This document shows, one piece after another, positions 1 through 64,000 of a stretch of 64,000 nt of DNA. Numbering within the stretch: the stretch's first letter is position 1; each line of letters begins with the position of its first letter. The notes beneath the pieces were generated by a model. That model worked only from the letters and a program-made list of their open reading frames with translations, was not told where the DNA came from and did not search any database. The DNA is from an uncultured Clostridia bacterium. Lineage in GTDB: Bacteria; Bacillota; Clostridia; TANB77; CAG-508. The stretch is from contig CAUWGC010000002.1 of assembly GCA_963558405.1 (NCBI GenBank), positions 40,852 to 104,851 on the forward strand, given 5' to 3'. The position numbers and the translations under genes are program-made.

Positions 1-36
1 ATTTTATTCCAGTCCATCTGTTTCTCCTTTTATTTT

Positions 37-390
37 TTATAATATACATTTCCATTTATCTTCTTTAAATCCAATCAAAACAATATTACCTGATATAAAT
101 ATTGGTCTTTTGATAAGCATTCCGTCACTTGCTAATAATTCTACTTTTTCTTTATCACTCATATTTGATAATTTTTCTTTTAGATTTAGCTCTTTATATT
201 TTAGACCGCTTGTATTAAACCATTTTTTTATATCAAGCTCGCTTTCTTTTATCCACTCTGTTAATTCTTTTACTGTAGGTGTCTCTTCAATTATATGTCT
301 ATCTTCAAATTCTATATTATTTTCTTCTAGCCATTTCTTAGCTTTTTTACAAGTAGAACATTTTGGGTATTCTATAAATAAATTTTTCAT
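37..390 (-). CDS. ArsC/Spx-family thioredoxin-fold protein
   Basis: The N-terminal motif YPKCSTCKKAKKWLEENNIEFEDR gives a CxxC pair in the arrangement typical of the ArsC/Spx/YffB family. The 117-aa length fits. Confidence 0.55.
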   Translation of the reverse strand: MKNLFIEYPKCSTCKKAKKWLEENNIEFEDRHIIEETPTVKELTEWIKESELDIKKWFNTSGLKYKELNLKEKLSNMSDKEKVELLASDGMLIKRPIFISGNIVLIGFKEDKWKCIL

Positions 391-400
391 AACTGACCTC

Positions 401-793
401 CTATAAATTATATTCCCATAAACTTAATTTACCTTTGGCTTCTATTGGTTCATCAAATATTTGTATATCAGTAAGTTGCCATGCATATTTTTCTGTAAAT
501 GTACTTTTAGCATAAATATCATTATTTTCTTTTAAACACATATCTTTAAATTCTTGATTACACTTTATACAATCTACTAATTTGACTTTTCCTAATATTT
601 TTCCCATTATTAATTTTTCTGGAAGATATTTTTTAAGTCTATTGCAAGCTTCTTTATCTATATTTTTTCCTGCATGTATTAATAATTCTCCTCTATATTT
701 TGTTTGCCAACTTCTAAATTCGAATCTTTTATTCCCTTGCATTATTAGTGTTGCCCAAGGTTGTCTAATTGTTAATACTTTCATGTGTATCAA
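401..793 (-). CDS. ASCH domain protein
   Basis: The N-terminal LTIRQPWATLI is the usual ASCH-domain signature. The ORF is 130 aa. Confidence 0.55.
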   Translation of the reverse strand: MIHMKVLTIRQPWATLIMQGNKRFEFRSWQTKYRGELLIHAGKNIDKEACNRLKKYLPEKLIMGKILGKVKLVDCIKCNQEFKDMCLKENNDIYAKSTFTEKYAWQLTDIQIFDEPIEAKGKLSLWEYNL

Positions 794-1019
794 ACTCCTA
801 CACTAAATGTTTTTATTTATTCATTAACTCTAATTTTTACAATATATTTATATCATAAAATAATATTTTCCTCAATGATTTATGTTATTTTTAAATACAT
901 TTCTAAAATATTTTTCTTAATTATCTAGATTATTGGAATGAGAAGTATTATAGGAATGGGGTTGTGAATGGTTCTCAGTTAGTTATGGGATGTTTTGAGG
1001 AATAGTTAATTTACAATTA

Positions 1020-2075
1020 CTAATTTATTATCCATTCACCATTTTTTTTGCCATTTTTTCTTTCTATTATACCCTTTTCTTGCATTTCTGCCATATAAGT
1101 TTTTACAGTTCTTACAGATTTATTAATCTGTCTTGATATTTCTTCTTGAGTAGTTGCTGGATTTATTTTTAATATATTTACTATTGCCTGTTCTTCTAAA
1201 GTGCAATTATTGCCTTTTAAATCATTTTCATTTGCACTTTGAATATTATCTATATGTGTATACCTATTCTTTAATTCATAATTAGCATTTGTTAGCATGT
1301 TATAAAAGAATTTTTGTAAAAATGAAGTATCCTCGAATACATTTTTTTCAAAATTTTTGTAATTAGCTCTTACTAATGAATTTCTAAAATACCATGAATT
1401 TTCTGCAAATACTTCATCATTAATATTAAATCCAAAAGTTCTTAAATATTTTATCATAAACACTGCCGTTGTTCTTGTATTTCCTTCACAAAAAGGATGT
1501 ACTTGCCATATATTTGATGTAAATCTACATAAATGTTTAATAGATTCATCTAAGCTTAAACCTTTATATGAGAAATTTTTTTCTTGTTCAAAATCATATT
1601 CTAGTGCTTCTTTTATAATATCAAATGATGCATATATTACTGTATCTCCATTTAATACCCATTCTTTTTTAATAAAGTTATAATCCCTGTATATTCCTGC
1701 CCCATCAAATATATCTTTAAATAATCTTTTATGAATATTTAATAGTTCTGTTGGCGAAAAATTGAATGCTTTTTCGCTCAATATTTCTGTTATTCTTACT
1801 GCAACTTTATCTGCTTCTTCACTCTCTCTTTCAAAGTTTTTTCTACTTCCTTGAACTTCATAATATTCATCTATTCTTGTTTTTGCTTCTTCAATATCTA
1901 TTGTTCCTTCAATATGCTCTTTAGCAGTTTTAATTAAGTATTTTGAAGGCTTTAATCCATCTACATCTTGCAAACCTATAGCTGTTTCCCATGTTTTAGT
2001 CTTTTCTACTCTATTTGGCTCACCTTGTTTAATATATTCTGATAATTCTAAATTCCAATCTTTTTTTTTATCCAT
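1020..2075 (-). CDS. Fic/Doc-family protein with divergent active-site motif and C-terminal wHTH
   Basis: It has HPFCEGNTRTTAVF in place of the canonical HPFx(D/E)GNGRxxR, with Thr instead of the second Gly and no terminal Arg. The C-terminus is HTH-like (VRTVKTYMAEMQEKGIIER). Confidence 0.7.
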   Translation of the reverse strand: MDKKKDWNLELSEYIKQGEPNRVEKTKTWETAIGLQDVDGLKPSKYLIKTAKEHIEGTIDIEEAKTRIDEYYEVQGSRKNFERESEEADKVAVRITEILSEKAFNFSPTELLNIHKRLFKDIFDGAGIYRDYNFIKKEWVLNGDTVIYASFDIIKEALEYDFEQEKNFSYKGLSLDESIKHLCRFTSNIWQVHPFCEGNTRTTAVFMIKYLRTFGFNINDEVFAENSWYFRNSLVRANYKNFEKNVFEDTSFLQKFFYNMLTNANYELKNRYTHIDNIQSANENDLKGNNCTLEEQAIVNILKINPATTQEEISRQINKSVRTVKTYMAEMQEKGIIERKNGKKNGEWIIN

Positions 2076-2131
2076 TAGAAATACCTCCTACATATATATT
2101 ATATCAATTATCAGATGTATTATCAATATTT

Positions 2132-2154
2132 TAAAGTGCAAATTTTGCACTTTA
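2132..2154. promoter_or_regulatory. 23-bp perfect palindrome (TAAAGTGCAAATTTTGCACTTTA) plus an extra half-site at 2161-2173, upstream of the Fic gene
   Basis: I checked the reverse complement directly. The half-site AAAGTTTGCACTT repeats about 10 bp downstream. This looks like an operator. Confidence 0.45.
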
Positions 2155-2551
2155 AAATATAAAGTTTGCACTTATACTTATTATCATTTTGCAATTTTGC
2201 GTTAATATTCAAATTAAAAAATTTTTTTCAAAATTTTAAAAAAACTTTGGATTTTGAAATGTTTTTTTCAAATTTATGTTACATTTCAAATGAAATTTCA
2301 GGCATTTCTAAAATATTTTGTTATAATTATTTATAAATGTAGATTATTGTTTTATAATTTTATTATAAAAATCTATTGAAGTACTTATTATAGCTACCTC
2401 TTTATCTTCAAATAATTTATATCTATTATTCATCTTTTGTATTAAATCTTCAGTTACAATCTTATCATTAAAATCCTTTCCTGGAGTTCTCGCTACTCTT
2501 TTTTATACTTGGTTTTCTCATTCCAAACTTCATAAGATAATCTCCATTTTA

Positions 2552-3274
2552 CTATGATTTCTTATATTTTTTATATCCCCAGTAAGTTCCTCCACCTAGT
2601 GCTCCTAATGTTATAACTCCTACTAAAGGATTTGAATCTTCTTCGTTATCTGTTATTGTATTATTATTAATATTATTTTTATTTATTGTAGATATCTTTA
2701 CACCATTTTCTATCTTTTGCTCTTCTTTTATATTTATTTTTATTGTATTTGTTTTCCCATTAGAACTACTTGCAGTTATCTCAACTGTTCCGGCTTTTTT
2801 TGCTACAATTTCTCCACTAGAACTAATCGTAGCAATATTATCATCGCTTGACTTCCATGTAATATTCTTCTCTGTTACATTTTCTGGTATTATTGTAGCT
2901 GTTAACTTTTGACTTTCTCCTTCTTTCATACTCGTTATATTTTCATTTATTTTAATATCTGTTGCTACTATTGTAGCTTGTACTGTAGATGTCTCTTTAG
3001 TATTTGATGTACTATTTTGAATTGATGATGAACTAGAAGAATATGGACAAACCCCATTTGTATGTAAATGGGCTGGATATCCCCCACAATGGTAATGATA
3101 ACTTCCTAGTCCACTTTTATTTTTGTTATCTTTATGTCCACCACTTGAATCTGTTCTTCCTGAATGACCATATGCATTAACTCCTATTGATATTATGCTT
3201 AAAGCAATTACTAAAATTGATAATTTTTTTACCTTGTTTTTCCTCATATATATCCCCCTTAAATAGTATATCAA
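2552..3274 (-). CDS. secreted/membrane-anchored protein with YHYH motif and Big_2 (bacterial Ig-like) domain
   Basis: It has an N-terminal signal/TM segment, then YHYHCGGYPAHLH, then a Big_2-like segment (ITWKSSDDNIATISSSGEIVAKKAGTVEITASS), and a C-terminal hydrophobic anchor. Confidence 0.5.
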   Translation of the reverse strand: MIYYLRGIYMRKNKVKKLSILVIALSIISIGVNAYGHSGRTDSSGGHKDNKNKSGLGSYHYHCGGYPAHLHTNGVCPYSSSSSSIQNSTSNTKETSTVQATIVATDIKINENITSMKEGESQKLTATIIPENVTEKNITWKSSDDNIATISSSGEIVAKKAGTVEITASSSNGKTNTIKINIKEEQKIENGVKISTINKNNINNNTITDNEEDSNPLVGVITLGALGGGTYWGYKKYKKS

Positions 3275-3571
3275 CTTTTTATTGCAAAATTTGTCGAACG
3301 TTGCAAGTAAAATATAAATTTCGACAAACTATAACATCTTATTTTTCTATAAGTCTATATTTGCTATCCTATTATAAAATTTTTTTACTATAAGTCAGTT
3401 TTCTACATTATATGACATCCAGTTTGTATTATAATTATGTTGACTTTTTATTGTTTTATTTCTAAGATTTGTTATCATACTTAACTTCAATAAATTATTT
3501 TTAGTCCATAGAAAATATTAATGATTATATTTGTTAGATTCTTCATTAATATTTTCTTTTTCTATTTGGTT

Positions 3572-3588
3572 GACCTTCGGGTTATGAG
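3572..3588. repeat. attL core (17-bp direct repeat)
   Basis: It is identical to 45152-45168. Confidence 0.6.
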
Positions 3589-3647
3589 GAGATAAAGTCA
3601 TAATCTCAAAGCCCTTTATTCTCATAGGTTTGGAGATTTATTTTTTG

Positions 3648-3672
3648 TTTATACCCTTTATTTACCCTTTAT
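3648..3672. repeat. arm-type integrase-binding repeat (TTTATACCCTTTATTTACCCTTTAT)
   Basis: It is identical to 44998-45022 and consists of tandem ACCCTTTAT units. A third CCCTTTAT lies at 3613-3620. Confidence 0.5.
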
Positions 3673-3699
3673 CTTGTTTTATATACCTCTATATGCTTT

Positions 3700-4893
3700 T
3701 TAATCCATTTGTAAATCATCTAAATAAGCTTCTAATCTGTTCATTTGGGATAACTTAACTTGTCCTAATATATGGACATATATGTCTGCTGTTGTACTAT
3801 AACTAGCATGACCTAAAATTTCTTGCAAAACTCTTAAATCTATTCCTGCCTCAATAGATCTTGTTGCAAAAGTATGTCTTAATTCGTGAATTCCTACTTT
3901 TCTAAAATTATGGCTTTCACAAATTTGCTGACAATGTTTTCTTAAATATTCTGAATTTATTGGATTATTACACTTTGTTTTAAATATAAAATCATTTTCG
4001 TTAAATCCATCTCCTAATTCAGCAAGTGTTTCACTTTCATTTATTTTTTCTTCTTTATATTCTTTTAAAATTCTTATTACTTTATCTAGCATAGGAACAA
4101 CTCTATAACTGTTTTCTGTTTTTACATCTGTTACTTTTCGTTCTCTTTTTATCTTATTTAAATCATCATCATAAGTTGTAACTTTTTGAACTCCCCTTCT
4201 TACATAAAGAGCTTTATTTTCAAAATCAATATCTTTCCAAGTAAGTCCACTTAGTTCTCCTGCTCTTAATCCTGTATTTACTAAAACAATATATGCTGTT
4301 CCCATTGTGTGTTCTTTCATAAATCCTTCAAATATCTTTTGTTCCTCTTTAGTCATTATTTTTAGTTCTTTTCTTCTCATAGAAGGTAACTTTAATTTCT
4401 TTGTAGGATTCATTGTCATTAATCTACACATCATTGCATCATCAAAGCACATTTTTAATATGCTATTATAATGTCTTAATGATTTAGGCGATTTTCCTTC
4501 TTTTTGTAATTGACTAATAAATTTTTGTAAATGATATAACTCTATTTTTTGCAACTGCATATTACCTAAATACTCAATTATTTTCTTAGTTTTTTCAACA
4601 TACCCTTGATATGTTCTAGGCGAAATATAAGGCTTTTTATAAATTTTCATCCACTCTTTAATCCATTCTTCGAGTGTAACATTATTATTTTCTATAAAAT
4701 AATTATCATCCTTTTGCCTTCTCATTTCTTGCATTTTTTCTACTACAACTCTTTGAGTTTTCCCATATACAGAAACTTGTTTATTTTTACCATTTACACA
4801 AACTGTTACCCTCCCTTCATAACTATTTCCTCTTTTTCTTATTGTGCCTTCGCCTTTAATTCTTCTTGAAACTTTATCTTTACTCTTACTCAT
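3700..4893 (-). CDS. int: tyrosine site-specific integrase
   Basis: The C-terminal catalytic region reads HELRHTFATRSIEAGIDLRVLQEILGHASYSTTADIYVH. There is an N-terminal SAM-like domain. It sits next to the att core. Confidence 0.9.
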   Translation of the reverse strand: MSKSKDKVSRRIKGEGTIRKRGNSYEGRVTVCVNGKNKQVSVYGKTQRVVVEKMQEMRRQKDDNYFIENNNVTLEEWIKEWMKIYKKPYISPRTYQGYVEKTKKIIEYLGNMQLQKIELYHLQKFISQLQKEGKSPKSLRHYNSILKMCFDDAMMCRLMTMNPTKKLKLPSMRRKELKIMTKEEQKIFEGFMKEHTMGTAYIVLVNTGLRAGELSGLTWKDIDFENKALYVRRGVQKVTTYDDDLNKIKRERKVTDVKTENSYRVVPMLDKVIRILKEYKEEKINESETLAELGDGFNENDFIFKTKCNNPINSEYLRKHCQQICESHNFRKVGIHELRHTFATRSIEAGIDLRVLQEILGHASYSTTADIYVHILGQVKLSQMNRLEAYLDDLQMD

Positions 4894-4986
4894 TATCTCC
4901 CTCCCATAAAAAAGGGACTTATAATAATGGTAATTTAATATTGCTCATCCACTATTATAAATCCTATATCGTTTCAACTCCAAACC

Positions 4987-5172
4987 CTAAACAATAATTC
5001 TTCCTGAATTTTTATCAAACCATTCAATCATCTTAGGCTTGTTTATTACGATTCTTCTTTCAAATTTTATGCAAGGAAAATCTTTTAATTTAGTCAGTTC
5101 TGCCATAAGCTGTTTACTTATTCCTAATATTTCAGAAGCCTCTTGTATATTTATTCCTATTTTTTCATCCAT
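4987..5172 (-). CDS. xis: excisionase / AlpA-like HTH DNA-binding protein
   Basis: It is a 61-aa protein with an HTH (IQEASEILGISKQLMAELTK). It lies immediately upstream of int, in Xis position. Confidence 0.55.
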   Translation of the reverse strand: MDEKIGINIQEASEILGISKQLMAELTKLKDFPCIKFERRIVINKPKMIEWFDKNSGRIIV

Positions 5173-5384
5173 ATAGCAGATCCTCCTTCTTTTAATATTT
5201 CTTCAGCTTTTTTAACTGCCTCTCTTGGAGAATATAATTTCATCACACATTCAATTTCATCATTTAATAATTTTACACTTAAATCATTTGGTGCTACTCC
5301 TAAAGTATTTAAAGCAATAACTGCATAAGCTCTAGCTTGTTTTACAGTAACAGTTTTTACATTATTTAATTTCATTTTTATCAA
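5157..5384 (-). CDS. hypothetical small protein
   Basis: This is a 75-aa ORF between the regulatory region and xis-int. I recognise no motif. Confidence 0.3.
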   Translation of the reverse strand: MIKMKLNNVKTVTVKQARAYAVIALNTLGVAPNDLSVKLLNDEIECVMKLYSPREAVKKAEEILKEGGSAIWMKK

Positions 5385-5718
5385 TTCCTTTCACTTATAA
5401 ATTTTTTAATTAGTTACAAGCGAATTTAGTATCATTCACATAGGAATTGCACCTCTCCGTTTCCACCGAGCGACTCCTCAACTAAATTAAGCCGAGTCGA
5501 AGTATCATTATCACACTAATATAGATCTTCGCCTACATAAACTTACCATCGTTTACTTTTTCCCTCGTTATAGTCGCTATTTACTTTAAATTAACCTTCG
5601 CCTTCTTGGAGCTACCTACATTAGTTAAAGTCTTGTAACTAATATATTCACTTGTCAATGTTCATAGCAAATCTCACTTGCTACTCACATTGGCGAAAAA
5701 AATTTTAAAATGTCCCGA

Positions 5719-5949
5719 TTATTTTAAAAATTTTTTAATTTCTTTTATTGCTTTAAATTTTTCAATATTGTCAAAGACTCTATCTTCAATATATTCCTTA
5801 CATTCTTGATTAAATTTACCTTTTATATATGATTCTTTATTTATCAAAGGCTCAAATAAAATAAGAATCTCAAATTTTGATTTTGTATCTCCATTTACAG
5901 CTTTTTCAATAACATTAAATAATTCTTTATTACTCATCTCAATTTTCAT
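5719..5949 (-). CDS. hypothetical small protein (possible sigma-factor partner/region-2-like)
   Basis: A 76-aa ORF that ends 3 bp from the upstream sigma-like gene, so translation looks coupled. Confidence 0.35.
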   Translation of the reverse strand: MKIEMSNKELFNVIEKAVNGDTKSKFEILILFEPLINKESYIKGKFNQECKEYIEDRVFDNIEKFKAIKEIKKFLK

Positions 5950-5951
5950 TT

Positions 5952-6410
5952 CTATTCTCCTAACATTTTCTTTATTTTAGATTTAATAATACTTTTTTTA
6001 TTTCTAATTGTCTTTTCCGTTAAATTCATTTTATTAGCAATTTCTTTACTGCTATATTCATCAATACTTAATGCTAATATTTTCTTTTCATCTTGTGTTA
6101 AATTATGAATTGCTAATTTTAATTTCTTATTTGTAGTAATATCTTCTAATTCTCTTATTTCTGATATTTTTAAATCTTCAAAAGCAAAAAAAGAGTCGCT
6201 ATCATACAATGACAACGACACATTTCTGTCCACAAAATCAGTAAAAGTAATTTCTTTTACTGCTCCACTATCAACCTTTCTTGCAAAATCAATCGCAGAA
6301 TGTTTTACTACTTTTTTTACATATACTTTAAATGCCCTTACAACATACTCAACTTCACTTTCTGAATATTCTCTAGCACTCATAAAGATTACCTCCGTTC
6401 TAGGACACAC
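5952..6410 (-). CDS. sigma-70 region-4-like HTH protein (ICE regulatory sigma-like factor)
   Basis: The C-terminus LTQDEKKILALSIDEYSSKEIANKMNLTEKTIRNKKSIIKSKIKKML is a sigma-70 r4-type HTH. The true ATG is probably at 6383, where a GGAGG RBS precedes it. Confidence 0.6.
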   Translation of the reverse strand: MCPRTEVIFMSAREYSESEVEYVVRAFKVYVKKVVKHSAIDFARKVDSGAVKEITFTDFVDRNVSLSLYDSDSFFAFEDLKISEIRELEDITTNKKLKLAIHNLTQDEKKILALSIDEYSSKEIANKMNLTEKTIRNKKSIIKSKIKKMLGE

Positions 6411-6673
6411 TAAAGCCCATACAACGGAGGCAATATAAAAACATTACCTGAAAATATTTATTTTATATTATAAGAATTTTCAAAATCCTGTATCTATTCA
6501 TAATAAAAATCTCCTTTTAAACAAATAATCCATAATTGCCAAAGCATATAAAAATTCCATCCTTAGTCTTTTCTTAACACATCAACCTTAGTGTAAAATT
6601 ACATTACCTCGTATTTATGGACTATTTGTCCTGCTTAATATAATAGAACTTTTTAGCAAAATTTCATCAAAAT

Positions 6674-6721
6674 TGCTGAAAGGAACTGAAAAAGTGCTGA
6701 AAAATGCTGAAAAATGCTGAA
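6674..6721 (+). repeat. five direct repeats of (T)GCTGAAA with a 10-11 bp period
   Basis: Units lie at 6674, 6685 (degenerate), 6695, 6705 and 6715. The spacing matches a helical-turn period. They are upstream of the promoter of the Spo0A-like gene. Confidence 0.5.
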
Positions 6722-6726
6722 ATCCT

Positions 6727-6753
6727 TGTCGAATTATAGGAAGTTGTGTCGAT
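6727..6753 (+). promoter_or_regulatory. 0A-box-like sites: TGTCGAA (6727-6733) and TGTCGAT (6747-6753)
   Basis: The first matches the Spo0A box consensus TGNCGAA exactly. Both lie just upstream of the -35 of the Spo0A-like gene. Confidence 0.4.
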
Positions 6754-6757
6754 TAGA

Positions 6758-6786
6758 TTGAAACTTAACATAAAAAATGATATAAT
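6758..6786 (+). promoter_or_regulatory. sigma-A-type promoter: TTGAAA, 17-bp spacer, TATAAT
   Basis: The hexamers read directly from the sequence. The promoter is about 70 bp upstream of the 6855 start codon. Confidence 0.5.
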
Positions 6787-6854
6787 AAAACCCAGTTAGA
6801 TAAGCTAATTGAGAGCTTTTATACACTAATTGTAATTTTAATGGAGGGAATTAA

Positions 6855-7562
6855 ATGATTGAAGTTATGATTGCAGATGATAATACAGCACTTTGTGAAA
6901 GCTGTTTCAAATTTCTAACAAAAGATAAAGAAATAAAAATTGTTTCGTATGCCTTAAATGGCGAAGAAACACTAGAAAAATACTTTGAATTTAAACCTGA
7001 TGTATTATTATTAGACTTAGATATGCCTATAATAAGTGGCATTGATGTTATTAACACATTACATAGGTTTTCTGAAGAAAGATCAAAATGTAATATAATT
7101 GTTGTTTCAGGAAGTTATGAAAAATTAAATCAATTATATAATACAGCACAAGTTTTTAGAGTAATACCTAAACCTGCTAATTTTGATTACATATTAGAAA
7201 CAATAAAAGAAGTACCTTTAAAAAGCCAAGAAATAAACCAAAAAGAATTAAAAGAAATTCTAATAGAATTAAGATTAAATGTTTTCTCTACTAGAGTAAA
7301 ACACCTAATATCAGCAATAAATGTAGCATATAAACACCCTTATTTATTGAACAATATAAAAGACTTATATTCAGAAGTTGCAAAAGAATATAATATAAGT
7401 CCGAAAACAGTTAAATGGAGTATTAGAACTTCAATAGACACTTTAAATCGTTCTCTGTCTATTGATAATCTTTGCTCCGTTTTTTCTTTAAAATTTAGAC
7501 CTGATACAGTAACACCAAAATATTTTATAACTTTACTTGTAGAATATTTTGAGCAAGAATAA
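6855..7562 (+). CDS. Spo0A-family response regulator (REC domain + Spo0A_C DNA-binding domain)
   Basis: The REC domain has ADDN, the phospho-acceptor in LLLDLDMP and the lysine in IPKP. The C-terminal domain aligns with B. subtilis Spo0A_C: ILIEL..AI, LLNNIKDLYSEVAKEYNISPKTVKWSIRTSI, and PKYFITLL against PTNSEFIAMI. Confidence 0.75.
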   Translation: MIEVMIADDNTALCESCFKFLTKDKEIKIVSYALNGEETLEKYFEFKPDVLLLDLDMPIISGIDVINTLHRFSEERSKCNIIVVSGSYEKLNQLYNTAQVFRVIPKPANFDYILETIKEVPLKSQEINQKELKEILIELRLNVFSTRVKHLISAINVAYKHPYLLNNIKDLYSEVAKEYNISPKTVKWSIRTSIDTLNRSLSIDNLCSVFSLKFRPDTVTPKYFITLLVEYFEQE

Positions 7563-7717
7563 AGAGCAGAAGTTAATTTTTCTGCTCTACCTTTTTTTAA
7601 TACGGATTTTCTAATCAAATAAACTTTTTCAGCATTCTCAATTATTTACAAGTTTTATAGCTACTTTATGAATTTAAAATCAAATAAAGTTTAACATCAT
7701 TACAGTATATAATATTT

Positions 7718-8218
7718 TTAATTACAAAAATCTTCTTTACAATACTCTGTTCCAAATTTACTTGGAGTAAAATACTTAACTTCCCCATTATCATTAACAG
7801 AAAAAATATGCAAGCATAGAACTTCTGCTATTTCTTTAGGTATTCTTCTTAGAGCTACTTGAGCAGATTCCCAATATAATCCAAGTCCATATTTATAAGC
7901 ATGATTGATTCCTGAGATTTTTCCATCATCTTTTGAAACCGAATATCTTTTTACATCCATTCTTGTTATTATTTGTCCTAAGGCATTAAGCCATCCTTCT
8001 TTATTAACCGATTTAGCCGATTTTGAATATGATTTACCTTTACATTCAATAAAAAAATATTCACTATTTCTTTTACCACCAACTAATTTAATATCAACTC
8101 CGTGTTTATGCAAATCGCTTTTTTCTACTTTTTCTTCGTGCCAATTACCATTTGGTTTATTTATCATAAATTTAATAATTTGCTCTACAACAAATTCTTC
8201 GGTAATTTTCTCATTCAT
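7718..8218 (-). CDS. hypothetical protein, possible PD-(D/E)xK nuclease fold
   Basis: This 166-aa ORF has a D...(E)xK-like arrangement (HGVDIKLV ... EYFFIECKGKS). It is the last gene of the mod-res operon. Confidence 0.3.
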   Translation of the reverse strand: MNEKITEEFVVEQIIKFMINKPNGNWHEEKVEKSDLHKHGVDIKLVGGKRNSEYFFIECKGKSYSKSAKSVNKEGWLNALGQIITRMDVKRYSVSKDDGKISGINHAYKYGLGLYWESAQVALRRIPKEIAEVLCLHIFSVNDNGEVKYFTPSKFGTEYCKEDFCN

Positions 8219-8246
8219 ATTTTATCTCCTCAACAAATTTTAAATC

Positions 8247-9623
8247 TTATGAATTTTTGTAATCATCCATATATTTTATATCATTTTCTTTGCAAAATTG
8301 AATTGCATCCTTATAAATCTCATCCTCATTATCCTTATTATCGTATAATTTTCTCGGAACAACTATAGACTTTTCAATTATTGCTTTATATTCTTTTTTA
8401 TTAAATAAATTTGCATCATATTCAGGTAACATATAAAAATCTGTTGCTACTTTATTTATAAACATACTCATCTTCTTAGAATAGTACATTGTAATATATA
8501 ATTCTTGTGTATTTTTCATAGGTAAAAGTTTCATAAGTCTTTTAATTGAAAGTACATCAATATTCATATCCAAAATTATTTTATGAAGTTTGTTTATTTC
8601 TTTTTCTTTTTTTACAAGTTCTTCAGCAGAAACATAATCATCCTCATCGTATTCATCAATATCATCATAATATATATCATATTTGCTTAAATCAGTTGTC
8701 TCAGTAATTTTTTCAATAACTCTTTTTGTTTTCTCTACTGGATATGGTGCATTTTCTCTTGTATAATATTGAGCATCTACTACAGTTGCAATTACTATAT
8801 TATCAGCCATATAAACTACAACTTTATCCCCTATTTTAATGTTTGTATCTTCTGACATATAGCAATATGTTTTTCCGTTATTATATTCATCATATTCAAC
8901 AGTTAAGTAATAATATTGTTCCTGTAAAGAATCAGGTATTTCATAATCTTTTCCTTCAATATCACTTTTAGCATCTTTCTTTTTATTATCTTCTTTTTCA
9001 GGGAATATCTGAATTATATAATTATATATCTCTTTTATTTCTTCCTTGTCAAAACATAAATTATAATAATTGGGAGATAATGCCCCATCCTCAAATAAAT
9101 TGATTCTCAAATCTACTAAATTATTAGTATATGTATAAAACTCTAAATCAGGCTCAATAAAACTTATACTTTCATCTTTTTTTAATTTATCATTTATGAA
9201 TTTTTGTAATAAATTTCTAAGTTCCACTACTTCAAATTCTAATAAAAGTTCGCCTTTGTTATTATAATTAAAATATTTATTTGAAATAGAGATTATAACA
9301 TCACACCACCTATCATAAGGATCGTGTTCAAAATCTTTTTTTCTAATAATCTTTAAATAAAAATCTGTATAATCATCAATTTTTAATCTTAAAAAATTAT
9401 TTTGTTCTTTTTTTGCTATTAAAATTTCCAATCGTGGTAAATATTCTTCTTTATTGTATTTATATATAGTTTCAGGAGAAGGGAGCATATATACATCTCT
9501 TTCTTCTAGCTTTCCTTCTTCGTACATTTTAATAGCTTGTATAAGTTCATCTCTTTCTTTATATAATTTTTGTAATGACCATTTCTTCTTTTCATCTATA
9601 TAAACTTCAGGACTTATCATCAT
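8247..9623 (-). CDS. hypothetical protein (acidic, 458 aa), co-operonic with Type III R-M
   Basis: It is a long, uninterrupted ORF lying 21 bp after the upstream gene. I recognise no motif. Confidence 0.45.
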   Translation of the reverse strand: MMISPEVYIDEKKKWSLQKLYKERDELIQAIKMYEEGKLEERDVYMLPSPETIYKYNKEEYLPRLEILIAKKEQNNFLRLKIDDYTDFYLKIIRKKDFEHDPYDRWCDVIISISNKYFNYNNKGELLLEFEVVELRNLLQKFINDKLKKDESISFIEPDLEFYTYTNNLVDLRINLFEDGALSPNYYNLCFDKEEIKEIYNYIIQIFPEKEDNKKKDAKSDIEGKDYEIPDSLQEQYYYLTVEYDEYNNGKTYCYMSEDTNIKIGDKVVVYMADNIVIATVVDAQYYTRENAPYPVEKTKRVIEKITETTDLSKYDIYYDDIDEYDEDDYVSAEELVKKEKEINKLHKIILDMNIDVLSIKRLMKLLPMKNTQELYITMYYSKKMSMFINKVATDFYMLPEYDANLFNKKEYKAIIEKSIVVPRKLYDNKDNEDEIYKDAIQFCKENDIKYMDDYKNS

Positions 9624-9644
9624 AATAACACCTTCTTTATTATC

Positions 9645-10637
9645 TTATACTCCACCTAATAAATTTAATGCAGTTTGTCCTAGAAGGTTTACCACTTCTG
9701 CATAAAACCATCCGTGTTTATCAAAATGATCTGTTAATTTTTGAAAGAAACCTTTTCTTTTATCAATATGTTTAGAATCCTTCATATTTTCTATTATTTC
9801 TTTAGTTTCCTCTAATAATTCCTGTAATACTTTTTTATCATCTTCATTATCGCATTTTTCTTCAATCTCTTGTTCTATTCTTGAAACTGAATTATCTATA
9901 TTTAAATTAGAATTAACAACATCTCCCATAACGAAATTACTATTAGTAGCAGTTAGATTGTTAATATTATATGTATTTGAACTTAATTTACTTAGTCTTT
10001 CGTTATGTTTTTTTTCTCTTTCAAAATATGTTCTTCCTGCTTGTGTTAATATTGCATTATAAACAGTATCACTTGCCCAACTTACTCTTATTAAACCATT
10101 TGAATCTAAAGTTCCTATTATCCCTCTAATAATATCTTTTTCATCATCATTAACTTTTTTCTCTAGGAACTCCGTTATATTACCATTTGAATTTTCTACT
10201 TTTATTATCTCATTTAATAGATTTTTTTCACTATCTGTTAATTCATCAAACAATTCTTCTCTACACCCTTTCTTTTCAAAATATTGCAAAGCTTCAGGAG
10301 TTAATGTTACAAACCACCCTCCATCAATAAAATTATTATAATTTGAGATATATCCATATAATTTTAAATCTTCCATTGTTTCTTTAATACAAAATCTCAT
10401 ATAATTTGGAAACTCCGACATATTTCCATTAACAGAATAATCTTTTTCTTCATTATACTTATTTAAAAAAACATTTAACATTATTTCTGCATTTTTACTT
10501 AAAATATTCATAGATAATCTCTCCTTATTTTGTTGTATCAATATCTCTTTTTGTTTTTTTCTGACAATTTCATCAACTTTTTTATTTAATTCTTTTTCTA
10601 TTTTTTTAGTATCAATTTTTATTTGAAATTTTGCCAT
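9645..10637 (-). CDS. hypothetical protein (330 aa), co-operonic with Type III R-M
   Basis: It starts 15 bp after the res stop. I recognise no motif. Confidence 0.45.
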   Translation of the reverse strand: MAKFQIKIDTKKIEKELNKKVDEIVRKKQKEILIQQNKERLSMNILSKNAEIMLNVFLNKYNEEKDYSVNGNMSEFPNYMRFCIKETMEDLKLYGYISNYNNFIDGGWFVTLTPEALQYFEKKGCREELFDELTDSEKNLLNEIIKVENSNGNITEFLEKKVNDDEKDIIRGIIGTLDSNGLIRVSWASDTVYNAILTQAGRTYFEREKKHNERLSKLSSNTYNINNLTATNSNFVMGDVVNSNLNIDNSVSRIEQEIEEKCDNEDDKKVLQELLEETKEIIENMKDSKHIDKRKGFFQKLTDHFDKHGWFYAEVVNLLGQTALNLLGGV

Positions 10638-10652
10638 TTATTCATCATCCTT

Positions 10653-12884
10653 TTATAGAACATTATTCAAATTAACCCAGTTTTCATCATTCATATCTTC
10701 AATATATTTTTCTGAAAATAGTATTTTAAGTAGTGGCTTTTCTCCCATAATATGTTCTTCTCTAACAAATCCATATTTCAGGTTATTTTTATTACAGTAT
10801 CTTTTTAAAGCCTCATATTTTAAAGGTGTTGGCAACTCATCAACATTTCTACTACTACCATCTTCATTTTCTCCACCTTTAGTTTCAATTATCCAAATAT
10901 CTTCGTTTTTATCTTGTAATATAAAGTCAGGATAAAAAGTATTATATCTATTGGCATCAGTATATATTATAGAAAAAAATTCTTCAGAACTTTCTCCGTT
11001 TTTATATATCCATTTAATATTATTACTTTCTTCAGCATAATCAATCAATAACTTTTCTGGTAATGATAGTTTTTCATTTGATGGATATAGTTCATATACA
11101 TTTTTCTCTAATATTTTTATATCCTTCTTATATTTTTTTACATATTCTTTTTCCGGCAATATTTTAATAATCTTTTGAACAGGAAATTTAAAATCTGTCT
11201 TTTTTATGTTTTTTTCATTTAATTCAAGTTGTCTTGCCTCGCTTTTTATAGCCTCATATATATCATATTTTAATAATTGTTTGTTATTTATGATAAAAGA
11301 AACAAATTCTAATCTATTCAATTTTAACAAACTAAATTTATTAAACATTTTTTTAGAAAATATCTTTTTTAATACTGCTTTTAATCTCGTTTTATCTATT
11401 ATTCCTGATTTTGCACCAATTTCATATATTGCTAAATTTAATTCTTTTTCCATTGACTTTTCTTTAACATTTATTTTTAAAGTAATATCATCTAGTTTTG
11501 AAATATTATCAGCTGAAACAGTTTGTCCTCTTTTTGTTTTAAAAAGAACATCAGTAGATAAATTATATTCATTGGCTTGTAAATTTATTTTATTTTTATC
11601 AATATTATCAGAAAGATTATATTTTTCTTTTAAATAATAATAAATAACTTCGATATCTTCCTTATTTATTCTAGTTCCCACAAGCTCTTTTTTGCATTCC
11701 TTTGTTAGCTTGAAATCATAGTATTTATCCTTTAAATATATTATTTTTTTTCTAACTGTGCTATCTTCAAAAATACTATTTACTCCATTTACAAAATCGC
11801 TATCATAAGTATATAAATATGAAGTGTTTAGAATATCATTTTTATAATGAATACCATTTATTGATCTTCGTATTCTACCAATAGTCTGAATAGTAAAAAT
11901 ATCATTCATATTTTCTCTTAGCTTAACTAATATTTTTGCTCTAGGGCAATCCCAACCTGTTGCAATAGCTTGTTTCATAATTAGTACTGAACTTTTGGAA
12001 TTATACTCAGAAATATCAGATGTATTTTCGTTTTTTTTGCTTAACCAAATTGCTAATTCTCCATTTTTTACAGTAATACCAAGAGTTTCTAAATATTTCT
12101 GTATATCTACATATAATTCCTCTTGATTATTTGGTATTTGTATTAAAATTAAAGGATTTATATTTAGATTTTCATCTAAAAATGCTTTATGTATTTCTGC
12201 TTGTTTTTTTAAAGCTAAATCAATTAAATAATTAGTTGGATTTTCCACTGTATTTTCATCTTTAACATCTTCATTTATTGCAACCATCTTAGTAATTAAA
12301 CCTTCGGAAATCACATCTTCTTCATTTATTTCAATAAGCAGAGAATCTTCTTTTTCTTTAACTGTAGCTGAAATTCCTATTAAAAATTCAGGATCAAATT
12401 TAGCTTTTAAATCATCTGTTTTAATAGTTTTATTATAATGTTGTTCATCAACAATTATAATAAATTTTAATCCTTCAAGCTTAGCCTCATCAATTCGTTC
12501 AAATAAATTATTTTTTTCAGTTTTTGATATGGCATTATTTCCCTTTTTAGTTACCACTTCCCAATTTATAAAACAAGTATCTCCTGCATCGAATCCGTTT
12601 TGTAATACTTCTTTTATTGTTTTAGTATTTCTATTAGGAATATATTGTTCCATTTTACTTTTGGATTGCTCTTCTAAATCTCCAATACCTGGTGTAAACC
12701 AAATAAATATTGCTTTATCATCAATATTTTCTAAGTATTGATTGATAAAATTAACCATAATAATTGTTTTTCCACTTCCTGTTGGAGATTTAATCAATAT
12801 TTCATTACTTTTATTAGTAGAAGTTGCATCTAATAAATCAAGAATACACTTTTTTTGAAATTCTTTTAATATTATTTCTTTCAT
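10653..12884 (-). CDS. res: Type III restriction enzyme Res subunit (SF2 helicase + C-terminal PD-ExK nuclease)
   Basis: It carries motif I SPTGSGKT, motif II IIIVDEQH, motif VI QTIGRIRR, and a C-terminal nuclease motif DFILQD...IWIIETKG. It directly abuts mod. Confidence 0.75.
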   Translation of the reverse strand: MKEIILKEFQKKCILDLLDATSTNKSNEILIKSPTGSGKTIIMVNFINQYLENIDDKAIFIWFTPGIGDLEEQSKSKMEQYIPNRNTKTIKEVLQNGFDAGDTCFINWEVVTKKGNNAISKTEKNNLFERIDEAKLEGLKFIIIVDEQHYNKTIKTDDLKAKFDPEFLIGISATVKEKEDSLLIEINEEDVISEGLITKMVAINEDVKDENTVENPTNYLIDLALKKQAEIHKAFLDENLNINPLILIQIPNNQEELYVDIQKYLETLGITVKNGELAIWLSKKNENTSDISEYNSKSSVLIMKQAIATGWDCPRAKILVKLRENMNDIFTIQTIGRIRRSINGIHYKNDILNTSYLYTYDSDFVNGVNSIFEDSTVRKKIIYLKDKYYDFKLTKECKKELVGTRINKEDIEVIYYYLKEKYNLSDNIDKNKINLQANEYNLSTDVLFKTKRGQTVSADNISKLDDITLKINVKEKSMEKELNLAIYEIGAKSGIIDKTRLKAVLKKIFSKKMFNKFSLLKLNRLEFVSFIINNKQLLKYDIYEAIKSEARQLELNEKNIKKTDFKFPVQKIIKILPEKEYVKKYKKDIKILEKNVYELYPSNEKLSLPEKLLIDYAEESNNIKWIYKNGESSEEFFSIIYTDANRYNTFYPDFILQDKNEDIWIIETKGGENEDGSSRNVDELPTPLKYEALKRYCNKNNLKYGFVREEHIMGEKPLLKILFSEKYIEDMNDENWVNLNNVL

Positions 12885-14534
12885 TTATAACTCCTCAATT
12901 TCGCTCCTGTAATAATACTCAGGCACATATATTATTTTTATATTATTTTCTATAAAACTATTTTCGACCTCTGAATCAAGTAGTATATCGCTAGAAATAT
13001 ATACTTTACTTATATCAGGTAAACTCCAATTTTTTATATCCGATAGGTCATCTTCTTTTAAAATCAATTTTATTTTATTATTTATTCTAATATTATTTTC
13101 CAAAACAACTAATTCTTTTATATTATTTAAAAGTTCATCACTTAATTCAATATCCTCGTTTTGTAAATGATATCGTTTTACATATTCAGTCGTATAATAT
13201 TTTAAATTTGCTGGTATTCCTATATGATCTCCGTACCCTTTAATTACCTTTTCAATTCGCTTATATGTAATTTCTTCACAAATATTATTCTCATTGTTTG
13301 TACATAAAATAAATTTTCTGTTTTTTCCATCTTCCTTATTTTGTTCTAACACAGCCTGAGCTGTTGTTCCACTTCCTGCAAAAAAATCTAAAACAGTTTC
13401 ACTTTTTGTATGTTCTAATAGAAATCTTATTATTTCAACAGGTTTAGGATTAGGAAAAACATCTTTTTTTTCAAAAATTTCCGTTAAGGTTTTAGTAGCA
13501 TCGCCAGTTTCAGCTAAATCATATAAAATACTTCTACTTTTAATAATTTTATATTCATTTCCTGTATAATAAGTTTTTTCGTAAGGTATCCATCTATTGT
13601 TTTTTTCATCTTTATTCCAATAAATTAAATCATTCTTAATTAAATCTTCCATTCTATTTTTTCCAACTCTCCATCGACCATCTTGTCCATCTGGAGCAAT
13701 GGGAAATAATTCATTATTATCAGGATCTAAAATGGAAAAATACATTGTTGGTCTATCTTCTCTATGAGCTGAACTCCCCCACTTTTCTAATTTTGTAATA
13801 TTAAATTTTCCATTCTCATCTTCATATTTATAACTTTCATCTGTCTTTTGAACTTTTTTATCTATCCAATTAAACTTATCAGTTTTTCTGTATCCGAAAA
13901 TATACTCGTGTTCAGTTACAAAGAACTCATCTGTTTGACCTCCACCATATTTTTTTCTCCAAATCAGAGTTCCAATAAAATTATTTTCTCCAAATATATC
14001 ATCACACAATAATTTTAATTGAGCAAACTCATTTTTATCTATACTAATAAAAATAACTCCATCATTTGATAATAGTTTTCTTGCTACATTTAATCGTTTT
14101 GCCATAAAAGAAATCCATTTTGAATGTCTATATCCATCATCTATTCCAATTCTTTTATCATCATATATAAACTCTTTATTTTCTGTATTATATGGCGGAT
14201 CTATATAGATAAAATCAATTTTACTTTTGTGTGTTTTTTCTAATAGATACAAACTATGTAAATTATCGCCTTCAAGTAAAAAGTTAATATTATTATTTTT
14301 ATCTGAACAAATTTCTTTTTCCTCTATTTCTCTAAAAACAGGAATATTTTTTTTCAGTTCTTCATCTACTTTTTCCTCGTGTTCTTCCCAAATAAGTCCA
14401 TATTTTTTACTTTTAAGCTCTTTTTCAATTTCTGTAAGCTTAGCTTTTATTTCTATATCTGTATTTCGTTCTTTTAAAAATTCTAAAGTTTCAATTAAAC
14501 TATCTCTTTTTTGTTGGGATAAATTTGTACTCAT
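12885..14534 (-). CDS. mod: Type III R-M Mod subunit (beta-class N6-adenine DNA methyltransferase)
   Basis: Motif IV IYIDPPYNT comes before motif I FFAGSGTTAQAV. That order is the beta-class one typical of Type III Mod. Confidence 0.8.
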   Translation of the reverse strand: MSTNLSQQKRDSLIETLEFLKERNTDIEIKAKLTEIEKELKSKKYGLIWEEHEEKVDEELKKNIPVFREIEEKEICSDKNNNINFLLEGDNLHSLYLLEKTHKSKIDFIYIDPPYNTENKEFIYDDKRIGIDDGYRHSKWISFMAKRLNVARKLLSNDGVIFISIDKNEFAQLKLLCDDIFGENNFIGTLIWRKKYGGGQTDEFFVTEHEYIFGYRKTDKFNWIDKKVQKTDESYKYEDENGKFNITKLEKWGSSAHREDRPTMYFSILDPDNNELFPIAPDGQDGRWRVGKNRMEDLIKNDLIYWNKDEKNNRWIPYEKTYYTGNEYKIIKSRSILYDLAETGDATKTLTEIFEKKDVFPNPKPVEIIRFLLEHTKSETVLDFFAGSGTTAQAVLEQNKEDGKNRKFILCTNNENNICEEITYKRIEKVIKGYGDHIGIPANLKYYTTEYVKRYHLQNEDIELSDELLNNIKELVVLENNIRINNKIKLILKEDDLSDIKNWSLPDISKVYISSDILLDSEVENSFIENNIKIIYVPEYYYRSEIEEL

Positions 14535-14653
14535 TAAAATTCCTCCATATTCACATACAAAAATTCTATTTTAATTTATATCATAAAATTACTTTTTTCT
14601 CAATATTTTGACAGAAATTTTGGAAATAATAAATACCAGTATAATTACTGGTA

Positions 14654-15403
14654 CTATATGTTATATTCTTCAGATATTTTATTAAATTTTTCTAATAATT
14701 TATTATATTCTTCTCTTGAAACTCCTGTATCTTCCAAGGGTTTACAAAGTTTTAAATCTTCTTCATCCATTTCATCTTCATTTCTATAATATCTGATTAA
14801 ATCTCCTTCAACAATATCAAATTCATAGTTAGTATAAATTTTATCTTTAAGTTCTATATCTAATTTATTTAATAGAATAATATCAGCATCATTTAAGTAT
14901 TTCATTAAGTCTATAAATTCTTTGTTATGGTATTTTTCGCTCCATTCTTCATAGTTAAACCTATACATATATACTTCTTTTCTTACTATATCATAGTCAT
15001 TATCAATATTAAAAAGTTCCTTAATACCTTTTTTTAAAATCTTTCCATTTTCTTCTGATAACCTATTACTTACCACAGCAAGATTTATTATTAAACATAT
15101 ATGATGATATGTTTCACAATCAAATATATCATCTATAATATAATTGACTATTTCAAAACTAAATTCCTTTTCTAGTTTATCCTTTAATATTTTAAATTCT
15201 TTTCTTCTTTTCTCTATATATTTGATTTTACCTTTAGCACTTTCTACTTCATTTGATGAATAACCTTCAAAAAAGTTTTCCATACTAACTATAACTCCTT
15301 TTATATTTATTAATATATCTGTGCTGTATTTATTATTATAGCAAATTTTATTTGTCGAAATCTGTCGAAACTTGTGCATTTTCATTTTTGTAAATACAGG
15401 CAT
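14654..15403 (-). CDS. hypothetical protein
   Basis: The ORF is probably shorter than listed. An AAGGAG RBS precedes the ATG at about 15292 (MENFFEGY...), which would give about 210 aa. Confidence 0.4.
   Translation of the reverse strand: MPVFTKMKMHKFRQISTNKICYNNKYSTDILINIKGVIVSMENFFEGYSSNEVESAKGKIKYIEKRRKEFKILKDKLEKEFSFEIVNYIIDDIFDCETYHHICLIINLAVVSNRLSEENGKILKKGIKELFNIDNDYDIVRKEVYMYRFNYEEWSEKYHNKEFIDLMKYLNDADIILLNKLDIELKDKIYTNYEFDIVEGDLIRYYRNEDEMDEEDLKLCKPLEDTGVSREEYNKLLEKFNKISEEYNI
15352..15369 (+). promoter_or_regulatory. tandem 0A-box-like repeats TGTCGAAATCTGTCGAA
   Basis: Two exact TGTCGAA copies lie 11 bp apart. They are about 20 bp upstream of a TTGTAA...TATAAC promoter for the XRE gene at 15458. 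Confidence 0.4.
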
Positions 15404-15457
15404 TTATAATTATAACAAGTTTTTATTATAAAATCAATAGGTAGAGGAGATGTCTAT

Positions 15458-15718
15458 ATGAATAATACAAGATCAAAAGAGGGCGAATTAAATGTAGTCG
15501 GCTCTAAGATAAAATATTATAGAGAATTAAATAACTTATCTTATCAAAAATTATCAGATAAACTAATGTTATTAGGAATAGATATTCATAAACAAGCAAT
15601 ATATAATATTGAAATAGGTATTAGAACTGTTGTAGATTATGAACTTTGTGGATTTGCAAAATGTTTCAACATAACTGTAAATGATTTAACTGATGATTAT
15701 TTTAAAAACTTAAAATAG
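15458..15718 (+). CDS. XRE-family HTH transcriptional regulator
   Basis: It has an HTH: LSYQKLSDKLMLLGIDIHKQAIYNIEIGIR. Confidence 0.6.
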   Translation: MNNTRSKEGELNVVGSKIKYYRELNNLSYQKLSDKLMLLGIDIHKQAIYNIEIGIRTVVDYELCGFAKCFNITVNDLTDDYFKNLK

Positions 15719-15871
15719 AATGCTAGAGTCTTTTAAATAAGTTTACTCTAGCATTTTACTTTTACTCTTTTTTCAATTTCACAAAATTACTTTTCACGAT
15801 TTTATTTTTTCATAAATAATATTACTTTCTTTTACTCGTATCATAGTCCCCATATATGATACAAAATAATA

Positions 15872-16129
15872 TCATTTTTTATATAGCTTATCAAAAGCTA
15901 TTTTCTCTTGTTCTTCCATAAAGTTGTCTATTACCTTTTTTCTAAAAAGAACTCTCCCACCCACTCTAAAATGAGGTATCTCATTCTTTCTTACTAGCTG
16001 ACCTATAAGCCAATAAGAAATCCCCATATATTTCGCAGTTTCTTCCATAGTTAAGGTAGTTCTTTCTACTTTTTGATAATTCTCTAAATCTGGCATAATC
16101 TCACCTCCTAGCAAAATTATACAAAGCAA
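15872..16129 (-). CDS. excisionase-family (MerR-like HTH_17) DNA-binding protein
   Basis: It contains TMEETAKYMGISYWLIGQLVRKNEIPHFRVGGRVLF. The real start is probably at 16096, where a GGAGGTG RBS precedes the ATG. Confidence 0.5.
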   Translation of the reverse strand: MLCIILLGGEIMPDLENYQKVERTTLTMEETAKYMGISYWLIGQLVRKNEIPHFRVGGRVLFRKKVIDNFMEEQEKIAFDKLYKK

Positions 16130-16157
16130 TTCTTATCAATCCAAAACCCTTTTTTTT
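16116..16157 (-). promoter_or_regulatory. conserved ICE promoter motif copy 1 (AAAAAGGGTTTTGGATTG-N-TATAAT)
   Basis: On the minus strand: extended -35 TTGGAT, 17-bp spacer, TATAAT. The same architecture recurs at four other sites. Confidence 0.5.
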
Positions 16158-16286
16158 AAAAAATTGCAAAAAAAATAAAGGGCAAAAGATTTTACTCTCT
16201 CGCCCTTCATTGTAGTAAAAAATAATTTATATAATATGAATTCATAAATTATCTCTATTATATTTAATTTTTCTTAAAAGTCAACA

Positions 16287-19200
16287 CTAACAACCTGTTC
16301 TAGGAAGTTTTTGTGTTGTTTCTATTTCTTTTAAATAAGTTATTGTTTTCCAATCATCTTTATCTTCTACATAAATATCTTTATAGTTGCCTGATGCTTT
16401 TGTATGATTTACAAATATAAATCCATTTGGTAAATTATCTAACATATCACAATATAATCTAGGTTTTTCAACTTCTTTAAAGTCTGATTTTACTGTTCCA
16501 AATCTGAATTGAAAATCTGTTATAAATTCTCCCTCTTTTAATGTTGCATCTGTAAATTTAACTTCATTATTAACTAATGTACTCAAACCATCTTTTAGCA
16601 TTATATAGTCATCACTTAAATTAGTTTTATACCATACAGAATATGTTAAATCTTCATTCCAAGTTCCTGTATAAATTTTATTTGCTCTTAAAGCATTTGT
16701 AGGTAATGAATCACTCCAAGTGAAATTATCTAATGCTATGTTAGATTTATTATGAATATTTGAAAAATCATAATATATGTTATCTTTATTTTGTGTTTCT
16801 ATAAATCCTTTTTTAGTAACTTCAATATCAATATCTACATTATCATCTTCTACTTTTGCATCTACAATTTCTTGATGTTTTATTATTTCTGCCTCAAATA
16901 TTTCATCTGTAAGTATATAGTAATCAGGGCTTTCTACTTCTTTTAAAGTATATTTTCCTTTTAATAATTCTTTTGTTGTAGCCTCTCCGTTTTTATCTGT
17001 AAGTAAAGTATCTACTAAATTATTATTTTCATCATATACTTCAAATTTTGCATTTTCAAGTCTTGAACCTTTTACATCTCCATTGTATTTATTATCTTCT
17101 TTGCTTACCTTTATTACTCTGATATAGCCTTTTATTAGTTCGTTTTCAAAAGTTAAATTTGTAATTTGATCTTGTGTTAATGTTACTGTTTGCGGTATTT
17201 CATTTAACACATAATTTTCTAATGTTTTTGATTCTTGTACTGTGTATTTTTTATCTATTCTTAATCTTTTACTTGTAGCCTCTCCATTTTCATCTGTAAT
17301 TAAAGTATCTACTAAGTTTTTATCTTCATCATATACTTTGAATTCTACACCTTTTAGCTTAACCTCATTATTGTCTTTGTCAACTTTTATTACTTTGATT
17401 TGACCTTTCTTTAGTTCATTTTTAAAAGTTAAATCTGTAATTTGGTTTTGTGTTAATGTTACTATTTGTGGTATTTCATTTAACACATAATTTTCTAATG
17501 TTTTTGATTCTTGTACTGTGTATTTTTTATCTATTCTTAATCTTTTACTTGTAGCCTCTCCATTTTCATCTGTAATTAAAGTATCTACTAAGTTTTTATC
17601 TTCATCATATACTTTGAATTCTACACCTTTTAATTTTACCTCATTATTATCTTGATCAACTTTTATTACTTTGATTTGACCTTTTTTTAATTCATTTGTA
17701 AAAGTAACTGTTTTAATTTGTTCTGCCTCTAACACTACTGTTTGTGTCGTTTCATTTAATACATAATTTTGTAAAGTTTCTTTTTCTCTAATTGTTAATT
17801 TTGAATAATCTCTTATTGCATATCTTGATGTATAAGCTTCTCCGTTTTCATCTGTTGTTATTGTTTCTAAAACTTTTCCGTTTTCATCTAAAACATCAAA
17901 TTTTACTCCTTGTAGTTTTACTTCTTTATTGTCTAAATCAATTTTTATAACTTTTACTTGACCTTTCTTCAATTCATTTTCAATAGTATTTTCTTCAGTT
18001 GTATTCCATTTAACTTCAACAGTTGTATCTTCTGCAAGATTATACCATTTTCCTGTATTTTTTTCGATTAGTTTATAACTTCCTGTTCTTAGGTTTTTTA
18101 TGCTTATTTCTCCATTAACATCAGTTGTATATGTTCCAATTACTCTTTGAAATTCCTCTGAATATAAATCAAATTGTACATTTCCTAGTGCTATTTTGTG
18201 ATTATCTTTATCTACTTTATATATTTTCAAATTTCCTTTTTTATGATCATTTGTTATATTTTGATTAGTAGATTTGTTATACTCTACATTTACATCAAAA
18301 GTAGCTTTATTTATAACATAATTATCATTTGTAGAAATTTCTTTTAATTTGTAATTGCCCTGATATAGTCCACTAAATGTTGCTATACCATTTAAATTTG
18401 TAGTAGCATTTGCGACTACTGTTCCATCTGCTTTTGTTAATTGAAATGTTACACCTGCGATTGGTTTTGATGTTTCACTATCTGTTTTATTTATTTGTAA
18501 TTTTCCTGTATTAGTTTTAATGTTAAGAGTAGCACGACCAACACCATCTCCAAAAGGATCATAAGTTAGTGCATAGTTTTGAGTACCTTCTGTTCTAGTT
18601 TTACCATAAAATACAGGATATGTTTTACATTTACCTTGCACATTGATTATAGCATTTGAAATATCTTGTACCATTTGAGATTTAGGTATTTTTACATACA
18701 TACTTTCATTTCCATTAAATGAATTTGTTTGGATACCGTTTGAATTAGTTATAATAGTTCCTTGTGGTAAGTTAGCAGTAGCTGTAATTGTATAATTTGT
18801 CATCTCTACTGTACTTGAAACATTTATTTTTTGAGTATAGTAATTCCCATCCTCATATAAATTGCCTGAATTAGATAATGTTATATTAGGATCTGAAGGC
18901 ATTTGACTACCATTTCTTCCTATGTTTACCATATTAACTATTGCATTTTTAATAGCATCGCCTCTAGCATCTGCTCCTTGATTTGCTCCTCTAAATCTAG
19001 TTACTGGATCAAAGTTATATAAAATGCAATATACTGCTTGTTTAGTAGCTTGAAAAGCCTCTAAATCATTTGCAACTCCCAATTCACTTGCTGATTTATA
19101 AGGAAATCCATTTATAATTGTTCTCCATATTCTAACATCTCCTAAAACATCAGTAACACTAGCATTTACATCAACAGTATATCCATCTAGCTCCCCAACA

Positions 19201-19454
19201 CCTGGATGTTCTCTATTTACACAATAAGCAGGATATTCTTTTCCACCTTCACTATATGTAGTATAAGTGGTTGTAATATAATACCAAGCATTTTTTGCCT
19301 CATTCCAATATTGTAAATGGTATTCCACATCTCCTCTATTTTGAATATTTGCTGAACTAATCTCTGTTGCAAATACACTAGGGTTTATTGTAGAAAATAA
19401 TGTTAATACTAACATTAGCATTGCTAAAATTCTTTTACTTTTTACTTTTATCAT
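16287..19454 (-). CDS. cell-surface adhesin with repeated Cna B-type (prealbumin-fold) domains and C-terminal LPRTG
   Basis: It has a signal peptide. Four near-identical ~90-aa repeats follow (KKGQIKVIKVDKDNNEVKLKGVEFKVYDEDKNLVDTLITDENGEATSKRL...), matching the Cna-B pattern. The ORF ends ...KLPRTGC directly at the stop. The N-terminal region has YCVNREHPG and QATKQAVY, which could be a thioester-domain Cys/Gln pair. Confidence 0.7.
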   Translation of the reverse strand: MIKVKSKRILAMLMLVLTLFSTINPSVFATEISSANIQNRGDVEYHLQYWNEAKNAWYYITTTYTTYSEGGKEYPAYCVNREHPGVGELDGYTVDVNASVTDVLGDVRIWRTIINGFPYKSASELGVANDLEAFQATKQAVYCILYNFDPVTRFRGANQGADARGDAIKNAIVNMVNIGRNGSQMPSDPNITLSNSGNLYEDGNYYTQKINVSSTVEMTNYTITATANLPQGTIITNSNGIQTNSFNGNESMYVKIPKSQMVQDISNAIINVQGKCKTYPVFYGKTRTEGTQNYALTYDPFGDGVGRATLNIKTNTGKLQINKTDSETSKPIAGVTFQLTKADGTVVANATTNLNGIATFSGLYQGNYKLKEISTNDNYVINKATFDVNVEYNKSTNQNITNDHKKGNLKIYKVDKDNHKIALGNVQFDLYSEEFQRVIGTYTTDVNGEISIKNLRTGSYKLIEKNTGKWYNLAEDTTVEVKWNTTEENTIENELKKGQVKVIKIDLDNKEVKLQGVKFDVLDENGKVLETITTDENGEAYTSRYAIRDYSKLTIREKETLQNYVLNETTQTVVLEAEQIKTVTFTNELKKGQIKVIKVDQDNNEVKLKGVEFKVYDEDKNLVDTLITDENGEATSKRLRIDKKYTVQESKTLENYVLNEIPQIVTLTQNQITDLTFKNELKKGQIKVIKVDKDNNEVKLKGVEFKVYDEDKNLVDTLITDENGEATSKRLRIDKKYTVQESKTLENYVLNEIPQTVTLTQDQITNLTFENELIKGYIRVIKVSKEDNKYNGDVKGSRLENAKFEVYDENNNLVDTLLTDKNGEATTKELLKGKYTLKEVESPDYYILTDEIFEAEIIKHQEIVDAKVEDDNVDIDIEVTKKGFIETQNKDNIYYDFSNIHNKSNIALDNFTWSDSLPTNALRANKIYTGTWNEDLTYSVWYKTNLSDDYIMLKDGLSTLVNNEVKFTDATLKEGEFITDFQFRFGTVKSDFKEVEKPRLYCDMLDNLPNGFIFVNHTKASGNYKDIYVEDKDDWKTITYLKEIETTQKLPRTGC

Positions 19455-19461
19455 TTTATCA

Positions 19462-19497
19462 ATTCCTTTCCATAAAAAAAGACACTTGAAAAAGTGC
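19462..19497 (-). terminator. intrinsic terminator-like hairpin after the 19509 ORF
   Basis: The hairpin GGCACTTTTTCAAGTGTC is followed by a T-run on the minus strand. Confidence 0.4.
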
Positions 19498-19508
19498 CTA
19501 ATTAAATA

Positions 19509-19700
19509 TTATTCATTATCTTTGTATTCTGAAAATTCAACTCCTTTGAAGTCATTTTCATCTAATACATATTCTTCTTTTTTATATTTTTCTTTTGTTA
19601 TTTCAATTGCTTGTTCAATATTCTCAGCTTCAATTTCAACGACTCTTTGTAGCAATTCCTCAATTTCAATTTTGTAAATTCTTTTCATACTCACTTCCAT
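19509..19700 (-). CDS. hypothetical small acidic protein
   Basis: A 63-aa ORF tightly packed between the neighbouring genes. Confidence 0.3.
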   Translation of the reverse strand: MEVSMKRIYKIEIEELLQRVVEIEAENIEQAIEITKEKYKKEEYVLDENDFKGVEFSEYKDNE

Positions 19701-20399
19701 CTATATTAAATAACATTCTGTTGTTATATATTGTCCATTATTATAATAATCTCTTGCATATATTCTGATTGTTCCAAATTTATATTTAATTTTATCAATT
19801 ACCCTTTGTTCAGTATATGTAAATTGAGAAGTTAATTCAACAATAGAACTATCTACAACAATGTTATATCCATATAATTTCATATCTTCACTTTGATTAT
19901 TATTTATAATATTTTTAATAGAGTTAATCATAGCATCATTAGTTTTATATTCCTCTCCTTTAATTACAAGCTCTTCTTTTACAACTTCTTGCTTAGTTGT
20001 TTCAGGTTGTATTTGTATGGATTCTTCTTTTGTTTGTTGTGGTGTATTGTTATTATTTTTATTTTCTGTACTTTCCTGTTTTACTTCTGCAATAGGTTGT
20101 TCTTGAACAGTTGTAACTTGTGGAGTAGAAATCTTATTTTGTTTTACTTCAGTTATATTACTTTTGGCTGGAGTCTTTTCGATATTTTTTTCTTGTGTTT
20201 GTTCAATTTTTTCATATACAATCATACTTTCATCTGAAGTATATATTTGACTTGTACTTTCCACATTTTCAACTATATTTTGTAGATTATTATTATCAAT
20301 AATTTCATTTTTAGGATTTGTACTTTTATAGGTCATATAATTGGATAATATAGAAGTTCCAAATACAATAAATAAGATTAAAAAAACATATTTTTTCAT
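19701..20399 (-). CDS. membrane-anchored secreted protein (T/Q/E-rich linker)
   Basis: It has an N-terminal TM/signal anchor (FLILFIVFGTSILS) and a low-complexity QTE-rich middle region. Confidence 0.4.
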   Translation of the reverse strand: MKKYVFLILFIVFGTSILSNYMTYKSTNPKNEIIDNNNLQNIVENVESTSQIYTSDESMIVYEKIEQTQEKNIEKTPAKSNITEVKQNKISTPQVTTVQEQPIAEVKQESTENKNNNNTPQQTKEESIQIQPETTKQEVVKEELVIKGEEYKTNDAMINSIKNIINNNQSEDMKLYGYNIVVDSSIVELTSQFTYTEQRVIDKIKYKFGTIRIYARDYYNNGQYITTECYLI

Positions 20400-20421
20400 A
20401 ACAGATCATCTCCTTAATATC

Positions 20422-20461
20422 ATTATAAAACGATTTAAAAGACAATCCAAAACCCTTTTTA
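20422..20461 (-). promoter_or_regulatory. conserved ICE promoter motif copy 2
   Basis: On the minus strand: AAAAAGGGTTTTGGATTGTCTTTT, then N12, then TATAAT, about 22 bp upstream of the start at 20399. Confidence 0.5.
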
Positions 20462-20467
20462 ATATTT

Positions 20468-21112
20468 TTATTGTCCGTAGTCCATACCTTCAGAAGATTC
20501 TATTGCTTGAACACAAAGTCTTTTTTCTTTTTGCCCTGCAACACAAGTAATAAGTGTAATTCTATTATCTTCGGTTTTCTGTAAATATGACCAATCTTCT
20601 TCATCAATTATCTTTTTTACAGTTACTACATATCTTTTAGTACCATAGTTTGTTTGATAATATATTTCACTACCAATTTTTATTTTCTTTAAATTCTTAA
20701 AAAAGTCGCCTTTATTTCCTGAATTATGAGAGGCTAAACCAACATTTCCCTCATAAATAGAAGTAGAAGGAAAATGACCTATTGTTTCAGATAGTGTAGA
20801 TAATTCAACACTTTCTCTGATAGGTACATTATCAAGTAAAATATCAGGAATTGTAAGTGTTCCTATTTCATCATCATAATGAATAATAATCTGCTCAATA
20901 TCCTCAATAGGTGTATCATCTAAATCTATATTATCGCCAACAACTATATTTTCAGCATCTTTATTTGCTTTATATACAGGATATTTAATTACAAAAAAAA
21001 TAACTCCAACAAGAGTTATAATAGCAACTAAAATTATCGCAATTAAAAATTTATTTTCTTTTTCCACTTTTTGCCTCCTAAATTCTAGTTTCAAATATAT
21101 ATTTTTCATCAT
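20468..21112 (-). CDS. srt: sortase (class B-like transpeptidase)
   Basis: It has an N-terminal TM segment, a His motif GLASHNSGNKGDFFKNL, the catalytic-Cys motif RITLITCVAG, and a downstream Arg (KEKRL). Confidence 0.75.
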   Translation of the reverse strand: MMKNIYLKLEFRRQKVEKENKFLIAIILVAIITLVGVIFFVIKYPVYKANKDAENIVVGDNIDLDDTPIEDIEQIIIHYDDEIGTLTIPDILLDNVPIRESVELSTLSETIGHFPSTSIYEGNVGLASHNSGNKGDFFKNLKKIKIGSEIYYQTNYGTKRYVVTVKKIIDEEDWSYLQKTEDNRITLITCVAGQKEKRLCVQAIESSEGMDYGQ

Positions 21113-22163
21113 TAGTATTGACTAACATTTTAATATTTGTATTACCTTTTTTAACAGTTATCATTTTTCCTTGCATTTTATCTGTTAATTTTTTAGAAAA
21201 TTCTAATTTGTATTTATTAGTTGTTTCAAATAATGAATATTTAGTTAAATTGATTATATTATTTCTATTCATTAGTGTTTTACCAACTTTTACATATTCG
21301 CCATCTTTATAGTTATATACTGTTACATTTCTAGTAAAGAAAAATAGAATTACTAATATAATTCCAGTAGTACCTCCTGCAATAGGTAGTAAATTATCCT
21401 CTTTTTCTTCAATAGTTTCAGGTATAGGATCAGACTTTTCTTCTTCAACTTTATTATATTTAACTGTATAAATATATGGACTTTCTACTGTTTTTGTTGC
21501 TGTCCCTGAATATTCAGCAGTTACACTATAGGTATTAGGATAATCAATTCTTTGTTTACCTGCATAGTAACATTTTGCTGTATATAAATTTGCAACTTCA
21601 TATTCGCCAATCATTTTAGTAGTTTCAACTTCCCATTCAACATTTAATAGATTTAAAGTTAATCCATTTTTAACTGTTTGCTTAGGTATAAAATCTAAGT
21701 CATTTCTTTCTAGGTTAGTGTAATTTATTGTTTCTTCTATTAAATCTTCTCTAAAGCCATTGTAGTTCGTTTTAATTTGTATATTTTGAGTGTTTAATAG
21801 ATATTCTCCAATATATCCATCTTTTTCATAACTAATAGTTGTCCCTAATTGATTTATTATACTTTCTAAGTTATTTGTTTTACTTGTTATTTTTTTAGTT
21901 GTAGTTATATCAATAGTATCTGTCATAGATCCTCCTTCAGAAGTATAACTATCAAAAGTATATTTATCTCCAAAAACTTCAATATCTTTTTCTAAATTTT
22001 CTATAAAAGTATTTTGTTCATCTTTTTGTACTAAATATGTTATATAACAATTTAATTTATTATCAGTAACATTTGTGTTATCTAGCGTTACTGCAAAACA
22101 ATTTGTAGCAGTAAGTAAAGTGCAAAAACTACATACTGCAAATATTCTTTTTATTAACTTCAT
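21078..22163 (-). CDS. secreted / membrane protein (possible second sortase-associated surface protein)
   Basis: It has a signal peptide and an internal TM segment (TTGIILVILFFFTRN). It lies just upstream of the sortase gene. Confidence 0.4.
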   Translation of the reverse strand: MKLIKRIFAVCSFCTLLTATNCFAVTLDNTNVTDNKLNCYITYLVQKDEQNTFIENLEKDIEVFGDKYTFDSYTSEGGSMTDTIDITTTKKITSKTNNLESIINQLGTTISYEKDGYIGEYLLNTQNIQIKTNYNGFREDLIEETINYTNLERNDLDFIPKQTVKNGLTLNLLNVEWEVETTKMIGEYEVANLYTAKCYYAGKQRIDYPNTYSVTAEYSGTATKTVESPYIYTVKYNKVEEEKSDPIPETIEEKEDNLLPIAGGTTGIILVILFFFTRNVTVYNYKDGEYVKVGKTLMNRNNIINLTKYSLFETTNKYKLEFSKKLTDKMQGKMITVKKGNTNIKMLVNTNDEKYIFETRI

Positions 22164-22174
22164 TTTTTTACCTC

Positions 22175-22402
22175 CTAAAATATATTTATTATTCCAAATT
22201 TATTAGCAAGATAAGTAGCTCCAATGGAGCATAAAATTATAATGCCTAAATAGAATAAAATATTAAATATTCTTGATAAAATATTAAATAAAAAAAGTAG
22301 TGCCTTTAGAACTGAATTCTGTTCATTGACAACTACTTGTTCTTCGTATTTTTCTTTGATTTTTTGTTTTTTTAAATATTCTTTATATAAATTTTTCCTC
22401 AT
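22175..22402 (-). CDS. small membrane protein
   Basis: A 75-aa ORF with a hydrophobic C-terminal half. Confidence 0.3.
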   Translation of the reverse strand: MRKNLYKEYLKKQKIKEKYEEQVVVNEQNSVLKALLFLFNILSRIFNILFYLGIIILCSIGATYLANKFGIINIF

Positions 22403-23508
22403 TATTTACCTCTTTTCAGAAAACTGAACAAACCTTTATTTTCAACTACTTCAAGTTTATTAGATTTTTCAGAAATGTAATCCTTAAATATTTCGTGATA
22501 TATTCCTGTATTTATACTGCTATTAAAAGTATCTGTTGTAAATTCAGAAAAATATATATGTTTTATATATGATTTTAAAATCTTTCTAAATTTTGCTTTT
22601 TCCTCATTACTAGAAAAATTAAATATATAATTTACTTCAGGTATTTTTTCTAACAAACTTAAAACTCTAAATGTTTCATCTGTTTCCCAAGCCTTAGTAC
22701 CACCAACTATAATTTTTACTTCTTTTGATAAAAAATTATCTAAAATATTTTCATTTAGAATTCCATAATCATATATGTAAAAATCATAGCCATATTGCAT
22801 AGCATCAATTTTATTGTCATTACTATAAAGATCAATACCTTTATAAGAATATAAACCATCTTTTTTTACCACACCATCTAAGGTTTCTATATTTTTAATT
22901 TCATCTTTATCTGTTGCACAAATATAACAAGCATTCATATTAAGACTTTTTAGAAACATTGTTATTAAAATTGCTTGTGTAGTAACTCCTATATGTTTTT
23001 CAGTTCCTGCAACAGCGATATTTACAAATTGTTTTAATGTTTTATATTCTTTCTTTATAATTATTTTGTTTTTCTTTCCACCTTCGATTTTCTGCCTAAA
23101 TCTGACAGCATCTTTATACTGGCACCCTTCATCACTTAAACATTTCTTAAATTGTTCTTTTTGTTCATAATAGGTATTGCTATTTACAAAATTATAAATA
23201 CCTTCATTGAATAGTTTAGCCAATAGATTATTTCCTTCTTGAAATCCTAAAGCAACTATAATAATTCTGATATTATACATACTTTTAATTGCTACAACTG
23301 ATTGCACAATTTCATCTTCTGATTCCTTAGTCGAGGCTATATCAATAATAATCTGCTTGTAATTATTTAAGTTTCTAAGTTCTTGTACTGCAAATCTTTT
23401 AAGACTATCAACACCAGTTAAAACTTGTGGGCTTTCAAATCCATTTTCTTTGCATACCTCATAAATTAACTTTTCATTTTCTCTAGTAATTGCTAAAATC
23501 AATTTCAT
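22402..23508 (-). CDS. hypothetical protein with degenerate ParA/MinD-like P-loop region
   Basis: NIAVAGTEKHIGVTTQAIL resembles a deviant Walker A (IAV..KGGVGKTT) with the GK lost. The N-terminus looks receiver-like. This is the CpaE/TadZ architecture. Confidence 0.3.
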   Translation of the reverse strand: MKLILAITRENEKLIYEVCKENGFESPQVLTGVDSLKRFAVQELRNLNNYKQIIIDIASTKESEDEIVQSVVAIKSMYNIRIIIVALGFQEGNNLLAKLFNEGIYNFVNSNTYYEQKEQFKKCLSDEGCQYKDAVRFRQKIEGGKKNKIIIKKEYKTLKQFVNIAVAGTEKHIGVTTQAILITMFLKSLNMNACYICATDKDEIKNIETLDGVVKKDGLYSYKGIDLYSNDNKIDAMQYGYDFYIYDYGILNENILDNFLSKEVKIIVGGTKAWETDETFRVLSLLEKIPEVNYIFNFSSNEEKAKFRKILKSYIKHIYFSEFTTDTFNSSINTGIYHEIFKDYISEKSNKLEVVENKGLFSFLKRGK

Positions 23509-23555
23509 CAGCTCCTTTCTTAAAATATAAAAAATAGACTGCCATTTCTGACAAT

Positions 23556-24854
23556 CTATAACTCTTGATTATTATTTGGAATTTCTTTTTTACTTTGTAT
23601 CTTTTCTTTTATTTTTCTTTTTTCATCTTTTGTTGGTATATAAAATTCCTTTTTTTTATTTCTATATAATGAATTTTTATACTCTTTCAATTCATTTTGA
23701 ATTACTAATAAATAATATAATGTATTCATAAGCATTATTGTATCAATTTTTTTATAACTATACGATTTACCGTGTGAAATTGGATTCCTTCTTGCCTTTT
23801 TATTTGTATTTATAGAAATTTTATTATTAAACTCAATTTGTTCATATAATAAATTTATATTACTATTTACCATCATAACTATAAAAGAAAAATCTGAATT
23901 ATCTCTTTTTAAGTCTAAATCGTTAATAATTGGCTCAAATAATTTTAACCTAGATGTGCATCCCTTATCAATTAAATAATATGACAAGGAATTGTCAATC
24001 ATTGTTGTTATACCTATACTTGCTAAAGCATAAGATTTACTTTTATATGAAGTAACAATTTGATTAAAAACTTTTCTTTGATTATTGTTAGATAACATAC
24101 CTCTTATATCGTTAATAAGTAATTCTACTTTTGTTTTATTAAAATATCTATTTATATATTGATCAAATTCTTTTTCTGTCTTTACATTTTGTAATATTTC
24201 GTGCAATTCTTCTGTTGTTATTTTATATGGCATAATCCAAAAGAATTCACTCAACTTATCATAATAGTTCATCCAACTTAGTAAACTATCAGGATTATTT
24301 CTTGCCTCCTCTAACGATAAAGATAAAGCCTTAAATGCAGGAGTAATATTTCTATTCATAGCCTCAGCTACTGTGCTAATCAACTGTCTTTGTGTTTCAG
24401 CTATTTGTGAAATAACATTAGATAAAGAGCTTGTAACTACATTCATGATTTTTTCATTACACAAAGATAATTGCTGTTTTGCTATTGTTCCAATCATTGT
24501 AGAAATTCTATCTATTCCCATAGAATTTTTTACTTGTGTCATCATATTTTGATAAGCTGGCATTAGTGATTGTATCTGATTTTTATACATATTTGAATTT
24601 ATTGTATTTATTATTTGTTCATTGCTAGAAAGTATTTTAGGCTTTGCAAGTTCTATCTTATTTGAAATATCCATCATTCTTATTGAATTTGTTGCTTGTT
24701 CTATTGCTTTGTTATACTGAGGACTAATTACTTGTAACTGTTTTTTATATTTTTCTAACACTTTTTCACTACTTTTTATTTTTGTTTTTGAATCTTCTTC
24801 TATTTCTTTCTTCTTTTTTTCTTCATCCATATTACCACCATCTGAAAAATCCAA
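23556..24854 (-). CDS. hypothetical protein (coiled-coil rich, 432 aa)
   Basis: It is a long ORF with no motif I recognise. Confidence 0.4.
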   Translation of the reverse strand: MDFSDGGNMDEEKKKKEIEEDSKTKIKSSEKVLEKYKKQLQVISPQYNKAIEQATNSIRMMDISNKIELAKPKILSSNEQIINTINSNMYKNQIQSLMPAYQNMMTQVKNSMGIDRISTMIGTIAKQQLSLCNEKIMNVVTSSLSNVISQIAETQRQLISTVAEAMNRNITPAFKALSLSLEEARNNPDSLLSWMNYYDKLSEFFWIMPYKITTEELHEILQNVKTEKEFDQYINRYFNKTKVELLINDIRGMLSNNNQRKVFNQIVTSYKSKSYALASIGITTMIDNSLSYYLIDKGCTSRLKLFEPIINDLDLKRDNSDFSFIVMMVNSNINLLYEQIEFNNKISINTNKKARRNPISHGKSYSYKKIDTIMLMNTLYYLLVIQNELKEYKNSLYRNKKKEFYIPTKDEKRKIKEKIQSKKEIPNNNQEL

Positions 24855-24899
24855 TTATTTTTTTAACATTATAGCAAAAAAGTGTGTATTTTTCAATAT

Positions 24900-25469
24900 T
24901 TACACTTCATTTCCCCACGAATCCCAACCATCTGCTGTCTGTCTTGCAAACAATTCAATTCTAGGTAAATCCCCTACAAGTTCAATTATTCTTTCTCTAA
25001 CAACCTCAGGTTTTTTACTATGTTCTTCAATATGAGTATCTACTATTTGAAATACTTTATTTGATTTTCTTTTTATAGTCCCTCTCGTACCTATTAAGCA
25101 GATTTCTGAATTTGCTCTAGTCCAATGTCCCATACCGAAAAACCAAGTATCACTTTTTTTATTTCTTTTGATCCAATTAAAACCACAAGTTTTATACTTA
25201 AATCCCCATTCTTTCATAACTCTTAAACCCTCTAAAAGACAAGGAAATGTTACCCATAAAAAAAGGATACAATCTTTATTTGAAATATTTTTGATTGTAT
25301 CTTTCATATTCACTATATCTTCAATATTCATTGTAGGATAATGCTTTTCAGCTGTTCCTGTGCCATCTCTCCAAGTTTTGTATTTCCAAGGAGGATCAGC
25401 ATAAATTATATTGTATTTTTTATCAGTATTATATATATCTGTTACCAATTCATACCTCCTTATTTCCAT
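24900..25469 (-). CDS. MT-A70 family N6-adenine DNA methyltransferase (orphan)
   Basis: The catalytic motif NIIYADPPWKY is present. The ORF is 189 aa. Confidence 0.75.
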   Translation of the reverse strand: MEIRRYELVTDIYNTDKKYNIIYADPPWKYKTWRDGTGTAEKHYPTMNIEDIVNMKDTIKNISNKDCILFLWVTFPCLLEGLRVMKEWGFKYKTCGFNWIKRNKKSDTWFFGMGHWTRANSEICLIGTRGTIKRKSNKVFQIVDTHIEEHSKKPEVVRERIIELVGDLPRIELFARQTADGWDSWGNEV

Positions 25470-26178
25470 ATAAATATTCTCTAGGATTTATATAATCCAC
25501 ATTTTTCGACATTCTTATTTCAAAGTGTAAATGCGATCCTGTACTATATCCTGGATTTGGATCACGATTAGGATCTCCTCCCTGAATACCAATTACTGTA
25601 CCTTGCTGAATTTCTTGACCTTCAATAGCATCGATTCTAGCTAAGTGAGCATATAAAGTATAATAAGTTATTCCATTTTCGGTTATATGTTGTATTTCTA
25701 CACAATTTCCATAGCCTGTTTTGACACCTGCAAATACAACAGTCCCTTTTTCAACAGTTGTAATATTTGAGTGCCAAGCTCCTGCTAAATCTATTCCTGT
25801 ATGAAAACTTTGCTTTCCAGTTACAGGATGAATTCTTACTCCAAATTCACTTGTAACAGTTGCATTTTGAACAGGCATAGGGAATGTTCCGTTATATTCT
25901 AACTCTCCAATAGTTACAGTAGGAGCATAGGTATCGTGCATTTCAACTAATGAATAGTACGAACTGTCTGAAGTCTGCCCATCATCTCCAAAGCCAAAGA
26001 AACTTTTAATTTTATCAATAGTGGATGTTATTGCAAAAACAGGAATTAAAATTATTAAAGTTATAACAACAATAGTAATAATAATTCCTATAATTAGTCT
26101 TTGTCTTTTTTCTTCATCTGTTATTTGACTAATAACAGCTTGTGCGATAATCTTTGCTGTATGTGGATCTACTGCCAT
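25450..26178 (-). CDS. M23 (LytM) peptidase-family cell-wall hydrolase of conjugation apparatus
   Basis: It has an N-terminal TM segment and the motifs FHTGIDLAG (HxxxD) and GSHLHFEI (HxH). Confidence 0.75.
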   Translation of the reverse strand: MAVDPHTAKIIAQAVISQITDEEKRQRLIIGIIITIVVITLIILIPVFAITSTIDKIKSFFGFGDDGQTSDSSYYSLVEMHDTYAPTVTIGELEYNGTFPMPVQNATVTSEFGVRIHPVTGKQSFHTGIDLAGAWHSNITTVEKGTVVFAGVKTGYGNCVEIQHITENGITYYTLYAHLARIDAIEGQEIQQGTVIGIQGGDPNRDPNPGYSTGSHLHFEIRMSKNVDYINPREYLYGNKEV

Positions 26179-28010
26179 TAACGACCACCACCTTTACCAA
26201 AATACTCAAACTCAATAGGGAATATATCAAACCTTACGAATATTCTGTTTGAGCCAATGATAAATAGTGCTAAACCTCTTTTCTTTTTATATAAGAATTC
26301 TGCTTGTGCCTCACTTAATTTAAAAAGTTCAGTAGATTCTTCTAAGTTCTGTCCATCAGTACCCATAAGAATTTTATATGTTGCCATATCAAGTATTGCT
26401 TGTCCATACATCTTTACTGAGCCATCTAAAAAATCAACAATAGAATGAGAAATAATAACTAGGCTACCTTCATATTTTCTACATCTCTTAGCAACATTTC
26501 TTAAAAATATCAATGTTTGTGGAACTTCAGGATCTATAAGCAAATAAGCCTCATCGCATACAAGCATTGTTTTTTCAGTTTTATCTTTGCTCATTATTTC
26601 CCAACAGTAAGTTAATATATTGAAATACTGAGCTTTTTTAATTCTATCTGAAGCATTTTGAAGATTAAAAGTATCAAAACATACAACTTTTGCTATATCA
26701 TTTACTGAAGTATAACCATTAAATAGTCCTTTTTCAGCTCCTATACTAATTCCTCTTAATAAACTTTTTAATGTGGCAAATACTTTTTGTTTATCTTTTT
26801 CTTTTTCAGTATTTGCTTTTTCTTCAAGTAAATTATATAAATCTGTCATAATAGGAAATTTATTATTAGGAATACCTGTTATATCTGTATCCCAAGTTAT
26901 ACCAAATTTTTGATATAATTCTTCTAAAACTTCTTCTAAATATGCTACTTGTATTGAATTAAGTTCAGGATATAAAAGTTTAAAGAAAGTCCTTAAAGTT
27001 TGAAAATGTAAAGCCATAGCTCCCATTCCTTTTCCTTCATCTTTATAACCAATTTCTTCTTCATTTTCATCATCAAGTGGAACTGCTTTTATTTGTAAAG
27101 GGTTTATAATTCCACCTTTGCCACTTCCTATGTCAATCCATTTCTCGCCTAATTTTTCTGTCATTTGCTTATATTCTCTTTCAGGATCTATCAAAATTAT
27201 TTTAGTATCTGTCATATATTCATTTAAAATCAAATGCTTAGCAACAGTAGATTTTCCAACTCCTGCTGTTCCCATAATTACAAAGTTTGAGTTTGTTCTA
27301 TCTCCTCCCCTTTTCCAAGGATCAAGTATTACAATTCCACCTTTTGTATCTCGTGCAAAATAATATTTGTTTCCATCATTAAATCCTGAACTAGAAAATG
27401 GAAGTCCACCTATCCAAGAACTTTCTAGCATATTTCTATCAGCAATTTCTTTAATTACTGGATCTGTAATAGCAAAAGGCGACATTAACTTAAATGAGTT
27501 TCTACTCAAATTAGTTAATAATCGCCCTTTCATTTGCATAGTTGCTAGTTTAGTTAAAACAGCTTTTGATCTTTGTTTTAATTCTTCCATATCTTCAGCA
27601 ATAACCATTATTGCAATAGTAACATATACAACAGTTTCTCCGTTTAGGTCTATCTTTTCAATAAGTTCTCTAGCATCGTTTATTTCTCTTTCTGTTCTTT
27701 GCCTTAATATTTCATCTTTAATACTATCGTACTGAATTTCATTCTGCCTAATACCTTTACTTATATTCTGCATTAGGGTATCTTTTTCAGTAGGAGATAT
27801 GTTTAATGAACATACCGTATTAGGAATATTTGCAATACTTTCTAGCCATCCTACTCTTACTTTTTGAGGATATTTTGTTATTGCATATACCCTACCTAAA
27901 TAATCTCCAACTCTAAAATAATTCTTTTTATATTCAATACCTCCAATAGGACTAAGAATATTAAGCAAAGTATGATTCTCAATTATTCTTTCTATTTCTT
28001 TTTTCTTCAA
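26178..28010 (-). CDS. VirB4/TrsE-type conjugative ATPase
   Basis: It is 610 aa with Walker A FVIMGTAGVGKST and Walker B MLVCDEAYLLID. Confidence 0.85.
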   Translation of the reverse strand: MKKKEIERIIENHTLLNILSPIGGIEYKKNYFRVGDYLGRVYAITKYPQKVRVGWLESIANIPNTVCSLNISPTEKDTLMQNISKGIRQNEIQYDSIKDEILRQRTEREINDARELIEKIDLNGETVVYVTIAIMVIAEDMEELKQRSKAVLTKLATMQMKGRLLTNLSRNSFKLMSPFAITDPVIKEIADRNMLESSWIGGLPFSSSGFNDGNKYYFARDTKGGIVILDPWKRGGDRTNSNFVIMGTAGVGKSTVAKHLILNEYMTDTKIILIDPEREYKQMTEKLGEKWIDIGSGKGGIINPLQIKAVPLDDENEEEIGYKDEGKGMGAMALHFQTLRTFFKLLYPELNSIQVAYLEEVLEELYQKFGITWDTDITGIPNNKFPIMTDLYNLLEEKANTEKEKDKQKVFATLKSLLRGISIGAEKGLFNGYTSVNDIAKVVCFDTFNLQNASDRIKKAQYFNILTYCWEIMSKDKTEKTMLVCDEAYLLIDPEVPQTLIFLRNVAKRCRKYEGSLVIISHSIVDFLDGSVKMYGQAILDMATYKILMGTDGQNLEESTELFKLSEAQAEFLYKKKRGLALFIIGSNRIFVRFDIFPIEFEYFGKGGGR

Positions 28011-28011
28011 T

Positions 28012-28677
28012 TTAAGCCTCCTTCAGCATTACAACTTTATCCTCAATATCAGTATCTTCTCTATGAGCATAATTCATATTTAAAAAGCTATTACATAACT
28101 GTATTAGAGAAGGCTCATCAAGGATTTCTGTTTTAATGCTACATCTCTCAAATTTATTGCTTAAATCTAAACACCTTTTTAATAAATCTTTTTCTGAATT
28201 ATCATCGTGCTTAGCATTTATCATTAAAAAAGATTGCCTCTCAACGATTTCTCCGTTCAAAGACAACCTTTGTACTTCTTTTAAATGTGTTTTTAATAAT
28301 CTTTTTTGAATTGCATTATCTGTTGTATTTATAATCTCTGTTAAATATTCCTGTAATGGAGATATATCAACAGCTCTAGCAATATTAAAATATTTCATTT
28401 CTCCTTGTTCTGAAGAAAGTTCAGCAGATAATTCATTTATTAAATTTTGCTTTTCTCTTTCAGTAAGTAATTGAGTATTTATTGAATATATTTTTAATCC
28501 TGCAATTACATTGCCATCTCTTGTATAAATATAATTATTTCTAATATCTAAAATACCAACTTCTTCATTACAAGTATTGTCTTTTGATTTTTTACCAAAT
28601 ATATTAAGTATTTTTCCCAACATTTCCCCTCCATTTATTATAATATTTATATCTATATTGTTTTTGTGTATTAGCAA
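28012..28677 (-). CDS. conjugation-associated hypothetical protein
   Basis: It lies in the T4SS gene block. The start is probably at the later Met (MLGKIL...). Confidence 0.4.
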   Translation of the reverse strand: MLIHKNNIDINIIINGGEMLGKILNIFGKKSKDNTCNEEVGILDIRNNYIYTRDGNVIAGLKIYSINTQLLTEREKQNLINELSAELSSEQGEMKYFNIARAVDISPLQEYLTEIINTTDNAIQKRLLKTHLKEVQRLSLNGEIVERQSFLMINAKHDDNSEKDLLKRCLDLSNKFERCSIKTEILDEPSLIQLCNSFLNMNYAHREDTDIEDKVVMLKEA

Positions 28678-28948
28678 AGTCTATTAAAAACTTTATTTGC
28701 TTTGTTACACACAAATTATTTTCATCTTTAGCAGTTGCTATAATTGTTCCTGCAACTCCTATGAATTCAATTACCACAGGCAATAAGAAACTACCCTTTA
28801 ATTTGTAAATAATTAAGCTAATAGGAAGTAAACAAGCAAAAACAATTATTGTAGATATTAGTTCTTTTACACCATATCCTTTAAAAAATTCCATTCTAGT
28901 TTTTACATTAGAAGGAATATAAAGTTTATAATCATTTTCATTATCCAT
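28604..28948 (-). CDS. small membrane protein (VirB3-like position)
   Basis: A 114-aa ORF with two TM segments, immediately upstream of the VirB4 block. Confidence 0.35.
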   Translation of the reverse strand: MDNENDYKLYIPSNVKTRMEFFKGYGVKELISTIIVFACLLPISLIIYKLKGSFLLPVVIEFIGVAGTIIATAKDENNLCVTKQIKFLIDFANTQKQYRYKYYNKWRGNVGKNT

Positions 28949-28950
28949 CT

Positions 28951-29166
28951 TTAACCTCCATAATATTTTTTTACTAAATCTAAAATTACAAATATCAATT
29001 CTGATATTATTCCAAAAACTATGGTATTTCTTATTTTTCTTTTATATGAGCCTTGTGCATCTTCATCATAAATCATTTTAGTTAAGCAAAATACCACTCG
29101 GAATATAACTCCAAGTGGTATAACTACAACTTTTAACAAATTTATTATTTCATTTAAAGTATCCAT
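28951..29166 (-). CDS. small membrane protein
   Basis: A 71-aa hydrophobic ORF. Confidence 0.3.
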   Translation of the reverse strand: MDTLNEIINLLKVVVIPLGVIFRVVFCLTKMIYDEDAQGSYKRKIRNTIVFGIISELIFVILDLVKKYYGG

Positions 29167-29169
29167 AAA

Positions 29170-30027
29170 TTACCCTTTCTTTAATGTACTAAGTTTTCTC
29201 TTAATTTGAGAAGAAAGTTCCATAGTTTTACTTGTAGTAACTATTACATTACTAATTCCACCAGTTCCACCACCAAGCATAAACTCTTGTAAGAACTTAG
29301 GTGTTTTAATCGCCATTATTATCGCAGCGATTCCAAATAACATTTTTACATTCATTATCAGTATTATTGCGATTTTGCATAATATAATTTGTACTAAAAC
29401 AGTCAAAATACTTTTTATTAGTTTTTCTGAATAAGATTTAAAAACTCCTCCATCAGGATTTACTAAACCTACACAAGCTAGAGGAAAACCTAATTTTAAT
29501 ACAAACATTTCTAAGGATCTCATTAAAAATTGTATATATAGAACAAATAATAGTATTAAAGCAATTAAGGCTACTATTGCCGTAAATAAGCCTGAAGTTG
29601 CAATATTAGCAATAGCTGTCGTAAGTGATACATTATTAGCCATATTCATAGCCGTTAAAATAGATTCTCCAAATGACTTAGCAATTTGAATTACCCAATC
29701 ATATAGAATAGAAAAGCTAATTGCTACAACTATTGCTCTTATAAAGTAAACAATATAAGTAAGTGGAGGTGTATCAGCCTCTCCATCTGTCCATAATATA
29801 TACATATCAAAACCTTTTTTCAAAAACTTTAATACTATTAAGGATATTGCCAAACTTAAAATAAGTGCTTTTAGCCCAGAAAAGTCAACTACTGTACTTC
29901 CAAAATTAGAAGATATATAGTTTTCTGAATTAAAGCACATATCAATAAGTCCATTAAATGCAGAGTTTATAACATTATCAGCACCACCAATAATACTGGT
30001 AATTAAGCCAGTTAAAATTGATTCCAA
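29170..30027 (-). CDS. polytopic membrane protein (VirB6/TrbL-like)
   Basis: It is 285 aa with five or more TM segments, in the T4SS block. Confidence 0.5.
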   Translation of the reverse strand: MESILTGLITSIIGGADNVINSAFNGLIDMCFNSENYISSNFGSTVVDFSGLKALILSLAISLIVLKFLKKGFDMYILWTDGEADTPPLTYIVYFIRAIVVAISFSILYDWVIQIAKSFGESILTAMNMANNVSLTTAIANIATSGLFTAIVALIALILLFVLYIQFLMRSLEMFVLKLGFPLACVGLVNPDGGVFKSYSEKLIKSILTVLVQIILCKIAIILIMNVKMLFGIAAIIMAIKTPKFLQEFMLGGGTGGISNVIVTTSKTMELSSQIKRKLSTLKKG

Positions 30028-30038
30028 AACGTACCTCC

Positions 30039-30407
30039 TTATCTATAATATCCAATTATTAAGTTTATAAGTCCACTAGCAACAACTACACCAACACAGC
30101 AAATTATTGCTACCTTTATTCTTGAATCCCATCTCTTGCCATCCATTTCATCACTTGATGATTTTCTAAGCAAGTAATAGCCAACTAATAATACTGTTAA
30201 AACAGGAGCAAGTATTAAGAGCCAGTTAGTTAAATCTGTTATTAAATTTTGTGTACCTGTTGCAATTTGACTGTCTTGAACTCCTGCAAAACAAGTGCTT
30301 GTTGCACAAATAAGACTTGTTGTAACAAGTCCTGCTTTTCCTATTCTTTTTGAATATTTTTTTAATTTTTCTTTTATCTTTTCCTTCATACATAAATTCT
30401 CCTTCAT
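30039..30407 (-). CDS. small membrane protein (possible VirB2-like pilin)
   Basis: It has a signal-like N-terminus and two hydrophobic segments. The ORF is 122 aa. Confidence 0.3.
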   Translation of the reverse strand: MKENLCMKEKIKEKLKKYSKRIGKAGLVTTSLICATSTCFAGVQDSQIATGTQNLITDLTNWLLILAPVLTVLLVGYYLLRKSSSDEMDGKRWDSRIKVAIICCVGVVVASGLINLIIGYYR

Positions 30408-30414
30408 TGATTTT

Positions 30415-32217
30415 TTATTTATACGAATTCCAAATCCCCCATAGTTTTATATCTTCAATATCTTTTACATTTCTTTGACTTTCTCTTTCAAATCTTAATT
30501 TTCTGTTATGCTCTTGATTTCCCATTCCAAATAAACTATTAAATTTCCATTTTGAAATATCAGGAAGTTTAGTAATAATAGGAAATAGTCCTGTTTGAAT
30601 AACCAAAACATAAGGTCTTTCAATTCTAAGTATTTCATCTTCAGTCAATAAACTTCTACTAATTAAATTTATTGATTCAGAATTACTGCCATTTTGATAT
30701 TTACTATAACTACTTGATCTACTGTAACTGGAAGTAGTATAAGTTCCAAGTTTTTTTGAAATTATACTAGCTGTTTCATTACTAGCAGTTTTCAAATATA
30801 TCCAAGTTTGACAGTTATCTCTAATATTTTCAGCCACTTCACGACCATATTTATTTTCTAGTTGTGAAAATGATTGTAAAAATAAATTAAATCTTATTTT
30901 TCTACCACCTGCAACTGTAAGCATATTACTAAAAGCAGGAATAGTAGTAAAGTTTCCAAACTCATCTAAAATATAATTTACTCTTGTCTTTAATTCGCCT
31001 CCTCGTTCATCAGCACTTTCAACAAGTGAAACATAGTTCTGATATACAAAAAGTGAGGCTAAAGGATAGTAAGTAGTTTTTTCATCAGGAAGAATAATAT
31101 AAGTAACTGTTTTTTCTTCCCCTGCTTGTTTTAAACTAAAATCACTTTTACAAGTCATTCCATAAATGCTTTTACTTGTAAAAAGTCTTAAAGTAGTAAG
31201 AGCTGAAGTAAAAAAAGAGCCTCTTGTTTTTTCAGGTGCAATTCTTGCAATATTAAATATTGTACTTGCAGGATGCTCAGGTGCGAGATTTTCAATGTAT
31301 TTATTTATTGGCATCTGTTGTCCTGTTGTTTTGCACATTTCTGAAATAAAAGAGTAAACATTAGTTAAATTTTGATATTCAGGGTGTTCTTTATTATCAA
31401 AAACAACACTCATAATTGCTCCTGCAATTACTGACATTTCTCCATCTCTCCAAATTTTCTCCATCTTAGTATCTTCATTTCCAACTAAACTTTGTGTTAT
31501 ATCCCAAGCATATTCTTCAGCTTTTCTAAAATCATCTCTATTTACTGCATCAATTACAGGTTGTAGAAAGTTATATCTTGTACTTTTAGTAGGATTCTTA
31601 AAGTCTAAGGTTATAATTTTATACCCTAGTTCTTCTAAAAATTTTGAAGTATAGTGATATATTTCAGCTTTAGGATCTGAAATAATCATACTTTCTCCTG
31701 CTAATCCAAGATTACCAACAGTTTGTAAAACAATACTTCTAGTTTTACCACTTCTAGTAGCTCCAACAACTAAACTGTGTATATTGTCATCAATGTAGTA
31801 AATATTTTCACTATTTTTATTTTTCTCATAGCCAACAATAATACCTCCTGAATTAAAAGTATTATTACTATCACTTAAAGTATTACATTTAAAAGTCTTT
31901 CTGAATTCTTTTTTTGTAAGCCATCTAGCTGTTCCGTGCTGTCCTTGTCCCATTATTTCAGGTGTCTTTAATTTATCTGTAATACTAACTGTTCCACTTT
32001 GAAAAACCTTCTTACTTCCAAAACCAAAAAGCATAATAATTACAACTTCAACAAGTAAATAGACAAGAAAAAATAGTAGTAATAATTGCTTATCAACTAC
32101 TATTTGTGAAATTTCTATTTTAGCAAGTTTTGTATGAATTGTGGCACTCAAATATATGCTTAATGGAATATTAAGCATTGATAATATTGCTATAATTCCA
32201 AGTTTCTTTTTATTCAT
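30415..32217 (-). CDS. VirD4/TraG-type type IV coupling protein
   Basis: It has an N-terminal TM domain, Walker A LVVGATRSGKTRS, and the 600-aa size usual for this family. Confidence 0.85.
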   Translation of the reverse strand: MNKKKLGIIAILSMLNIPLSIYLSATIHTKLAKIEISQIVVDKQLLLLFFLVYLLVEVVIIMLFGFGSKKVFQSGTVSITDKLKTPEIMGQGQHGTARWLTKKEFRKTFKCNTLSDSNNTFNSGGIIVGYEKNKNSENIYYIDDNIHSLVVGATRSGKTRSIVLQTVGNLGLAGESMIISDPKAEIYHYTSKFLEELGYKIITLDFKNPTKSTRYNFLQPVIDAVNRDDFRKAEEYAWDITQSLVGNEDTKMEKIWRDGEMSVIAGAIMSVVFDNKEHPEYQNLTNVYSFISEMCKTTGQQMPINKYIENLAPEHPASTIFNIARIAPEKTRGSFFTSALTTLRLFTSKSIYGMTCKSDFSLKQAGEEKTVTYIILPDEKTTYYPLASLFVYQNYVSLVESADERGGELKTRVNYILDEFGNFTTIPAFSNMLTVAGGRKIRFNLFLQSFSQLENKYGREVAENIRDNCQTWIYLKTASNETASIISKKLGTYTTSSYSRSSSYSKYQNGSNSESINLISRSLLTEDEILRIERPYVLVIQTGLFPIITKLPDISKWKFNSLFGMGNQEHNRKLRFERESQRNVKDIEDIKLWGIWNSYK

Positions 32218-32569
32218 TTTCTAGCTCATCTCCTTGTTCTAAGTTATTTTCTAATTCAAATTCAACAGTATATGCTTTTATCTGTTCTTCTGTTAAATCT
32301 TTAAAGTCTTGATGTTTTTCATCATTTCCTGTAATAATAAAATTCCCTCTAATATTTAAACCATCAATCGTTCTATTTATAGGAAGTAACTTTTTAAAAG
32401 CCTCCTCATCATAAACAATAAGAACATCTTTATATTTAATAACTTCTATATTTTGATTTCCGATTATTCTTCTTAGTGTATTAAGTCTATTAGGAATTCT
32501 TTTTAATTCAGGATTTTTAGCATTTTCAACTATGAGAACTAACATATTCTGTTTTTCAATAATTACCAC
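32210..32569 (-). CDS. hypothetical protein
   Basis: A 119-aa ORF between the relaxase and the T4CP. Confidence 0.4.
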   Translation of the reverse strand: MVIIEKQNMLVLIVENAKNPELKRIPNRLNTLRRIIGNQNIEVIKYKDVLIVYDEEAFKKLLPINRTIDGLNIRGNFIITGNDEKHQDFKDLTEEQIKAYTVEFELENNLEQGDELENE

Positions 32570-32572
32570 CTC

Positions 32573-33511
32573 CTAGAATTCCATTTCATCTAATTCTTCT
32601 GTGCTATAATGCATCTCAATAGCAAGTTGCTTTTTAGCACTTTCATTTAATCCAGTTAAGGTAGTTGTATCTTCAGCTTGTTTATTTCTACTTAATTGTT
32701 CAATAATGTCTACAATGTTAGAATGAATACTTTTATAAGTAACCTTCTCTTGCTTAACACCTTTAATATTTTTTCTTGCCTTTTCCTTAAAGTAAAGTTC
32801 CATATTTTCTCTTAAATACTTTTCTTTATGGAGCTTTTTATCACTACATTTATAACCAGTAGGAGTCGTATAAATAATGCTTAATTTTTCTTTACTCCAA
32901 TTCACTTTATAACCTAGTTTGTTCATACCTGTAAAGAATTCATACTTATTGTTTGATTTTTCCATAACAGAATCTATATCTTTTGTTAATAATTCTTTCC
33001 AACTAATACCTTTAATCCTTGCTTGATATTCATTTATTTTTATATCATCAACTTTAGATTTTTGCTCTGTTATAGCAAGTCCATATTCTTTGCAAATTTG
33101 ATTTGATAAATCTTTAATTTTTTGCAAGTCTTGTTTGCTTTGGTGGAACTTTAATCCATTTTCAAAATTCACAGTATTTAAAACTATATGATTATGTATG
33201 TGTTCTCTATCAATATGTGTAGCAACTACTACTTGAAAGCCTTTAAAATATTCAGCCATTCTAACTCCTATTTCGTGAGCCTGTTCGTATGTTGGTTTAT
33301 CAGTAGGAGAAAATGATTGAACAAAGTGTATTTTTTCTCTACCAGTTAGCTTTTTATACATCTTCTTAACTGTCATCATTTCTTCGTAAGCAGTTTCAGG
33401 TATGCAATCTTTACCTGAAATTAGCTTTTTATCTGTTTTTTCTTCTTTGCATATATAATTTAGAGTCTTTTTTAAACTGACTTTGTTGTTAATAAATTTA
33501 ATGATTGCCAT
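32573..33511 (-). CDS. MOB-P type relaxase (MobA/MobL family)
   Basis: The three-His motif HIDREHIHNHIVLN is present, along with an N-terminal Tyr region. The ORF ends ...ELDEMEF. Confidence 0.85.
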   Translation of the reverse strand: MAIIKFINNKVSLKKTLNYICKEEKTDKKLISGKDCIPETAYEEMMTVKKMYKKLTGREKIHFVQSFSPTDKPTYEQAHEIGVRMAEYFKGFQVVVATHIDREHIHNHIVLNTVNFENGLKFHQSKQDLQKIKDLSNQICKEYGLAITEQKSKVDDIKINEYQARIKGISWKELLTKDIDSVMEKSNNKYEFFTGMNKLGYKVNWSKEKLSIIYTTPTGYKCSDKKLHKEKYLRENMELYFKEKARKNIKGVKQEKVTYKSIHSNIVDIIEQLSRNKQAEDTTTLTGLNESAKKQLAIEMHYSTEELDEMEF

Positions 33512-33780
33512 AATTTTTGTAACTCCTTTTTTGTACCTTCTAAATCAACACAAGTAATAATTTTGCTATTAGCAAGTCTTGTTAATTGATTGATATTATT
33601 TCCAATTCTTCTAAGTTCTGTTATCATTTCAGGTAATTCATTTATAACTATAATCTTATTGCCAGTAGAACTTTTAATTATAAATTCTGAAATACTTTGA
33701 TTAGCTTGTTTGCTCTTTAAAGTTATAGTCATTTTTTCTTCAGGAGTTACCCTAATTTCAATTCTCTCTGTTTTCTTCAA
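33472..33780 (-). CDS. mobC: MobC-family relaxosome accessory protein
   Basis: LRRIGNNINQLTRLAN matches the MobC GNNLNQ signature. Confidence 0.7.
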   Translation of the reverse strand: MKKTERIEIRVTPEEKMTITLKSKQANQSISEFIIKSSTGNKIIVINELPEMITELRRIGNNINQLTRLANSKIITCVDLEGTKKELQKLWQSLNLLTTKSV

Positions 33781-33844
33781 TATATCTCCTTCCTTGTGCT
33801 AATAAAACTTATGTGGTGTAACCACTTGATCAAAAAAAGGTACT

Positions 33845-33885
33845 TTTTGCTCCCTTTGTACTGACAAAGGGGAATCTTGCTATAC
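33845..33885 (-). promoter_or_regulatory. candidate oriT (inverted repeat + nic-like core)
   Basis: The IR CCCTTTGT-actg-ACAAAGGG is followed by GAATCTTGCTATAC. ATCTTGC resembles the MOB-P nic core ATCCTG|C. It sits between parB-like and mobC. Confidence 0.45.
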
Positions 33886-34773
33886 ATCGCTGTCGCTCCT
33901 AAAATAGTCATCTAATAATTTCTTAATTAAAATACTGAATTCTTTATCTGAATTAAATCGGTCTTTATATTCATTAAATACTTGCCTATTTAATTTTCCA
34001 GTAAATTTTTCTTCTTTAACTTTTTCATTTTTTAGTATTTTTAAAACTATTTCATAAGTAATATTGTTTCGTTTTAATCTAAGTTTTTGTGCTTGAACAA
34101 GTGTTAATTTTATTTGTTCATCATCTAATGCTTGATTTATAATTTCTTGTTCTTCTTTAGATAAGTAAGAAATTTCAACTCCTGCCATAAAATTTATTTG
34201 TTCTAAATTCACTTTATTTTGTAAGGGCTTAATTAGTTCTGTAAGTCTTATATATCTATAAATTTGAGCTAAACTTGTATTATTCTCATCGTGAGAATTT
34301 TCCATTAACTCATTGATATTACTTATGTTAGGGTTGTTTTTTAATATTTCTAATTTCATTTTGTAAGCATATCCTTTTTCAACAGGAAGTATTTTATCTC
34401 TATTACAAAGATTAGTATCTATCATAATTAAGGTAGCTTTATCATCATCACAATCCACAATTTGAGCTGGAATTGTTGATAAGTGTAGTTCTTTTGAACA
34501 TTCTACTCGGTTATGTCCTGAAATAATTTCATATTTTTCATTAGCTATTTTTCTAACAATAATAGGTACTAAAACTCCGTTTTCTTTAATACTTTCTAAT
34601 ACTTCTTGTTTTTTAGTTTCATCATACATTGAAAAAGGTTGCCTTTTTCTAAAAGCAACCAATTTGCTCAATTCAATATTTATAATATTATTACTATTTT
34701 CAACTTTCTTTGTTTCGTTCTTTTCAGGTGTTTTATCTACCACAAACTTTTTTCTTGCATCTTCTATACTCAA
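33880..34773 (-). CDS. ParB-like nuclease domain protein
   Basis: VPIIVRKIANEKYEIISGHNRVECSKEL matches the ParB/Srx N-terminal motif. Confidence 0.65.
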   Translation of the reverse strand: MSIEDARKKFVVDKTPEKNETKKVENSNNIINIELSKLVAFRKRQPFSMYDETKKQEVLESIKENGVLVPIIVRKIANEKYEIISGHNRVECSKELHLSTIPAQIVDCDDDKATLIMIDTNLCNRDKILPVEKGYAYKMKLEILKNNPNISNINELMENSHDENNTSLAQIYRYIRLTELIKPLQNKVNLEQINFMAGVEISYLSKEEQEIINQALDDEQIKLTLVQAQKLRLKRNNITYEIVLKILKNEKVKEEKFTGKLNRQVFNEYKDRFNSDKEFSILIKKLLDDYFRSDSDV

Positions 34774-34784
34774 AATAATTCCTC

Positions 34785-35066
34785 CTATTCAAGTTCTATA
34801 TCAGATTCCATAGAATTAGGTTTTACATATAAGTCTTGGACTTCTTCATAATGTAAATTTTCAAATTCTTTATCTGTTAAAAAGTCTTTACCCTCTAATA
34901 TATCTTTATTTGTTACAAGTGATCCAATGTTATTAACTAACACTCCTCTTTCGATTTGGTATCCATTGTCAATTTTTGAATCTCTTATATCATAATAGAA
35001 TAAATTAGGATTTCTTTCTTCAATAGGTGGCTTTTCGTGTAGCCATTGTATTTTTAAACCTTCCAT
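34785..35066 (-). CDS. hypothetical protein
   Basis: A 93-aa ORF with an acidic C-terminus. Confidence 0.35.
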   Translation of the reverse strand: MEGLKIQWLHEKPPIEERNPNLFYYDIRDSKIDNGYQIERGVLVNNIGSLVTNKDILEGKDFLTDKEFENLHYEEVQDLYVKPNSMESDIELE

Positions 35067-35067
35067 T

Positions 35068-35487
35068 TTACATCTCCATTTCTTCCTCGTATTCCAAATC
35101 TTTATTAAATTGTCCTATCTTATTTACTGCCTCAAAAATATCTGTATTTGAGTCTATTTGTAAATAAGGAATAGTGTTTTTTAAATTATTATAAACCGTA
35201 AAAGATCCATTTATAGGATCTAAAATAATTGCATAAAAAGAAACATTTTTTGATTTTAAATCTCTGCTTGTTTCATTCCATACAATTTCATCATCATCTG
35301 AAATATTTTCTTTAGAAAAATATATCATTTCTTCTAATTTCTTCAGTATAGTAGGATTTCTAAATATATTATCTTCAGGAAGTTCAGAATAATTATTTAC
35401 AATATAATTGTATAAATAACTTTCATCAGAAAAGGCTTGTAGCATATTTAAGTTTTTACCTTTTATAAATAATTGTATATTTTTCAA
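35068..35487 (-). CDS. hypothetical protein (ends EEEMEM)
   Basis: A 139-aa ORF. Confidence 0.4.
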   Translation of the reverse strand: MKNIQLFIKGKNLNMLQAFSDESYLYNYIVNNYSELPEDNIFRNPTILKKLEEMIYFSKENISDDDEIVWNETSRDLKSKNVSFYAIILDPINGSFTVYNNLKNTIPYLQIDSNTDIFEAVNKIGQFNKDLEYEEEMEM

Positions 35488-35526
35488 GTTTTACCTCCTA
35501 AAAAAGAGTTAGTATAAACTAACCCC

Positions 35527-35820
35527 TTAACTAATACATTCAATTAACAAATTGATTCCATCTTTAAACCCTTGTTTATAATATTTGTCTAAAGTTGCAC
35601 TTTCTCTTTTTAACATATCTTCTAAAGTTAAATCTAAATATTTGTCAATTTTATTTCTCAATCTTTGATTATAGATTTTATCAATAAGTTCTCTTAATTT
35701 TTCTTCGTTACCATCTTTTTGTATTTCGTAGCTAACCTCTTTTTCTAATTCACTTCTGTTAGCTAGAACTCCTTGCTCTCTATCCCAATAGATTGATTCT
35801 AAAAGTGTTTCTTTTGGCAT
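35527..35820 (-). CDS. hypothetical protein
   Basis: A 97-aa ORF. A GGAGG RBS and conserved promoter copy 3 lie upstream. Confidence 0.4.
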   Translation of the reverse strand: MPKETLLESIYWDREQGVLANRSELEKEVSYEIQKDGNEEKLRELIDKIYNQRLRNKIDKYLDLTLEDMLKRESATLDKYYKQGFKDGINLLIECIS

Positions 35821-35844
35821 ATAATTTTACCTCCTTGTCAATGA

Positions 35845-35883
35845 ATTATATAATGATATAAAATTAAATCCAAAACCCTTTTA
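35845..35883 (-). promoter_or_regulatory. conserved ICE promoter motif copy 3
   Basis: On the minus strand: AAAAGGGTTTTGGATTTAATTTTATATCATTATATAAT. Confidence 0.5.
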
Positions 35884-35893
35884 GAAAAATTTT

Positions 35894-36385
35894 TTAAAAT
35901 TCCATTTCATCTGTTTCTTCCATTGCTGAATCATCAATCTCTTGCTTTTCCTCTTGATTTTCTTCTTTTCTATATTTTTCGACATCATTTGCAAGTTGTG
36001 TACATAGTTCTTCTTCTAACCTATCTATTTTCTTTCCTAGCATTTCTTTTGGCATACCAACTTTTTCCTCATTATAATCTGTACTTAAAAATAATGTTTT
36101 AAAATTATATATCTTTGTTCGTAATGGATAATTTCCCAATGTATAATAATCTTGCATAATCTTTTTATATGGTATTATACTTTTATGATTTCCTCTTAAT
36201 TCATTCCCTTCTTGAAGTATTTTTATGATTTCTTTATCTAATCCTTTTTGACCTTCTCTATTATAAATATCTGTTAGCCAAGTATATTTACTAGAATAAA
36301 AAGGAGCAGTATCATTACTACTTTTGTGGCTTAGATACACTCCATCTTTTTTTATTGTAATTCTATTTATTAGCTCTCTACTCAT
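35894..36385 (-). CDS. hypothetical protein with C-terminal EETDEMEF tail
   Basis: A 163-aa ORF. Its C-terminal eight residues are identical to those of the ArdA-like protein. Confidence 0.45.
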   Translation of the reverse strand: MSRELINRITIKKDGVYLSHKSSNDTAPFYSSKYTWLTDIYNREGQKGLDKEIIKILQEGNELRGNHKSIIPYKKIMQDYYTLGNYPLRTKIYNFKTLFLSTDYNEEKVGMPKEMLGKKIDRLEEELCTQLANDVEKYRKEENQEEKQEIDDSAMEETDEMEF

Positions 36386-36999
36386 TAAAATTCCATCTCC
36401 TCTCCATTTTCTATTTGTGCCTCTAATTCTTGAATTTTATTATTTAAAGTTTCAACTTCTCCTTTTAATTTTAAATTTTCTTCTATTAGTAATCCTTTAT
36501 CTATTGCATTAGTTCTTGGATCTTCAAAGTCATTATTTATAGCCTTTATTTTACCCATACTCAAATATTGACTTTCTCCAACTATAATATGATCTGTTAG
36601 TTGAATATTAAATGCTTTTAACATTTTACCTGTAATATTTGTTATATGTTTATCAGGTTTACTTGGCTCTAAATCATTTGAAGGATGATTATGTACTAAT
36701 ATCACTTTTTCACTTGCTGTTATTAAAGCTGTTCTAACAATATATTTACTATCTACATATATTTCATTACATTTACCAACTCCAATTAAACTTATATTTC
36801 TAACATTATTTCTTGAATCTAATCCTATAAATAATAAATGCTCTTGAACAGCATCTTTTATTTCTTGTACTTCTTTTAATTTATATACATCATCTGAACT
36901 TGCTACTTTCATAATATCTCTTTCTTCTACTGGAGGCTTTTTTTGTATTTCTATTTCTAACCCCATACTTTTAAAACTCCATTTCATCTGTTTCTTCAA
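36385..36999 (-). CDS. RadC-like JAB domain protein (DUF2466)
   Basis: The JAB motif reads VILVHNHPSNDLEPSKPDKHITNIT. The ORF ends GEEMEF. Confidence 0.8.
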   Translation of the reverse strand: MKKQMKWSFKSMGLEIEIQKKPPVEERDIMKVASSDDVYKLKEVQEIKDAVQEHLLFIGLDSRNNVRNISLIGVGKCNEIYVDSKYIVRTALITASEKVILVHNHPSNDLEPSKPDKHITNITGKMLKAFNIQLTDHIIVGESQYLSMGKIKAINNDFEDPRTNAIDKGLLIEENLKLKGEVETLNNKIQELEAQIENGEEMEF

Positions 37000-37969
37000 T
37001 TTCTTCTAAGATAATTGTTCTATCTTCTAAATCTTTCTTAATATCTTCAATTTGACTTTCTTCAACAGATTTAAAATCTCCATTTTCGTAATCATCTCCA
37101 ATAATAAAACAGTTTCCTGCAATATAATCATAGTCAAATTGTAGATTAGGTTTTAAATTTGTAATTTTACCTTCTTCATTACATATAAGAAGTAAATCAT
37201 CTTTATAAGGCACAACTTCAATTAGTCCTCCAACTAATTTTTGTTTTGCCTCTAAGGTATCTTCAATTTCCATAACAATAGGATCTTTTCCCACTTCTTT
37301 ATAGACAATTCTCAACTTTTTTTCTTCAGATTCTTCTTCATCGTATCCTAGTTCTTCTTTTATTTCTTCTAAAGAATAATAATGTAAATCAATATCTCCA
37401 CAAGCTCCATTTTCAAGATAACCATTTTCATATAAACTAACATCATCATCCATACCATATTTTTCGTAGTCAAAACAATCAGTAACATAGTATTTTTCTA
37501 ATATTTCATCTAAGCCATTCCATATAGCTTTAGACATTCCATATTTTTCTTCGTTAGAAAGATTTTCTGAATTTTCTTCATAAGGATAAAAAGGTATATT
37601 ATCTTCTTGTAGCATAACATTTATTATTTCTTCTATATCATCTGTACCTTGATATTCAATATAAGCTTCAACAGCCTCCATATTATTTACTTTTTCAGAT
37701 GCCATTGCTAATAAATTAAGCATATTCAAATTACTATATTCACTAACTTTTATTGGTAAATCAGTTTCATAATCATTTATCATATATTCTTCATAACATA
37801 CACCATCTTCAGTGAGTGCTTTTTCAACTTCTTCTTGTGTTAATTGAAGTCCCACTTTTTCTCTTAAAAAAGTATCTAATTCTTTTTTAGAAACAGGAAG
37901 TTCTAACCATTCGCCAACAAGTTCTCCTTCGTTATATTTTCCTAAGTTTCCAATCCAAACATTAAGCAT
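36971..37969 (-). CDS. ardA: ArdA-like anti-restriction protein (double length, acidic C-terminal extension)
   Basis: The N-terminal VWIGNLGKYNEGELVGEWLELP is the ArdA signature. The protein is highly acidic and ends EETDEMEF. Confidence 0.65.
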   Translation of the reverse strand: MLNVWIGNLGKYNEGELVGEWLELPVSKKELDTFLREKVGLQLTQEEVEKALTEDGVCYEEYMINDYETDLPIKVSEYSNLNMLNLLAMASEKVNNMEAVEAYIEYQGTDDIEEIINVMLQEDNIPFYPYEENSENLSNEEKYGMSKAIWNGLDEILEKYYVTDCFDYEKYGMDDDVSLYENGYLENGACGDIDLHYYSLEEIKEELGYDEEESEEKKLRIVYKEVGKDPIVMEIEDTLEAKQKLVGGLIEVVPYKDDLLLICNEEGKITNLKPNLQFDYDYIAGNCFIIGDDYENGDFKSVEESQIEDIKKDLEDRTIILEEIEETDEMEF

Positions 37970-38013
37970 ATATACTCCTTCCTAAAAAAGAGCTAGTAAT
38001 ACTAACTCAATTT

Positions 38014-38343
38014 TTATATTTTTTGTAAAATATCTTTCATTAGAACTTCATCAACTAAACCATCTATCATTTGCTGATATTTAGCAAGTATAGTTATTTC
38101 GTGTGTATTAGGAGCTTCATATTTTTCTTTAATTTGTTTTTCTACTTGCTCTTTCAACTCTAAAATGTACTTTTCTCGCTCAAATATCTTAATTTCAAGT
38201 TTTCCTGTAAGCTCTAACTCTTGTTTTCTATATGGATAATTTTTTTCCATATTTGCTAAGATCATTTCTCCATACTTTCCAAAAATCATTTCAATTCCCT
38301 TCCTTCCATAATAAATTTTACAATACACCATAGGCTTATACAA
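38014..38343 (-). CDS. hypothetical protein
   Basis: A 109-aa ORF. Confidence 0.35.
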   Translation of the reverse strand: MYKPMVYCKIYYGRKGIEMIFGKYGEMILANMEKNYPYRKQELELTGKLEIKIFEREKYILELKEQVEKQIKEKYEAPNTHEITILAKYQQMIDGLVDEVLMKDILQKI

Positions 38344-38498
38344 AACCTAGAAACAAAAAAGAGATGTTAAGAACTTTCGCTCTTTTGCATCTCTCATACT
38401 TGTTTCATTATACTTATTATACTACTTATTTTTGATATTTCAACCTAGTCTTTTTTGTGTACTCTTTTTTGTGTGTACTTTTTTGTCTAGTATTTTTG

Positions 38499-38993
38499 TT
38501 AAACTTTTTTATCCTTTGATTTTAACTTTTCTATCTCCATATTATCTTCTAGTTCATTTAACCTTTCAAATTCATTTATCAATGTATTTATTGGAATATT
38601 CAAATCTAGTATAGGTTTTAGCATTTTTTCTAATTCATTTATCTTCTTATCTTTTTCTTTTACTTGATATTCAAGTTGTTTTGTGTATTCATCTATTTTG
38701 TCATCATTTATTAAATATGTTTTTTCTTTTTCAAATTTTATTCCATTTACTTCGCAACTTTTATCCCAATTAGGATTTTGATATTGTTTACTTTCTTCAT
38801 TAAAATTTATTCTATGTTGTAATAATAATGTTCTTAATAAAAACTCTGTATCACGATTCACTTCATCAAATGCAGTTTCTGTAGCAATAAATACTAGGTC
38901 TTTATACATATTTCTCAAAACATCTATACTTAAATCTTCTATCGGTTGTTCCATATAATTATTATAATTTTTCTTAAAATCATCCCAAAGCAT
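38499..38993 (-). CDS. hypothetical protein
   Basis: A 164-aa ORF. Confidence 0.4.
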   Translation of the reverse strand: MLWDDFKKNYNNYMEQPIEDLSIDVLRNMYKDLVFIATETAFDEVNRDTEFLLRTLLLQHRINFNEESKQYQNPNWDKSCEVNGIKFEKEKTYLINDDKIDEYTKQLEYQVKEKDKKINELEKMLKPILDLNIPINTLINEFERLNELEDNMEIEKLKSKDKKV

Positions 38994-38994
38994 A

Positions 38995-39549
38995 TTACTT
39001 TTCTCCTTCCTTTAATTTTTCTTCATAATATACAAAAATATCATCAATTTTCCTATCTCCAAAACATCTTTTATAATCTTCTTGTTCGTTTTCTTTCCAC
39101 CATTCAAATTTCTCTTTTATTTTATTTCTTACCTTTGTAGTATCTATGTTAGAATTCTTTTCTATAGCTAACAAAACATTTATACTATCCCAACCACTAA
39201 TTGAGACATCAAAGTATCTTATTGCTTCATAACCAAATTCATCTTTAGTTTCTTCTATTTTTCTATCATAAGAAATATATAAGTAGTCATCCTTAAATAA
39301 ATGATTTTCCTTTACATATTCATAATATAAATCTTTTACTCCTGAAGTTTTAACAAAACCTGTCAAATACCATATCGTTTTACTTCTAAATTTAATGTAA
39401 TCCTTTGGTAGATCTTTCTCTTTAATTTTGGTAGGATGCCATCCTAATGAATATAAATACTCGTTTTTTTCATCAATTGGTCTCCAAGTTTTTCTATCAA
39501 ATTTTCCTTTTGAATACCAATATGAATTTATCTTTTTCATCTTTATCAC
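38995..39549 (-). CDS. hypothetical protein
   Basis: A 184-aa ORF that overlaps the downstream metallophosphoesterase gene by 4 bp. Confidence 0.4.
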   Translation of the reverse strand: MIKMKKINSYWYSKGKFDRKTWRPIDEKNEYLYSLGWHPTKIKEKDLPKDYIKFRSKTIWYLTGFVKTSGVKDLYYEYVKENHLFKDDYLYISYDRKIEETKDEFGYEAIRYFDVSISGWDSINVLLAIEKNSNIDTTKVRNKIKEKFEWWKENEQEDYKRCFGDRKIDDIFVYYEEKLKEGEK

Positions 39550-40388
39550 CCCTTAAACATATATAAGTCATTATAGTTTGTGTCGGTATCTATTATTGCA
39601 TAAAACATATCTTTATTACCTCTTTCTGTTTGCCCTGTTTGTATGCAAATTGTCCCATTCAATTCATTTTTCCAAATTCCTGTAACTCTATAAGATTCGT
39701 GAATATGACCGTGTAAAGACATATAAGCATTACTTTTTTCTAAGAAATTAGTTATTGCTTTTGAGCCTACTTGTCGTTTATCCATACATACATCTAGTCC
39801 TATTCCAAATGGTGGATTATGAAATACATAAATAACCTTTTTTCCTTCTGTTGCTTTAGGTAAATGTTCTAAGACATTTTCCATTTTTTCTATATTATTT
39901 CTATATTCTTTCCATTCATCAACAGATAACATATTTCTACATTTTTCGACATATATTATTCTTGATAATTGAAACTGCATTTCTAAATTTTTCTCAATTA
40001 CGACTCTATCTTTACAGCCAAAAGGATGGTCTAATACTTTAGATAATCCTATAAATGAATTATTTTCAATATCTACCTTTTTATTATCTATATTAAATAC
40101 ATTATCAAATTTGCTACACTCATTTTCAAATATTTCATCTAATTGTTCTAAATCATCATTTCCTAATATACAAATACATTTAATATTATTTTTTTTCAAT
40201 TCGGTAAAATAATTATCGAAAAATTGCTCTATAAATATTTTTTGTTCATTATATCTATCGCTACAATTTTTAGGTAATAGATCTCCTCCAAATACTAAAT
40301 ATTCTACTTTTTGTTTTATTGTCTCTTCTAATAATTTTTTGTATTTATATTCATCTCCGTGAATATCACTGGCATATATAAATTTCAT
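39546..40388 (-). CDS. calcineurin-like metallophosphoesterase
   Basis: The family motifs are present: DIHGD, GGDL, GNDD and HGHIH. Confidence 0.7.
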   Translation of the reverse strand: MKFIYASDIHGDEYKYKKLLEETIKQKVEYLVFGGDLLPKNCSDRYNEQKIFIEQFFDNYFTELKKNNIKCICILGNDDLEQLDEIFENECSKFDNVFNIDNKKVDIENNSFIGLSKVLDHPFGCKDRVVIEKNLEMQFQLSRIIYVEKCRNMLSVDEWKEYRNNIEKMENVLEHLPKATEGKKVIYVFHNPPFGIGLDVCMDKRQVGSKAITNFLEKSNAYMSLHGHIHESYRVTGIWKNELNGTICIQTGQTERGNKDMFYAIIDTDTNYNDLYMFKG

Positions 40389-40579
40389 TATTCTCCTCCC
40401 TTCGATCTTTTGTTTTTATACCATTCTCTTATTGCACTACCTAAAGCCACTTTCTCCTTACCATAATTTTCACTTGGAAAATCTGATAAGTTATAAATAA
40501 TTAGTGCTGTCGGTACACTACACTTTCTTAATTTTGCAAACTCAGTCGGTGTATAAAAAATATTATCATTTAGTTCCAT
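40388..40579 (-). CDS. hypothetical small protein
   Basis: A 63-aa ORF. Confidence 0.3.
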   Translation of the reverse strand: MELNDNIFYTPTEFAKLRKCSVPTALIIYNLSDFPSENYGKEKVALGSAIREWYKNKRSKGGE

Positions 40580-40594
40580 TTTTAACTCCTGTTT

Positions 40595-40924
40595 TTAAAT
40601 GTTTAGCATATTCATTGATTCAAAATAAATATATGCCTCTTTAAAACCTAATTTAAAGGATTCTTTTAATTCAATAACATCAAGTTCTCCTTGTAATTCA
40701 AGAATCTCCAAAATTGCTTTCTGTTCAGCATTATTTAATTCTACATTCTCTTTTTCTTCTAAGAATTTAATTACATTTGGGTATTTTTCTTTTAAATTAC
40801 ATATCTTCTGATTTAATTTCTTATATTCTTTCTTTTGTAAAACATTCAATACTTTGTGCTTATCAAAATATTCCCAGAAATCATCAGAATATGTGTCAAA
40901 AAAACCTTCTTCAAAATTTTCCAT
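40595..40924 (-). CDS. hypothetical protein
   Basis: A 109-aa ORF with conserved promoter copy 4 upstream. Confidence 0.4.
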   Translation of the reverse strand: MENFEEGFFDTYSDDFWEYFDKHKVLNVLQKKEYKKLNQKICNLKEKYPNVIKFLEEKENVELNNAEQKAILEILELQGELDVIELKESFKLGFKEAYIYFESMNMLNI

Positions 40925-40951
40925 TTAATATCCCTCCTATCCTATTTTTGC

Positions 40952-40990
40952 ATTATATAGAATAAAAAAAGACAATCCCAAACCTTTTTA
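40952..40990 (-). promoter_or_regulatory. conserved ICE promoter motif copy 4
   Basis: On the minus strand: AAAAAGGTTTGGGATTGTCTTTTTTTATTCTATATAAT. Confidence 0.5.
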
Positions 40991-41088
40991 TAAAAAAATT
41001 AAAAATGTGCCACTTTATACAGCGACACATCTTTATATTATATACAAATTCCTTCATTTTCAAGTATTTAATTATTTTTATTTTAATT

Positions 41089-41343
41089 TTAATTTATTTC
41101 ATCTATCACTTCCTCATTTAAAATTTTCTTTAAAAGTTCTAATTTGGTTTCAGCTTTTATTCTTAACTCTTTTTCTCGTTCATACATTTCTTTACTAATA
41201 GAATCTCCACCTACTTTTATTTTGTATTGTCCTCCCTCAGTTTTTATATACTCGACTTCTTTATTATATAGTAATTGTAATGCAACATTATAACCTATCT
41301 TCCTTCGTTTCATAAACTCACTTAAACTAATCCATTCTTCCAT
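41089..41343 (-). CDS. small HTH DNA-binding protein
   Basis: It contains LSEFMKRRKIGYNVALQLLYNKE. The ORF is 84 aa. Confidence 0.4.
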   Translation of the reverse strand: MEEWISLSEFMKRRKIGYNVALQLLYNKEVEYIKTEGGQYKIKVGGDSISKEMYEREKELRIKAETKLELLKKILNEEVIDEIN

Positions 41344-41688
41344 TTAATTCACTTCTTTCTCACTAGGTATCTTATTAACAAAACATCCTATATTTAATTT
41401 TTTCATCTTGGATATTTCTTCATCTAACTGTCTTTCAGTAGTAATTCCATATTTTCTTAATTCCTTTACAATGACTTTATTATTTGTAAGAATGTATTTT
41501 AAATCAATATCCCTTGTATCTTGTTGTTGTCCTACAAATTCTAAGAACTTGCTTTTAATGATAACATAGTTCCATTTGCCTGTTTTTGATTGAATAGCTG
41601 TCCCAAAATCAAACCTTCCCTGTCTTAAACCTGCTCTTATAAATTCAGGATTTTTATTTATTATTTTTCCTGCCTCTATAGGAGTCAT
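41344..41688 (-). CDS. hypothetical protein
   Basis: A 114-aa ORF with conserved promoter copy 5 upstream. Confidence 0.4.
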   Translation of the reverse strand: MTPIEAGKIINKNPEFIRAGLRQGRFDFGTAIQSKTGKWNYVIIKSKFLEFVGQQQDTRDIDLKYILTNNKVIVKELRKYGITTERQLDEEISKMKKLNIGCFVNKIPSEKEVN

Positions 41689-41763
41689 TGTTTCAACTTT
41701 TTCTATTTACATTCCCCCCTTTACTATAAAAATTTAATGTGTGTCGTTCCGCAAACTAATAAC

Positions 41764-41803
41764 ATTATAAAATAATTTAAAAGACAATCCCAAACCCTTT
41801 TTA
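41764..41803 (-). promoter_or_regulatory. conserved ICE promoter motif copy 5
   Basis: On the minus strand: AAAAAGGGTTTGGGATTGTCTTTTAAATTATTTTATAAT. Confidence 0.5.
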
Positions 41804-41845
41804 TAAAAAATTTACAAAAAAAAATAAAGCTAGTACAATAATGCA

Positions 41846-42394
41846 CTAGCTAACTTGTTTTAATAAAAATTCATATAATTCTTTAGTTGTTTTTAATATT
41901 AAATCAGCTCTAACAAAACAAGGTTTCTCATTGTAGTTATTTCCCTTTCCATCGTTAGAATATCTTAGTTTACAACCATCATCATCTATTATATTTAATA
42001 CCTCTATTAACATATCAAAATCAGTATTACTTATATTTACCTCGTTTTTTAATTCTTTCCATAATTCCTTTAATTTATGTATTTTCTTAATTTTTCCTTG
42101 TTTACTATTTAATACTGCTTTAATAGATAGTTCTATTGTATGCCTACACAAAAATAAAAAAGGCATACACATTTGATTTGTTCTAAATACTTTTATTTTT
42201 TCATCAGGATTATTTTCACTACGAAAGAACACATATAAACATTCTGCTGAATGTAAATAAGCATCTATTATCTCTCTTTCTGCTGTTTTATTTCTAAGTT
42301 CTTCTTTAAAAAAAGGAGAAAGAGAAATACAATCCCATTTATAAACTTCTTCTGTAAGTCCATTAAATTTATATCTTATATATTTATTTTCCAT
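41846..42394 (-). CDS. hypothetical protein
   Basis: A 182-aa ORF. Confidence 0.4.
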   Translation of the reverse strand: MENKYIRYKFNGLTEEVYKWDCISLSPFFKEELRNKTAEREIIDAYLHSAECLYVFFRSENNPDEKIKVFRTNQMCMPFLFLCRHTIELSIKAVLNSKQGKIKKIHKLKELWKELKNEVNISNTDFDMLIEVLNIIDDDGCKLRYSNDGKGNNYNEKPCFVRADLILKTTKELYEFLLKQVS

Positions 42395-42411
42395 ATTGAA
42401 AACTCCTGTTA

Positions 42412-42639
42412 CTACAAAGTATTGTAATATTCTTCTAATTCTTTTCTTTCTTTTTGAGTTAAACTATCATATACATTGTCTATTTCTGTATCTGCAATAT
42501 TGTGTTCATCTAAAAATGCTTTATGTTTTAAATCCCAATATTTTCTTTTTATATTTTTTATATTTATATCTTTAATTGCATCAATTTCTTTAGGATTCAT
42601 TGCACAATTATATTTTTCTAAAAACTCATCTAAATTCAT
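42412..42639 (-). CDS. hypothetical small protein
   Basis: A 75-aa ORF. Confidence 0.3.
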   Translation of the reverse strand: MNLDEFLEKYNCAMNPKEIDAIKDINIKNIKRKYWDLKHKAFLDEHNIADTEIDNVYDSLTQKERKELEEYYNTL

Positions 42640-42703
42640 TTTACTTCAACTCACTTTCAAATTGTTTGTAGTGATATTATACCATATCTTTAATAAAATA
42701 GCA

Positions 42704-43147
42704 TTAAGTATTAAGAATATTCTTATTTATCAAATTATTAAAAGTTGCTAGTATTCCTATTTCAAAATAGATGTCATTTATATAAGTTCTAACTGTTGTT
42801 TTAGAAACATATAATTCATCTGCAATAATATCTTCAGGGATATTACCAAAAAACTTGTATTCAACAACTTTCAATTTTGTTTTATCACATTTTCTTAACT
42901 CCTGAAGAATATTATCAATTAGTTCTTTCCATTCTTTATATTCTTTTATTTTGCTGTCTATACTAATATTCTTTATAACTTGTGATTCTACTTTTCTATT
43001 TATTTTATTTTTACTTCTTATTGAAGAATTTATATCTCTGCCTTCAGTAGTATCTTTCTCTAATTCTAGTTCATTTATTAGCCTATCATAAATTGGATAT
43101 TCATATAATTTTTTTCTAATTATCTTCTTTACTTTTTTTGTAACCAT
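42704..43147 (-). CDS. sigma-70 region-4-like / ArpU-family transcriptional regulator
   Basis: ADELYVSKTTVRTYINDIYFEI reads as an r4-type HTH. A GGAGG RBS precedes the start. Confidence 0.45.
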   Translation of the reverse strand: MVTKKVKKIIRKKLYEYPIYDRLINELELEKDTTEGRDINSSIRSKNKINRKVESQVIKNISIDSKIKEYKEWKELIDNILQELRKCDKTKLKVVEYKFFGNIPEDIIADELYVSKTTVRTYINDIYFEIGILATFNNLINKNILNT

Positions 43148-43160
43148 CTTTTCCTCCTAA

Positions 43161-43189
43161 AATAAAAAATCACAACCTTTTAAGTTGTG
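43161..43189 (-). terminator. terminator-like hairpin immediately after repA stop
   Basis: A CACAAC...GTTGTG stem is followed by a T-run on the minus strand. Confidence 0.35.
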
Positions 43190-43957
43190 TTACATATCTA
43201 AATCCATTTCATCTTCTTCAGTATTTTCTGAAGCAAAATTATTATTTTCATATAAACTATCAAAAAATTCTTTAGGATATTCTCTTTGATCATAATTAGC
43301 AAAACTTTTCTTTTTAGTAACTTTTTTATCTTGTCTTGATTCTAATTCATCAACTCTTAATATTACCCATCTTTTAATTGTTGCAAAATCGCTTTTATAT
43401 TCCACTCCTTTTGATCTCTTATATAAAGAAAGTTCTTCTATACATTTATTAGCTTTAGTTTCTCCGTATTCATTAACTAAATCAGTATATTCGTAATTAT
43501 ATAAATACACATTATCTAAAAATTTTTCTTTGCTAACTGTGTGTGTATTTATATTATTATATTTTATATTATTATCTTCTACTTTTTCATCACTACCCTG
43601 GTGATTATTTAATACATAGGGGTAGTGATTTTTTGATAGATAGGGTATATCATTTGGATATATCTTTCGCTGAATAATCTCTTGCTGTTCATTTCTAATA
43701 ATATCTATAACTAAATAATTATATTTTCTTAAATTCGTAATCCATCTTGAAACAGTTTTATGATCTACTCCTAGTTTTTCTCCCAAATACTTATTACTCG
43801 CATAACAATATCCTTCTTTATTTGAAAGAGCAGTAATAAGAGCATATAACAATTTTTCATTTGGTTTTAACTCATTATTAAATAAAACTGTTGCAGGAAT
43901 TACAGCAAAATATCCTATTCTATTTATTTCATTCTGTGTATCCACTTCTCCTATCAC
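43190..43957 (-). CDS. replication initiator (Firmicute RepA_N family)
   Basis: The N-terminus YFAVIPATVLFNNELKPNEKLLYALITALSNKEGYCYASNKYLGEKLGV matches the RepA_N pattern. The ORF ends EEDEMDLDM. Confidence 0.55.
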   Translation of the reverse strand: MIGEVDTQNEINRIGYFAVIPATVLFNNELKPNEKLLYALITALSNKEGYCYASNKYLGEKLGVDHKTVSRWITNLRKYNYLVIDIIRNEQQEIIQRKIYPNDIPYLSKNHYPYVLNNHQGSDEKVEDNNIKYNNINTHTVSKEKFLDNVYLYNYEYTDLVNEYGETKANKCIEELSLYKRSKGVEYKSDFATIKRWVILRVDELESRQDKKVTKKKSFANYDQREYPKEFFDSLYENNNFASENTEEDEMDLDM

Positions 43958-44068
43958 TTTCCTTTCCTGCTACTATACAAGCATATAAAATTAAAATTAA
44001 ACTTAAATTTGCTCCTACAAATAATCCTATTATTAATCCTATCAAAAACATAATTTACACCTCCATAT

Positions 44069-44485
44069 TCAAGCCAAATTTCTTATTTGGGCATTTTTAT
44101 ACACGAACTCAATTAACTTGTCCTTTATTATTTTTTGTTTCTTAAAATTGAATTTAAGAGTTTCCTCAATTTCATCTTTAGACTTATTTTTTAAATATTT
44201 TAGATTTATAAAATCGTAGTATTTAGGATATTTTTGCATTAAAAAAGCAAGTACCTTTTTTATCAGTACCTGCCATCTCTTAAATTCTAATATTTTTCTA
44301 TTTTCTATTATTTTAATTACCTGATTTTCTAAAGTATTGTTACATACCGTTATGCCTTTTCTCCAAGCATTTCCGCTTACATTAACACTACTTATCAAAC
44401 CATCTTTTATCTCATCAATCATTTCATCTATATTATTATAATTATACAAATAAAATTCTACTTTTTTATACTCTTGTTTTGTCAT
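44069..44485 (-). CDS. hypothetical protein (possible ArpU/RinA-like regulator)
   Basis: A 138-aa ORF in the regulatory module. The assignment is weak. Confidence 0.3.
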   Translation of the reverse strand: MTKQEYKKVEFYLYNYNNIDEMIDEIKDGLISSVNVSGNAWRKGITVCNNTLENQVIKIIENRKILEFKRWQVLIKKVLAFLMQKYPKYYDFINLKYLKNKSKDEIEETLKFNFKKQKIIKDKLIEFVYKNAQIRNLA

Positions 44486-44939
44486 CTCCCTGTCCTCCTT
44501 GAAGTAATTTTTTTAATTCAAGGACAAAGAATTCTGCATCTATCTCATTATAATTATTTTCTTCAAAATCTAAGATTACATCAACAATATATTTATCGTT
44601 GTAATCTTCTATGTTTCTTATTATTTTTCCTAAGTCCCTTTTATTATACATTAGCAATATTGTGCTTTTATTATAAAGTTTATCTTGTGCATTAAGTATA
44701 GCAATTTCTAATTCTTCTAGCAATTCTTCAAATAATACAGAAGTATTAGTTACTTCTTCTAGTGAAGTTCCAACATCCGTAGCTAATCTAAGCCACTCTA
44801 TAAAGTAAAAATCTTCAACAAATTCATCGTACTTTTCATTCATTTCTTCTATTTTATTATAAATACATTTTAATCTTGCTATTTTATTTATTTCATTTAC
44901 TAAATCTAAAATTTTCTCTTTTTCCATAAAAACCTCCAA
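44466..44939 (-). CDS. hypothetical protein
   Basis: A 157-aa ORF. Confidence 0.4.
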   Translation of the reverse strand: MEVFMEKEKILDLVNEINKIARLKCIYNKIEEMNEKYDEFVEDFYFIEWLRLATDVGTSLEEVTNTSVLFEELLEELEIAILNAQDKLYNKSTILLMYNKRDLGKIIRNIEDYNDKYIVDVILDFEENNYNEIDAEFFVLELKKLLQGGQGDDKTRV

Positions 44940-44997
44940 AAAAACAACTTCAGCGATTGCTGAAGTTATTGATATTTCAATATTAAATTACATTATT

Positions 44998-45022
44998 TTA
45001 TACCCTTTATTTACCCTTTATG
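44998..45022. repeat. arm-type repeat at right end of ICE (identical to 3648-3672)
   Basis: It reads TTTATACCCTTTATTTACCCTTTAT. TTTTAATGCT direct repeats lie at 45040-45070. Confidence 0.5.
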
Positions 45023-45082
45023 AAACAAATTTTAATGCTTTTTAACGGTTTTTAATGCTCTTAAATGGATTTTTCAGAGAAA

Positions 45083-45115
45083 TAAAAAATCCTCTGTAAC
45101 TAGCTTTAACAGAGG
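45083..45115 (-). terminator. rho-independent terminator of tRNA-fMet
   Basis: The hairpin CCTCTGTTAAAGCTAGTTACAGAGG is followed by ATTTTTTATTT on the minus strand. Confidence 0.55.
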
Positions 45116-45123
45116 TATTTCAA

Positions 45124-45199
45124 TGGTTGCGGGGGATAGACTCGAACTATCGACCTTCGGGTTATGAGCCCGACGAGCTGCCAACTGCTCCACCCCGCG
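45124..45199 (-). tRNA. initiator tRNA-fMet (anticodon CAT)
   Basis: The reverse complement CGCGGGGTGGAGCAGTTGGCAGCTCGTCGGGCTCATAACCCGAAGGTCGATAGTTCGAGTCTATCCCCCGCAACCA is nearly identical to E. coli tRNA-fMet. It has the C1:A72 mismatch, the GGG/CCC anticodon stem, and an encoded CCA. Confidence 0.9.
45152..45168. repeat. attR core inside the tRNA anticodon loop, 3' anticodon stem and variable region
   Basis: It is identical to 3572-3588. Confidence 0.6.
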
Positions 45200-45372
45200 A
45201 TGTTCTTATATAGTATAACTCTTATTTATACCATTGTCAACCCTTTACAAATTATTTGTAAAAAAATTTGAATTTTATAATTTTATTTTAGATAGGCAGT
45301 ATTAGAAAATTCTGCCTATCGTTTTTCTCTTTCTATATTATTATATGCTTTTATCAAAAGAATATTCCTATT

Positions 45373-45993
45373 TTAAACACAAATATTATTTTTTATACTT
45401 TCATATTTATTTTCGCCTATTCCACTTACGTTTTTTATATCTTCTATTGTTTTAAAATCTCCATTTTGCTTACGATATTCTATAATTTTGCTTGCAGTGG
45501 ATGGGCCTATTCCTGTTAATGTTTCTAATTCAGTTTGCGTTGCTGTATTTATATTTATTTTTCCTTCTTTATCTTGCTCCTCCTCTTCCTTAATTACACC
45601 ATCTCCGCTTCCTTCCATAATATATTCCTCTTCTTCATCTAAAATGCTAGGAATATATATTTTCTGACCATCTTTTAGTACATATGCAAGATTTAGTTTT
45701 GATAATTCAGCTTCCAAAGTAGCTCCTCCTGCTGCTTCTATTGCATCTGCTATTCTTGCACCTTCTTCCAATTCTACTATTCCTTCTTCTTCTACATAAC
45801 CCGTAACATGAACTTTGATTTTATTTGTTTTTTCTTTTACTTCGTTTTGAGAAATTTCTTCTGTTTGTTGTAAATTAACTATTGAATATTCTGTTTCTCC
45901 TATTCTCTTATATAGGAATATTCCTATTACAACAAGAATAACAATAATACAAATTCCAATAATAATTTTTTGCATTTTAGTTAATTCTATCAT
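45373..45993 (-). CDS. comEA: competence protein ComEA (SLBB + tandem helix-hairpin-helix)
   Basis: It has an N-terminal TM segment and two HhH motifs: LETLTGIGPSTASKIIEYR and IEDIKNVSGIGENKYESI. Confidence 0.8.
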   Translation of the reverse strand: MIELTKMQKIIIGICIIVILVVIGIFLYKRIGETEYSIVNLQQTEEISQNEVKEKTNKIKVHVTGYVEEEGIVELEEGARIADAIEAAGGATLEAELSKLNLAYVLKDGQKIYIPSILDEEEEYIMEGSGDGVIKEEEEQDKEGKININTATQTELETLTGIGPSTASKIIEYRKQNGDFKTIEDIKNVSGIGENKYESIKNNICV

Positions 45994-46100
45994 ATATACT
46001 TCCTCCTTATTTATTAAATTTTTGTTAAAATCAATAAAATACCATTGAAATTCTGTTTTTTTTACGATATCATAGAAAGGATTTTTTTAAGGAGCCAAAA

Positions 46101-47348
46101 ATGAAAACAAAAAAGATTTTATTATTTTTATTAATTATATATTTTTTATGCATAAATATATGTACTGTTCAGGCTGTTGAAAAGCCTAATATTTATTCTC
46201 CAGCTTATCTTTTAATGGATGCCAATTCCGGAAAAATTCTTTATGAAAAAAATATGGAAGAAAAAAGATATCCTGCCAGTACCACTAAAATAATGACTGC
46301 TATTTTAGCTTTAGAAAATTGTGATTTATCTGAAGAAGCAAAAGTAAGTTATAATGCTGTTTATTCTATTCCAAGTGGATATTCTACTGCTAATTTACAG
46401 GTAGGAGAAGTTTTTACAATAGAACAAATGCTATATGCCTTACTTCTTCCTTCTGCAAATGACGCAGCTGTTGTAATAGCAGAACATATTTCAGGATCTG
46501 TAGAAGAATTTTCTAATTTAATGAATTCTAAAGCAAAAGAATTAGGTTGTACAAATACGCACTTTGTAAATCCAAATGGCATTCAAAATGAAAATCATTA
46601 TTCTACTGCTCATGATTTAGCAATAATTGGACGATATGCAATGCAAAATGAAACTTTTAGAAATATGGTAAAAACCACTTCTTATACACTACCAGCTACA
46701 GAAAAATATAATAAATTTGATAGAAAATTCGTAAATACAAATGATTTAATTCGTTTTAGTTTAAAAGATACTCCTGGAAATTATTATTATCCTTACGCTA
46801 CAGGTATTAAAACCGGATTTACTTCAGCTGCTATGAATTGTATTGTGGCTAGTGCAGAAAAAGATGGTGCTGAATTTATAGTTGTTATATTAGGAGCTGG
46901 TCAAACAGATTCTGGAGATAGTGAAAGATATTTAGATTGTATTTCTTTGTTCAATTATGGTTTTGATTCTTACACATCAAAAGTATTAAAAAAAGAAAAT
47001 GAGATATTACAGCAAATTAAAATTTCAGGTGCTACAATGGAAACTAAAAATGTTGATGTTTTAGTTAAAGAAGAAATTAAAGTATTAATTCCAACAAATG
47101 AAGATGTAGAGAATATAGAGCCAACTATTACATTTCAAGATAATTTGAAAGCGCCTTTATCTAAAGGAACAACTGTAGGAAAAATCACTTATACTATTGA
47201 TGGAACAGAATATTCTAGCAGTCTTATTTTAGCTGATAATGTTGAAAAATCTTCATTTCTTGTTATTTTGTTCCGAATTGTTCTTATTATATTTATTTTA
47301 TATTTAGTAGTAATTATATTAAAATCATTTGATGAAAAAAAGAAATAA
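46101..47348 (+). CDS. D-alanyl-D-alanine carboxypeptidase (PBP5-type, DacA/DacB-like)
   Basis: It has a signal peptide, the motifs ASTTK (SxxK), SAND (SxN) and KTG, and a C-terminal membrane anchor. Confidence 0.85.
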   Translation: MKTKKILLFLLIIYFLCINICTVQAVEKPNIYSPAYLLMDANSGKILYEKNMEEKRYPASTTKIMTAILALENCDLSEEAKVSYNAVYSIPSGYSTANLQVGEVFTIEQMLYALLLPSANDAAVVIAEHISGSVEEFSNLMNSKAKELGCTNTHFVNPNGIQNENHYSTAHDLAIIGRYAMQNETFRNMVKTTSYTLPATEKYNKFDRKFVNTNDLIRFSLKDTPGNYYYPYATGIKTGFTSAAMNCIVASAEKDGAEFIVVILGAGQTDSGDSERYLDCISLFNYGFDSYTSKVLKKENEILQQIKISGATMETKNVDVLVKEEIKVLIPTNEDVENIEPTITFQDNLKAPLSKGTTVGKITYTIDGTEYSSSLILADNVEKSSFLVILFRIVLIIFILYLVVIILKSFDEKKK

Positions 47349-47440
47349 AATATTAAGATAAAAATAATATTGAAATAAAATAATTAATAAAAATTATAGA
47401 AGCTAATTTAGAAAAAACTCTAAATTAGCTTCTGATTTTT

Positions 47441-48787
47441 CTATTTATAGTCTTTCCCTATTATAATTGTAAAATCTACATTAGAATTATTTTCTCCAGT
47501 TGATATACTTCCTCTTCCTATTGCGTCTTTGATTTTATCTTCTATGGTAGTAGATTTGTTAGTTCTATTAATAATAGTTGTTTTAGAAGTAGTACTTGTA
47601 TTTCCTGATTTTGTTACTTTATATCCTAGTTCTTCTAATTTTTCTGTTACCTCAGTTAATGCTTTTTTACTTCCAGAACCATTTAAAACTTCTAATTTAA
47701 TAGTATCATTATTAGACTCTTGGCTTGTTCCTTCTTGAGTATTTGTTGTATTTCCAGAAATAGAATTTCCGTCTTCTTTATTTTCTTCTTCTGTTCCAAA
47801 TAATCTTTGAACTACCTCTTTTGTTCCTTCTTCATCTGGTGAAAAGAACCAAAGTCCATTAAATTTTTCTGATACACCTGGTATATCTTCACTATATAAA
47901 TTATCTGTGTTAAATTCTACTGCATAAGGAATATAATCTTTTAATGTGTTAAAATCTAAGTTTGTATTTACATTTGAGTTTACAATATCTATTAATCCAT
48001 TAATTTTGAAAATATTTTCTACTTTCATTGTTTGTTGTATTGCTGCTTTTATAAATTCTCTTTGTGTTCTCATTCTACCGTAGTCGCCTTCTCCATATGA
48101 TGCAGGATAAGTTGTTCCATCTTGATTTTTTCTAAATCTTAATAATTGCTCTGTTTTATTTCCATTAATTAATTGATATCCAGGGTCTAAATTAATAAAT
48201 AAATCTTGTGTATAATCTCTATACCACATTTTTATTGGAACATCAAACCATACTCCTCCAATATAGTCTACTACTTCTGTAATTGCTTTAGAATCAATTG
48301 CTACATAATATTTAATATCTAATCCTGTAAGTTCATTAATTTCTTTTAAAGCTTTTTCTGGTGATATCTGATATACAGAATTAATTTTATCATATGTATC
48401 TGCGTTTGACTTACTATCACCTATAAAGGTATCTCTTGGAATAGATAATAAAGATGCTTTTTGATTTTTAGGATTATATGAGCAAACCATAATAGAATCT
48501 GTAAGTTCCATTTCATCACTTTTTCCTAATACTAAACAATAAAGTGGTGGCAAATTTTTTCTAGTTTCTTCATCATGTCCAACTGCAGTTGCTAAAAATC
48601 CAGAAACTCCTCCTCCATTTTTCTTCATTTTATAAGCAAAAACTCCTGCTCCTATTAAACACAAAATAATAATTACAAGAAGCACTATCCTAAAAATTTT
48701 CCAGCCTTTTGACTTTTTCTTTTTCTTCTTTTTTGATTGTTTTGTTTCTACTTCTATTTCTATGTTTTCTTCTTTTTTTGGTTTCAC
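47441..48787 (-). CDS. LytR-CpsA-Psr (LCP) family cell-envelope phosphotransferase
   Basis: It has an N-terminal TM segment and the LCP core region (ELTDSIMVCSYNPKNQKASLLSIPRDTF). Confidence 0.8.
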   Translation of the reverse strand: MKPKKEENIEIEVETKQSKKKKKKKSKGWKIFRIVLLVIIILCLIGAGVFAYKMKKNGGGVSGFLATAVGHDEETRKNLPPLYCLVLGKSDEMELTDSIMVCSYNPKNQKASLLSIPRDTFIGDSKSNADTYDKINSVYQISPEKALKEINELTGLDIKYYVAIDSKAITEVVDYIGGVWFDVPIKMWYRDYTQDLFINLDPGYQLINGNKTEQLLRFRKNQDGTTYPASYGEGDYGRMRTQREFIKAAIQQTMKVENIFKINGLIDIVNSNVNTNLDFNTLKDYIPYAVEFNTDNLYSEDIPGVSEKFNGLWFFSPDEEGTKEVVQRLFGTEEENKEDGNSISGNTTNTQEGTSQESNNDTIKLEVLNGSGSKKALTEVTEKLEELGYKVTKSGNTSTTSKTTIINRTNKSTTIEDKIKDAIGRGSISTGENNSNVDFTIIIGKDYK

Positions 48788-48935
48788 CTTTTGGTCACTC
48801 CTTATAAAAAATTATAAGATAACTATATTTATTATATAAAAATTGACAAATAAATATAGCATGTTCTGACTGAACATGCTATAAGTATAACAAACTAAAT
48901 TTAAAATATCAATATATTAATAATAATTTAATAAA

Positions 48936-49595
48936 TTAAAATAACATTTTAACTAAAACATTATTTTCATACATTACATTTCCTATTATAGATTGTTTTA
49001 TCGGTTTTGTAATGTTGTTTGCATTTACTAATGGAGCTACTACAGAAATTATTCCTAATGCTAAATATACTAAGAATAAACCTTTTAATAATCCAAATAA
49101 AACTCCTCCTAATTTATTAAATTGTTTTAAAATTGGTAATTTAGCTATTAAATCTGAAAATACTTTTAATATCACTAAAATAATATTTGCAATTAAAAAT
49201 AATACTATAAATGTTCCTGCATTAATAATTGTTATAGAAATACTTTGTGCAAATTCTTCTGCTAATGCTTCCTTAGTTTTATCAGCAGCATTTTCTATAT
49301 TTTTATTAATATATTCTACAATAGCTTCTGTTGTTAAGCTGTTTGCTTCTTCTTCATTTGATGTTTCTTCTATTTGTGCTTTACTGTTTTCTTTAATAGA
49401 TTGTGCTATTTGTTCATCCCAATTTGTATTTTTTACAATAAAAGTTCCTACTGGTTTATACAATACCAATGCAATTATAATTGCTACAAAAAATGATATT
49501 ATTTTAAAAGCAACTCCTATTAATCCTTTGCGGTATCCTCCCCAAATACAAAGTCCAATAATAGCTACAATTATAAGATCTACTAAAATATTCAT
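48936..49595 (-). CDS. cvpA: CvpA-family membrane protein
   Basis: The N-terminus MNILVDLIIVAIIGLCIWGGYRKGLIG and four TM segments fit the family. Confidence 0.65.
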   Translation of the reverse strand: MNILVDLIIVAIIGLCIWGGYRKGLIGVAFKIISFFVAIIIALVLYKPVGTFIVKNTNWDEQIAQSIKENSKAQIEETSNEEEANSLTTEAIVEYINKNIENAADKTKEALAEEFAQSISITIINAGTFIVLFLIANIILVILKVFSDLIAKLPILKQFNKLGGVLFGLLKGLFLVYLALGIISVVAPLVNANNITKPIKQSIIGNVMYENNVLVKMLF

Positions 49596-49607
49596 TTTAT
49601 TTACCTC

Positions 49608-50798
49608 CTATATTCCAAATACTTCTATTTTATCTCTGTATACAACTCCTGCAATACTATTTCCTATAACAACATCTCTTACTTCTTGAGTTGAAATATA
49701 TTTTTTGATTAGCCATCCATTTGTGTTTATAAAATGTATTTCTGTTCCAAGGTGAATTGCAACTGTATTGTGATGTGTAAATACTTCTTTTGGAACTCTA
49801 TCTATTTTATAAACATTTTCTTTTTTATTATTTGTATTAATCATTACAATATTAGCACTTGATTTAAATAGACTTTCTTTTATTTCTTCTACTTTAAGAA
49901 CATATCCATCTAAATCTATATCCATTACTATTATTTTTTCATCTTGTAATTTAAATAATTCTTCTCTTGTTTGATTTTGCAAATATGAAATTCCTGTATC
50001 ATACATGCATAATAATGAATTTTTATCTGTATATTTTATATCTAATATTAAGTTATTTTCTTCTGCAGAATATGTATAATACATTGAATTTTCTGGATCT
50101 GTTTGTGCTTTTTCTAAATTCATAATTTTAATATTAGATTGAATTAAACTACCTAAAGTATTTACTTCTGCATATGCCAAATATTTATTGTCATTAGAAA
50201 TAGCAACATCAATTGCTTTTGTTTGGGATAAATATTTAGTTGGAAGATCTTTTCCTTCTTTAGTGTAACTTACAATTACAGTTTTATATGTAGTTCCTGT
50301 TAATATTACAGAAACATATCCATTTTTATTTACACTTATTCTTGAAATTTCACCCTCTACATCTTTTTCCCAAACAATATTTTTTTCATCTATTAGATAT
50401 AACTTTTTTCCATTTTTTTCAGCAATAACTAAAAAACGACCTTCGGAATCATAGATTGGATTACTTACTTGTATTTTTAATTCTCCTTCATTTTTCCCAG
50501 AAGAATTATATAATGTAAGAATATTTCTATTTAATACTGTTACATATTTATCATAAGCATAAATACTAGAATTTGACTCTCCATCTATTTCTATTATATT
50601 TGCATTATTTTCTTCTATCTTCTTTCTAAAAATATTAATGTCCATAAATTCTCTAAATTGCAAATTTGAAATATAAAGAGCTGAAACAGTTCCTACTAAT
50701 ATTAATATTACTAATATACATGTTACTGTAATTACTTTTTTCTTATTTACTTGTCTATTTTTTTTATTACCTTTTCCTTCACTATAGTAATCAATCAT
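49608..50798 (-). CDS. membrane-anchored hypothetical protein
   Basis: It has an N-terminal signal anchor and a large extracytoplasmic domain. Confidence 0.4.
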   Translation of the reverse strand: MIDYYSEGKGNKKNRQVNKKKVITVTCILVILILVGTVSALYISNLQFREFMDINIFRKKIEENNANIIEIDGESNSSIYAYDKYVTVLNRNILTLYNSSGKNEGELKIQVSNPIYDSEGRFLVIAEKNGKKLYLIDEKNIVWEKDVEGEISRISVNKNGYVSVILTGTTYKTVIVSYTKEGKDLPTKYLSQTKAIDVAISNDNKYLAYAEVNTLGSLIQSNIKIMNLEKAQTDPENSMYYTYSAEENNLILDIKYTDKNSLLCMYDTGISYLQNQTREELFKLQDEKIIVMDIDLDGYVLKVEEIKESLFKSSANIVMINTNNKKENVYKIDRVPKEVFTHHNTVAIHLGTEIHFINTNGWLIKKYISTQEVRDVVIGNSIAGVVYRDKIEVFGI

Positions 50799-50872
50799 TT
50801 AATTACTCCTTTTTTACTACTTCTTCTTTTATATCAATTTTTTAGTTTTTTTTCAATAGAAAACTTCAAATT

Positions 50873-51916
50873 TTAATATACTTTTTGTTTATATAACGAA
50901 GAACAAAATAAAAATAGAATTTGTATAATTCCTAAATATCCAAAAATAGGATATAATACATTAACTAAATTAGAAAATCCTAAATGAGCTACAAACACAC
51001 TGCTTATACATAAAAAAACATTTTTTAGAAAATATTTTTCATTTTCTTTTTCTCCATCTTTTAAAAAGCTATATCCTGTACATATTGCGGATGTAAAAAT
51101 AGCAGCAACTATAACAAATCCATAAATATATGGATATATTTTTCCACATAAATTTGCTACGTATATAATAGGTATTTCTATGCTATCAATTAGTATATCT
51201 ATCTTAGTAAGAGTTACTAAGATACTAAAACTCATAATACCTAATATTATTGTACATACTATTGCTGTTTCAAAAATATGTGATTTCTTTACTATATATT
51301 CTTTTAAAGGAATTAAAATAGGTATTAACAATATACTATTATAACTACTATACAATATAGCACTTATAATCCAATTAGTACTGCTTTCAATTTTTAGCAT
51401 TTTAATTTTGTCTATTATATTTATTTCAAATGTTTTTATTCCTAATATTAAAATAAATACTATTAAAATAGGTACTATAATAACATTAGCATTTATTATT
51501 CCTTTAATATCCTTGCAAAAAATAAAAAAAGAAGTTAAAGCTATAATTAAACTTCCTAATATAATAGGAAGCTTAAATTCCTGTTTAAAATATGTACTAA
51601 ATCCAGATACCATTACATAAAAACTTATTAATATAAAAGATTTAATAATCAAGTTTAGTACAATTATCAACTTGGATTTTCGATTTTTCTTTGTAATATG
51701 CACTAAAAAATCTTGATAGCTATTAATTGGATATTTTTGCAATATTATTAATGTTTTTGTAATTATAAGCCCTGTTAAAATTGAAGATAATAAAACAGCT
51801 TTTATAGATTCTTCTCCATATCTTCCAAAAAAGCTATATATTTCTTTTCCAGATGCAAAGCCTGCTCCTATCAAGCTTCCTATAATAACAAAAGTAATTT
51901 TTGCAACATTTTTCAA
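50873..51916 (-). CDS. polytopic membrane protein (YkvI-like putative transporter)
   Basis: It has about 10 TM segments and a GAGFASGKE motif. Confidence 0.4.
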   Translation of the reverse strand: MKNVAKITFVIIGSLIGAGFASGKEIYSFFGRYGEESIKAVLLSSILTGLIITKTLIILQKYPINSYQDFLVHITKKNRKSKLIIVLNLIIKSFILISFYVMVSGFSTYFKQEFKLPIILGSLIIALTSFFIFCKDIKGIINANVIIVPILIVFILILGIKTFEINIIDKIKMLKIESSTNWIISAILYSSYNSILLIPILIPLKEYIVKKSHIFETAIVCTIILGIMSFSILVTLTKIDILIDSIEIPIIYVANLCGKIYPYIYGFVIVAAIFTSAICTGYSFLKDGEKENEKYFLKNVFLCISSVFVAHLGFSNLVNVLYPIFGYLGIIQILFLFCSSLYKQKVY

Positions 51917-51966
51917 AGTAAAGCCCCCTTTTCATTTTTATGAAAAGGGGTGCTAAAATATTCTTT

Positions 51967-53421
51967 TTATCTCTTTCTTCTTCTAATTTGCCATACAACA
52001 ATTCCTATTAATACAATCACAGCTGGTACTGTAAAAATAATAATACGAATTATATTATCTTGTTGTTGTGTTGCTGTATAAGTAACTGTACCTGTATTTT
52101 TACGAATTGTAATAGCATCTTCTCTTTGATTTAAATATGCAATAGAATTTAAAACTAAATCTTTATTATTATATACCAAAACAGAATTGATATATTGTTC
52201 TCCTGATACTATTCTAGAATCACTTGCAAATACTGCATTAGAATATACAATCATAGTAGAATTTGTATTGTCATCTATTTTTTTAATAATTTCTGCTCCT
52301 AATGTAAATTCTCCTTGTTCATCTGTATCATTTAATTCATCTGAACCATCTGTTAAATCTGTTCTAAAATAAGATGTAGAACTACTTGTTAAAATAGTAT
52401 TTATTGTTAATCCTAATTCTTCTTTTTTGTTTTCATCTGGCATATTAATTTTAGTTGCATCCATCATCATTATTCCACCATCAGATTCTAGATTTCTTGT
52501 AATACTAGTTGTAGAAATAATATTAGGTTTTATAAATTCAGGATTTTGAAAAGCCATTTTACTACTGTCTGTTTCTTTAATAATACCATTTGCAAAGCTA
52601 ATACCATACAAATCTAGTACTTTTTGTACATTTGGTAGTTCTTTTCCTGTTAAATTTGGATCATTTAACCATAATATTTTTCCACCTTTATTAATATAAT
52701 TCATTATTTTTTCTGTTTCTATATCAGAAAAATCTTTACTTGGTGATGCAATTATTAAAACATCACAATCTTCTGGCATTTCTTTTGCAAGTAAGTCTAA
52801 AGAATTAATAGTGTTTATATCATTTTCAATATATGCCCCTAATATTAACATTGTTTTTTGACCTGTATAATCTAAAGCATATTCTCCATGATTTGTTAAG
52901 AAATATATATTTGGTTTTTCATCAATAGTTGTTTCTAAAATACCATTTGTTAGTTTTTGTTCTGTAACATCAATACTTTCACCGGTATTATAATCAAATG
53001 TATAAAAATCTGATGTTGTTAATATTTTTTCTTTGTCTGAAGATTGTATTACTACTGCTTGTGTATCTGTTGTTAATCCATATTTTTCTTGTAAATCTGG
53101 TCTACTTGCAGTATCTATTATTTCTACTTTTACCTTATCATTTATTTTTTGATATTGCTTTGATAAATCAACGATGGAATTATCTTCGTTAAATCCAAAG
53201 AAATATATTGTAACATCTTTTTTTACATTTTTAACTTGTTCTTTTGATTCATCTGATAAAGAATATAACTTTTGCTCTGTAATATCAATTGAAGTAAGAT
53301 TTAAACTTCTTACCCACAAATTTAGGGCAATAAAAATAGCAATACAAATAAAAATTAATAATATAGTCATTGCCGTTTTACTTAACCAATTTCTTTTTAT
53401 TTTTTCAATAAATGTTTTCAA
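51967..53421 (-). CDS. GldG-like ABC-transporter auxiliary protein
   Basis: It has N- and C-terminal TM anchors and sits downstream of the ABC-2 permease/ATPase pair. Confidence 0.55.
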   Translation of the reverse strand: MKTFIEKIKRNWLSKTAMTILLIFICIAIFIALNLWVRSLNLTSIDITEQKLYSLSDESKEQVKNVKKDVTIYFFGFNEDNSIVDLSKQYQKINDKVKVEIIDTASRPDLQEKYGLTTDTQAVVIQSSDKEKILTTSDFYTFDYNTGESIDVTEQKLTNGILETTIDEKPNIYFLTNHGEYALDYTGQKTMLILGAYIENDINTINSLDLLAKEMPEDCDVLIIASPSKDFSDIETEKIMNYINKGGKILWLNDPNLTGKELPNVQKVLDLYGISFANGIIKETDSSKMAFQNPEFIKPNIISTTSITRNLESDGGIMMMDATKINMPDENKKEELGLTINTILTSSSTSYFRTDLTDGSDELNDTDEQGEFTLGAEIIKKIDDNTNSTMIVYSNAVFASDSRIVSGEQYINSVLVYNNKDLVLNSIAYLNQREDAITIRKNTGTVTYTATQQQDNIIRIIIFTVPAVIVLIGIVVWQIRRRKR

Positions 53422-53439
53422 TTTTATTTCTCCTTTCTT

Positions 53440-54120
53440 TTATTTTACTGTTTTTCTTCTTTGCAAAACTATAATTGTTAAAATAATAAATAGCAAAGTA
53501 AAGGATATATAAGTAACCAATTCATCTAAGGCAATAACTCCTGATGGAAATTTATCAAACATATTTATAAGAGAAAAAGGTGCTAATGTTTGACTTAAAC
53601 TAGGTATAAACCATGTTAAAATAAAAAATCCAATTGTAATTACTCCTGCAATAATTTGGTTTTCTGTTAAACTAGAAGCAAACATTCCAAAAGAAATATA
53701 TGCCATTGCTAATAATAAAAATCCAAACATTGTTACAAGCGCAGTTACTATTTGTGGTTTACCAAAATACATTAATATTCCAAAATACATAAAAGTAAAT
53801 AATTCTGTTATAAATACAATAATTACAGCTGAAATAAATTTACCAAGTACAATACTTGTAACGCTTCTTGGAGATGTTATAAGTAACTGTTCTGTTCCAG
53901 ATTTTCTTTCCTCAGCAAACATTCTCATTGTTAAAATAGGAATAACAAATGTTAAGATTGTAGAAGCTGAGTAAAATAAATATTCAAAGTTTGTACTTCT
54001 ATATTGAATGATATCAATATAAAAGAAAATACTACACATTGCTAAAAATAATCCAATGAATATGTATCCTATTGGTGATAAAAAATAAGATTTTACTTCT
54101 TTTTTTACAACTGCCCACAT
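53440..54120 (-). CDS. ABC-2 family permease
   Basis: It has six TM segments and shares a 1-bp stop/start overlap with the ATPase gene. Confidence 0.65.
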   Translation of the reverse strand: MWAVVKKEVKSYFLSPIGYIFIGLFLAMCSIFFYIDIIQYRSTNFEYLFYSASTILTFVIPILTMRMFAEERKSGTEQLLITSPRSVTSIVLGKFISAVIIVFITELFTFMYFGILMYFGKPQIVTALVTMFGFLLLAMAYISFGMFASSLTENQIIAGVITIGFFILTWFIPSLSQTLAPFSLINMFDKFPSGVIALDELVTYISFTLLFIILTIIVLQRRKTVK

Positions 54121-55133
54121 TACTTACCTTCCTCCTTTTTATCTTCTATTTTTTTCTTTTTATTTTTTGAATTTTCTTTAACTTCTTCATTAACTGTTTC
54201 TGTTTGACTTATCAATTTCATAAAAGCATCTTCTAATGTAGCTTCTGTTTTCTTTAATTCAAATATTGTTATTCCTGCTTTTGCAAATTCTTCAAAAATA
54301 TCTTTTCTTATATCTTTATCATTATCACAAGTAATCATATATTGTTTTGTTCCATCTTCTAAGTCTTTTATTAATTTTATTTCTTTGATATTTTCAATAG
54401 TCTCTTTCATACTATCTATTTTGTTTTCTTTATCTTCTACTGTAACCAATATAGAATTTGCTTCTTCTACTTTATTTTCTAAATTTTCTGGTGAGTCAAT
54501 AGCTACTATTTTTCCTTTATTTATTATAATTACTTTTTCACAAATTTGGCTTACTTCTGACAAAATATGAGAACTTAAAATAACTGTATGTTCCTTTCCT
54601 AATGATTTTATCATAGTTCTAATTTCTGTAATTTGTTTTGGATCTAATCCTACTGTAGGTTCGTCTAAAATTAATACTTTTGGATTTCCTACCAAACTTC
54701 CAGCTAAGCTTACTCTTTGCTTATAACCTCTTGAAAGATTTTTTATTATTTTATTTTGTACATCTTCTAATCCTGTTTTTTTAATAATATCTTCCACATT
54801 TTGTTTTCTTTCTTTTCTAGGAATCATTTTTAATTCTGCCATATAGTTTAAAAATTCCCTTGGTGTTAAATCTAAATATAAAGGTGTGCTTTCTGGCATA
54901 TAACCTATATATTTTTTAGCTTTTTTAGGTTTTTTTAAAACATCCACATTATTTATTAAAATTTCTCCTTCTGTTTGTTCTATAAAACCTGTAATCATAT
55001 TCATTGTAGTACTTTTTCCGGCTCCATTTGGTCCTAATAAACCTACAATTTGACCTTCACCGATTTCAAAACTAATGTTATCTACAGCAATAAAATTGCC
55101 ATATTTTTTTGTAACATTCTTTAGTTCAATCAA
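54120..55133 (-). CDS. ABC transporter ATP-binding protein
   Basis: It has Walker A GLLGPNGAGKST, the signature LSRGYKQRVSLAG, and Walker B ILILDEPT. Confidence 0.85.
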   Translation of the reverse strand: MIELKNVTKKYGNFIAVDNISFEIGEGQIVGLLGPNGAGKSTTMNMITGFIEQTEGEILINNVDVLKKPKKAKKYIGYMPESTPLYLDLTPREFLNYMAELKMIPRKERKQNVEDIIKKTGLEDVQNKIIKNLSRGYKQRVSLAGSLVGNPKVLILDEPTVGLDPKQITEIRTMIKSLGKEHTVILSSHILSEVSQICEKVIIINKGKIVAIDSPENLENKVEEANSILVTVEDKENKIDSMKETIENIKEIKLIKDLEDGTKQYMITCDNDKDIRKDIFEEFAKAGITIFELKKTEATLEDAFMKLISQTETVNEEVKENSKNKKKKIEDKKEEGK

Positions 55134-55343
55134 GTAAATCTCCTCCTTATTTAATTTTGCTATGACAATATTAACATCTCATTTTAATATTTTCAACTAA
55201 ATCTTGCAGAATTTACACAAAATTCACAAAGTATTATATCCGTAAGATTTTCGACTTTATTTTTATATTTTAAATACACTTATTTTTGTACTATTTTTTT
55301 ATGATTAGAATACCTATTAAAAAAAGAAAGGTAGGACATTTAA

Positions 55344-55967
55344 ATGGAATATATATATCCTTTTTCAATAGCTTTTTTGTTTATTTTTCTTTCTGAACTT
55401 GGAGATAAAACTCAACTTCTAGTATTATCATTTTCAACTAAAACAAGTATAAAAGTCATTTTAACTGGGGTTGCTATTGGCTCATTCTTTAGTCATGGTG
55501 TTGCTATTTTATTTGGAAGTAGTCTTGGAAATATTGGTAACGAATTTTTTAAACAAACTTTACAATTAATTACTTATATTTCTTTTATTGTATTTGGTAT
55601 TTTGAGCTTTCTTCCTTCTAAAGAAGAACCTCAAAAAAATTCTCCTAAAGGTTTTTTATTTAAATTATCACATCAGAAATTAAATTATATAATTATGATT
55701 GCCTTTAGTATTGCTATTGGAGAGTTAGGAGATAAAACATTTTTAGCATCTATGGGACTTGGAATACAATATTCATATTCTAAGTTTTTCCTTATTATAG
55801 GAGCTGTTTTAGGCATGGTTTTTAGCAATTTTTTAGCAATTATATTAGGAAAACTTCTTTCTAAAAAAATCTCTGCAAAGTCAATGAACTTTTTATCCGG
55901 TATTTTGTTCCTAAGTTTTGGAATTTTGGGTATATTATGTTTTTTGTTTGAAGTATTGAGTTTTTAA
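55344..55967 (+). CDS. GDT1/UPF0016 (TMEM165) family cation transporter
   Basis: The duplicated motifs E-LGDKTQL and ELGDKTFL are present. Confidence 0.7.
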   Translation: MEYIYPFSIAFLFIFLSELGDKTQLLVLSFSTKTSIKVILTGVAIGSFFSHGVAILFGSSLGNIGNEFFKQTLQLITYISFIVFGILSFLPSKEEPQKNSPKGFLFKLSHQKLNYIIMIAFSIAIGELGDKTFLASMGLGIQYSYSKFFLIIGAVLGMVFSNFLAIILGKLLSKKISAKSMNFLSGILFLSFGILGILCFLFEVLSF

Positions 55968-56014
55968 AAAATTTCCGTTATAATAGTGTAAAAATAAAAA
56001 ATGAGGTAATTATT

Positions 56015-56305
56015 ATGAACAGTAAACAAAGAGCATATTTAAGAGGACTTGCAAATACAATAGAACCAATTTTTCAAATTGGTAAATCTGGAATTTCTTC
56101 TAATTTAATAAAACAATTATCAGATGCATTAGAAGCCAGAGAATTAATTAAAATATCTGTATTAGAAACAGCCCCACTTTCTGTAAAAGATTTAGCAAAT
56201 GAAGTTGCAAAACAAACTGATTCTATTTTAGTACAGACAGTTGGAAGTAAAATCACATTATATAAAGCTAGAAAAAAAGACTCTAAAATAATACTTCCAA
56301 ATTAA
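56015..56305 (+). CDS. yhbY: YhbY-family RNA-binding (CRM domain) ribosome assembly protein
   Basis: SKQRAYLRGLANTIEPIFQIGKSGIS, with a GKSG loop, in a 96-aa ORF. Confidence 0.75.
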   Translation: MNSKQRAYLRGLANTIEPIFQIGKSGISSNLIKQLSDALEARELIKISVLETAPLSVKDLANEVAKQTDSILVQTVGSKITLYKARKKDSKIILPN

Positions 56306-56435
56306 TATAAAAAGAAAACTATTAAAAGCATCATTTGATAGTTTTCTTTTTATATTATTATCAATTTTCAATGTTTTTTCTTTTTTAGTGTTGACATTAC
56401 TTTGTTTTTATGGTATCATAATTATCGTTGAATAT

Positions 56436-56512
<77 letters not shown>

Positions 56513-56514
56513 AA

Positions 56515-56543
56515 ACATCTACTTTTTGAGTAGATGTTTTTTT
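56515..56543 (+). terminator. rho-independent terminator after tRNA-Arg
   Basis: The stem ACATCTACT-ttttg-AGTAGATGT is followed by TTTTTT. Confidence 0.6.
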
Positions 56544-56708
56544 ATTGCATTGTAAACTTGATAAGTATTTTTACAAATAAAAAAGAACTAGTAGAGAGAC
56601 ACTAGTTCTTTAGTTCATTCACTTTAACAAAAGAGAAAAGGAGTGAGCTAGACAGTTTAATGACGTCTCATTACTTATCTAGCTCAGAAGGTATATAAAC
56701 GCCTTTTC

Positions 56709-56921
56709 TTATTTTTCTATACGATATAAATCTTTTTCTTCTATATTTAGTGCTTTAGCAATACGAATAATAACAGAAAGAGTTGGTTCTTTTTCTTGTT
56801 TTTCAATATAATTTAAATGAGATTTTGATATTCCAGTCATTTTAGCTAATTGTTCCAAAGAAATATTTCTTTCTTTACGTATGTCCTTTAATAAAATTTT
56901 AACGCGCATCCTTACCACCAA
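56709..56921 (-). CDS. XRE-family HTH transcriptional regulator
   Basis: ISLEQLAKMTGISKSHLNYIEKQEK is an XRE-type HTH. Confidence 0.6.
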   Translation of the reverse strand: MVVRMRVKILLKDIRKERNISLEQLAKMTGISKSHLNYIEKQEKEPTLSVIIRIAKALNIEEKDLYRIEK

Positions 56922-57169
56922 ATATAGTATGTTCTATTTTGTATATACCATACATTTTGTTCACTTTGGTGGAATTATTTAAATTTTTTGTCGAAAAATG
57001 TAGTATTAATGCACTTTTTAGCTTATGGTTTATATTTTTTCTTTTATTTTAAACTATAGTTATATTTGTATTTAGGTTGTAACTCTTTAATATATAATTG
57101 TTTTATTTTTTTACTATTAAAATTTAAAAAGTGTCTTAAAAAATTAATATTTAAGACACTTTTTATTAT

Positions 57170-58573
57170 TTAATTTTCCCAAAAACATTTATATGCCATG
57201 TATGCAGTATAGACGTCAAATTTGCTTGTAACTTCATATGGAGCATGCATTGATAATACTGGAACTCCACAATCTATAACATCTATTCCCTTGTTTGCTA
57301 AAATATATGCAATAGTTCCTCCGCCTCCGACATCTACTTTTCCTAGTTCAGATATTTTGTATGGAACATTATTTTTTTCAAAAATATTTCTTACTTTTGC
57401 AACAAATTCAGCATTTGCATCAGAAGCTCCTGACTTTCCTCTTCCTCCTGTATATTTATTAAGTCCTATTCCTTGTCCTAAATATGCTGCATTATTTTTT
57501 TCTGATACATGGGCATAAATAGGGTCTAACCCAGCATCCACATCTGCTGATAACATTTCTGAATTAATAAATACTTTATCCAATAAATTTGGTCTATTTA
57601 TACCCAATTTATTTAATAATTCTGAAATAAATGTATCAAATACATGTGATTCCATTCCTGTATTTCCTACACTACCGATTTCTTCTTTATCAGATAATAT
57701 ACAAACAGAAGTAATTTTTGGATTTTCTATATTAAATAATGCTGTTAGTGCTGTGTAACTACATACTTTATCATCTTGACCATATCCTGCAATCATACTT
57801 CTATCTAGTCCTAGTGTACGTGCTCTAAATGCTGGAACCAACTCTAATTCTGAACTATTAAAATCAGCTTCTGTTATTCCATATTTTTGATTTAGTATTG
57901 CTAATATATTTAATTTTATTTTTTCTGAAACTTTACTTTCATCATATGGCATACTACCAATTAATAAATTTAAGTCTTCACCTGAGATAGCTTCTTTTAA
58001 CTTCTTTTCCATTTGTTCTTGTGCTAAATGTGGTAATAAATCAGTTATAGTAAAAATTGGATCATCTTCCGCTTCTCCTATACTAATATTTATTTTTTCA
58101 CCATTTGATTTTACAATTACACCATGGATAGCAAGAGGAATAGTTGTCCATTGATATTTTTTAATTCCTCCATAATAGTGAGTTTTAAAATAAGCAAAAC
58201 CACTATCCTCATATAATGGATTTGGTTTTAAATCCAATCTTGGAGAATCAACATGTGCTCCTATAATTTTCATTCCATTTTCTATAGATTCTGTTCCAAT
58301 TACAGCTAAATACATGCTTTTTTCTTTATTTATATAATACACTTTATCTCCAGGTTTTAATTCTTCATATGAATAAATATCCTTAAACCCTCTTAACTCC
58401 GCTTCTATTTTTGCATTAGCAACAAATTCTCTCTCTGTTTTTGAGCGATTTAAAAAATCCATGTATCCTTCACAATAGTTAAAAATCTCTTTTTTCTTTT
58501 CCTCTTCTATTCCTTCCCATCCACTTTTTTCTTTTCTAAATAATTGATTTTTCAAATTTTCTGTATCTTGCAT
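57170..58573 (-). CDS. M18-family aminopeptidase
   Basis: It has the HVDSP motif (IGAHVDSPRLDLKPN) at the 467-aa size typical of the family. Confidence 0.75.
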   Translation of the reverse strand: MQDTENLKNQLFRKEKSGWEGIEEEKKKEIFNYCEGYMDFLNRSKTEREFVANAKIEAELRGFKDIYSYEELKPGDKVYYINKEKSMYLAVIGTESIENGMKIIGAHVDSPRLDLKPNPLYEDSGFAYFKTHYYGGIKKYQWTTIPLAIHGVIVKSNGEKINISIGEAEDDPIFTITDLLPHLAQEQMEKKLKEAISGEDLNLLIGSMPYDESKVSEKIKLNILAILNQKYGITEADFNSSELELVPAFRARTLGLDRSMIAGYGQDDKVCSYTALTALFNIENPKITSVCILSDKEEIGSVGNTGMESHVFDTFISELLNKLGINRPNLLDKVFINSEMLSADVDAGLDPIYAHVSEKNNAAYLGQGIGLNKYTGGRGKSGASDANAEFVAKVRNIFEKNNVPYKISELGKVDVGGGGTIAYILANKGIDVIDCGVPVLSMHAPYEVTSKFDVYTAYMAYKCFWEN

Positions 58574-58785
58574 TTTTTACCTCCTTTAATTTATTATATC
58601 CATTATCTTTTATTATATTAATTCATCTTTTTAAAATAGTCAATGAAATTATAATTTTTTATTAATAATACTGTATTTTTTGAATATTATATTTTATCTG
58701 AAATTTATAAAATTAGTTGTAATTTATATGTCGAATATGGTATAACTAAAGAAGATTATTACTTAATTTAAAGAGGAGAATATAC

Positions 58786-60564
58786 ATGAAAAAAGAGACT
58801 AATCAAGAAAATTTAGAAACAAATGAGATTGATAACAATAATATTAGCTCTGTTGAAAATAAAACAAATGATTCTAAATTAGATATAATTAAAGAAAATG
58901 ATAGTAAGCAAGATAGTAATACAGAAAATGTAGTTAATTCAAAAGAAGTAATAGTAAATGAACTTAATTCCAACGAATTTGAGCCAGAACAAAAATATAA
59001 AGCCAAAAATACTGAATCTATTAAAAAAATAACTTTTTGTATAAGCTTATCTCTTTGTATTATTTTAGGTATATTTTTATTACTTTCTACAATATTTGCT
59101 TTATTAAATATAAATAATAACAAAATTATATCTGGAATATATATTAATGATATTAATGTATCTGGTTTAACTAAAGAAGAGGGAAAAGAAGCTGTTTCTA
59201 CAGCTATTACAAATAATCTTTCTTTAAATATAAAAATTTATGATGGAGATTATGAAACTTCTTTTTTAGCTGAACAAATAAGTGCAACTTTTGACATTGA
59301 TAATGCTATTAATTATGCATATAGTATTGGAAGAAGTGGTAATTTTATTCAAAATAATTATACTATTCTTTCTGCTTTACTTGAAACAGTCCATATTGAA
59401 CCTGTATTAAAGTATGATGAAGAAGCATTAAATTCTATTGTTTCTAGTATTGCTGAAAAATTGCCAAACAAAATGATAGAACCTAGTTATTATATAGAAG
59501 ATTCTAACTTAATTATTACTAAAGGGCACTCTGGTAATATTGTAGATGAAGAACAATTAAAAATTCTTTTAATAAACACTATAAAAAATACATCATCTAC
59601 TAATAAAGAAATTAAAATTCCTGTTAACTATGTTGAGTGTAAAGCAATTGATATTGATTCTATATACAAAGAAGTAAAAAAGGACCCTAAGGATGCATAC
59701 TATACAAATGATCCATTTGTTGTATATCCTCATGTAAACGGTGTTGATTTTGCAATTTCTTTAAAAGAAGCTAAAAAGTTATTACAAGAAGAAAAAGAAG
59801 AATATGTAATTCCTTTAAAATCAATTACCCCTTCTGTAACAACTAATCAAATTGGAACAGAAGCATTTCCCGATTTACTTTCATCATTTAAAACAAGTTA
59901 CTATGAAAGTAATGTAAATCGTACTACCAATTTAAAACTGTCAGCTGGAAAAATAAACGGTACTGTTCTACTTCCTGGTGAAGTATTTTCTTATAATCAA
60001 GTAGTTGGAAAAAGAACTATTGAAGCTGGTTATAAAGATGCTGCTGTCTTTCAAGGAGGAAAAGTAGTAGATGGTCTTGGTGGTGGAATTTGTCAAATTT
60101 CTTCTACCCTTTATGATGCAGTTGTACTTGCAAACCTAGAAATTGTAGAAAGAACAAATCATGGCTTTGTAACTTCTTATTTAAAATCTGGTCGTGATGC
60201 TACTGTTGTTTATGGAGCAATTGATTTTAAATTTAAAAACAATAGAAAATATCCTATTAAAATTGTTTCTTCTGTATCAAATGGAATTGCAGAATTTAAA
60301 ATTTTTGGAAAAAAAGAAGAAGTTGAATATGATGTAGAAATTGTAACAAAAACTATTTCATCTATTCCATTTAAAGTAAGATACGTAAATGATCCTACTT
60401 TGCCTGTAGGAAAAACAAAGGTTTTACAAGGTGGTTCTAATGGATGTAAAGTAGAAGCTTATAAGGTATTAAAACTAAATGGTCAAACTGTTTCTACTAC
60501 ACTACTTTCCCGTGATACATATAATGCAATGGAAAAAATAATTGCTAAAGGAACTAAAAAATAA
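58786..60564 (+). CDS. VanW-family protein with N-terminal TM and C-terminal G5-like domain
   Basis: The VanW core includes GGGICQISSTLY. It has an N-terminal TM segment, and the C-terminus reads TKVLQGGSNGCKVEAYKV. Confidence 0.7.
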   Translation: MKKETNQENLETNEIDNNNISSVENKTNDSKLDIIKENDSKQDSNTENVVNSKEVIVNELNSNEFEPEQKYKAKNTESIKKITFCISLSLCIILGIFLLLSTIFALLNINNNKIISGIYINDINVSGLTKEEGKEAVSTAITNNLSLNIKIYDGDYETSFLAEQISATFDIDNAINYAYSIGRSGNFIQNNYTILSALLETVHIEPVLKYDEEALNSIVSSIAEKLPNKMIEPSYYIEDSNLIITKGHSGNIVDEEQLKILLINTIKNTSSTNKEIKIPVNYVECKAIDIDSIYKEVKKDPKDAYYTNDPFVVYPHVNGVDFAISLKEAKKLLQEEKEEYVIPLKSITPSVTTNQIGTEAFPDLLSSFKTSYYESNVNRTTNLKLSAGKINGTVLLPGEVFSYNQVVGKRTIEAGYKDAAVFQGGKVVDGLGGGICQISSTLYDAVVLANLEIVERTNHGFVTSYLKSGRDATVVYGAIDFKFKNNRKYPIKIVSSVSNGIAEFKIFGKKEEVEYDVEIVTKTISSIPFKVRYVNDPTLPVGKTKVLQGGSNGCKVEAYKVLKLNGQTVSTTLLSRDTYNAMEKIIAKGTKK

Positions 60565-60619
60565 AGTTTATTATTATATTTATTATATTTTATAAAATCA
60601 AAAGAAAGAAGGAATAATT

Positions 60620-61575
60620 ATGTATGATGAACAAAAGAAATTAGAAGAATTAAACGGTTTTAAAGATTTACGTATAGTTGATAATTTTTATCAAACATCT
60701 AGCTTTTTCCCAATGCCAACAACAGAAATTGGAACATTAAATGAGTCTGGTAAAACTAATTTAGGTTCTTATTCTCTTTGCTTTCCTTACTATATTGCTG
60801 GTAAAGATTACTATGCAATGATTCTTTGTTGCCGAAATAGTTCTAATACTGCAAAAAATATTTTAAGAACAAAAAATGCACTATTAACTTTATTCAAGAC
60901 AAAAGAAAGTATTTTAAAGAAGCTGTTAGATTAGGCTATCCTGGTGAAACTACAGAAGAGAAAATGAAAGATTGTATTTTTACTTTAGTAGATGGAAAAA
61001 GTGCAAGAGAAAATCCAAACGAGGCTTACCCTAAGATAGTAAAAGAAGCATTTCAAGTTTTTGAATGTACATGGATGAATCAATTAGATGGAGCTGAAAA
61101 CGATACTGTACAAGAGGAATATTTACCTCCTTATCATGATTTTAATGGTATAACAAGTCAATATGGTGCACACTTTATTTTAAAAATAGATCATATTTTA
61201 ATTAAGCAAAAATATTATGATTCTATTCTTAATGGTGTATCTGCAAGTGCTTTTCCAAGTGTTCCTGTAGACTATGGATATAGAGATAATAAAAATTTTT
61301 GGTATACACGATTTAAAAGACCAATTGCAGAACCAATACCAGCTAGTAAAGGTATTAGCTTAGATACAGTAAAATATGCTGCATCTCGTATTGATACAGA
61401 AGTAAAATTTACAGATGAAGCTTGTCAAAAATTAATAAAAGTTCCAAGAGTATTTTTAAATACAGTATTAAAGGGTTGCGTTTCTTGGGCAAAAGAAAAT
61501 AATGTTACATTAATTACAGAAAAAGAAATGGAAATTATACAAGATAAACGTAATAAAGAAAAAAAGTATGGATAA
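60620..61575 (+). pseudogene. flavin-reductase-like (split-barrel) gene apparently split by a frameshift
   Basis: ORF1 (60620-60934) has an N-terminal split-barrel-like segment (PMPTTEIGTLNESGKTNLGSYSLCFPYY). ORF2 (60964-61575) has a C-terminal-like segment (VFECTW...GAHFILKIDHIL). ORF2's frame stays open upstream to 60847 with no ATG, overlapping the end of ORF1. Confidence 0.35.
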
Positions 61576-61730
61576 AATAAATATGGATATTAAAAATAAT
61601 TTGGACTACATAGCACATTAATAAAAGCAAACAAAAAAGCTATAAAATAAAGTTATACTTTTCATAGTATAACTTTATTTTATATTTTTTTATAATTATT
61701 GCTGGTCGAGGTGAAGAAAAAATAAAATAT

Positions 61731-62411
61731 CTATTTCTTATATCCAAACCTCTCCATTCTCTCTTCTTCTCTAGTAGATAATTCTTTTAGCCATTCAGCT
61801 AAACCATTACTATCATTATTTCGTAAAAATTCGAAATACTTTACCCTATCCTCTTTTGCTATTACAACAGGTGGCAAGTCATTTTTTAGTAATTCATAAT
61901 TTATAAGCAATCTACCTGTTCTTCCATTTCCATCTTCAAAAGGATGTATTTTTTCAAAATCAATATGATATTTTGCAATTTTAGTAAATATATCTTGTTC
62001 ATCATGATTATAGTTATGTATATAATACATTATTAAATTTGGTACTTTTTCAGGCTCTGGTGGAATATGTTCACTACCTTTAATAAATATTTGTGCAGTT
62101 CTGTAACCTTCAGTATCTTTAATATCTCTATTTATCGTTTCATTTAATTTTTTAATAAATCTCTCATCAAATTCTTCATTATTTTGTAAATTTTTAAAAA
62201 CTAATTCTAATGCTTTTTTATGATTTATAGCCTCATATATTTCCCTTGGCTCTTTTCCTTCAATTTTAAAGCTATTGTCGTTGTATAGAATAGCATATGT
62301 TTCAGCATAAGTAAGTGTACTTCCTTCAATAGCATTTGAATGATAAGTACTTCTTGTAATTAAATCTTCTAAATAACTTTTATTATTTAAAATAAATTCT
62401 AAAATTGACAT
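61731..62411 (-). CDS. fic: Fic-family AMPylase-type protein (class II, canonical motifs)
   Basis: The inhibitory motif SNAIEGS and the active site HPFEDGNGRTGR are both present. Confidence 0.8.
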   Translation of the reverse strand: MSILEFILNNKSYLEDLITRSTYHSNAIEGSTLTYAETYAILYNDNSFKIEGKEPREIYEAINHKKALELVFKNLQNNEEFDERFIKKLNETINRDIKDTEGYRTAQIFIKGSEHIPPEPEKVPNLIMYYIHNYNHDEQDIFTKIAKYHIDFEKIHPFEDGNGRTGRLLINYELLKNDLPPVVIAKEDRVKYFEFLRNNDSNGLAEWLKELSTREEERMERFGYKK

Positions 62412-62601
62412 GAATTTCTCCTATAATATAAAATAAAAGAACTGTCTTAAGCAACAGTCCTTTTTTATGGTCGAGGCGACTACCTCGAAAAAACACATAT
62501 CTATTGCAATTACTGCATTTTCTTAATCAAACATAATTCTTGAAATTTGACCTTGAAATTTTCTAGTAATTTTTTATCTATTCAATTAACTTCAATTTTG
62601 C

Positions 62602-63933
62602 TTACATCTCACTTATTCCATCTGTTACATAATTTATATATTTTTCTTTCTCTTTTCTTTGATAAAAGTTAAAAACTTTTCCATATTCATTAATGGTTGT
62701 CTGAATATCATGATGTCCCATTAATGTTTGAAGTACAGGTAGAGAAATTCCTGCTTCGATACATCTTGTTGCAAAAGTATGTCTTAACCTGTGTGAACTA
62801 AATTCTTTCCAATAACTTAGTCCAATTTCTTTTGCAACTCTTTTTAAATAACTATTTACACTACTTTCTAAAATAAGTGAGCCGTTTTCTTGACAGAATA
62901 ATAATTTTTCTTTGTTATTTTCATTAGCTTCTGCATTTGCAATAGCCTCTATAACATTATTTTTGAAAACATCATTAATCTGAACAAGTCTAGCACCGTC
63001 TTTTGTTTGAGATAAGGCAGAATCATGTATGTATGGTTTATGATTTTCATCATGTGTTAGTATTTTACTAACAGAAATGGTATTACTATGAATATCAACA
63101 TCTGAAGTATTTAATGCTAATGTTTCTCCTAACCTCATTCCAGTGTACAATTCAATCAAGACAAGATTTCTATATGGATGAGTATCGGTAATTAGATATT
63201 GTTTAAATCTTTTTTCTTCATCAAATGTCATTGGATTAACTTGTTTTGTAGCAATTTTACTTTGAGTTTTCTCAATTTTATTAAATCCTCTAAAAAAGTT
63301 CTTTTTAATATAATCATTTTCTTCAGCATAATCATAGATTCTTACTAACATTCCATAATCTTTTTTTATTATAGAATTTGACTTATCTCTTTCATCTTCC
63401 AAGAAACTTTCAATACTTTCTTTTTTTACTTTCTCAATAGGAATATTGGAAAACTCATATGAATTTATTCTTTTCAATGTACTCATATTTGTTCTATATG
63501 CATTTGTTCCAATTTTGCCTCTGGATTTTTTTATTTCTTCCATTTGGCAACCTAAGCTATATATTGTTACCATTGTTTTTTGAACAATATTTTTAGGTAA
63601 TCCATTTCTTTTTACATCATCTTTAAATTGATAAAGCTTATATAGTGCCTCGTCTTCAGTCTTTCCAGTAAAAGTTTTTTTAATTTCTTTTCCTGTTTGT
63701 GGACTTCTACCTAAATTTAATATTGCTTTTGAACATGAAGAAATATAGAAAATATCACATTCTGTAGCATTTGCACAATTTTTACATATAGAGCATTTTG
63801 AAAGTTTTTTTCTATTGCTACAAATTGACCTATCTTTACAATTCTTACAAGTTGGACAGATAGGTAAAGAATTTACTTTCTTTTTTGTTTTTATTGTGTA
63901 TGTTCCAACTGTAATTCCTTTTGAGTGTTGCAT
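62602..63933 (-). CDS. tyrosine integrase with N-terminal Cys-rich (double CxxC) domain
   Basis: The C-terminus reads RLRHTFATRCIEAGISLPVLQTLMGHHDIQTTINEYGKV. The N-terminus is CPTCKNCKDRSICSNRKKLSKCSICKNCANATEC. Confidence 0.85.
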   Translation of the reverse strand: MQHSKGITVGTYTIKTKKKVNSLPICPTCKNCKDRSICSNRKKLSKCSICKNCANATECDIFYISSCSKAILNLGRSPQTGKEIKKTFTGKTEDEALYKLYQFKDDVKRNGLPKNIVQKTMVTIYSLGCQMEEIKKSRGKIGTNAYRTNMSTLKRINSYEFSNIPIEKVKKESIESFLEDERDKSNSIIKKDYGMLVRIYDYAEENDYIKKNFFRGFNKIEKTQSKIATKQVNPMTFDEEKRFKQYLITDTHPYRNLVLIELYTGMRLGETLALNTSDVDIHSNTISVSKILTHDENHKPYIHDSALSQTKDGARLVQINDVFKNNVIEAIANAEANENNKEKLLFCQENGSLILESSVNSYLKRVAKEIGLSYWKEFSSHRLRHTFATRCIEAGISLPVLQTLMGHHDIQTTINEYGKVFNFYQRKEKEKYINYVTDGISEM

Positions 63934-64000
63934 TTAGTACCTCCTTATTCTAGGAAGAACTACCCTGCTTTACTCTTGTACCATAAAATCTATGGTTATC

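Follow-up and report, generated by a model that had tools for sequence, protein, structure and literature searches.

The window, a 64-kb stretch of DNA from an AT-rich, uncultured Clostridia bacterium, contains a 41.6-kb ICE with limits at 3572/3589 and 45151/45168, inserted in the anticodon region of a tRNA-fMet gene. Such an element had been proposed in an initial annotation of the sequence, and its 17-bp cores, integrase, Xis, conjugation genes and cargo were all recovered here. One end carries a minus-strand gene (3700–4893) for a 397-aa tyrosine integrase with SAM-like domains and a Phage_integrase domain (Pfam, 4e-29). Its nearest solved structures are 3nkh and the Int proteins 6emy/6en0, the latter presumably the Tn1549 integrase, and an N-terminal extension of 65–70 residues before the SAM-like domain matches no Pfam arm-binding family. 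The gene for a 61-aa excisionase-like HTH_17 protein (Xis; 4987–5172, minus strand; Pfam HTH_17, 1.3e-6) lies just upstream of int, as it does in all relatives. The adjoining regulatory block (5157–7562, mixed strands) encodes a 75-aa ORF, a pemK RNA motif (5438–5511), an HTH_16 protein (5719–5949), a sigma-70 region-4 protein (5952–6410) and, on the plus strand, a Spo0A_C response regulator (6855–7562).

The blocks that follow all lie on the minus strand. A cargo block (8247–14534) comprises a WapI-like immunity protein, a 330-aa protein and a type III restriction-modification pair (res 10653–12884, mod 12885–14534). The surface block (15872–21112) holds a second HTH_17/Tn916-Xis-like protein, a 232-aa protein, a sortase (20468–21112) and a 1055-aa thioester/SpaA-repeat surface adhesin (16287–19454), the SpaA repeats of which are visible in the DNA as tandem repeats of 276–297 bp. 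In the conjugation module (24900–33780), Pfam placed the expected relaxase, coupling protein and VirB4 ATPase together in the one element: VirB4 (26178–28010; PF12846, 6e-14), a TrbL_4/VirB6-like protein (29170–30027), VirD4 (30415–32217; PF02534, 9e-64, and PF12696), a MOB-P relaxase (32573–33511; PF03432, 1.3e-38) and NikA/MobC (33472–33780), accompanied by an MT-A70 methylase, an M23 hydrolase, a pilin-like protein and a DUF3846 protein. Against the plasmid set, no match of the relaxase exceeds 41% identity. VirD4 passes the NCBIfam cut-off of the CD1115 family (348.6 bits against 250). VirB4, with 162.1 bits against 325 for the CD1110 family, falls below every NCBIfam cut-off, its best and likewise sub-threshold match being a Mycoplasma ICE family. 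The leading/maintenance region (33880–44939) encodes ParB-like, RadC, ArdA-DUF3846, metallophosphoesterase, DUF6664 and HEPN proteins, several small unknown proteins and an HTH_36 protein (43190–43957; Pfam). The last of these is the candidate for the RepA_N initiator claimed earlier; Pfam searches relaxed to E<=1 gave it HTH_36 only, NCBIfam gave no match, and the RepA_N assignment was dropped.

We refer to the integrase-side core as distal (attL) and to the core within the tRNA as proximal (attR). The 17-bp sequence GACCTTCGGGTTATGAG has exactly two exact copies in the 64 kb, at 3572–3588 (attL, minus strand) and 45152–45168 (attR, minus strand), where shuffled sequences predict none. The 25-bp arm repeat TTTATACCCTTTATTTACCCTTTAT likewise occurs exactly twice in the window (none expected), with both copies in one orientation. 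The integrase-side copy stands at 3648–3672, as originally placed; the identical tRNA-side copy occupies 44997–45021 (minus strand) and had been positioned one base off, at 44998–45022. With a third half-site at 3612–3619, the integrase-side arm region spans 3612–3672 (minus strand). The window has seven CCCTTTAT half-sites, five of which cluster at the two cores, no further than about 130 bp away and in a single orientation. Arm-type repeats thus flank the core on both sides in an attP arrangement, as identical 25-bp doubles plus the third half-site, a layout expected of heterobivalent (lambda/Tn916-type) integrases, which also have an N-terminal arm-binding domain. A gap of 111 nt separates the integrase stop codon (3700) from the distal core, in keeping with the proposal that int and Xis lie close to this end. 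In integrase relatives of 82–88% identity, the arm blocks ATAAAGGGNAAATAAAGGG and TGAGAATAAAG keep their position while their surroundings have diverged.

At the opposite end, both ARAGORN and Rfam (62.4 bits) call a tRNA-Met(CAT) at 45124–45199 on the minus strand. Its sequence shows a C1:A72 mismatch and an anticodon stem with three G-C pairs, both marks of bacterial initiator tRNA. The proximal core corresponds to tRNA positions 32–48, covering the anticodon loop, the 3' strand of the anticodon stem and the variable loop; the distal core is an exact repeat of the same positions. The 5' part of the gene (45169–45199) and its promoter (TTGACA-17-TATACT, 45240 to 45212) are chromosomal (45169–45240, minus strand) and are common to contigs that carry a different element. 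Positions 49–76, comprising the T arm, the 3' acceptor strand and ACCA (45124–45151, minus strand), are supplied by the ICE. Compared with L003, which holds another element, the window is identical through the core up to 45151 and diverges from there, and the two T stems differ by compensatory changes (GATAG/CTATC in the ICE, GTAAG/CTTAC in L003). Directly after the tRNA on the minus strand follows an ICE-borne terminator (45080–45115) with a 7-bp stem (45091–45097 and 45109–45115), an 11-nt loop and a U-tract (fold z = -2.3), which was missed by a consensus terminator scan because of the 11-nt loop. The chromosomal promoter and 5' half are joined to the 3' half and terminator of the ICE and therefore form a working tRNA-fMet gene. 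ARAGORN found no complete tRNA gene inside 3589–45123. The ICE-supplied 3' part adjoins non-tRNA DNA in L054, L057 and L058, and the terminator accompanies the ICE in all other hosts examined, bearing out the claim that the element brings its own tRNA 3' half and terminator.

The core thus derives from the anticodon loop, the rest of the tRNA is carried on the element and the gene is regenerated, the features that define the anticodon class. In class A (anticodon-centred) tDNA islands, as described by Williams and in Islander, the core also comes from the anticodon loop and the tRNA is regenerated; tandem arrays at one tDNA are known, and "damaged" displaced fragments carry small deletions only (PMC4383910). 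The ICE shares with these islands a tyrosine integrase, a core starting in the anticodon loop and an element-borne remainder of the tRNA to the 3' end. However, the displaced 3' fragment that defines the class is here reduced to the 17-nt core. The Tn1549 family is defined by a PF03432 MOB-P7 relaxase, PF02534 and PF12696 VirD4 and PF12846 VirB4, together with a backbone topoisomerase III gene and a relaxase that falls with Tn1549 in a phylogeny (PMC12084326). Our ICE has the same triad of MOB-P relaxase (with MobC/NikA), VirD4 and VirB4 domains as Tn1549 and the Clostridioides difficile CTn4-like ICEs of Firmicutes, with VirD4 above the CD1115-family cut-off and VirB4 below the CD1110-family cut-off. 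The integrase, Xis, sigma and HTH_16 genes at one end, ArdA, the VirB6-like protein and the cell-wall hydrolase are also alike. Unlike the Tn1549 family, it has no topoisomerase domain among the ORFs of at least 80 aa scanned with Pfam, and it is strictly site-specific at tRNA-fMet. Judged by domain content, we class it as a predicted Tn1549/CTn4-like, anticodon-class tRNA-targeting ICE, a kind already known. No description of an ICE with an initiator tRNA as its target was found in the searchable literature, which speaks only weakly for there being none. A tyrosine Int, an HTH_17 Xis, sigma-70 region-4 and HTH_16 proteins and the second Tn916-Xis-like gene also recall the Tn916 family. Tn916, however, has another type of conjugation module and uses AT-rich target sites, in contrast to the MOB-P relaxase and VirD4 and the specific 17-bp core found here.

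The same ICE is found well beyond this host. The exact integrase protein is encoded on 65 contigs and the host ComEA on 16, and the integrase end of the ICE occurs in at least eight different flanks, with the core always 111 nt past the stop codon. The tRNA-side end was recovered in five contexts. Into every other context the ICE carries the core, the 3' half and the terminator, and its ends are 99.6–100% identical among contexts, none of which has a host flank similar to the window. Relatives with integrases of 82–88% identity share the core, and their arm blocks are conserved; at 81–90% identity to the integrase there are hundreds of protein clusters. Near-identical ends in at least eight different flanks imply transfer, as read from sequence comparison. 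No circular attP junction was detected in JGI or IMG/VR contigs and scans of both found no empty or fused attB, so excision of the window copy has not been directly observed. A fixed, immobile relic with leftover repeats would account for these negative results. We nevertheless regard such a relic as extremely unlikely, considering that every mobility gene is intact, that the two cores match exactly, as do the two arm repeats, and that the ends are 99.6–100% identical in at least eight unrelated flanks. The initial annotation held that the proposal would fall if no strain had an uninterrupted tRNA-fMet/flank junction. Literally, this is what was found; it is the wrong yardstick, because this ICE is found with the same ends in at least eight other contexts, and the case for mobility rests on these instead.

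The distal side of the element does not look as expected of a displaced tRNA fragment. After the distal core (3588) there is neither a T arm nor an acceptor strand, whether a strain bears the ICE or another element, and no displaced tRNA 3' part was detectable beyond it. The earlier prediction of an empty site, in which an intact tRNA-fMet is followed by the present left flank, did not hold; such a site is impossible as described, because the flank begins directly after the core and the remainder of the tRNA is absent. No empty site was found among about 20 junction-spanning contigs of the species or in three related lineages. The host was sampled through some 20 short metagenome contigs for each flank, many ending at the tRNA, and a rare empty site could have escaped notice; the reference-genome set contains no close relative of the host. 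In all four related lineages with the tRNA beside ComEA, an element or a remnant follows the tRNA. A simple recent insertion into an intact tRNA-fMet, with the left flank as the former neighbour and a whole-tRNA empty site in the population, would fit the exact 17-bp direct repeat and the rebuilt tRNA, which form a textbook pattern. It would also fit L053, another host of the same ICE, in which a full-length but mutated displaced 3' half is retained after the core. For the present host this reading is contradicted by the bare flank, with or without the ICE, and by the missing empty site in the species and its sister lineages, and it seems very unlikely. Since copies of the ICE hardly differ from host to host, the displaced half was lost before the ICE arrived.

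In the host species, the slot between tRNA and core is shared by four kinds of element. Occupants other than the ICE, of at least three kinds, have the same Big_2 flank and carry TnpV/PIN/methylase, DpnII or Kiwa cargo, with an unrelated integrase only 26% identical to that of the ICE. In five contigs with other elements, similarity to the window ends at 3588 (at 3592 in one of the five), and the arm motif of the L003 element is present beside both the tRNA and the distal core. The true outer boundary might instead lie further left, with the Big_2 and Fic-HTH genes (about 1020–3274) as the decayed edge of an older element and the core at 3572 as a junction between elements. A Big_2 protein of 64% identity is found in DNA beside another ICE copy, adjoining FtsK and AbiU2 genes, many metagenome contigs end within or before Fic and ASCH, and the sequence past the core in L046 is what is left of the right end of a related ICE. 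However, no further core or tRNA fragment was found in 1–3571, where the top alignments score the same as with shuffled sequence. The contigs also break at scattered points and not at one position, and one junction and one Big_2 flank are common to all four occupant types. We consider this extended boundary unlikely.

The uniformity of the distal edge could also indicate that the core-only sites are products of the integrase at secondary sites, formed by integration into, or deletion to, core-like sequence, with the edge as the crossover point. In 8 of 12 independent flank contexts tRNA similarity ends exactly at core position 47/48 (GGTC, GGTT, GGTA), and the 16 nt before the edge are perfect, which would not be expected of random decay. 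Yet the full 17-bp core is also intact beside non-tRNA DNA at the other end of the ICE; because it is intact at both junctions, a single crossover model fails for secondary-site insertion. The ComEA...ArsC neighbourhood is conserved in two species, indicating that the distal flank is the old neighbourhood of the tRNA. Partial T-arm remnants in L028-32, L046 and L034, as well as the full one in L053, reveal real tRNA ancestry at some sites. Secondary-site integration is thus given a rather small chance of being the explanation.

Taken together, a complete, recently mobile Tn1549/CTn4-like ICE that supplies its half of the tRNA in a long-occupied slot is, in our judgement, very likely the correct reading as a whole. 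The tyrosine integrase would recombine a 16–17-bp core equal to initiator tRNA positions 32–47/48, with arm-type repeats on either side of the core in the circular form probably guiding recombination and the Xis-like protein probably aiding excision; the arm binding and the position of the crossover are predicted. The hotspot is long-occupied and probably tandem-prone. Non-tRNA DNA abuts the tRNA-side end of the ICE in four of five other contexts, from which we infer tandem arrays. No second core was found within 3.7 kb, and the neighbouring genes in L054 resemble housekeeping genes. Turnover likely proceeds by a newcomer integrating beside the resident in tandem, after which the resident is lost.

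Were a lone occupant to excise precisely, what remained would be a truncated gene and no tRNA, because the distal junction retains the core only, and ARAGORN called no tRNA in the simulated excision product. With no spare 3' half on the chromosome, excision would break the window copy of the tRNA-fMet gene, possibly at a cost to fitness. Since the chromosome provides only a promoter, the 5' half and a bare 16–17-nt core, every working gene copy would be completed by the occupant of the slot. We tentatively propose, as a possibility well short of an even chance, that the ComEA-linked initiator tRNA gene of these Clostridia now depends on mobile elements, whose occupants could be replaced via tandem arrays and not lost. 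Similar to the tRNA-dependent lysogeny of actinobacteriophages, in which the host tRNA is disrupted on integration and the phage makes up for it with a separate, full tRNA gene of its own (Guerrero-Bustamante and Hatfull 2024, PMC10865867), host tRNA function here would come to rest on the sequence of an integrated element. Here, in contrast, integration rebuilds the tRNA, the ICE has no complete tRNA gene and excision would break the gene.

The ICE belongs to a lineage that is widespread in gut-type AT-rich Clostridia, targets the 16–17-bp initiator tRNA core and appears to be moving between species at present with restriction-modification, HEPN, WapI-immunity and adhesin cargo. At a long-occupied hotspot, the usual test for tRNA islands, a whole-tRNA empty site with a displaced fragment, can fail, and such an element would be missed or given wrong limits by island finders that require the displaced tRNA fragment to exceed the core in length. 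Should the host have few initiator tRNA genes, this would give elements a simple way, free of toxins, to resist loss; if this is the only or main one, the 28-nt element-borne piece of tRNA could act as an addiction module stabilising ICEs and defence islands. Candidate occupants that complete the tRNA in this slot are the ICE, int2-type islands and decayed remnants.

The 17-bp core GACCTTCGGGTTATGAG occurs exactly at 3572-3588 and 45152-45168, as the initial annotation had it, and at no other position in the window even when two mismatches are allowed (0 expected). The 25-bp arm repeat that it described, TTTATACCCTTTATTTACCCTTTAT, is likewise exact inside both ends, at 3648-3672 and 44997-45021, the second copy lying one base away from the position first assigned. 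The right core copy falls within a tRNA-Met(CAT) gene on the minus strand (45124-45199; ARAGORN and Rfam, 62.4 bits), where it covers tRNA positions 32-48, corresponding to the anticodon loop, the 3' strand of the anticodon stem and the variable loop. Bacterial initiator tRNAs are distinguished by a C1:A72 mismatch and by three G-C pairs at the end of the anticodon stem; both can be read from the sequence here, and the gene is assigned as the initiator, tRNA-fMet. Together with the integrase, the Xis-like protein and the conjugation block, the exact core repeats confirm the proposed ICE in tRNA-fMet. GC content is ~25-26% in the ICE and both flanks alike, and composition therefore sets no boundary for the element. 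To the right of the element lies normal chromosomal DNA (ComEA, DacA, LytR, CvpA and an ABC transporter), and the tRNA promoter, TTGACA-17-TATACT, is chromosomal in origin. The left flank encodes a Big_2 protein, Fic-HTH, ASCH and ArsC, and runs on in longer contigs to RecQ, DprA, ComM-like genes and rpoB.

Nearly all ICE genes are on the minus strand, starting with a tyrosine integrase (397 aa, stop codon 111 nt from the left core) and, beside it, a 61-aa excisionase-like HTH_17 protein. Next from the left come the regulators, namely an HTH_16 protein, a sigma-70 region-4 protein (5952-6410) and a response regulator with a Spo0A_C domain, and then the cargo genes, which code for a WapI-like immunity protein together with a type III restriction-modification pair. 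A group of surface genes follows, with a thioester/SpaA adhesin of 1055 aa, a sortase and a further Xis-like protein, and the maintenance genes (ParB-like, RadC, ArdA, a metallophosphoesterase, HEPN and an HTH_36 protein) lie last, beyond the conjugation block. The RepA_N initiator claimed at first found no match at any threshold in Pfam or NCBIfam. The conjugation block comprises an MT-A70 methylase, an M23 hydrolase, VirB4, a TrbL_4/VirB6-like protein, a pilin-like protein, VirD4, DUF3846, a PF03432 relaxase, for which no matching solved structure was found, and NikA/MobC. VirD4 resembles that of CTn4-type elements, falling within the CD1115 family (348.6 bits versus a cut-off of 250, NCBIfam), which we take to be the CTn4 type. 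VirB4 (26178-28010) is below every NCBIfam cut-off; its best match is the Mycoplasma ICE Mbov_0397 family (405.6 bits, cut-off 590), and the clostridial CD1110 family reaches only 162 bits. The ICE is a candidate member of the Tn1549 family: its conjugation module contains the domain triad by which that family is defined (PMC12084326), whereas a VirB4 below the CD1110 cut-off and the lack of topoisomerase III among the ORFs scanned speak against membership. Searches of plasmid and phage databases gave no close relative.

Several regulatory features of the ICE were observed in passing. Its sole plus-strand gene (6855-7562) encodes the response regulator; the C-terminal DNA-binding domain is that of Spo0A, and conjugative elements do not usually carry such a regulator. 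A pemK RNA motif (RF02913; 5438-5511, minus strand; 51.1 bits versus an Rfam gathering score of 34.8) sits in the regulatory region, between a 75-aa ORF and the HTH_16 gene. A promoter-like motif, AAAGGGTTT[T/G]GGATTGTC...TATAAT, precedes five ICE operons on the minus strand (16135-16152, 20441-20458, ~35850-35880, 40971-40988 and 41783-41800; 0.03 copies expected by chance) and may be read by the element's own sigma-70 region-4 protein.

The exact ICE integrase protein is found on 65 contigs, compared to 16 for the host ComEA. In exact-protein look-ups the integrase end stands beside eight different flanks, always with CTCATAACCCGAAGGT 111 nt past the stop codon, and five further contexts were found for the other end. 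The ICE ends are 99.6-100% identical to those in the window and none of the flanks match it, a distribution indicating that the ICE is probably mobile at present. Other ICE variants, whose integrases are 82-88% identical, share this core together with the conserved arm blocks ATAAAGGGNAAATAAAGGG and TGAGAATAAAG at equal distances, in at least five more flank contexts. The window has seven CCCTTTAT half-sites, of which five are clustered at the ICE ends. These conserved blocks and clustered half-sites are best read as a phylogenetic footprint of putative arm-type sites. No Pfam arm-binding domain is detected in the N-terminal 70 residues of the integrase, and arm binding is therefore a prediction. 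The expected circle junction (attP), ...TTATCTC-CTCATAACCCGAAGGTC-GATAGTTCGAG..., had zero matches in JGI metagenome and IMG/VR scans, as did each ICE end in IMG/VR and the chromosomal remnant junction in the JGI metagenomes.

A comparison with L003, a metagenome contig from another sample, identifies the source of the tRNA 3' half. ComEA, the promoter and the tRNA 5' half are identical to the window, and identity is lost immediately after 45151. The T stem reads GTAAG/CTTAC in L003 versus GATAG/CTATC in the window, representing compensatory changes, and the L003 tRNA is followed by a different integrase in opposite orientation, 26% identical to that of the ICE. Wherever else the ICE occurs, it brings along the core, a 3' part of the GATAG type (in L056, GTAAG) and the hairpin terminator; the 3' half thus comes from the element. 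The hybrid tRNA, with its chromosomal 5' half and ICE 3' half, folds as a cloverleaf, and the hairpin and U-tract that follow have the form of a predicted terminator. In L056 (3760-3804), the GTAAG/CTTAC stem, rather than GATAG/CTATC, is followed by normal ICE sequence, and the T-stem variant thus appears swappable between elements or with resident tRNA halves.

An element that integrates in an anticodon loop is expected to displace the native tRNA 3' half (~28 nt) to a position immediately beyond the far core. The sequence there, AACCAAATAG..., has neither T arm nor acceptor strand, and a search of 1-3571 for an older displaced fragment gave nothing above shuffles. The 'AACCA' after the left core was considered as a tRNA 3' end left by a 23-nt internal deletion, a reading based solely on weak resemblance to the L053 flank; it was rejected because the null gives the same alignment score. 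Exact copies of the Big_2 flank protein are present on 23 contigs, 14 with the ICE and five with other cargo, namely TnpV with PIN and methylases, DpnII-MboI, or Kiwa KwaA/KwaB. In these five, similarity to the window ends at the core's inner edge, at 3588 (in one case at 3592), and their junction, element|CTCATAACCCGAAGGCC·AACCAAATAG, is the same core-only site with one SNP. The finding of this site with ICE and other cargo alike implies that loss of the displaced half predates all current occupants. The arm motif of the L003 element, TTGGGGAAAAGTTGGGGAAGAAATCCTC, lies beside the tRNA in L003 and ~130 nt inside the distal core in L039, L043 and L044, and an L003-type island therefore spans the same slot between tRNA and distal core. 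The distal core reads GGTC with the ICE and GGCC with other elements, a T/C difference that could mark the crossover side and is confounded with strain background because the flanks differ by 0.6-0.8%.

The second integrase lineage, to which the L003 enzyme belongs, uses the same 17-bp core and has its own double arm repeat, TTGGGGAAAAGTTGGGGAAG (L003 1111-2596; L039 7400-7673; L041, L042, L043 and L044). Its far-end defence cargo varies between Kiwa, DpnII-MboI, and PIN with methylases and TnpV. The Big_2 protein (2552-3274) is secreted, with the N-terminal motif HSGRTDSSGGH...YHYHCGG; a 64% identical homologue lies in DNA adjoining another ICE copy (L057 795-1550), and the protein may itself be mobile cargo.

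The initial annotation had predicted an empty site with an intact tRNA-fMet. No such site exists in these data: no contig crossing either junction is empty or fused (expected attB junction ...GCTCGTCGGG-CTCATAACCCGAAGGTC-AACCAAATAG...), and a ComEA-based scan of GTDB representatives gave no empty site, only two irrelevant distant matches. When precise excision of the ICE was simulated, ARAGORN found no tRNA in the product. The slot is a shared and long-occupied one, and its chromosomal side has lost the capacity to restore the tRNA. Any real dependence on the element would turn on the number of initiator tRNA genes in the host, for which contig ends inside the tRNA are unusable as a count, since species that co-occur in these metagenomes have the sequence in common.

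Other hosts of the identical ICE retain varying remnants after the core: a full-length but mutated tRNA 3' half in L053, a few bases of the T arm and then a relic of the right end of a related ICE in L046, and no detectable tRNA sequence in the remaining hosts. Among relatives, 15 nt of the T arm persist in L028-32, and L034 has a diverged stub. Of 12 flank contexts, eight lose tRNA similarity at position 47/48 of the core. This uniform edge may reflect rewriting of the core from the element attP at each turnover while the sequence beyond decays; alternatively, it may be a recombination scar.

In a sister species (ComEA 69% identical), which shares the right-flank synteny, a terminator, arm-like repeats and an integrase in fragments come after tRNA-fMet, and a 61% lineage has tRNA, terminator, arm-like repeats and a truncated 166-aa integrase. 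A 56% lineage carries the window's ICE at its tRNA (L055). In the same sample, the other ICE end lies beside pyrophosphatase, MazG and an ArsC 62% identical to that of the window, and the two contigs are plausibly the ends of one insertion. In a lineage further removed, ComEA has no adjacent tRNA-fMet. With an occupant or remnant found lineage by lineage, integrase-bearing DNA follows the ComEA-side tRNA in all four lineages having it. The sister-species tRNA-fMet (L059 8862-8937) also shows a compensatory anticodon-stem change, TTGGG/CCCAA, and a core altered by one base, CCCAAAGG, which might affect which elements can use that core.

The tRNA-side end occurs in five other contexts, and in four of these the full core and ICE 3' half abut non-tRNA DNA bearing FtsK/SpoIIIE, HEPN_AbiU2, nSTAND3 or helicase genes. 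No single crossover position would allow insertion at secondary sites to yield a complete core at each of the two junctions, and tandem arrays in which one element adjoins the next offer the simpler reading. Such arrays have been described among ICEs and IMEs of Firmicutes (PMC12084326) as well as at tDNA islands (PMC4383910). The tandem reading is kept as a suggestion because no second core was found within 3.7 kb and the L054 neighbours look chromosomal.

The ICE in tRNA-fMet belongs to an already known kind of element. Its integration system is like that of anticodon-centred tDNA islands, a common class (PMC4383910), and differs in that the displaced fragment is cut down to the core; the 'damaged' fragments described in Islander have small deletions only (PMC4383910). 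Islander treats initiator tDNAs as a class, and islands at initiator tRNAs are thus perhaps catalogued there. The literature searched, its searchable part being incomplete, yielded no description of ICEs or islands targeting initiator tRNA; a Sinorhizobium paper concerns prophages that carry tRNA-fMet genes rather than insert into them. The arrangement is the mirror image of tRNA-dependent lysogeny (PMC10865867), where integration breaks the tRNA; here, excision would do so.

At its right edge, the window encodes a second tyrosine integrase of 443 aa, with a Fic gene beside it (61731-63933, minus strand). It is 29% identical to the ICE integrase over the C-terminal part, and a 41-nt stretch of its region (62747-62787) is 93% identical to 3842-3882 in the ICE integrase gene. 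The enzyme, listed with a tRNA-Arg gene at 56436-56512, may mark another island.

Follow-up and report, generated by a model that had tools for sequence, protein, structure and literature searches.

An integrative conjugative element (ICE) encodes a diverged full-length paralog of the sporulation regulator Spo0A, a phosphorylatable orphan response regulator that is not Spo0A itself, and across an ICE family of gut Clostridia its gene is conserved as a core part of the regulation/recombination module. Upstream of this gene, the ~95 bp between two back-to-back promoters are taken up by 7-8 boxes of 7 bp, 0A-type and in helical phase. The regulator probably switches the excision and transfer genes of the ICE. 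We give roughly even odds (about 0.5) to the whole of our best explanation, that the phosphorylated regulator and the reading of canonical 0A boxes set autoregulation and excision/transfer. Coordinates (Table 1) refer to the window, i.e. the whole 64-kb stretch of DNA that was analysed.

Table 1. Features of the ICE and of its regulatory region
Feature	Coordinates	Strand	Details
Probable ICE extent, ~41.6 kb, Tn916-like	3574..45169	.	End repeats, gene content
Tyrosine integrase gene	3700..4893	-	Phage_int_SAM_3 + Phage_integrase
Excisionase-like HTH_17 protein gene	4987..5172	-	
Small 72-aa ORF	5157-5375		
HTH_16 protein gene	5719..5949	-	Tn916 Orf8-like
Sigma-70 region-4-only protein gene	5952..6383	-	Tn916 Orf7-like; first gene of the divergent operon
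Shine-Dalgarno-sequestering hairpin	6392..6430	-	CCUCCGUU...AACGGAGG; directly before the sigma-like gene (AUG 6383)
Predicted weak divergent promoter	6640..6667	-	ATGAAA, 16 nt, TATTAT; 9/12 consensus match
Distal array, five 10/11-bp units, an A-tract after each	6674..6721	+	TGCTGAA 6674, AACTGAA 6684, TGCTGAA 6695, 6705, 6715
Proximal boxes	6727..6753	+	TGTCGAA 6727-6733, degenerate TAGGAAG 6737-6743, TGTCGAT 6747-6753
Predicted sigma-A-type promoter of the regulator gene	6758..6786	+	TTGAAA, 17 nt, TG-n-TATAAT; 11/12 match
Orphan Spo0A-like response regulator gene, 235 aa	6855..7562	+	Pfam/NCBIfam profiles, alignment, structure model
Intrinsic-terminator-like hairpin	7563..7588	+	Directly 3' of the regulator stop codon

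The regulator carries on one polypeptide a receiver (~aa 1-120; Pfam Response_reg, 2e-15, 57.3 bits), a short linker and a Spo0A_C-type effector domain (~aa 125-235; PF08769, 1.1e-10, 41.8 bits against a cutoff of 25), so that both profiles proposed for checking in a preliminary description of this DNA score above cutoff. The receiver is intact, as had been claimed there, with D8/D9, D54, S85 and K106 present and kept across 21 family members, and its best PDB sequence matches are Spo0A receivers. The top NCBIfam match is Spo0A and spans both domains, but the score of 77.1 bits lies below the curated equivalog cutoff of 200 bits of TIGR02875. The C-terminal domain was modelled separately because receiver domains dominated the fold search with the whole model. 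Its AF2 model (pLDDT 96) matched only the Spo0A effector structures 1FC3 and 1LQ1 (TM 0.75-0.85, rmsd 2.2-2.6 Å), the next match being at E~1. Profiles and fold thus agree on the Spo0A-family response regulator that had been proposed, and the conjugative nature of its carrier is borne out by the genes around it. At 235 aa the regulator is shorter than Spo0A (~267 aa), owing to the short linker. No HisKA or HATPase_c match was found in any scanned ORF of at least 100 aa of the 64-kb window, and no second receiver among its scanned ORFs. The downstream 166-aa ORF (7718-8218) was considered as a degenerate single-domain receiver and rejected, as it showed no similarity and no Pfam match; a degenerate single-domain receiver is present at the matching position in two other loci (L020 and L054).

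The element contains genes for an integrase, Xis, a relaxase, the coupling protein T4CP, the VirB4 ATPase, TrbL/VirB6 and ArdA. A 17-nt repeat, GACCTTCGGGTTATGAG, is found at 3574-3590 and within tRNA-Met at 45153-45169, and paired TACCCTTTATT repeats resembling arm sites lie just inside the ends (3652-3672 and 45001-45021). Integrase, relaxase, coupling protein, VirB4 ATPase and flanking repeats, by which an integrative conjugative element is recognized, are thus all present. The regulator gene is located between the xis/int module and the cargo, divergent from an operon that, as in Tn916, combines an Orf7-like sigma region-4 protein, an Orf8-like HTH_16 protein, Xis and a tyrosine integrase. 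In Tn916 the divergent regulator is the Xre-type repressor Orf9, whereas here a Spo0A-like response regulator takes its place. The ICE also differs from Tn916 in lacking the tet(M) attenuation leader and in having a Shine-Dalgarno-sequestering hairpin before the orf7-like gene, with compensatory changes in 7 of its 14 pairs across 10 loci; the hairpin is part of a strongly folded leader of 266 nt (6640 to 6375). An Rfam scan of 5800-7800 gave no credible match. An Xre-like gene occurs elsewhere in the window (15458-15718); the tandem TGTCGAA boxes upstream of it (15353/15363), considered as a second target, were not counted as evidence because they are absent from the closest ortholog, in L002.

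Homologs of ~235 aa number at least 280. A search of 1.84 billion representatives yielded 24 at E≤1e-30 and 397 at E≤1e-10, mostly of 230-245 aa, and in gut-Clostridia ICEs the genes of this size class are transcribed divergently from an operon of the sigma-like/HTH_16/xis/recombinase kind. The gene order is the same in loci L001-L009, L011, L015-L018, L020 and L038-L047, with either a tyrosine or, unlike in Tn916, a serine recombinase. The search for the gene in related ICEs, as had been suggested, was thus successful, and promoter, boxes and repeats were found conserved with it. At near identity, the DNA of 5500-9700 had no match among plasmids and phages, and the protein-mode search of these yielded only distant response regulators or a true plasmid-borne spo0A.

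The promoter of the regulator gene, found at the coordinates first reported, is the best match of the region (TTGAAA 6758-6763, TATAAT 6781-6786), with TG at 6778-6779 forming an extended -10; its TTG and extended -10 are unchanged in 9 of 9 aligned loci, as is the TTTCAT element of the minus-strand promoter, which faces the sigma-like/HTH_16/xis/int operon. Another minus-strand promoter candidate (6496-6467) lies nearer to the operon. A sigma-H-type promoter between the boxes was rejected by eye because its spacing and -10 did not fit. The two 0A boxes described earlier were recovered in place: TGTCGAA lies at -31 and TGTCGAT, a 6/7 match to it, at -11 from the start of the regulator -35. Beyond them lies the distal array, which starts 7 bp upstream of the -35 of the minus-strand promoter and has steps of 10, 11, 10 and 10 bp. 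Five repeats at about 10-bp spacing had been counted in it; the spacing holds, with four exact copies of TGCTGAAA and a degenerate unit, AACTGAA, at 6684. The same description had treated repeats and 0A boxes as two separate things, but the "0A boxes" and the TGCTGAAA repeats are a single phased row of related candidate boxes. Exact TGCTGAAA occurs 9 times in the window against 3.6 expected, with four copies within 48 bp; TGTCGAA occurs 10 times against 1.9 expected, and helically spaced clusters of such boxes are found 3 times, where shuffles give 0.08. Tandem 7-bp boxes with a 10-bp repeat, and 0A-type boxes upstream of its own promoter, are features the regulator gene shares with spo0A. The tandem Spo0A-DNA complex of Zhao et al. 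(2002; 1LQ1) reportedly fits a 7-bp box with a 3-bp spacer.

The register of the boxes is fixed across ~20 distinct loci, the -31 box being TGTCGAA in 16 of them and the -11 box TGTCGAA or TGTCAAA in 14. In nine aligned loci, whose regulators share 42-100% identity, TTGTC-AA of the -31 box is unchanged. The relatives have four distal units in the same register (-43, -53, -63/64 and -73/74 from the -35), and periodic box chains exceed shuffles in 12 loci; the array is missing in some clades (L011-L014, L018 and L020). In near-identical elements (L057 and L006) TGCTGAA, TGTTGAA and TGTCGAA replace each other at the same positions, and they therefore form one site class.

Spo0A contacts its box at G2, C4 and G5, and mutation of C4 costs about 10-fold in affinity (PMC3485338). 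These three bases of the canonical box (TGNCGAA or TGTCGAA) are present at 6727-6733 and 6747-6753, whereas the five distal units have T at position 4; TGCTGAA thus departs from TGTCGAA at a contacted base. The protein has changed as well. Its recognition helix (aa 183-195, PKTVKWSIRTSID) has the core KTVKWSIRT where Spo0A has SRVERAIRH. The invariant Spo0A helix SRVERAIRHAIE, which reads TGTCGAA, is absent, the aligned residues being KTVKWSIRTSID. In Spo0A numbering only V212, I216, R217, I220 and E221 (as D) are kept in the helix, and S210, R211, E213, R214 and H218 have given way to K, T, K, W and T. E213, R214 and R217 are presumably the base-contacting residues of Spo0A. Because these helix residues are replaced, binding of the regulator to canonical TGTCGAA appears doubtful. 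Along with R217, I216 and I220, the regulator retains part of the sigma-A-activating region of Spo0A (I229, D230 and F236). The "motif-for-motif" match to the Spo0A effector domain put forward in the preliminary description was therefore overstated by five recognition-helix residues; of the observations named there as speaking against a Spo0A paralog, lack of a significant Spo0A_C match was not borne out, while loss of recognition-helix residues was in part. A literature search on Spo0A base-contact residues or any Spo0A-like ICE regulator turned up nothing usable.

The distal units appear to vary with the recognition helix (about nine clades in all): KW-IR helices go with TGCTGAA or TGCTAAA, KSSIR with GATTAAA, KWRII with TAGCAAA and QSRLR with GGTGT/GTTCG. 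Between clades it is the distal units that vary; the canonical boxes do not, which would fit their being read by a host protein that is itself invariant. At the receiver positions that we map to the partner-specificity residues of Spo0A (residue set of PMC6136694), the regulator has NALSKFN against NELLEYD, with all three acidic positions lost. This argues against a simple plug-in of the regulator to the host Spo0A kinases or phosphorelay, such as had been suggested at first.

In the mechanism that we favour, Spo0A-type effector domains would line up head-to-tail along the row, in the way that Spo0A binds tandem 0A boxes. A host kinase or else a small phosphodonor would phosphorylate D54, and the phosphorylated regulator would occupy the distal TGCTGAA-type units beside the -35 element that serves the excision/transfer operon. 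The canonical TGTCGAA/TGTCRAA boxes beside the regulator's own -35 would be read by host Spo0A~P, by the regulator or by both. Occupancy would set autoregulation of the regulator gene on one side and transcription of the sigma-like/xis/int operon on the other, where the position of the sites, upstream of a weak -35, makes activation the favoured outcome; the Shine-Dalgarno-sequestering hairpin would further gate the first gene of the operon. Since the regulator promoter, close to consensus, requires no activator, the proximal boxes could equally repress. Excision and transfer would in this way be coupled to a phosphorylation signal and probably also to the sporulation state of the host; the invariant canonical 0A boxes, as potential sites for host Spo0A~P, make such a link plausible.

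Host Spo0A~P might instead occupy the entire row, with the perfect boxes as high-affinity and TGCTGAA as low-affinity sites, the ICE thereby reading the sporulation signal of its host and the regulator acting as competitor, as phosphate sink or on other targets. A perfect TGTCGAA is predictive of binding by the Spo0A DNA-binding domain (PMC3485338), and the enrichment of this motif in the window, the -31 and -11 boxes as the most conserved elements and the diverged helix of the regulator would all suit such a reading. We nevertheless consider it rather unlikely: the distal units vary with the clade of the ICE regulator although the Spo0A helix is invariant, C4, so costly to lose, is replaced in them, and it gives no reason why regulator gene and array should stay linked, as they do.

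No better placed is the proposal that the regulator is cargo manipulating host development, by binding host 0A-box promoters or by titrating sporulation kinases to delay or trigger sporulation, in the manner of ICEBs1 DevI or the truncated spo0A homologs of phages, its upstream boxes being autoregulatory only. Elements interfering with Spo0A-dependent development are known (PMC8032392), human-gut phages carry truncated, effector-only spo0A homologs (Schwartz et al. 2023, PMC10294663), and PF08769 is enriched on mobile elements of gut Firmicutes (bioRxiv 10.1101/214213). Yet the gene belongs to the regulatory module and not to the cargo region, it keeps its place despite differing cargo and recombinase types, and both its recognition helix and its predicted partner-specificity residues differ from those of Spo0A.

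The distal array might also be mainly structural. A4-A5 tracts at 6669, 6689, 6700 and 6710 are helically phased and could by themselves bend DNA, and the arrays of all array-bearing clades are rich in A- or T-tracts, so that curved DNA or an UP-like element might stimulate one or both promoters without a dedicated protein. Curved upstream DNA stimulates Clostridium promoters, e.g. that of plc in C. perfringens. We regard this as improbable as the main function, since the non-A part, TGCTG, is conserved in position across elements with diverged flanks and the unit shares a 7-mer class with the 0A box, which curvature does not need. Just as improbable is a reading of the array by another DNA-binding protein of the ICE, for although the Orf7-like sigma homolog, the HTH_16 protein and Xis are encoded beside it and change together with the element clade, the units closely copy a Spo0A-family site, the regulator is the only Spo0A-type HTH protein of the element and direct 10-bp tandem repeats suit head-to-tail binding of the Spo0A type.

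Within the favoured mechanism, a more specific version is offered tentatively, with the chances rather against it. Gut Clostridia ICEs might carry an orthogonal Spo0A/0A-box pair, in which the paralog, through its altered recognition helix, would read the clade-specific TGCTGAA-type boxes and host Spo0A~P the invariant TGTCGAA boxes beside them. The two inputs, a phosphorylation signal of the element and the commitment of the host to sporulation, would then gate excision and transfer. The regulator resembles Spo0A of B. subtilis and Clostridium (TIGR02875; 1QMP, 1FC3, 1LQ1) in its receiver and Spo0A_C domains, effector fold and phospho-acceptor residues, and is unlike it in the changed recognition helix and predicted partner-specificity residues, in a putative preferred repeat of TGCTGAA instead of TGTCGAA, and in a gene that lies on an ICE beside the recombination module instead of in the core genome. 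In ICEBs1, with RapI-PhrI/ImmR and DevI, ICE activation is tied to host development through the Spo0A pathway, but proteins and mechanism are unrelated: DevI is an inhibitor of development that depends on Spo0A, and the repressor ImmR is of a phage-like kind.

Until now, only surveys had reported Spo0A homologs on mobile elements. Those of gut phages and other mobile DNA of gut Firmicutes share the Spo0A effector domain with the ICE regulator, but they are effector-only and signal-independent and were reported without sites or context, whereas the regulator is full-length, has an intact receiver and is a core regulatory gene with a conserved array of candidate sites. Spo0A_C is commonly regarded as a domain unique to Spo0A (PMC6136694), and spo0A serves as a marker of spore formers; with a large family of full-length paralogs on ICEs, surveys of genomes and metagenomes that rely on this can go astray. 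Should the proposed mechanism hold, a mobile element would have acquired, in nature, a duplicate of a master developmental regulator and given it a new specificity; sporulation and horizontal gene transfer would be connected in gut Clostridia in a directly testable way, and a small switch under phosphorylation control, with defined operator arrays, would be at hand. The pairs of helix and repeat, specific to their clades, form a ready data set for the DNA-recognition code of the Spo0A fold. In a further locus, L055, a stand-alone Spo0A_C gene of 115 aa lies beside a lysin gene.

The regulator ORF carries both domains that the preliminary description had read in it, Response_reg (2e-15, 57.3 bits) and Spo0A_C (1.1e-10, 41.8 bits; Pfam cutoff 25 bits), with an intact receiver whose D8/D9, D54, S85 and K106 are kept across the family. 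The top NCBIfam model was Spo0A, aligned over residues 2-219, but the score of 77 bits falls well below the 200-bit equivalog cutoff. Among sequences of solved structures, the N-terminal half was closest to Spo0A receiver domains, and the C-terminal half matched 1LQ1 and 1FC3. Modelled with AlphaFold, residues 125-235 (pLDDT 96) matched Spo0A effector structures only (TM 0.75-0.85, rmsd 2.2-2.6 A), no non-Spo0A match being better than E~1 in this fold search. These matches, together with the conserved residues, make it a whole-length, putatively phosphorylatable Spo0A paralog that is not Spo0A itself, which is longer (~267 versus 235 amino acids).

The gene lies on an ICE of ~41.6 kb within the window, on the strand opposite to the integrase, Xis, HTH_16 and sigma-70 region-4 genes. 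The relaxase, coupling protein, VirB4 and TrbL/VirB6 genes, with integrase and Xis, bear out the conjugative nature attributed to the element. It also encodes a SpaA-type adhesin, sortase, M23 peptidase, ParB, ArdA and RadC, and its cargo is a WapI-like gene and a type III restriction-modification system. ORF domain scans across all 64 kb turned up no histidine kinase and no second receiver, which leaves the regulator an orphan. The probable ICE ends are the copies of a 17-nt repeat, the left one reproducing the tRNA-Met anticodon-arm region, and paired TACCCTTTATT repeats lie just inside each end. Because the DNA left of 3574 is unlike a displaced tRNA 3' half, another element with Fic and Big_2 genes may have left a remnant there. 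Just outside this inferred left end, an inverted pair of TTTGTCGAA boxes precedes the Big_2-domain gene. A second tyrosine integrase adjoining a Fic-domain gene probably marks another integrated element; 41 nt of its gene (62747-62787) match positions 3842-3882, in the ICE integrase gene, at 93% identity.

Coordinates of the regulator, its promoter region and other features of the window
Feature	Position	Strand	Detail
Big_2-domain gene	2552-3274		
TTTGTCGAA inverted pair	3292-3298, 3320-3326		
17-nt repeat, left	3574-3590		
TACCCTTTATT pairs	within 3574-3672, 45001-45169		11 nt
Integrase	3700-4893	minus	
Xis	4987-5172	minus	
HTH_16 protein	5719-5949	minus	
Sigma-70 region-4 protein	5952-6383	minus	
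Whole leader	6375-6640		266 nt
SD-sequestering hairpin	6392-6430	minus	CCUCCGUU...AACGGAGG
Operon-side palindrome	6619-6631		GGAC-N5-GTCC
Predicted weak divergent promoter	6667-6640	minus	ATGAAA, 16 nt, TATTAT
Exact TGCTGAAA	starts 6674, 6695, 6705, 6715		
Degenerate unit	6684		AACTGAA
Box	6727-6733		TGTCGAA
Box	6747-6753		TGTCGAT
Predicted regulator promoter	6758-6763, 6781-6786	plus	TTGAAA, 17 nt, TATAAT; TG at 6778-6779
Regulator-side palindrome	6792-6813		CCAGTTAG-N6-CTAATTGG
Regulator ORF	6855-7562	plus	235 aa
Second box cluster	15353-15369		
Xre-like gene	15458-15718	plus	86 aa
ATCCAAAACCCTTTT repeat	~16141, 20415, 35838, 40951, 41757		~45 nt
17-nt repeat, right	45153-45169		within tRNA-Met
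Second integrase and Fic-domain gene	61731-63933		integrase 443 aa

The boxes occupy the ~95 bp separating two -35 elements. The regulator promoter, the best consensus match of the region (11/12), is preceded by TGTCGAA and TGTCGAT exactly as first described. Of the five TGCTGAA repeats claimed further upstream, four are exact and one is degenerate, with successive steps of 10, 11, 10 and 10 bp. Chance is exceeded by TGCTGAAA (9 observed in the window versus 3.6 expected, four inside 48 bp), by TGTCGAA (10 versus 1.9) and by helically spaced same-strand clusters of TG(TC|CT)[GA]AA (3 versus 0.08 in shuffles). Elsewhere in the window, the Xre-like gene, one of very few plus-strand ICE genes, has upstream of it a promoter-like site adjoined by a pair of perfect TGTCGAA boxes at 10-bp distance and by a third, degenerate unit; these boxes are absent at the gene's 93%-identical ortholog in a related locus, L002.

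About 20 distinct loci share one fixed register of the row relative to the regulator -35, with TGTCGAA at -31 (16 loci), TGTCGAA or TGTCAAA at -11 (14 loci), TGCTGAA or TGCTAAA at -43 and -53, mixed types at -63/64 and -73/74, and one extra unit at -84 in the window only. Periodic chains exceeded shuffles in 12 loci. Nine aligned loci show no variation in the -31 box (TTGTC-AA), the -35 TTG, the extended -10 or the TTTCAT element of the minus-strand promoter. In L057, a 94%-identical relative, the row reads TGTCGAA, TGCTGAA, TGTTGAA, TGCTGAA, TGTCGAA, a degenerate unit and TGTCGAT, and the row of L006 begins with TGTCGAA. Such mixing at the same positions shows that the 0A boxes and the repeat array initially distinguished, both present and conserved, form not two classes but one, TG(C/T)(T/C)GAA, spaced on a 10-bp frame as in tandem binding by Spo0A. 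Within it the alignments point to a conserved division of labour, canonical boxes standing beside the regulator -35 and C4-to-T variants beside the other promoter.

In a gap-free alignment to 1LQ1 the recognition helix of the regulator reads K-T-V-K-W-S-I-R-T-S-I-D, against S210-R-V-E213-R214-A-I-R217-H-A-I-E in Spo0A. Zhao et al. in 2002 reportedly assigned the contacts with G2, C4 and G5 to E213, R214 and R217. Spo0A contacts G2, C4 and G5 of TGTCGAA through residues that are all conserved from Bacillus to C. difficile (Rosenbusch et al., PMC3485338). In the receiver alignment to Spo0A structures, the positions mapped to the NELLEYD specificity set of Spo0A (PMC6136694) read NALSKFN, all three acidic positions being lost. 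The regulator has diverged at precisely the positions predicted to recognise the 0A box and to select phosphodonors. The observation as such is confirmed. The interpretation given with it is partly supported: the ICE does carry a regulator of the Spo0A family and conserved sites of the 0A type, but those residues have diverged.

Between about nine clades the distal unit varies along with the helix type: TGCTGAA/TGCTAAA with KW(S/G)IR, GATTAAAAAA with KSSIR, TAGCAAA with KWRII, GGTGT/GTTCG with T-tracts with QSRLR, and no array, TGTCA boxes only, with VQW. The canonical boxes are the same in most clades. Because an invariant site fits an invariant reader and a co-varying site fits the regulator, we propose that host Spo0A would read the canonical boxes and the ICE regulator the distal units, a mechanism to which, as a whole, we give a probability of about 0.5. 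A single protein, either the regulator or host Spo0A, may instead use both as high- and low-affinity sites. The position of the predicted sites, upstream of the weak -35, points to the excision/transfer operon being activated, and the proximal boxes may repress the regulator's own promoter, because it is near consensus.

More than 280 homologs of ~235 amino acids were found; a search of 1.84 billion representatives gave 24 matches at 1e-30 and 397 at 1e-10, mostly of 230-245 amino acids, and the exact protein occurred in contigs of 150 blocks of the collection searched. PLSDB plasmids and INPHARED phages held no close relative. As sought in related ICEs, the gene was found in gut Clostridia genome and metagenome loci, and in every case an operon of the order (orf7-like)-(HTH_16)-small ORF(s)-recombinase runs divergently from it, the recombinase being of the tyrosine (L001-L009, L038-L041) or serine type (L042-L047, L018, L020). 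This constant placement makes it a core gene in the regulation of these ICEs, in the place of the Xre-type orf9 of Tn916. In L042-L047 (P0077-type), several contigs have short pieces of Peptidase_A25 (gpr spore protease) beside the serine recombinase, and a second pair, a sigma-70 r2/r4 factor and another REC-Spo0A_C regulator, lies 5 kb off. L055 carries a stand-alone 115-aa Spo0A_C gene (218-565) beside a phage-like GH25/LysM lysin. In other clades a ~160-aa single-domain receiver is encoded just downstream of the regulator (L020 7145-7621, L054 1944-2426) and might act in a small phosphorelay or as a phosphate sink. Distant members (P0154, P0164, P0168, P0170, P0183, P0187 and P0191 in alignment A4) have lost the acidic pocket, ADDN becoming ANSN, ANEN or SDSN, sometimes with the phospho-Asp context; pseudo-receivers probably make up part of the family.

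Spo0A_C has been described as uniquely distinguishing Spo0A (PMC6136694), PF08769 enrichment has been noted on gut mobile elements of Firmicutes (bioRxiv 10.1101/214213), the spo0A homologs known from gut phages are truncated to the effector domain (PMC10294663), and ICEBs1 acts on Spo0A-dependent development via DevI (PMC8032392). The literature searched, with most subscription journals outside it, held no description of a full-length Spo0A-like ICE regulator or its site arrays.

Directly upstream of the sigma-like orf7 homolog, the SD-sequestering hairpin is kept in 10 diverse loci with compensatory changes in 7 of 14 pairs, and the whole leader folds with z = -5.1; these features point to gating of the ICE activation operon at the level of translation. 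Each predicted -10 is closely followed by a conserved palindrome; the operon-side one is found even in distant clades, and G-U wobbles in the other, at the regulator mRNA 5' end, are more in keeping with an RNA stem-loop than with an operator. The five copies of the repeat that contains ATCCAAAACCCTTTT stand between genes of the ICE, ahead of operons on the minus strand, and could serve the ICE's own sigma-like factor as promoters.

Follow-up and report, generated by a model that had tools for sequence, protein, structure and literature searches.

A block of five co-directional genes headed by a predicted Type III restriction-modification (R-M) pair raises the question of whether the three genes that follow the pair belong to the same system or are separate units that came to lie beside it. 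The block is found in a 64,000-nucleotide stretch (hereafter the window) of a contig from an uncultured Clostridia bacterium (CAUWGC010000002.1), on the minus strand and in the order mod, res, orfC, orfD, and orfE, with successive intergenic gaps of 0, 15, 21, and 28 bp. An earlier sequence-only reading of this DNA had given the coordinates, strand, lengths, and gaps of these ORFs, and all of them were reproduced exactly. The features relevant here are as follows.

3700..4893, minus strand: tyrosine integrase at the end of an integrative and conjugative element (ICE) (Pfam Phage_integrase, 4e-29)
6855..7562, plus strand: Spo0A-like orphan response regulator (Pfam Response_reg and Spo0A_C), convergent with the block
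7563..7588, no strand assigned: terminator-like hairpin, bidirectional, separating orfE from the convergent response-regulator gene
7718..8218, minus strand: orfE, 166 aa, small, highly conserved PD-(D/E)xK-like protein
8247..9623, minus strand: orfD, 458 aa, multidomain protein with a WapI-like immunity domain, an acidic linker, a barrel-like middle, and a C-terminal region
9018-9407, minus strand: WapI-like immunity domain of orfD, aa 73-202 (Pfam PF24716 WapI, 4e-9)
9645..10637, minus strand: orfC, 330 aa, uncharacterized family with an N-terminal helix, a tandem winged-helix, a disordered linker, and a helical C-terminal module
9648-9905, minus strand: helical C-terminal module of orfC, about 85 aa (aa 245-330)
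9978-10505, minus strand: tandem winged-helix module of orfC, aa ~45-220
10653..12884, minus strand: res, 743 aa, short Type III-like restriction subunit with an SF2 helicase and a C-terminal PD..ExK nuclease motif
12885..14534, minus strand: mod, 549 aa, Type III beta-class N6-adenine DNA methyltransferase
14575..14603, minus strand: promoter-like site upstream of mod (TTGAGA, 17 nt, TG-n-TATAAA)
14632..14655, minus strand: terminator-like hairpin with a 10-bp stem and a weak T tail, directly 3' of an upstream 249-aa ORF

The hairpins at 14632..14655 and 7563..7588 mark the upstream and downstream limits of the block. A Shine-Dalgarno-like sequence precedes each gene, and mod has a 119-bp gap upstream and a GGAGG ribosome-binding site 7 nt ahead of its ATG. 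The promoter-like site was picked out by eye and breaks the rule of the scan tool, which calls for a -10 hexamer with T as its sixth base. A hairpin scan of the block found no convincing internal terminator, the sole internal terminator-like site being a weak 5-bp stem at 9071-9087. The five genes probably form one transcript, judging solely from their spacing and the lack of such terminators. A shared strand is common in this region, as almost all ORFs from 0.4 to 46 kb of the window are also on the minus strand.

Mod is clearly of Type III on sequence grounds. It matches the PADLOC MTase_III model PDLC03642 over its full length (1e-128), Pfam N6_N4_Mtase (9e-35), and the Mod subunits of EcoP15I (3e-36) and H. 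pylori (3e-46), and carries DPPY at residue 112 and FAGSG at residue 385. As in the Type III systems EcoP15I and EcoP1I, mod precedes res and the genes abut (the res start codon adjoins the mod stop codon), and as in EcoP15I, a homologous beta-class N6-adenine methyltransferase is paired with an SF2 helicase that has a C-terminal PD-(D/E)xK nuclease. Res contains the helicase motifs PTGSGKT, DEQH, SAT, and QTIGRIRR and the nuclease motif FYPDFI...IIETKG, matches Pfam ResIII (2e-18) and, weakly, PADLOC REase_III (3e-13), and is annotated by JGI as "type III restriction enzyme". By sequence, no match could be detected between it and the Res proteins of solved structure. Res had been considered short for its type, and its 743 aa do fall below the ~970 aa of EcoP15I Res; however, it is not truncated: the length is family-wide (730-744 aa), and all of the helicase and nuclease motifs are kept, as they are in six family members. 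Four full-length plasmid homologs of the pair, from M. sciuri, S. epidermidis, S. aureus, and E. faecium (34-38% identity), are bare two-gene units at which tblastn did not find orfC, orfD, or orfE. Given the motifs kept in the six homologs and the two-gene organization of the four plasmid homologs, Mod and Res are, as far as sequence can tell, a complete and self-sufficient Type III pair. In EcoP15I, Mod methylates one strand of an asymmetric site, and DNA lacking the modification is cut by the Mod-Res complex in a reaction that uses ATP; by analogy, the pair described here would methylate and cut DNA in the same way.

The block occupies the accessory (cargo) slot of a Tn916-like ICE, with conjugation and adhesin genes on one side and the regulator-Xis-Int end on the other. 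The element encodes an integrase, a Xis-like HTH protein, a T4CP, a VirB4-like ATPase, ArdA, and a sortase. The same ICE is found with differing flanks in many metagenomes, the variation lying past the integrase (loci L001-L010), and these flanks, the ICE genes, and the compact, operon-like layout of the block within the slot bear out the suggestion that the genes are ICE cargo. The identical five-gene block occurs in >100 metagenome blocks; these copies represent one near-identical ICE and not independent conservation. In a sister ICE (L018), the same slot holds a Type I R-M system, Macro, DUF4268, and, 3' of these, an orfD-like gene that also adjoins a Spo0A-like response regulator.

Unlike in canonical Type III loci, three further same-strand genes follow res. 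The orfC product has no family match in Pfam, NCBIfam, or PADLOC v2.0.0. Its AF2 model (pLDDT 78) has structural matches solely to wHTH regulators of the MarR-like and CodY-like kinds. A profile search found 393 relatives, and among the best 150 of these, 64 have both modules, 45 the C-terminal module alone, and 41 the wHTH module alone. Five of 10 tested wHTH-only relatives carry a TIR_2 or CAP12/Pycsar-type TIR domain, and a protein kinase is also present in this group; these TIR- and kinase-bearing proteins match the PADLOC candidates PDC-S66 and PDC-S35 (the TIR-bearing relatives) and the defense kinase PD-T4-6. An alignment pairs orfC residues 46-216 with positions 4-174 of a wHTH-TIR protein (30% identity, E 6e-24). 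The recognition module is homologous to that of single-protein sensor-effector defense proteins (27-30% identity over ~170 aa), and as in TIR ThsB-like proteins, Pycsar/CBASS effectors, and the PD-T4-6 kinase, it is followed by a swappable effector position. In contrast to these proteins, orfC has, in place of a known enzyme, a small, helical C-terminal module whose KHGWFY..LLG tail is conserved. No catalytic or membrane signature was recognizable in this module, its maximum 19-residue hydropathy (0.95) is under the transmembrane threshold, and of 57 relatives, 4 gave a weak match to AbiTi (best E 0.0034), the sole pointer to a known family. The earlier idea of a sensor/effector add-on is a fair one for orfC given its module relatives and the TIR/kinase swaps, and we regard orfC as a predicted single-protein sensor-effector defense candidate.

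The genomic neighborhoods of orfC point in the same direction. At the species level, 23 genome loci were tallied, of which 13 place the gene within or next to R-M operons of Type I, IIG, or III, although many of these share one family of mobilizable elements, such that the independent associations number about six rather than 13. A further five loci adjoin other defense genes (SLFN helicases, nSTAND3, YobI with an OLD/Gabija-like protein, DUF3800, and HATPase_c_3). Homologs with 52% identity belong to an operon with the order hsdM, AbiJ_NTD4, hsdS, orfC, hsdR, YgjP, where they separate hsdS from hsdR; those with 66% identity lie directly 3' of hsdR; and divergent Type I operons carry homologs with 32-45% identity, short forms of 200 aa included, in the hsdS-hsdR interval. 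One more is 3' of an MmeI-type IIG enzyme and another is ahead of a VRR-NUC/N6_Mtase fusion. Defense genes embedded in R-M operons have been documented (PMC11411939; bioRxiv 10.1101/2024.01.29.577857). The position between hsdS and hsdR recalls PrrC in EcoprrI. Other embedded or appended genes include TgvAB, from VPI-2 of V. cholerae, and the PDC candidates that Payne et al. described under "guilt-by-embedding"; like such genes, the orfC family, which spans Type I, IIG, and III systems, also occurs at the 3' ends of R-M operons. Unlike PrrC, TgvAB, and the PDC candidates, orfC lacks any ABC-ATPase/anticodon-nuclease, GmrSD, or TIR domain, and its putative effector module is undescribed.

For orfD, the WapI-like domain scores 37.2 bits against a gathering cutoff of 27. 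The earlier remark that, apart from the D…ExK-like arrangement in orfE, no motif was recognizable in these proteins is not quite accurate. The middle region is small and barrel-like, and the family is small, with some relatives fused to Macro, NUDIX, or CPCC domains. Unlike WapI of polymorphic toxin systems, the domain is embedded in a multidomain protein, and relatives form the last part of R-M cassettes carried by mobile elements. All contexts in a small sample (n = 5) are beside R-M systems on mobile elements; apart from the L018 locus, these relatives are found after a Type I R-M system and Abi_2, before an MmeI enzyme, and near a Type I system. No adjacent toxin gene was found in the five contexts.

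The D...ExK arrangement that had been noticed in orfE proved to be real. D42, E58, and K60 (encoded at nt 8039-8095) are invariant across 20 aligned homologs, and the AF2 model (pTM 0.76) has the order alpha-beta-beta-beta-alpha-beta. Foldseek matches in BFVD are to nucleases and MmcB-like proteins (E 3e-4), the best PDB match has an E of 0.02, and a match to Pfam NOV_C is sub-threshold (0.013). With its D...ExK at the canonical strands, orfE has a PD-(D/E)xK-like, predicted nuclease-like fold resembling the MmcB-like, Hjc/RecU-like, and NOV_C/Mrr-like cores. Unlike those small nucleases, it matches none of the curated families significantly by sequence, is conserved to an unusual degree (70-89% identity across 476 clusters), and occurs in highly varied contexts. 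In a small sample (n = 7), orfE follows R-M-like genes in four contexts, one of them the chromosomal homolog of the Mod-Res pair (L061, below), and sits among housekeeping or transporter genes in three, where homologs with 75-82% identity have no R-M gene nearby. Orthologs occurring routinely outside R-M neighborhoods, which the sequence-only reading had named as evidence against a defense module, are seen in part for orfE, but not for orfC and orfD, whose relatives are strikingly R-M-linked.

One alternative is a three-component Type III variant, in which orfE acts with Mod and the short Res, for example as a second nuclease for double-strand cleavage or as a modification-dependent arm, and the slot between res and orfE takes embedded cargo (orfC and orfD here). 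The sole non-plasmid Mod-Res homolog found, L061, which is flanked on a chromosome by uvrC and a gene for a PHP polymerase, likewise ends in an orfE homolog, past an unrelated 264-aa gene in the slot, and orfE is better conserved there (72% identity) than Mod (46%) or Res (41%). Moreover, orfE lies directly 3' of an unrelated 1124-aa ResIII helicase in L056-L060 (10-bp gap) and two genes from N6_Mtase in L066. Because orfE follows both Mod-Res and this unrelated helicase, it is not established that the gene is fully independent of R-M helicases. Nevertheless, four of six Mod-Res family members lack orfE, close homologs occupy the housekeeping and transporter settings described above, and Res already has a conserved PD..ExK nuclease, making this variant rather unlikely.

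A non-defense trio serving the ICE or its host is also unlikely. Under this explanation, orfC would use its winged helices to regulate transcription of the R-M or cargo genes, orfD would either be an orphan immunity protein that counters interbacterial toxins of the WapA/LXG type or act as an anti-defense factor, and orfE would be a nuclease of DNA repair or recombination. It fits the regulator-only structural matches of orfC, the bona fide immunity-family domain of orfD and the Macro, NUDIX, and CPCC fusions of its relatives (typical of toxin-neutralizing proteins), the repair or MmcB-like annotations of the best structural matches of orfE and its housekeeping contexts, and the investment in establishment functions that ArdA suggests for the ICE. 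However, the TIR/kinase fusions of the orfC wHTH module are not a regulator architecture, orfD lacks a toxin neighbor in all five contexts, and the three families were not found in the phage (including IMG/VR, for orfC) and plasmid collections searched. An integrated system in which all five proteins act jointly is disfavored and, in our view, highly improbable. The tight gaps, the lack of a convincing internal terminator, and the identical metagenome blocks would agree with it, but those blocks are a single ICE, the sister ICE fills its slot differently, and the plasmid pairs have two genes. The proposal of one conserved module also fails, as no co-occurrence of orfC, orfD, and orfE homologs was found outside this ICE; a trio shared by orthologous mod-res pairs did not emerge either, the plasmid pairs lacking it and L061 having an orfE homolog.

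Based on gene structure, family assignments, domain modularity, and neighborhood statistics, we consider it reasonably probable that the block is a compact mosaic defense islet, composed of four units with separate histories, in the accessory slot of the ICE. A defense activity of orfC, orfD, and orfE, and what they sense, are inferred from these patterns. In such an islet, orfE would be a small PD-(D/E)xK nuclease-like protein appended as the final gene, and orfD, recurrent at the 3' end of mobile R-M cassettes, may bind a toxin or inhibitor or be a decoy. By sequence, the orfC family appears to be an undescribed protein family recurrent inside restriction operons. Its tandem winged-helix would recognize a nucleic acid or protein coming from an invader, or a disturbed state of R-M, and a flexible linker would join this sensor to the ~85-aa helical module, placed where relatives carry TIR or protein-kinase effectors. 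Taken together, orfC would act as an abortive-infection-type backup riding in R-M operons.

The block that opens with the Type III restriction-modification (R-M) genes mod and res and continues with three accessory genes (orfC, orfD, and orfE; the trio) was recovered exactly as the sequence-only reading had described it, with five co-directional open reading frames (ORFs) separated by gaps of 0, 15, 21, and 28 bp. The genes and their boundary signals, in the order of transcription, are:

14632-14655, terminator-like hairpin directly 3' of the 249-aa ORF that precedes mod
12885-14534, minus strand, mod (549 aa)
10653-12884, minus strand, res (743 aa)
9645-10637, minus strand, orfC (330 aa)
8247-9623, minus strand, orfD (458 aa)
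7718-8218, minus strand, orfE (166 aa)
7563-7588, bidirectional terminator-like hairpin between orfE and the convergent response-regulator gene

All five genes have a Shine-Dalgarno-like sequence on their 5' side, and the 119-bp gap upstream of mod contains a promoter-like site spotted by eye (TTGAGA, 17 nt, TGnTATAAA). The sole terminator-like site inside the block is a weak 5-bp stem. Given this promoter-like site, the flanking hairpins, and the weakness of the internal stem, it is plausible that the block forms one transcription unit. The shared orientation is unremarkable by itself, because almost all ORFs across 0.4-46 kb of the window are on the minus strand. The window has a G+C content of about 25%. 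A 21-bp tandem repeat (14661-14714; 2.6 copies, TRF score 66) occupies the 3' end of the 249-aa ORF, directly before the hairpin that precedes mod.

Judged by its sequence, Mod is unambiguously a Type III methyltransferase of the beta-class N6-adenine type. It matches the PADLOC MTase_III model over its full length (1e-128), as well as the Mod proteins of EcoP15I (3e-36) and H. pylori (3e-46), and its DPPY (motif IV, residue 112) precedes FAGSG (motif I, FxGxG; residue 385). Phase-variable simple repeats were sought in mod and none were found. Res joins SF2 helicase motifs to a PD-(D/E)xK endonuclease at its C-terminus; it matches Pfam ResIII at 2e-18, PADLOC REase_III at just 3e-13, and nothing in the PDB by sequence. 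Full-length homologs with 34-38% identity are present on plasmids of Mammaliicoccus sciuri, S. epidermidis, S. aureus, and E. faecium, and one with 41% identity is found in a chromosomal metagenome locus (L061). The sequence-only reading had regarded Res as short for its type. The length does stand out as short, but this is a family trait rather than a truncation, since all six members have 730-744 aa with intact motifs: PTGSGKT, DExH (DEQH in the window), SAT, QTIGRIRR, and the C-terminal nuclease motif FYPD[FY]I...[WY]I[IL]ETK (FYPDFI..IIETKG in the window). Pattern scans for Res recovered one 1.2-kb metagenome fragment only and zero matches in IMG/VR. In the window, mod lies directly 5' of res with a 0-bp gap, and the four plasmid homologs consist of a methyltransferase and a helicase alone, encoded by overlapping genes and free of orfC, orfD, and orfE by tblastn. 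The two-gene unit thus appears to be self-sufficient, and as a Type III pair it is unremarkable. Like other Type III systems, it would be expected to hemimethylate its site and to cut DNA with ATP where two unmethylated sites lie in inverse orientation.

The block occupies the accessory slot of a Tn916-like integrative conjugative element (ICE). One flank contains a sortase, a surface adhesin, and a small HTH gene. The other contains a response regulator, a sigma-70 region-4 protein, HTH_16, an Xis-like HTH_17, and the integrase. Deeper in the element lie genes for a VirB4-like ATPase, a T4 coupling protein, and ParB_N as well as an anti-restriction gene, and housekeeping genes begin near 46 kb of the window. 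The integrase, Xis-like, and sigma/HTH regulatory genes at one end, together with the coupling protein, VirB4-like ATPase, and ArdA, are the hallmarks of a Tn916-like ICE. Four of these genes are located as follows:

3700-4893, tyrosine integrase at the end of the ICE
6855-7562, plus strand, orphan Spo0A-like response regulator (receiver and Spo0A_C domains), convergent with the block
16287-19454, minus strand, 1055-aa SpaA/TED-type surface adhesin with near-identical internal repeats of about 90 aa
36971-37969, minus strand, ArdA domain fused to DUF3846, the ICE anti-restriction gene

An identical OrfC protein is indexed in 125 metagenome-assembly blocks. All ten of the places shown carry the same five-gene block, and the DNA past the integrase varies among them. 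These differing flanks indicate that the element is probably mobile. In a sister ICE (L018), the same slot holds a Type I R-M system whose hsdS forms a shufflon, genes for a Macro-domain protein and a DUF4268 protein, and an orfD homolog (66% identity); beyond these come the response regulator, sigma, Xis, and Int genes, as in the window. The Spo0A-like regulator (9370-10077 in L018) is therefore kept beside an orfD-like gene despite the different R-M cargo; no histidine kinase was noted among the genes adjoining the regulator. Other copies of the ICE have a 963-aa variant of the adhesin, which suggests that its repeat number varies among copies. The window ICE also combines a Type III R-M system of its own with a gene for ArdA anti-restriction.

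The sequence-only reading proposed that the five genes form an expanded defense module on ICE cargo. The placement in ICE cargo is borne out, but a conserved five-gene module is not. Homologs of orfC, orfD, and orfE were gathered, their neighborhoods were inspected, and all five window proteins were compared with every fetched locus by tblastn. Among these loci, the three accessory genes occur together only in the window ICE; none of the orthologous mod-res pairs elsewhere carries the trio, and the plasmid pairs are two-gene systems. The three genes had no tblastn match on plasmids, orfC and orfE had none in phages, orfC is absent from IMG/VR, and the 8.5-kb block as a whole had no megablast match in the plasmid or phage collections. 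The block is most readily interpreted as a mosaic defense islet in an ICE cargo slot, in which a putatively self-sufficient Type III R-M system is followed by three independently distributed, R-M-prone accessory genes.

For orfE, the D...ExK-like arrangement suspected in this 166-aa protein was confirmed, as D42, E58, and K60 are invariant in 20 homologs, as is Q82. The structural model (pTM 0.76) has an alpha-beta-beta-beta-alpha-beta order, with D42 at the start of strand 43-47 and ExK within the consecutive strand 53-60. Foldseek searches of BFVD with this model returned nucleases, MmcB-like repair proteins, and PD-(D/E)XK proteins (best E 3e-4); matches to PDB structures are weaker (best E 0.02) and dominated by endonuclease folds. 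The family is unusually conserved, with 476 matches at 70-89% identity. DNA identity is 80-90% across seven unrelated contexts (the window, L024, L028, L056, L061, L062, and L066), and in all seven the similarity breaks off precisely at the start and stop codons. As conservation ends at the ORF ends, the idea of orfE as a mobile cassette or homing-type element whose flanks are conserved is unsupported. The gene is co-directional with the one immediately upstream in every context shown, with a gap of 10, 20, 26, 28, or 32 bp in five contexts and a larger one in L024 and L066.

A functional tie between orfE and ResIII helicases, which would make a three-component Type III system, is possible, though we consider that system improbable. 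In L061, an orfE homolog lies 3' of the homologous Mod-Res pair and an unrelated 264-aa gene, and in a defense island (L056) it lies 3' of an unrelated 1124-aa ResIII helicase that itself adjoins an Eco57I-type methylase. Another homolog is 5' of a 224-aa gene and N6_Mtase (L066). Such a tie is not required, and homologs without R-M neighbors, a distribution that the sequence-only reading would, if routine, have counted against a defense module, do occur: orfE is also found 3' of a MacB/FtsX transporter beside flavodoxin and prfB, beside an acyltransferase gene among housekeeping genes, and beside an ABC-F ATPase in element cargo (one context each). Only some of the contexts are R-M-linked. 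The 264-aa gene of L061 was considered as a diverged orfC or orfD and rejected, as it had no match with the module HMMs or phmmer. The L056 island (6548-12501) is dense in defense genes: 3' of orfE it encodes an unknown 383-aa protein, a Metallophos protein, AAA_21 with RloB, an HTH protein, and a nucleotidyltransferase of the CBASS-like DncV type together with ThiF/E1. A very highly conserved 166-aa PD-(D/E)xK protein with recurrent R-M linkage is a smaller lead.

A second smaller lead is the recurrent R-M linkage of proteins with a WapI-like domain. Residues 73-202 of OrfD match the Pfam WapI-like immunity family PF24716 (37.2 bits, cutoff 27), a domain that is also precomputed in its homologs. 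The family is small (21 matches), and its members include fusions to Macro, NUDIX/DUF6508, or Cys-rich CPCC domains. Each of the five sampled contexts is cargo of a mobile element and adjoins an R-M system: the window Type III pair; Type I with Macro and DUF4268 (L018); Type I with Abi_2; a 130-aa WapI-only gene directly 5' of an MmeI enzyme and orfC; and an ICE in which the Type I system lies about 3 kb distant. No cognate polymorphic toxin of the WapA, Rhs, or LXG type lies beside orfD in the window or the four other contexts, and nothing relevant was found in the literature linking WapI to R-M systems or ICEs. PDB sequence searches with Res, OrfD, and an OrfE profile gave nothing meaningful. 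Our guess is that OrfD acts as a binder or decoy for a protein of an invader or competitor.

The orfC family (about 400 representative clusters in gut Clostridia, Bacilli, and Mycoplasmatota) is conserved across its full length, and OrfC has no convincing family in Pfam, NCBIfam, PHROG, or PADLOC v2. Its AlphaFold model (pLDDT 78) consists of an N-terminal helix, two winged helices (about aa 48-124 and 135-202; the wHTH module), a disordered linker (aa 221-248), and a helical C-terminal part of about 85 aa (the C-module). Foldseek returned only generic MarR-like and CodY-like winged helices, at an E of about 0.1. A profile search of 1.84 billion representatives found 393 relatives, and among the best 150 of these, 64 have both modules, 45 have the C-module alone, and 41 have the winged-helix part alone. 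Ten winged-helix-only relatives were tested, and TIR_2 or a CAP12/Pycsar-type TIR is present in five of them, a Ser/Thr kinase in one, and TPRs in one; such relatives match the PADLOC PDC-S66, PDC-S35, and ThsB-like TIR models and the PD-T4-6 defense kinase. In an alignment with a wHTH-TIR protein, residues 46-216 of OrfC pair with its residues 4-174 and are 30% identical (E 6e-24). Because these modular relatives have a TIR or kinase in place of the C-module, OrfC may be read as a recognition module joined to a swappable effector.

The C-module has the consensus ..IDNSI..IE..IEE.....ELL.E.KE..E.I......K....RLS.H..KHGWFY..IV.LLG. The only family hint for it is PDLC02333, the model of the lactococcal AbiT component AbiTi, which matches four of 57 C-module relatives weakly (best E 0.0034) and OrfC itself not at all. 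A transmembrane anchor in the C-terminal helix was rejected, with a mean hydropathy of 0.85-0.95, well below 1.6. Within one alignment of C-module proteins (A3), one member matches many PADLOC E1-E2 (Cap2-like) models (best E 2e-12) and another matches the TIR candidate PDC-S66 (6e-14); through these matches, the C-module is seen to combine with several defense-type domains.

Type I operons enclose orfC in 11 of the 23 species-level genome loci. Homologs with 52% identity lie between hsdS and hsdR on a mobilizable element, and one with 66% identity lies 3' of hsdR in a chromosome. One such operon on a mobilizable element (L011, 4351-16071) contains, in order, hsdM, AbiJ_NTD4, hsdS, an orfC-like gene, hsdR, a YgjP-like metalloprotease, two uncharacterized genes (240 and 421 aa), and Abi_2. 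Divergent Type I operons in Clostridium manihotivorum and Clostridiales oral taxon 876 have 202-aa and 304-aa forms of orfC in tandem between hsdS and hsdR, accompanied by AAA_21 and AAA_2 ATPases (L053, 9334-10885, in the C. manihotivorum CT4 chromosome; same coordinates in L052). In L053, the shorter form has one winged helix and the C-module, the longer has two winged helices and the C-module, and two unknown genes are embedded along with the ATPase genes. In the remaining loci, orfC is 3' of an MmeI-type IIG enzyme (1/23), 5' of a VRR-NUC/N6_Mtase fusion (1/23), beside SLFN-type helicases, nSTAND3, YobI with an OLD/Gabija-like protein, DUF3800, or HATPase_c_3 (5/23), or in an uninformative context (5/23). 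Since many of the Type I cases come from one element family, the independent associations of orfC with R-M systems number about six.

A related element family has a variable cassette enclosed by a Bro-N protein on one side and orfC on the other. This cassette contains the 130-aa WapI-only gene and the MmeI-type IIG enzyme in L033 (1198-6262), a glutamine amidotransferase and a transglutaminase-like protein in L032, and a 186-aa gene in the amidotransferase place with a transglutaminase-like protein in L034.

Extra defense genes within or behind R-M operons are a general and ordinary pattern, and documented R-M-embedded genes include those of Payne et al. and TgvAB of V. cholerae (PMC11411939; bioRxiv 10.1101/2024.01.29.577857). 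What is new among them is the orfC family, with its predicted activity. OrfC resembles proteins of the PrrC/RloC type in being embedded in an R-M operon (between hsdS and hsdR, or directly 3' of res in the window), but by Pfam, NCBIfam, and PADLOC it lacks their ABC-type ATPase and C-terminal anticodon nuclease. It also lacks the TIR of the proteins matching PDC-S35 and PDC-S66, with which it shares only the N-terminal wHTH module. OrfC is thus outside the PrrC, Payne et al. embedded-gene, and TgvAB families and analogous to them in placement; it may work like PrrC/RloC proteins without being a member, and is a candidate abortive-infection-type protein riding in R-M operons. A bolder proposal, which we consider improbable, is that the family is a new and widespread "guard" of Type I, IIG, and III restriction systems. 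Following PrrC logic, the tandem winged helices would keep watch on either the R-M complex or an anti-restriction factor of a phage, and the trigger would lead the previously undescribed helical effector with its KHGWFY..LLG tail to kill or arrest the cell, this effector being interchangeable with the TIR and kinase effectors of sister proteins.

The orfC family is worth following because it is repeatedly embedded in three types of R-M systems and has a sensor module in common with TIR and kinase defense proteins. If active, OrfC would contribute a new effector module, and with it another case of layered immunity on a conjugative element that also encodes ArdA.
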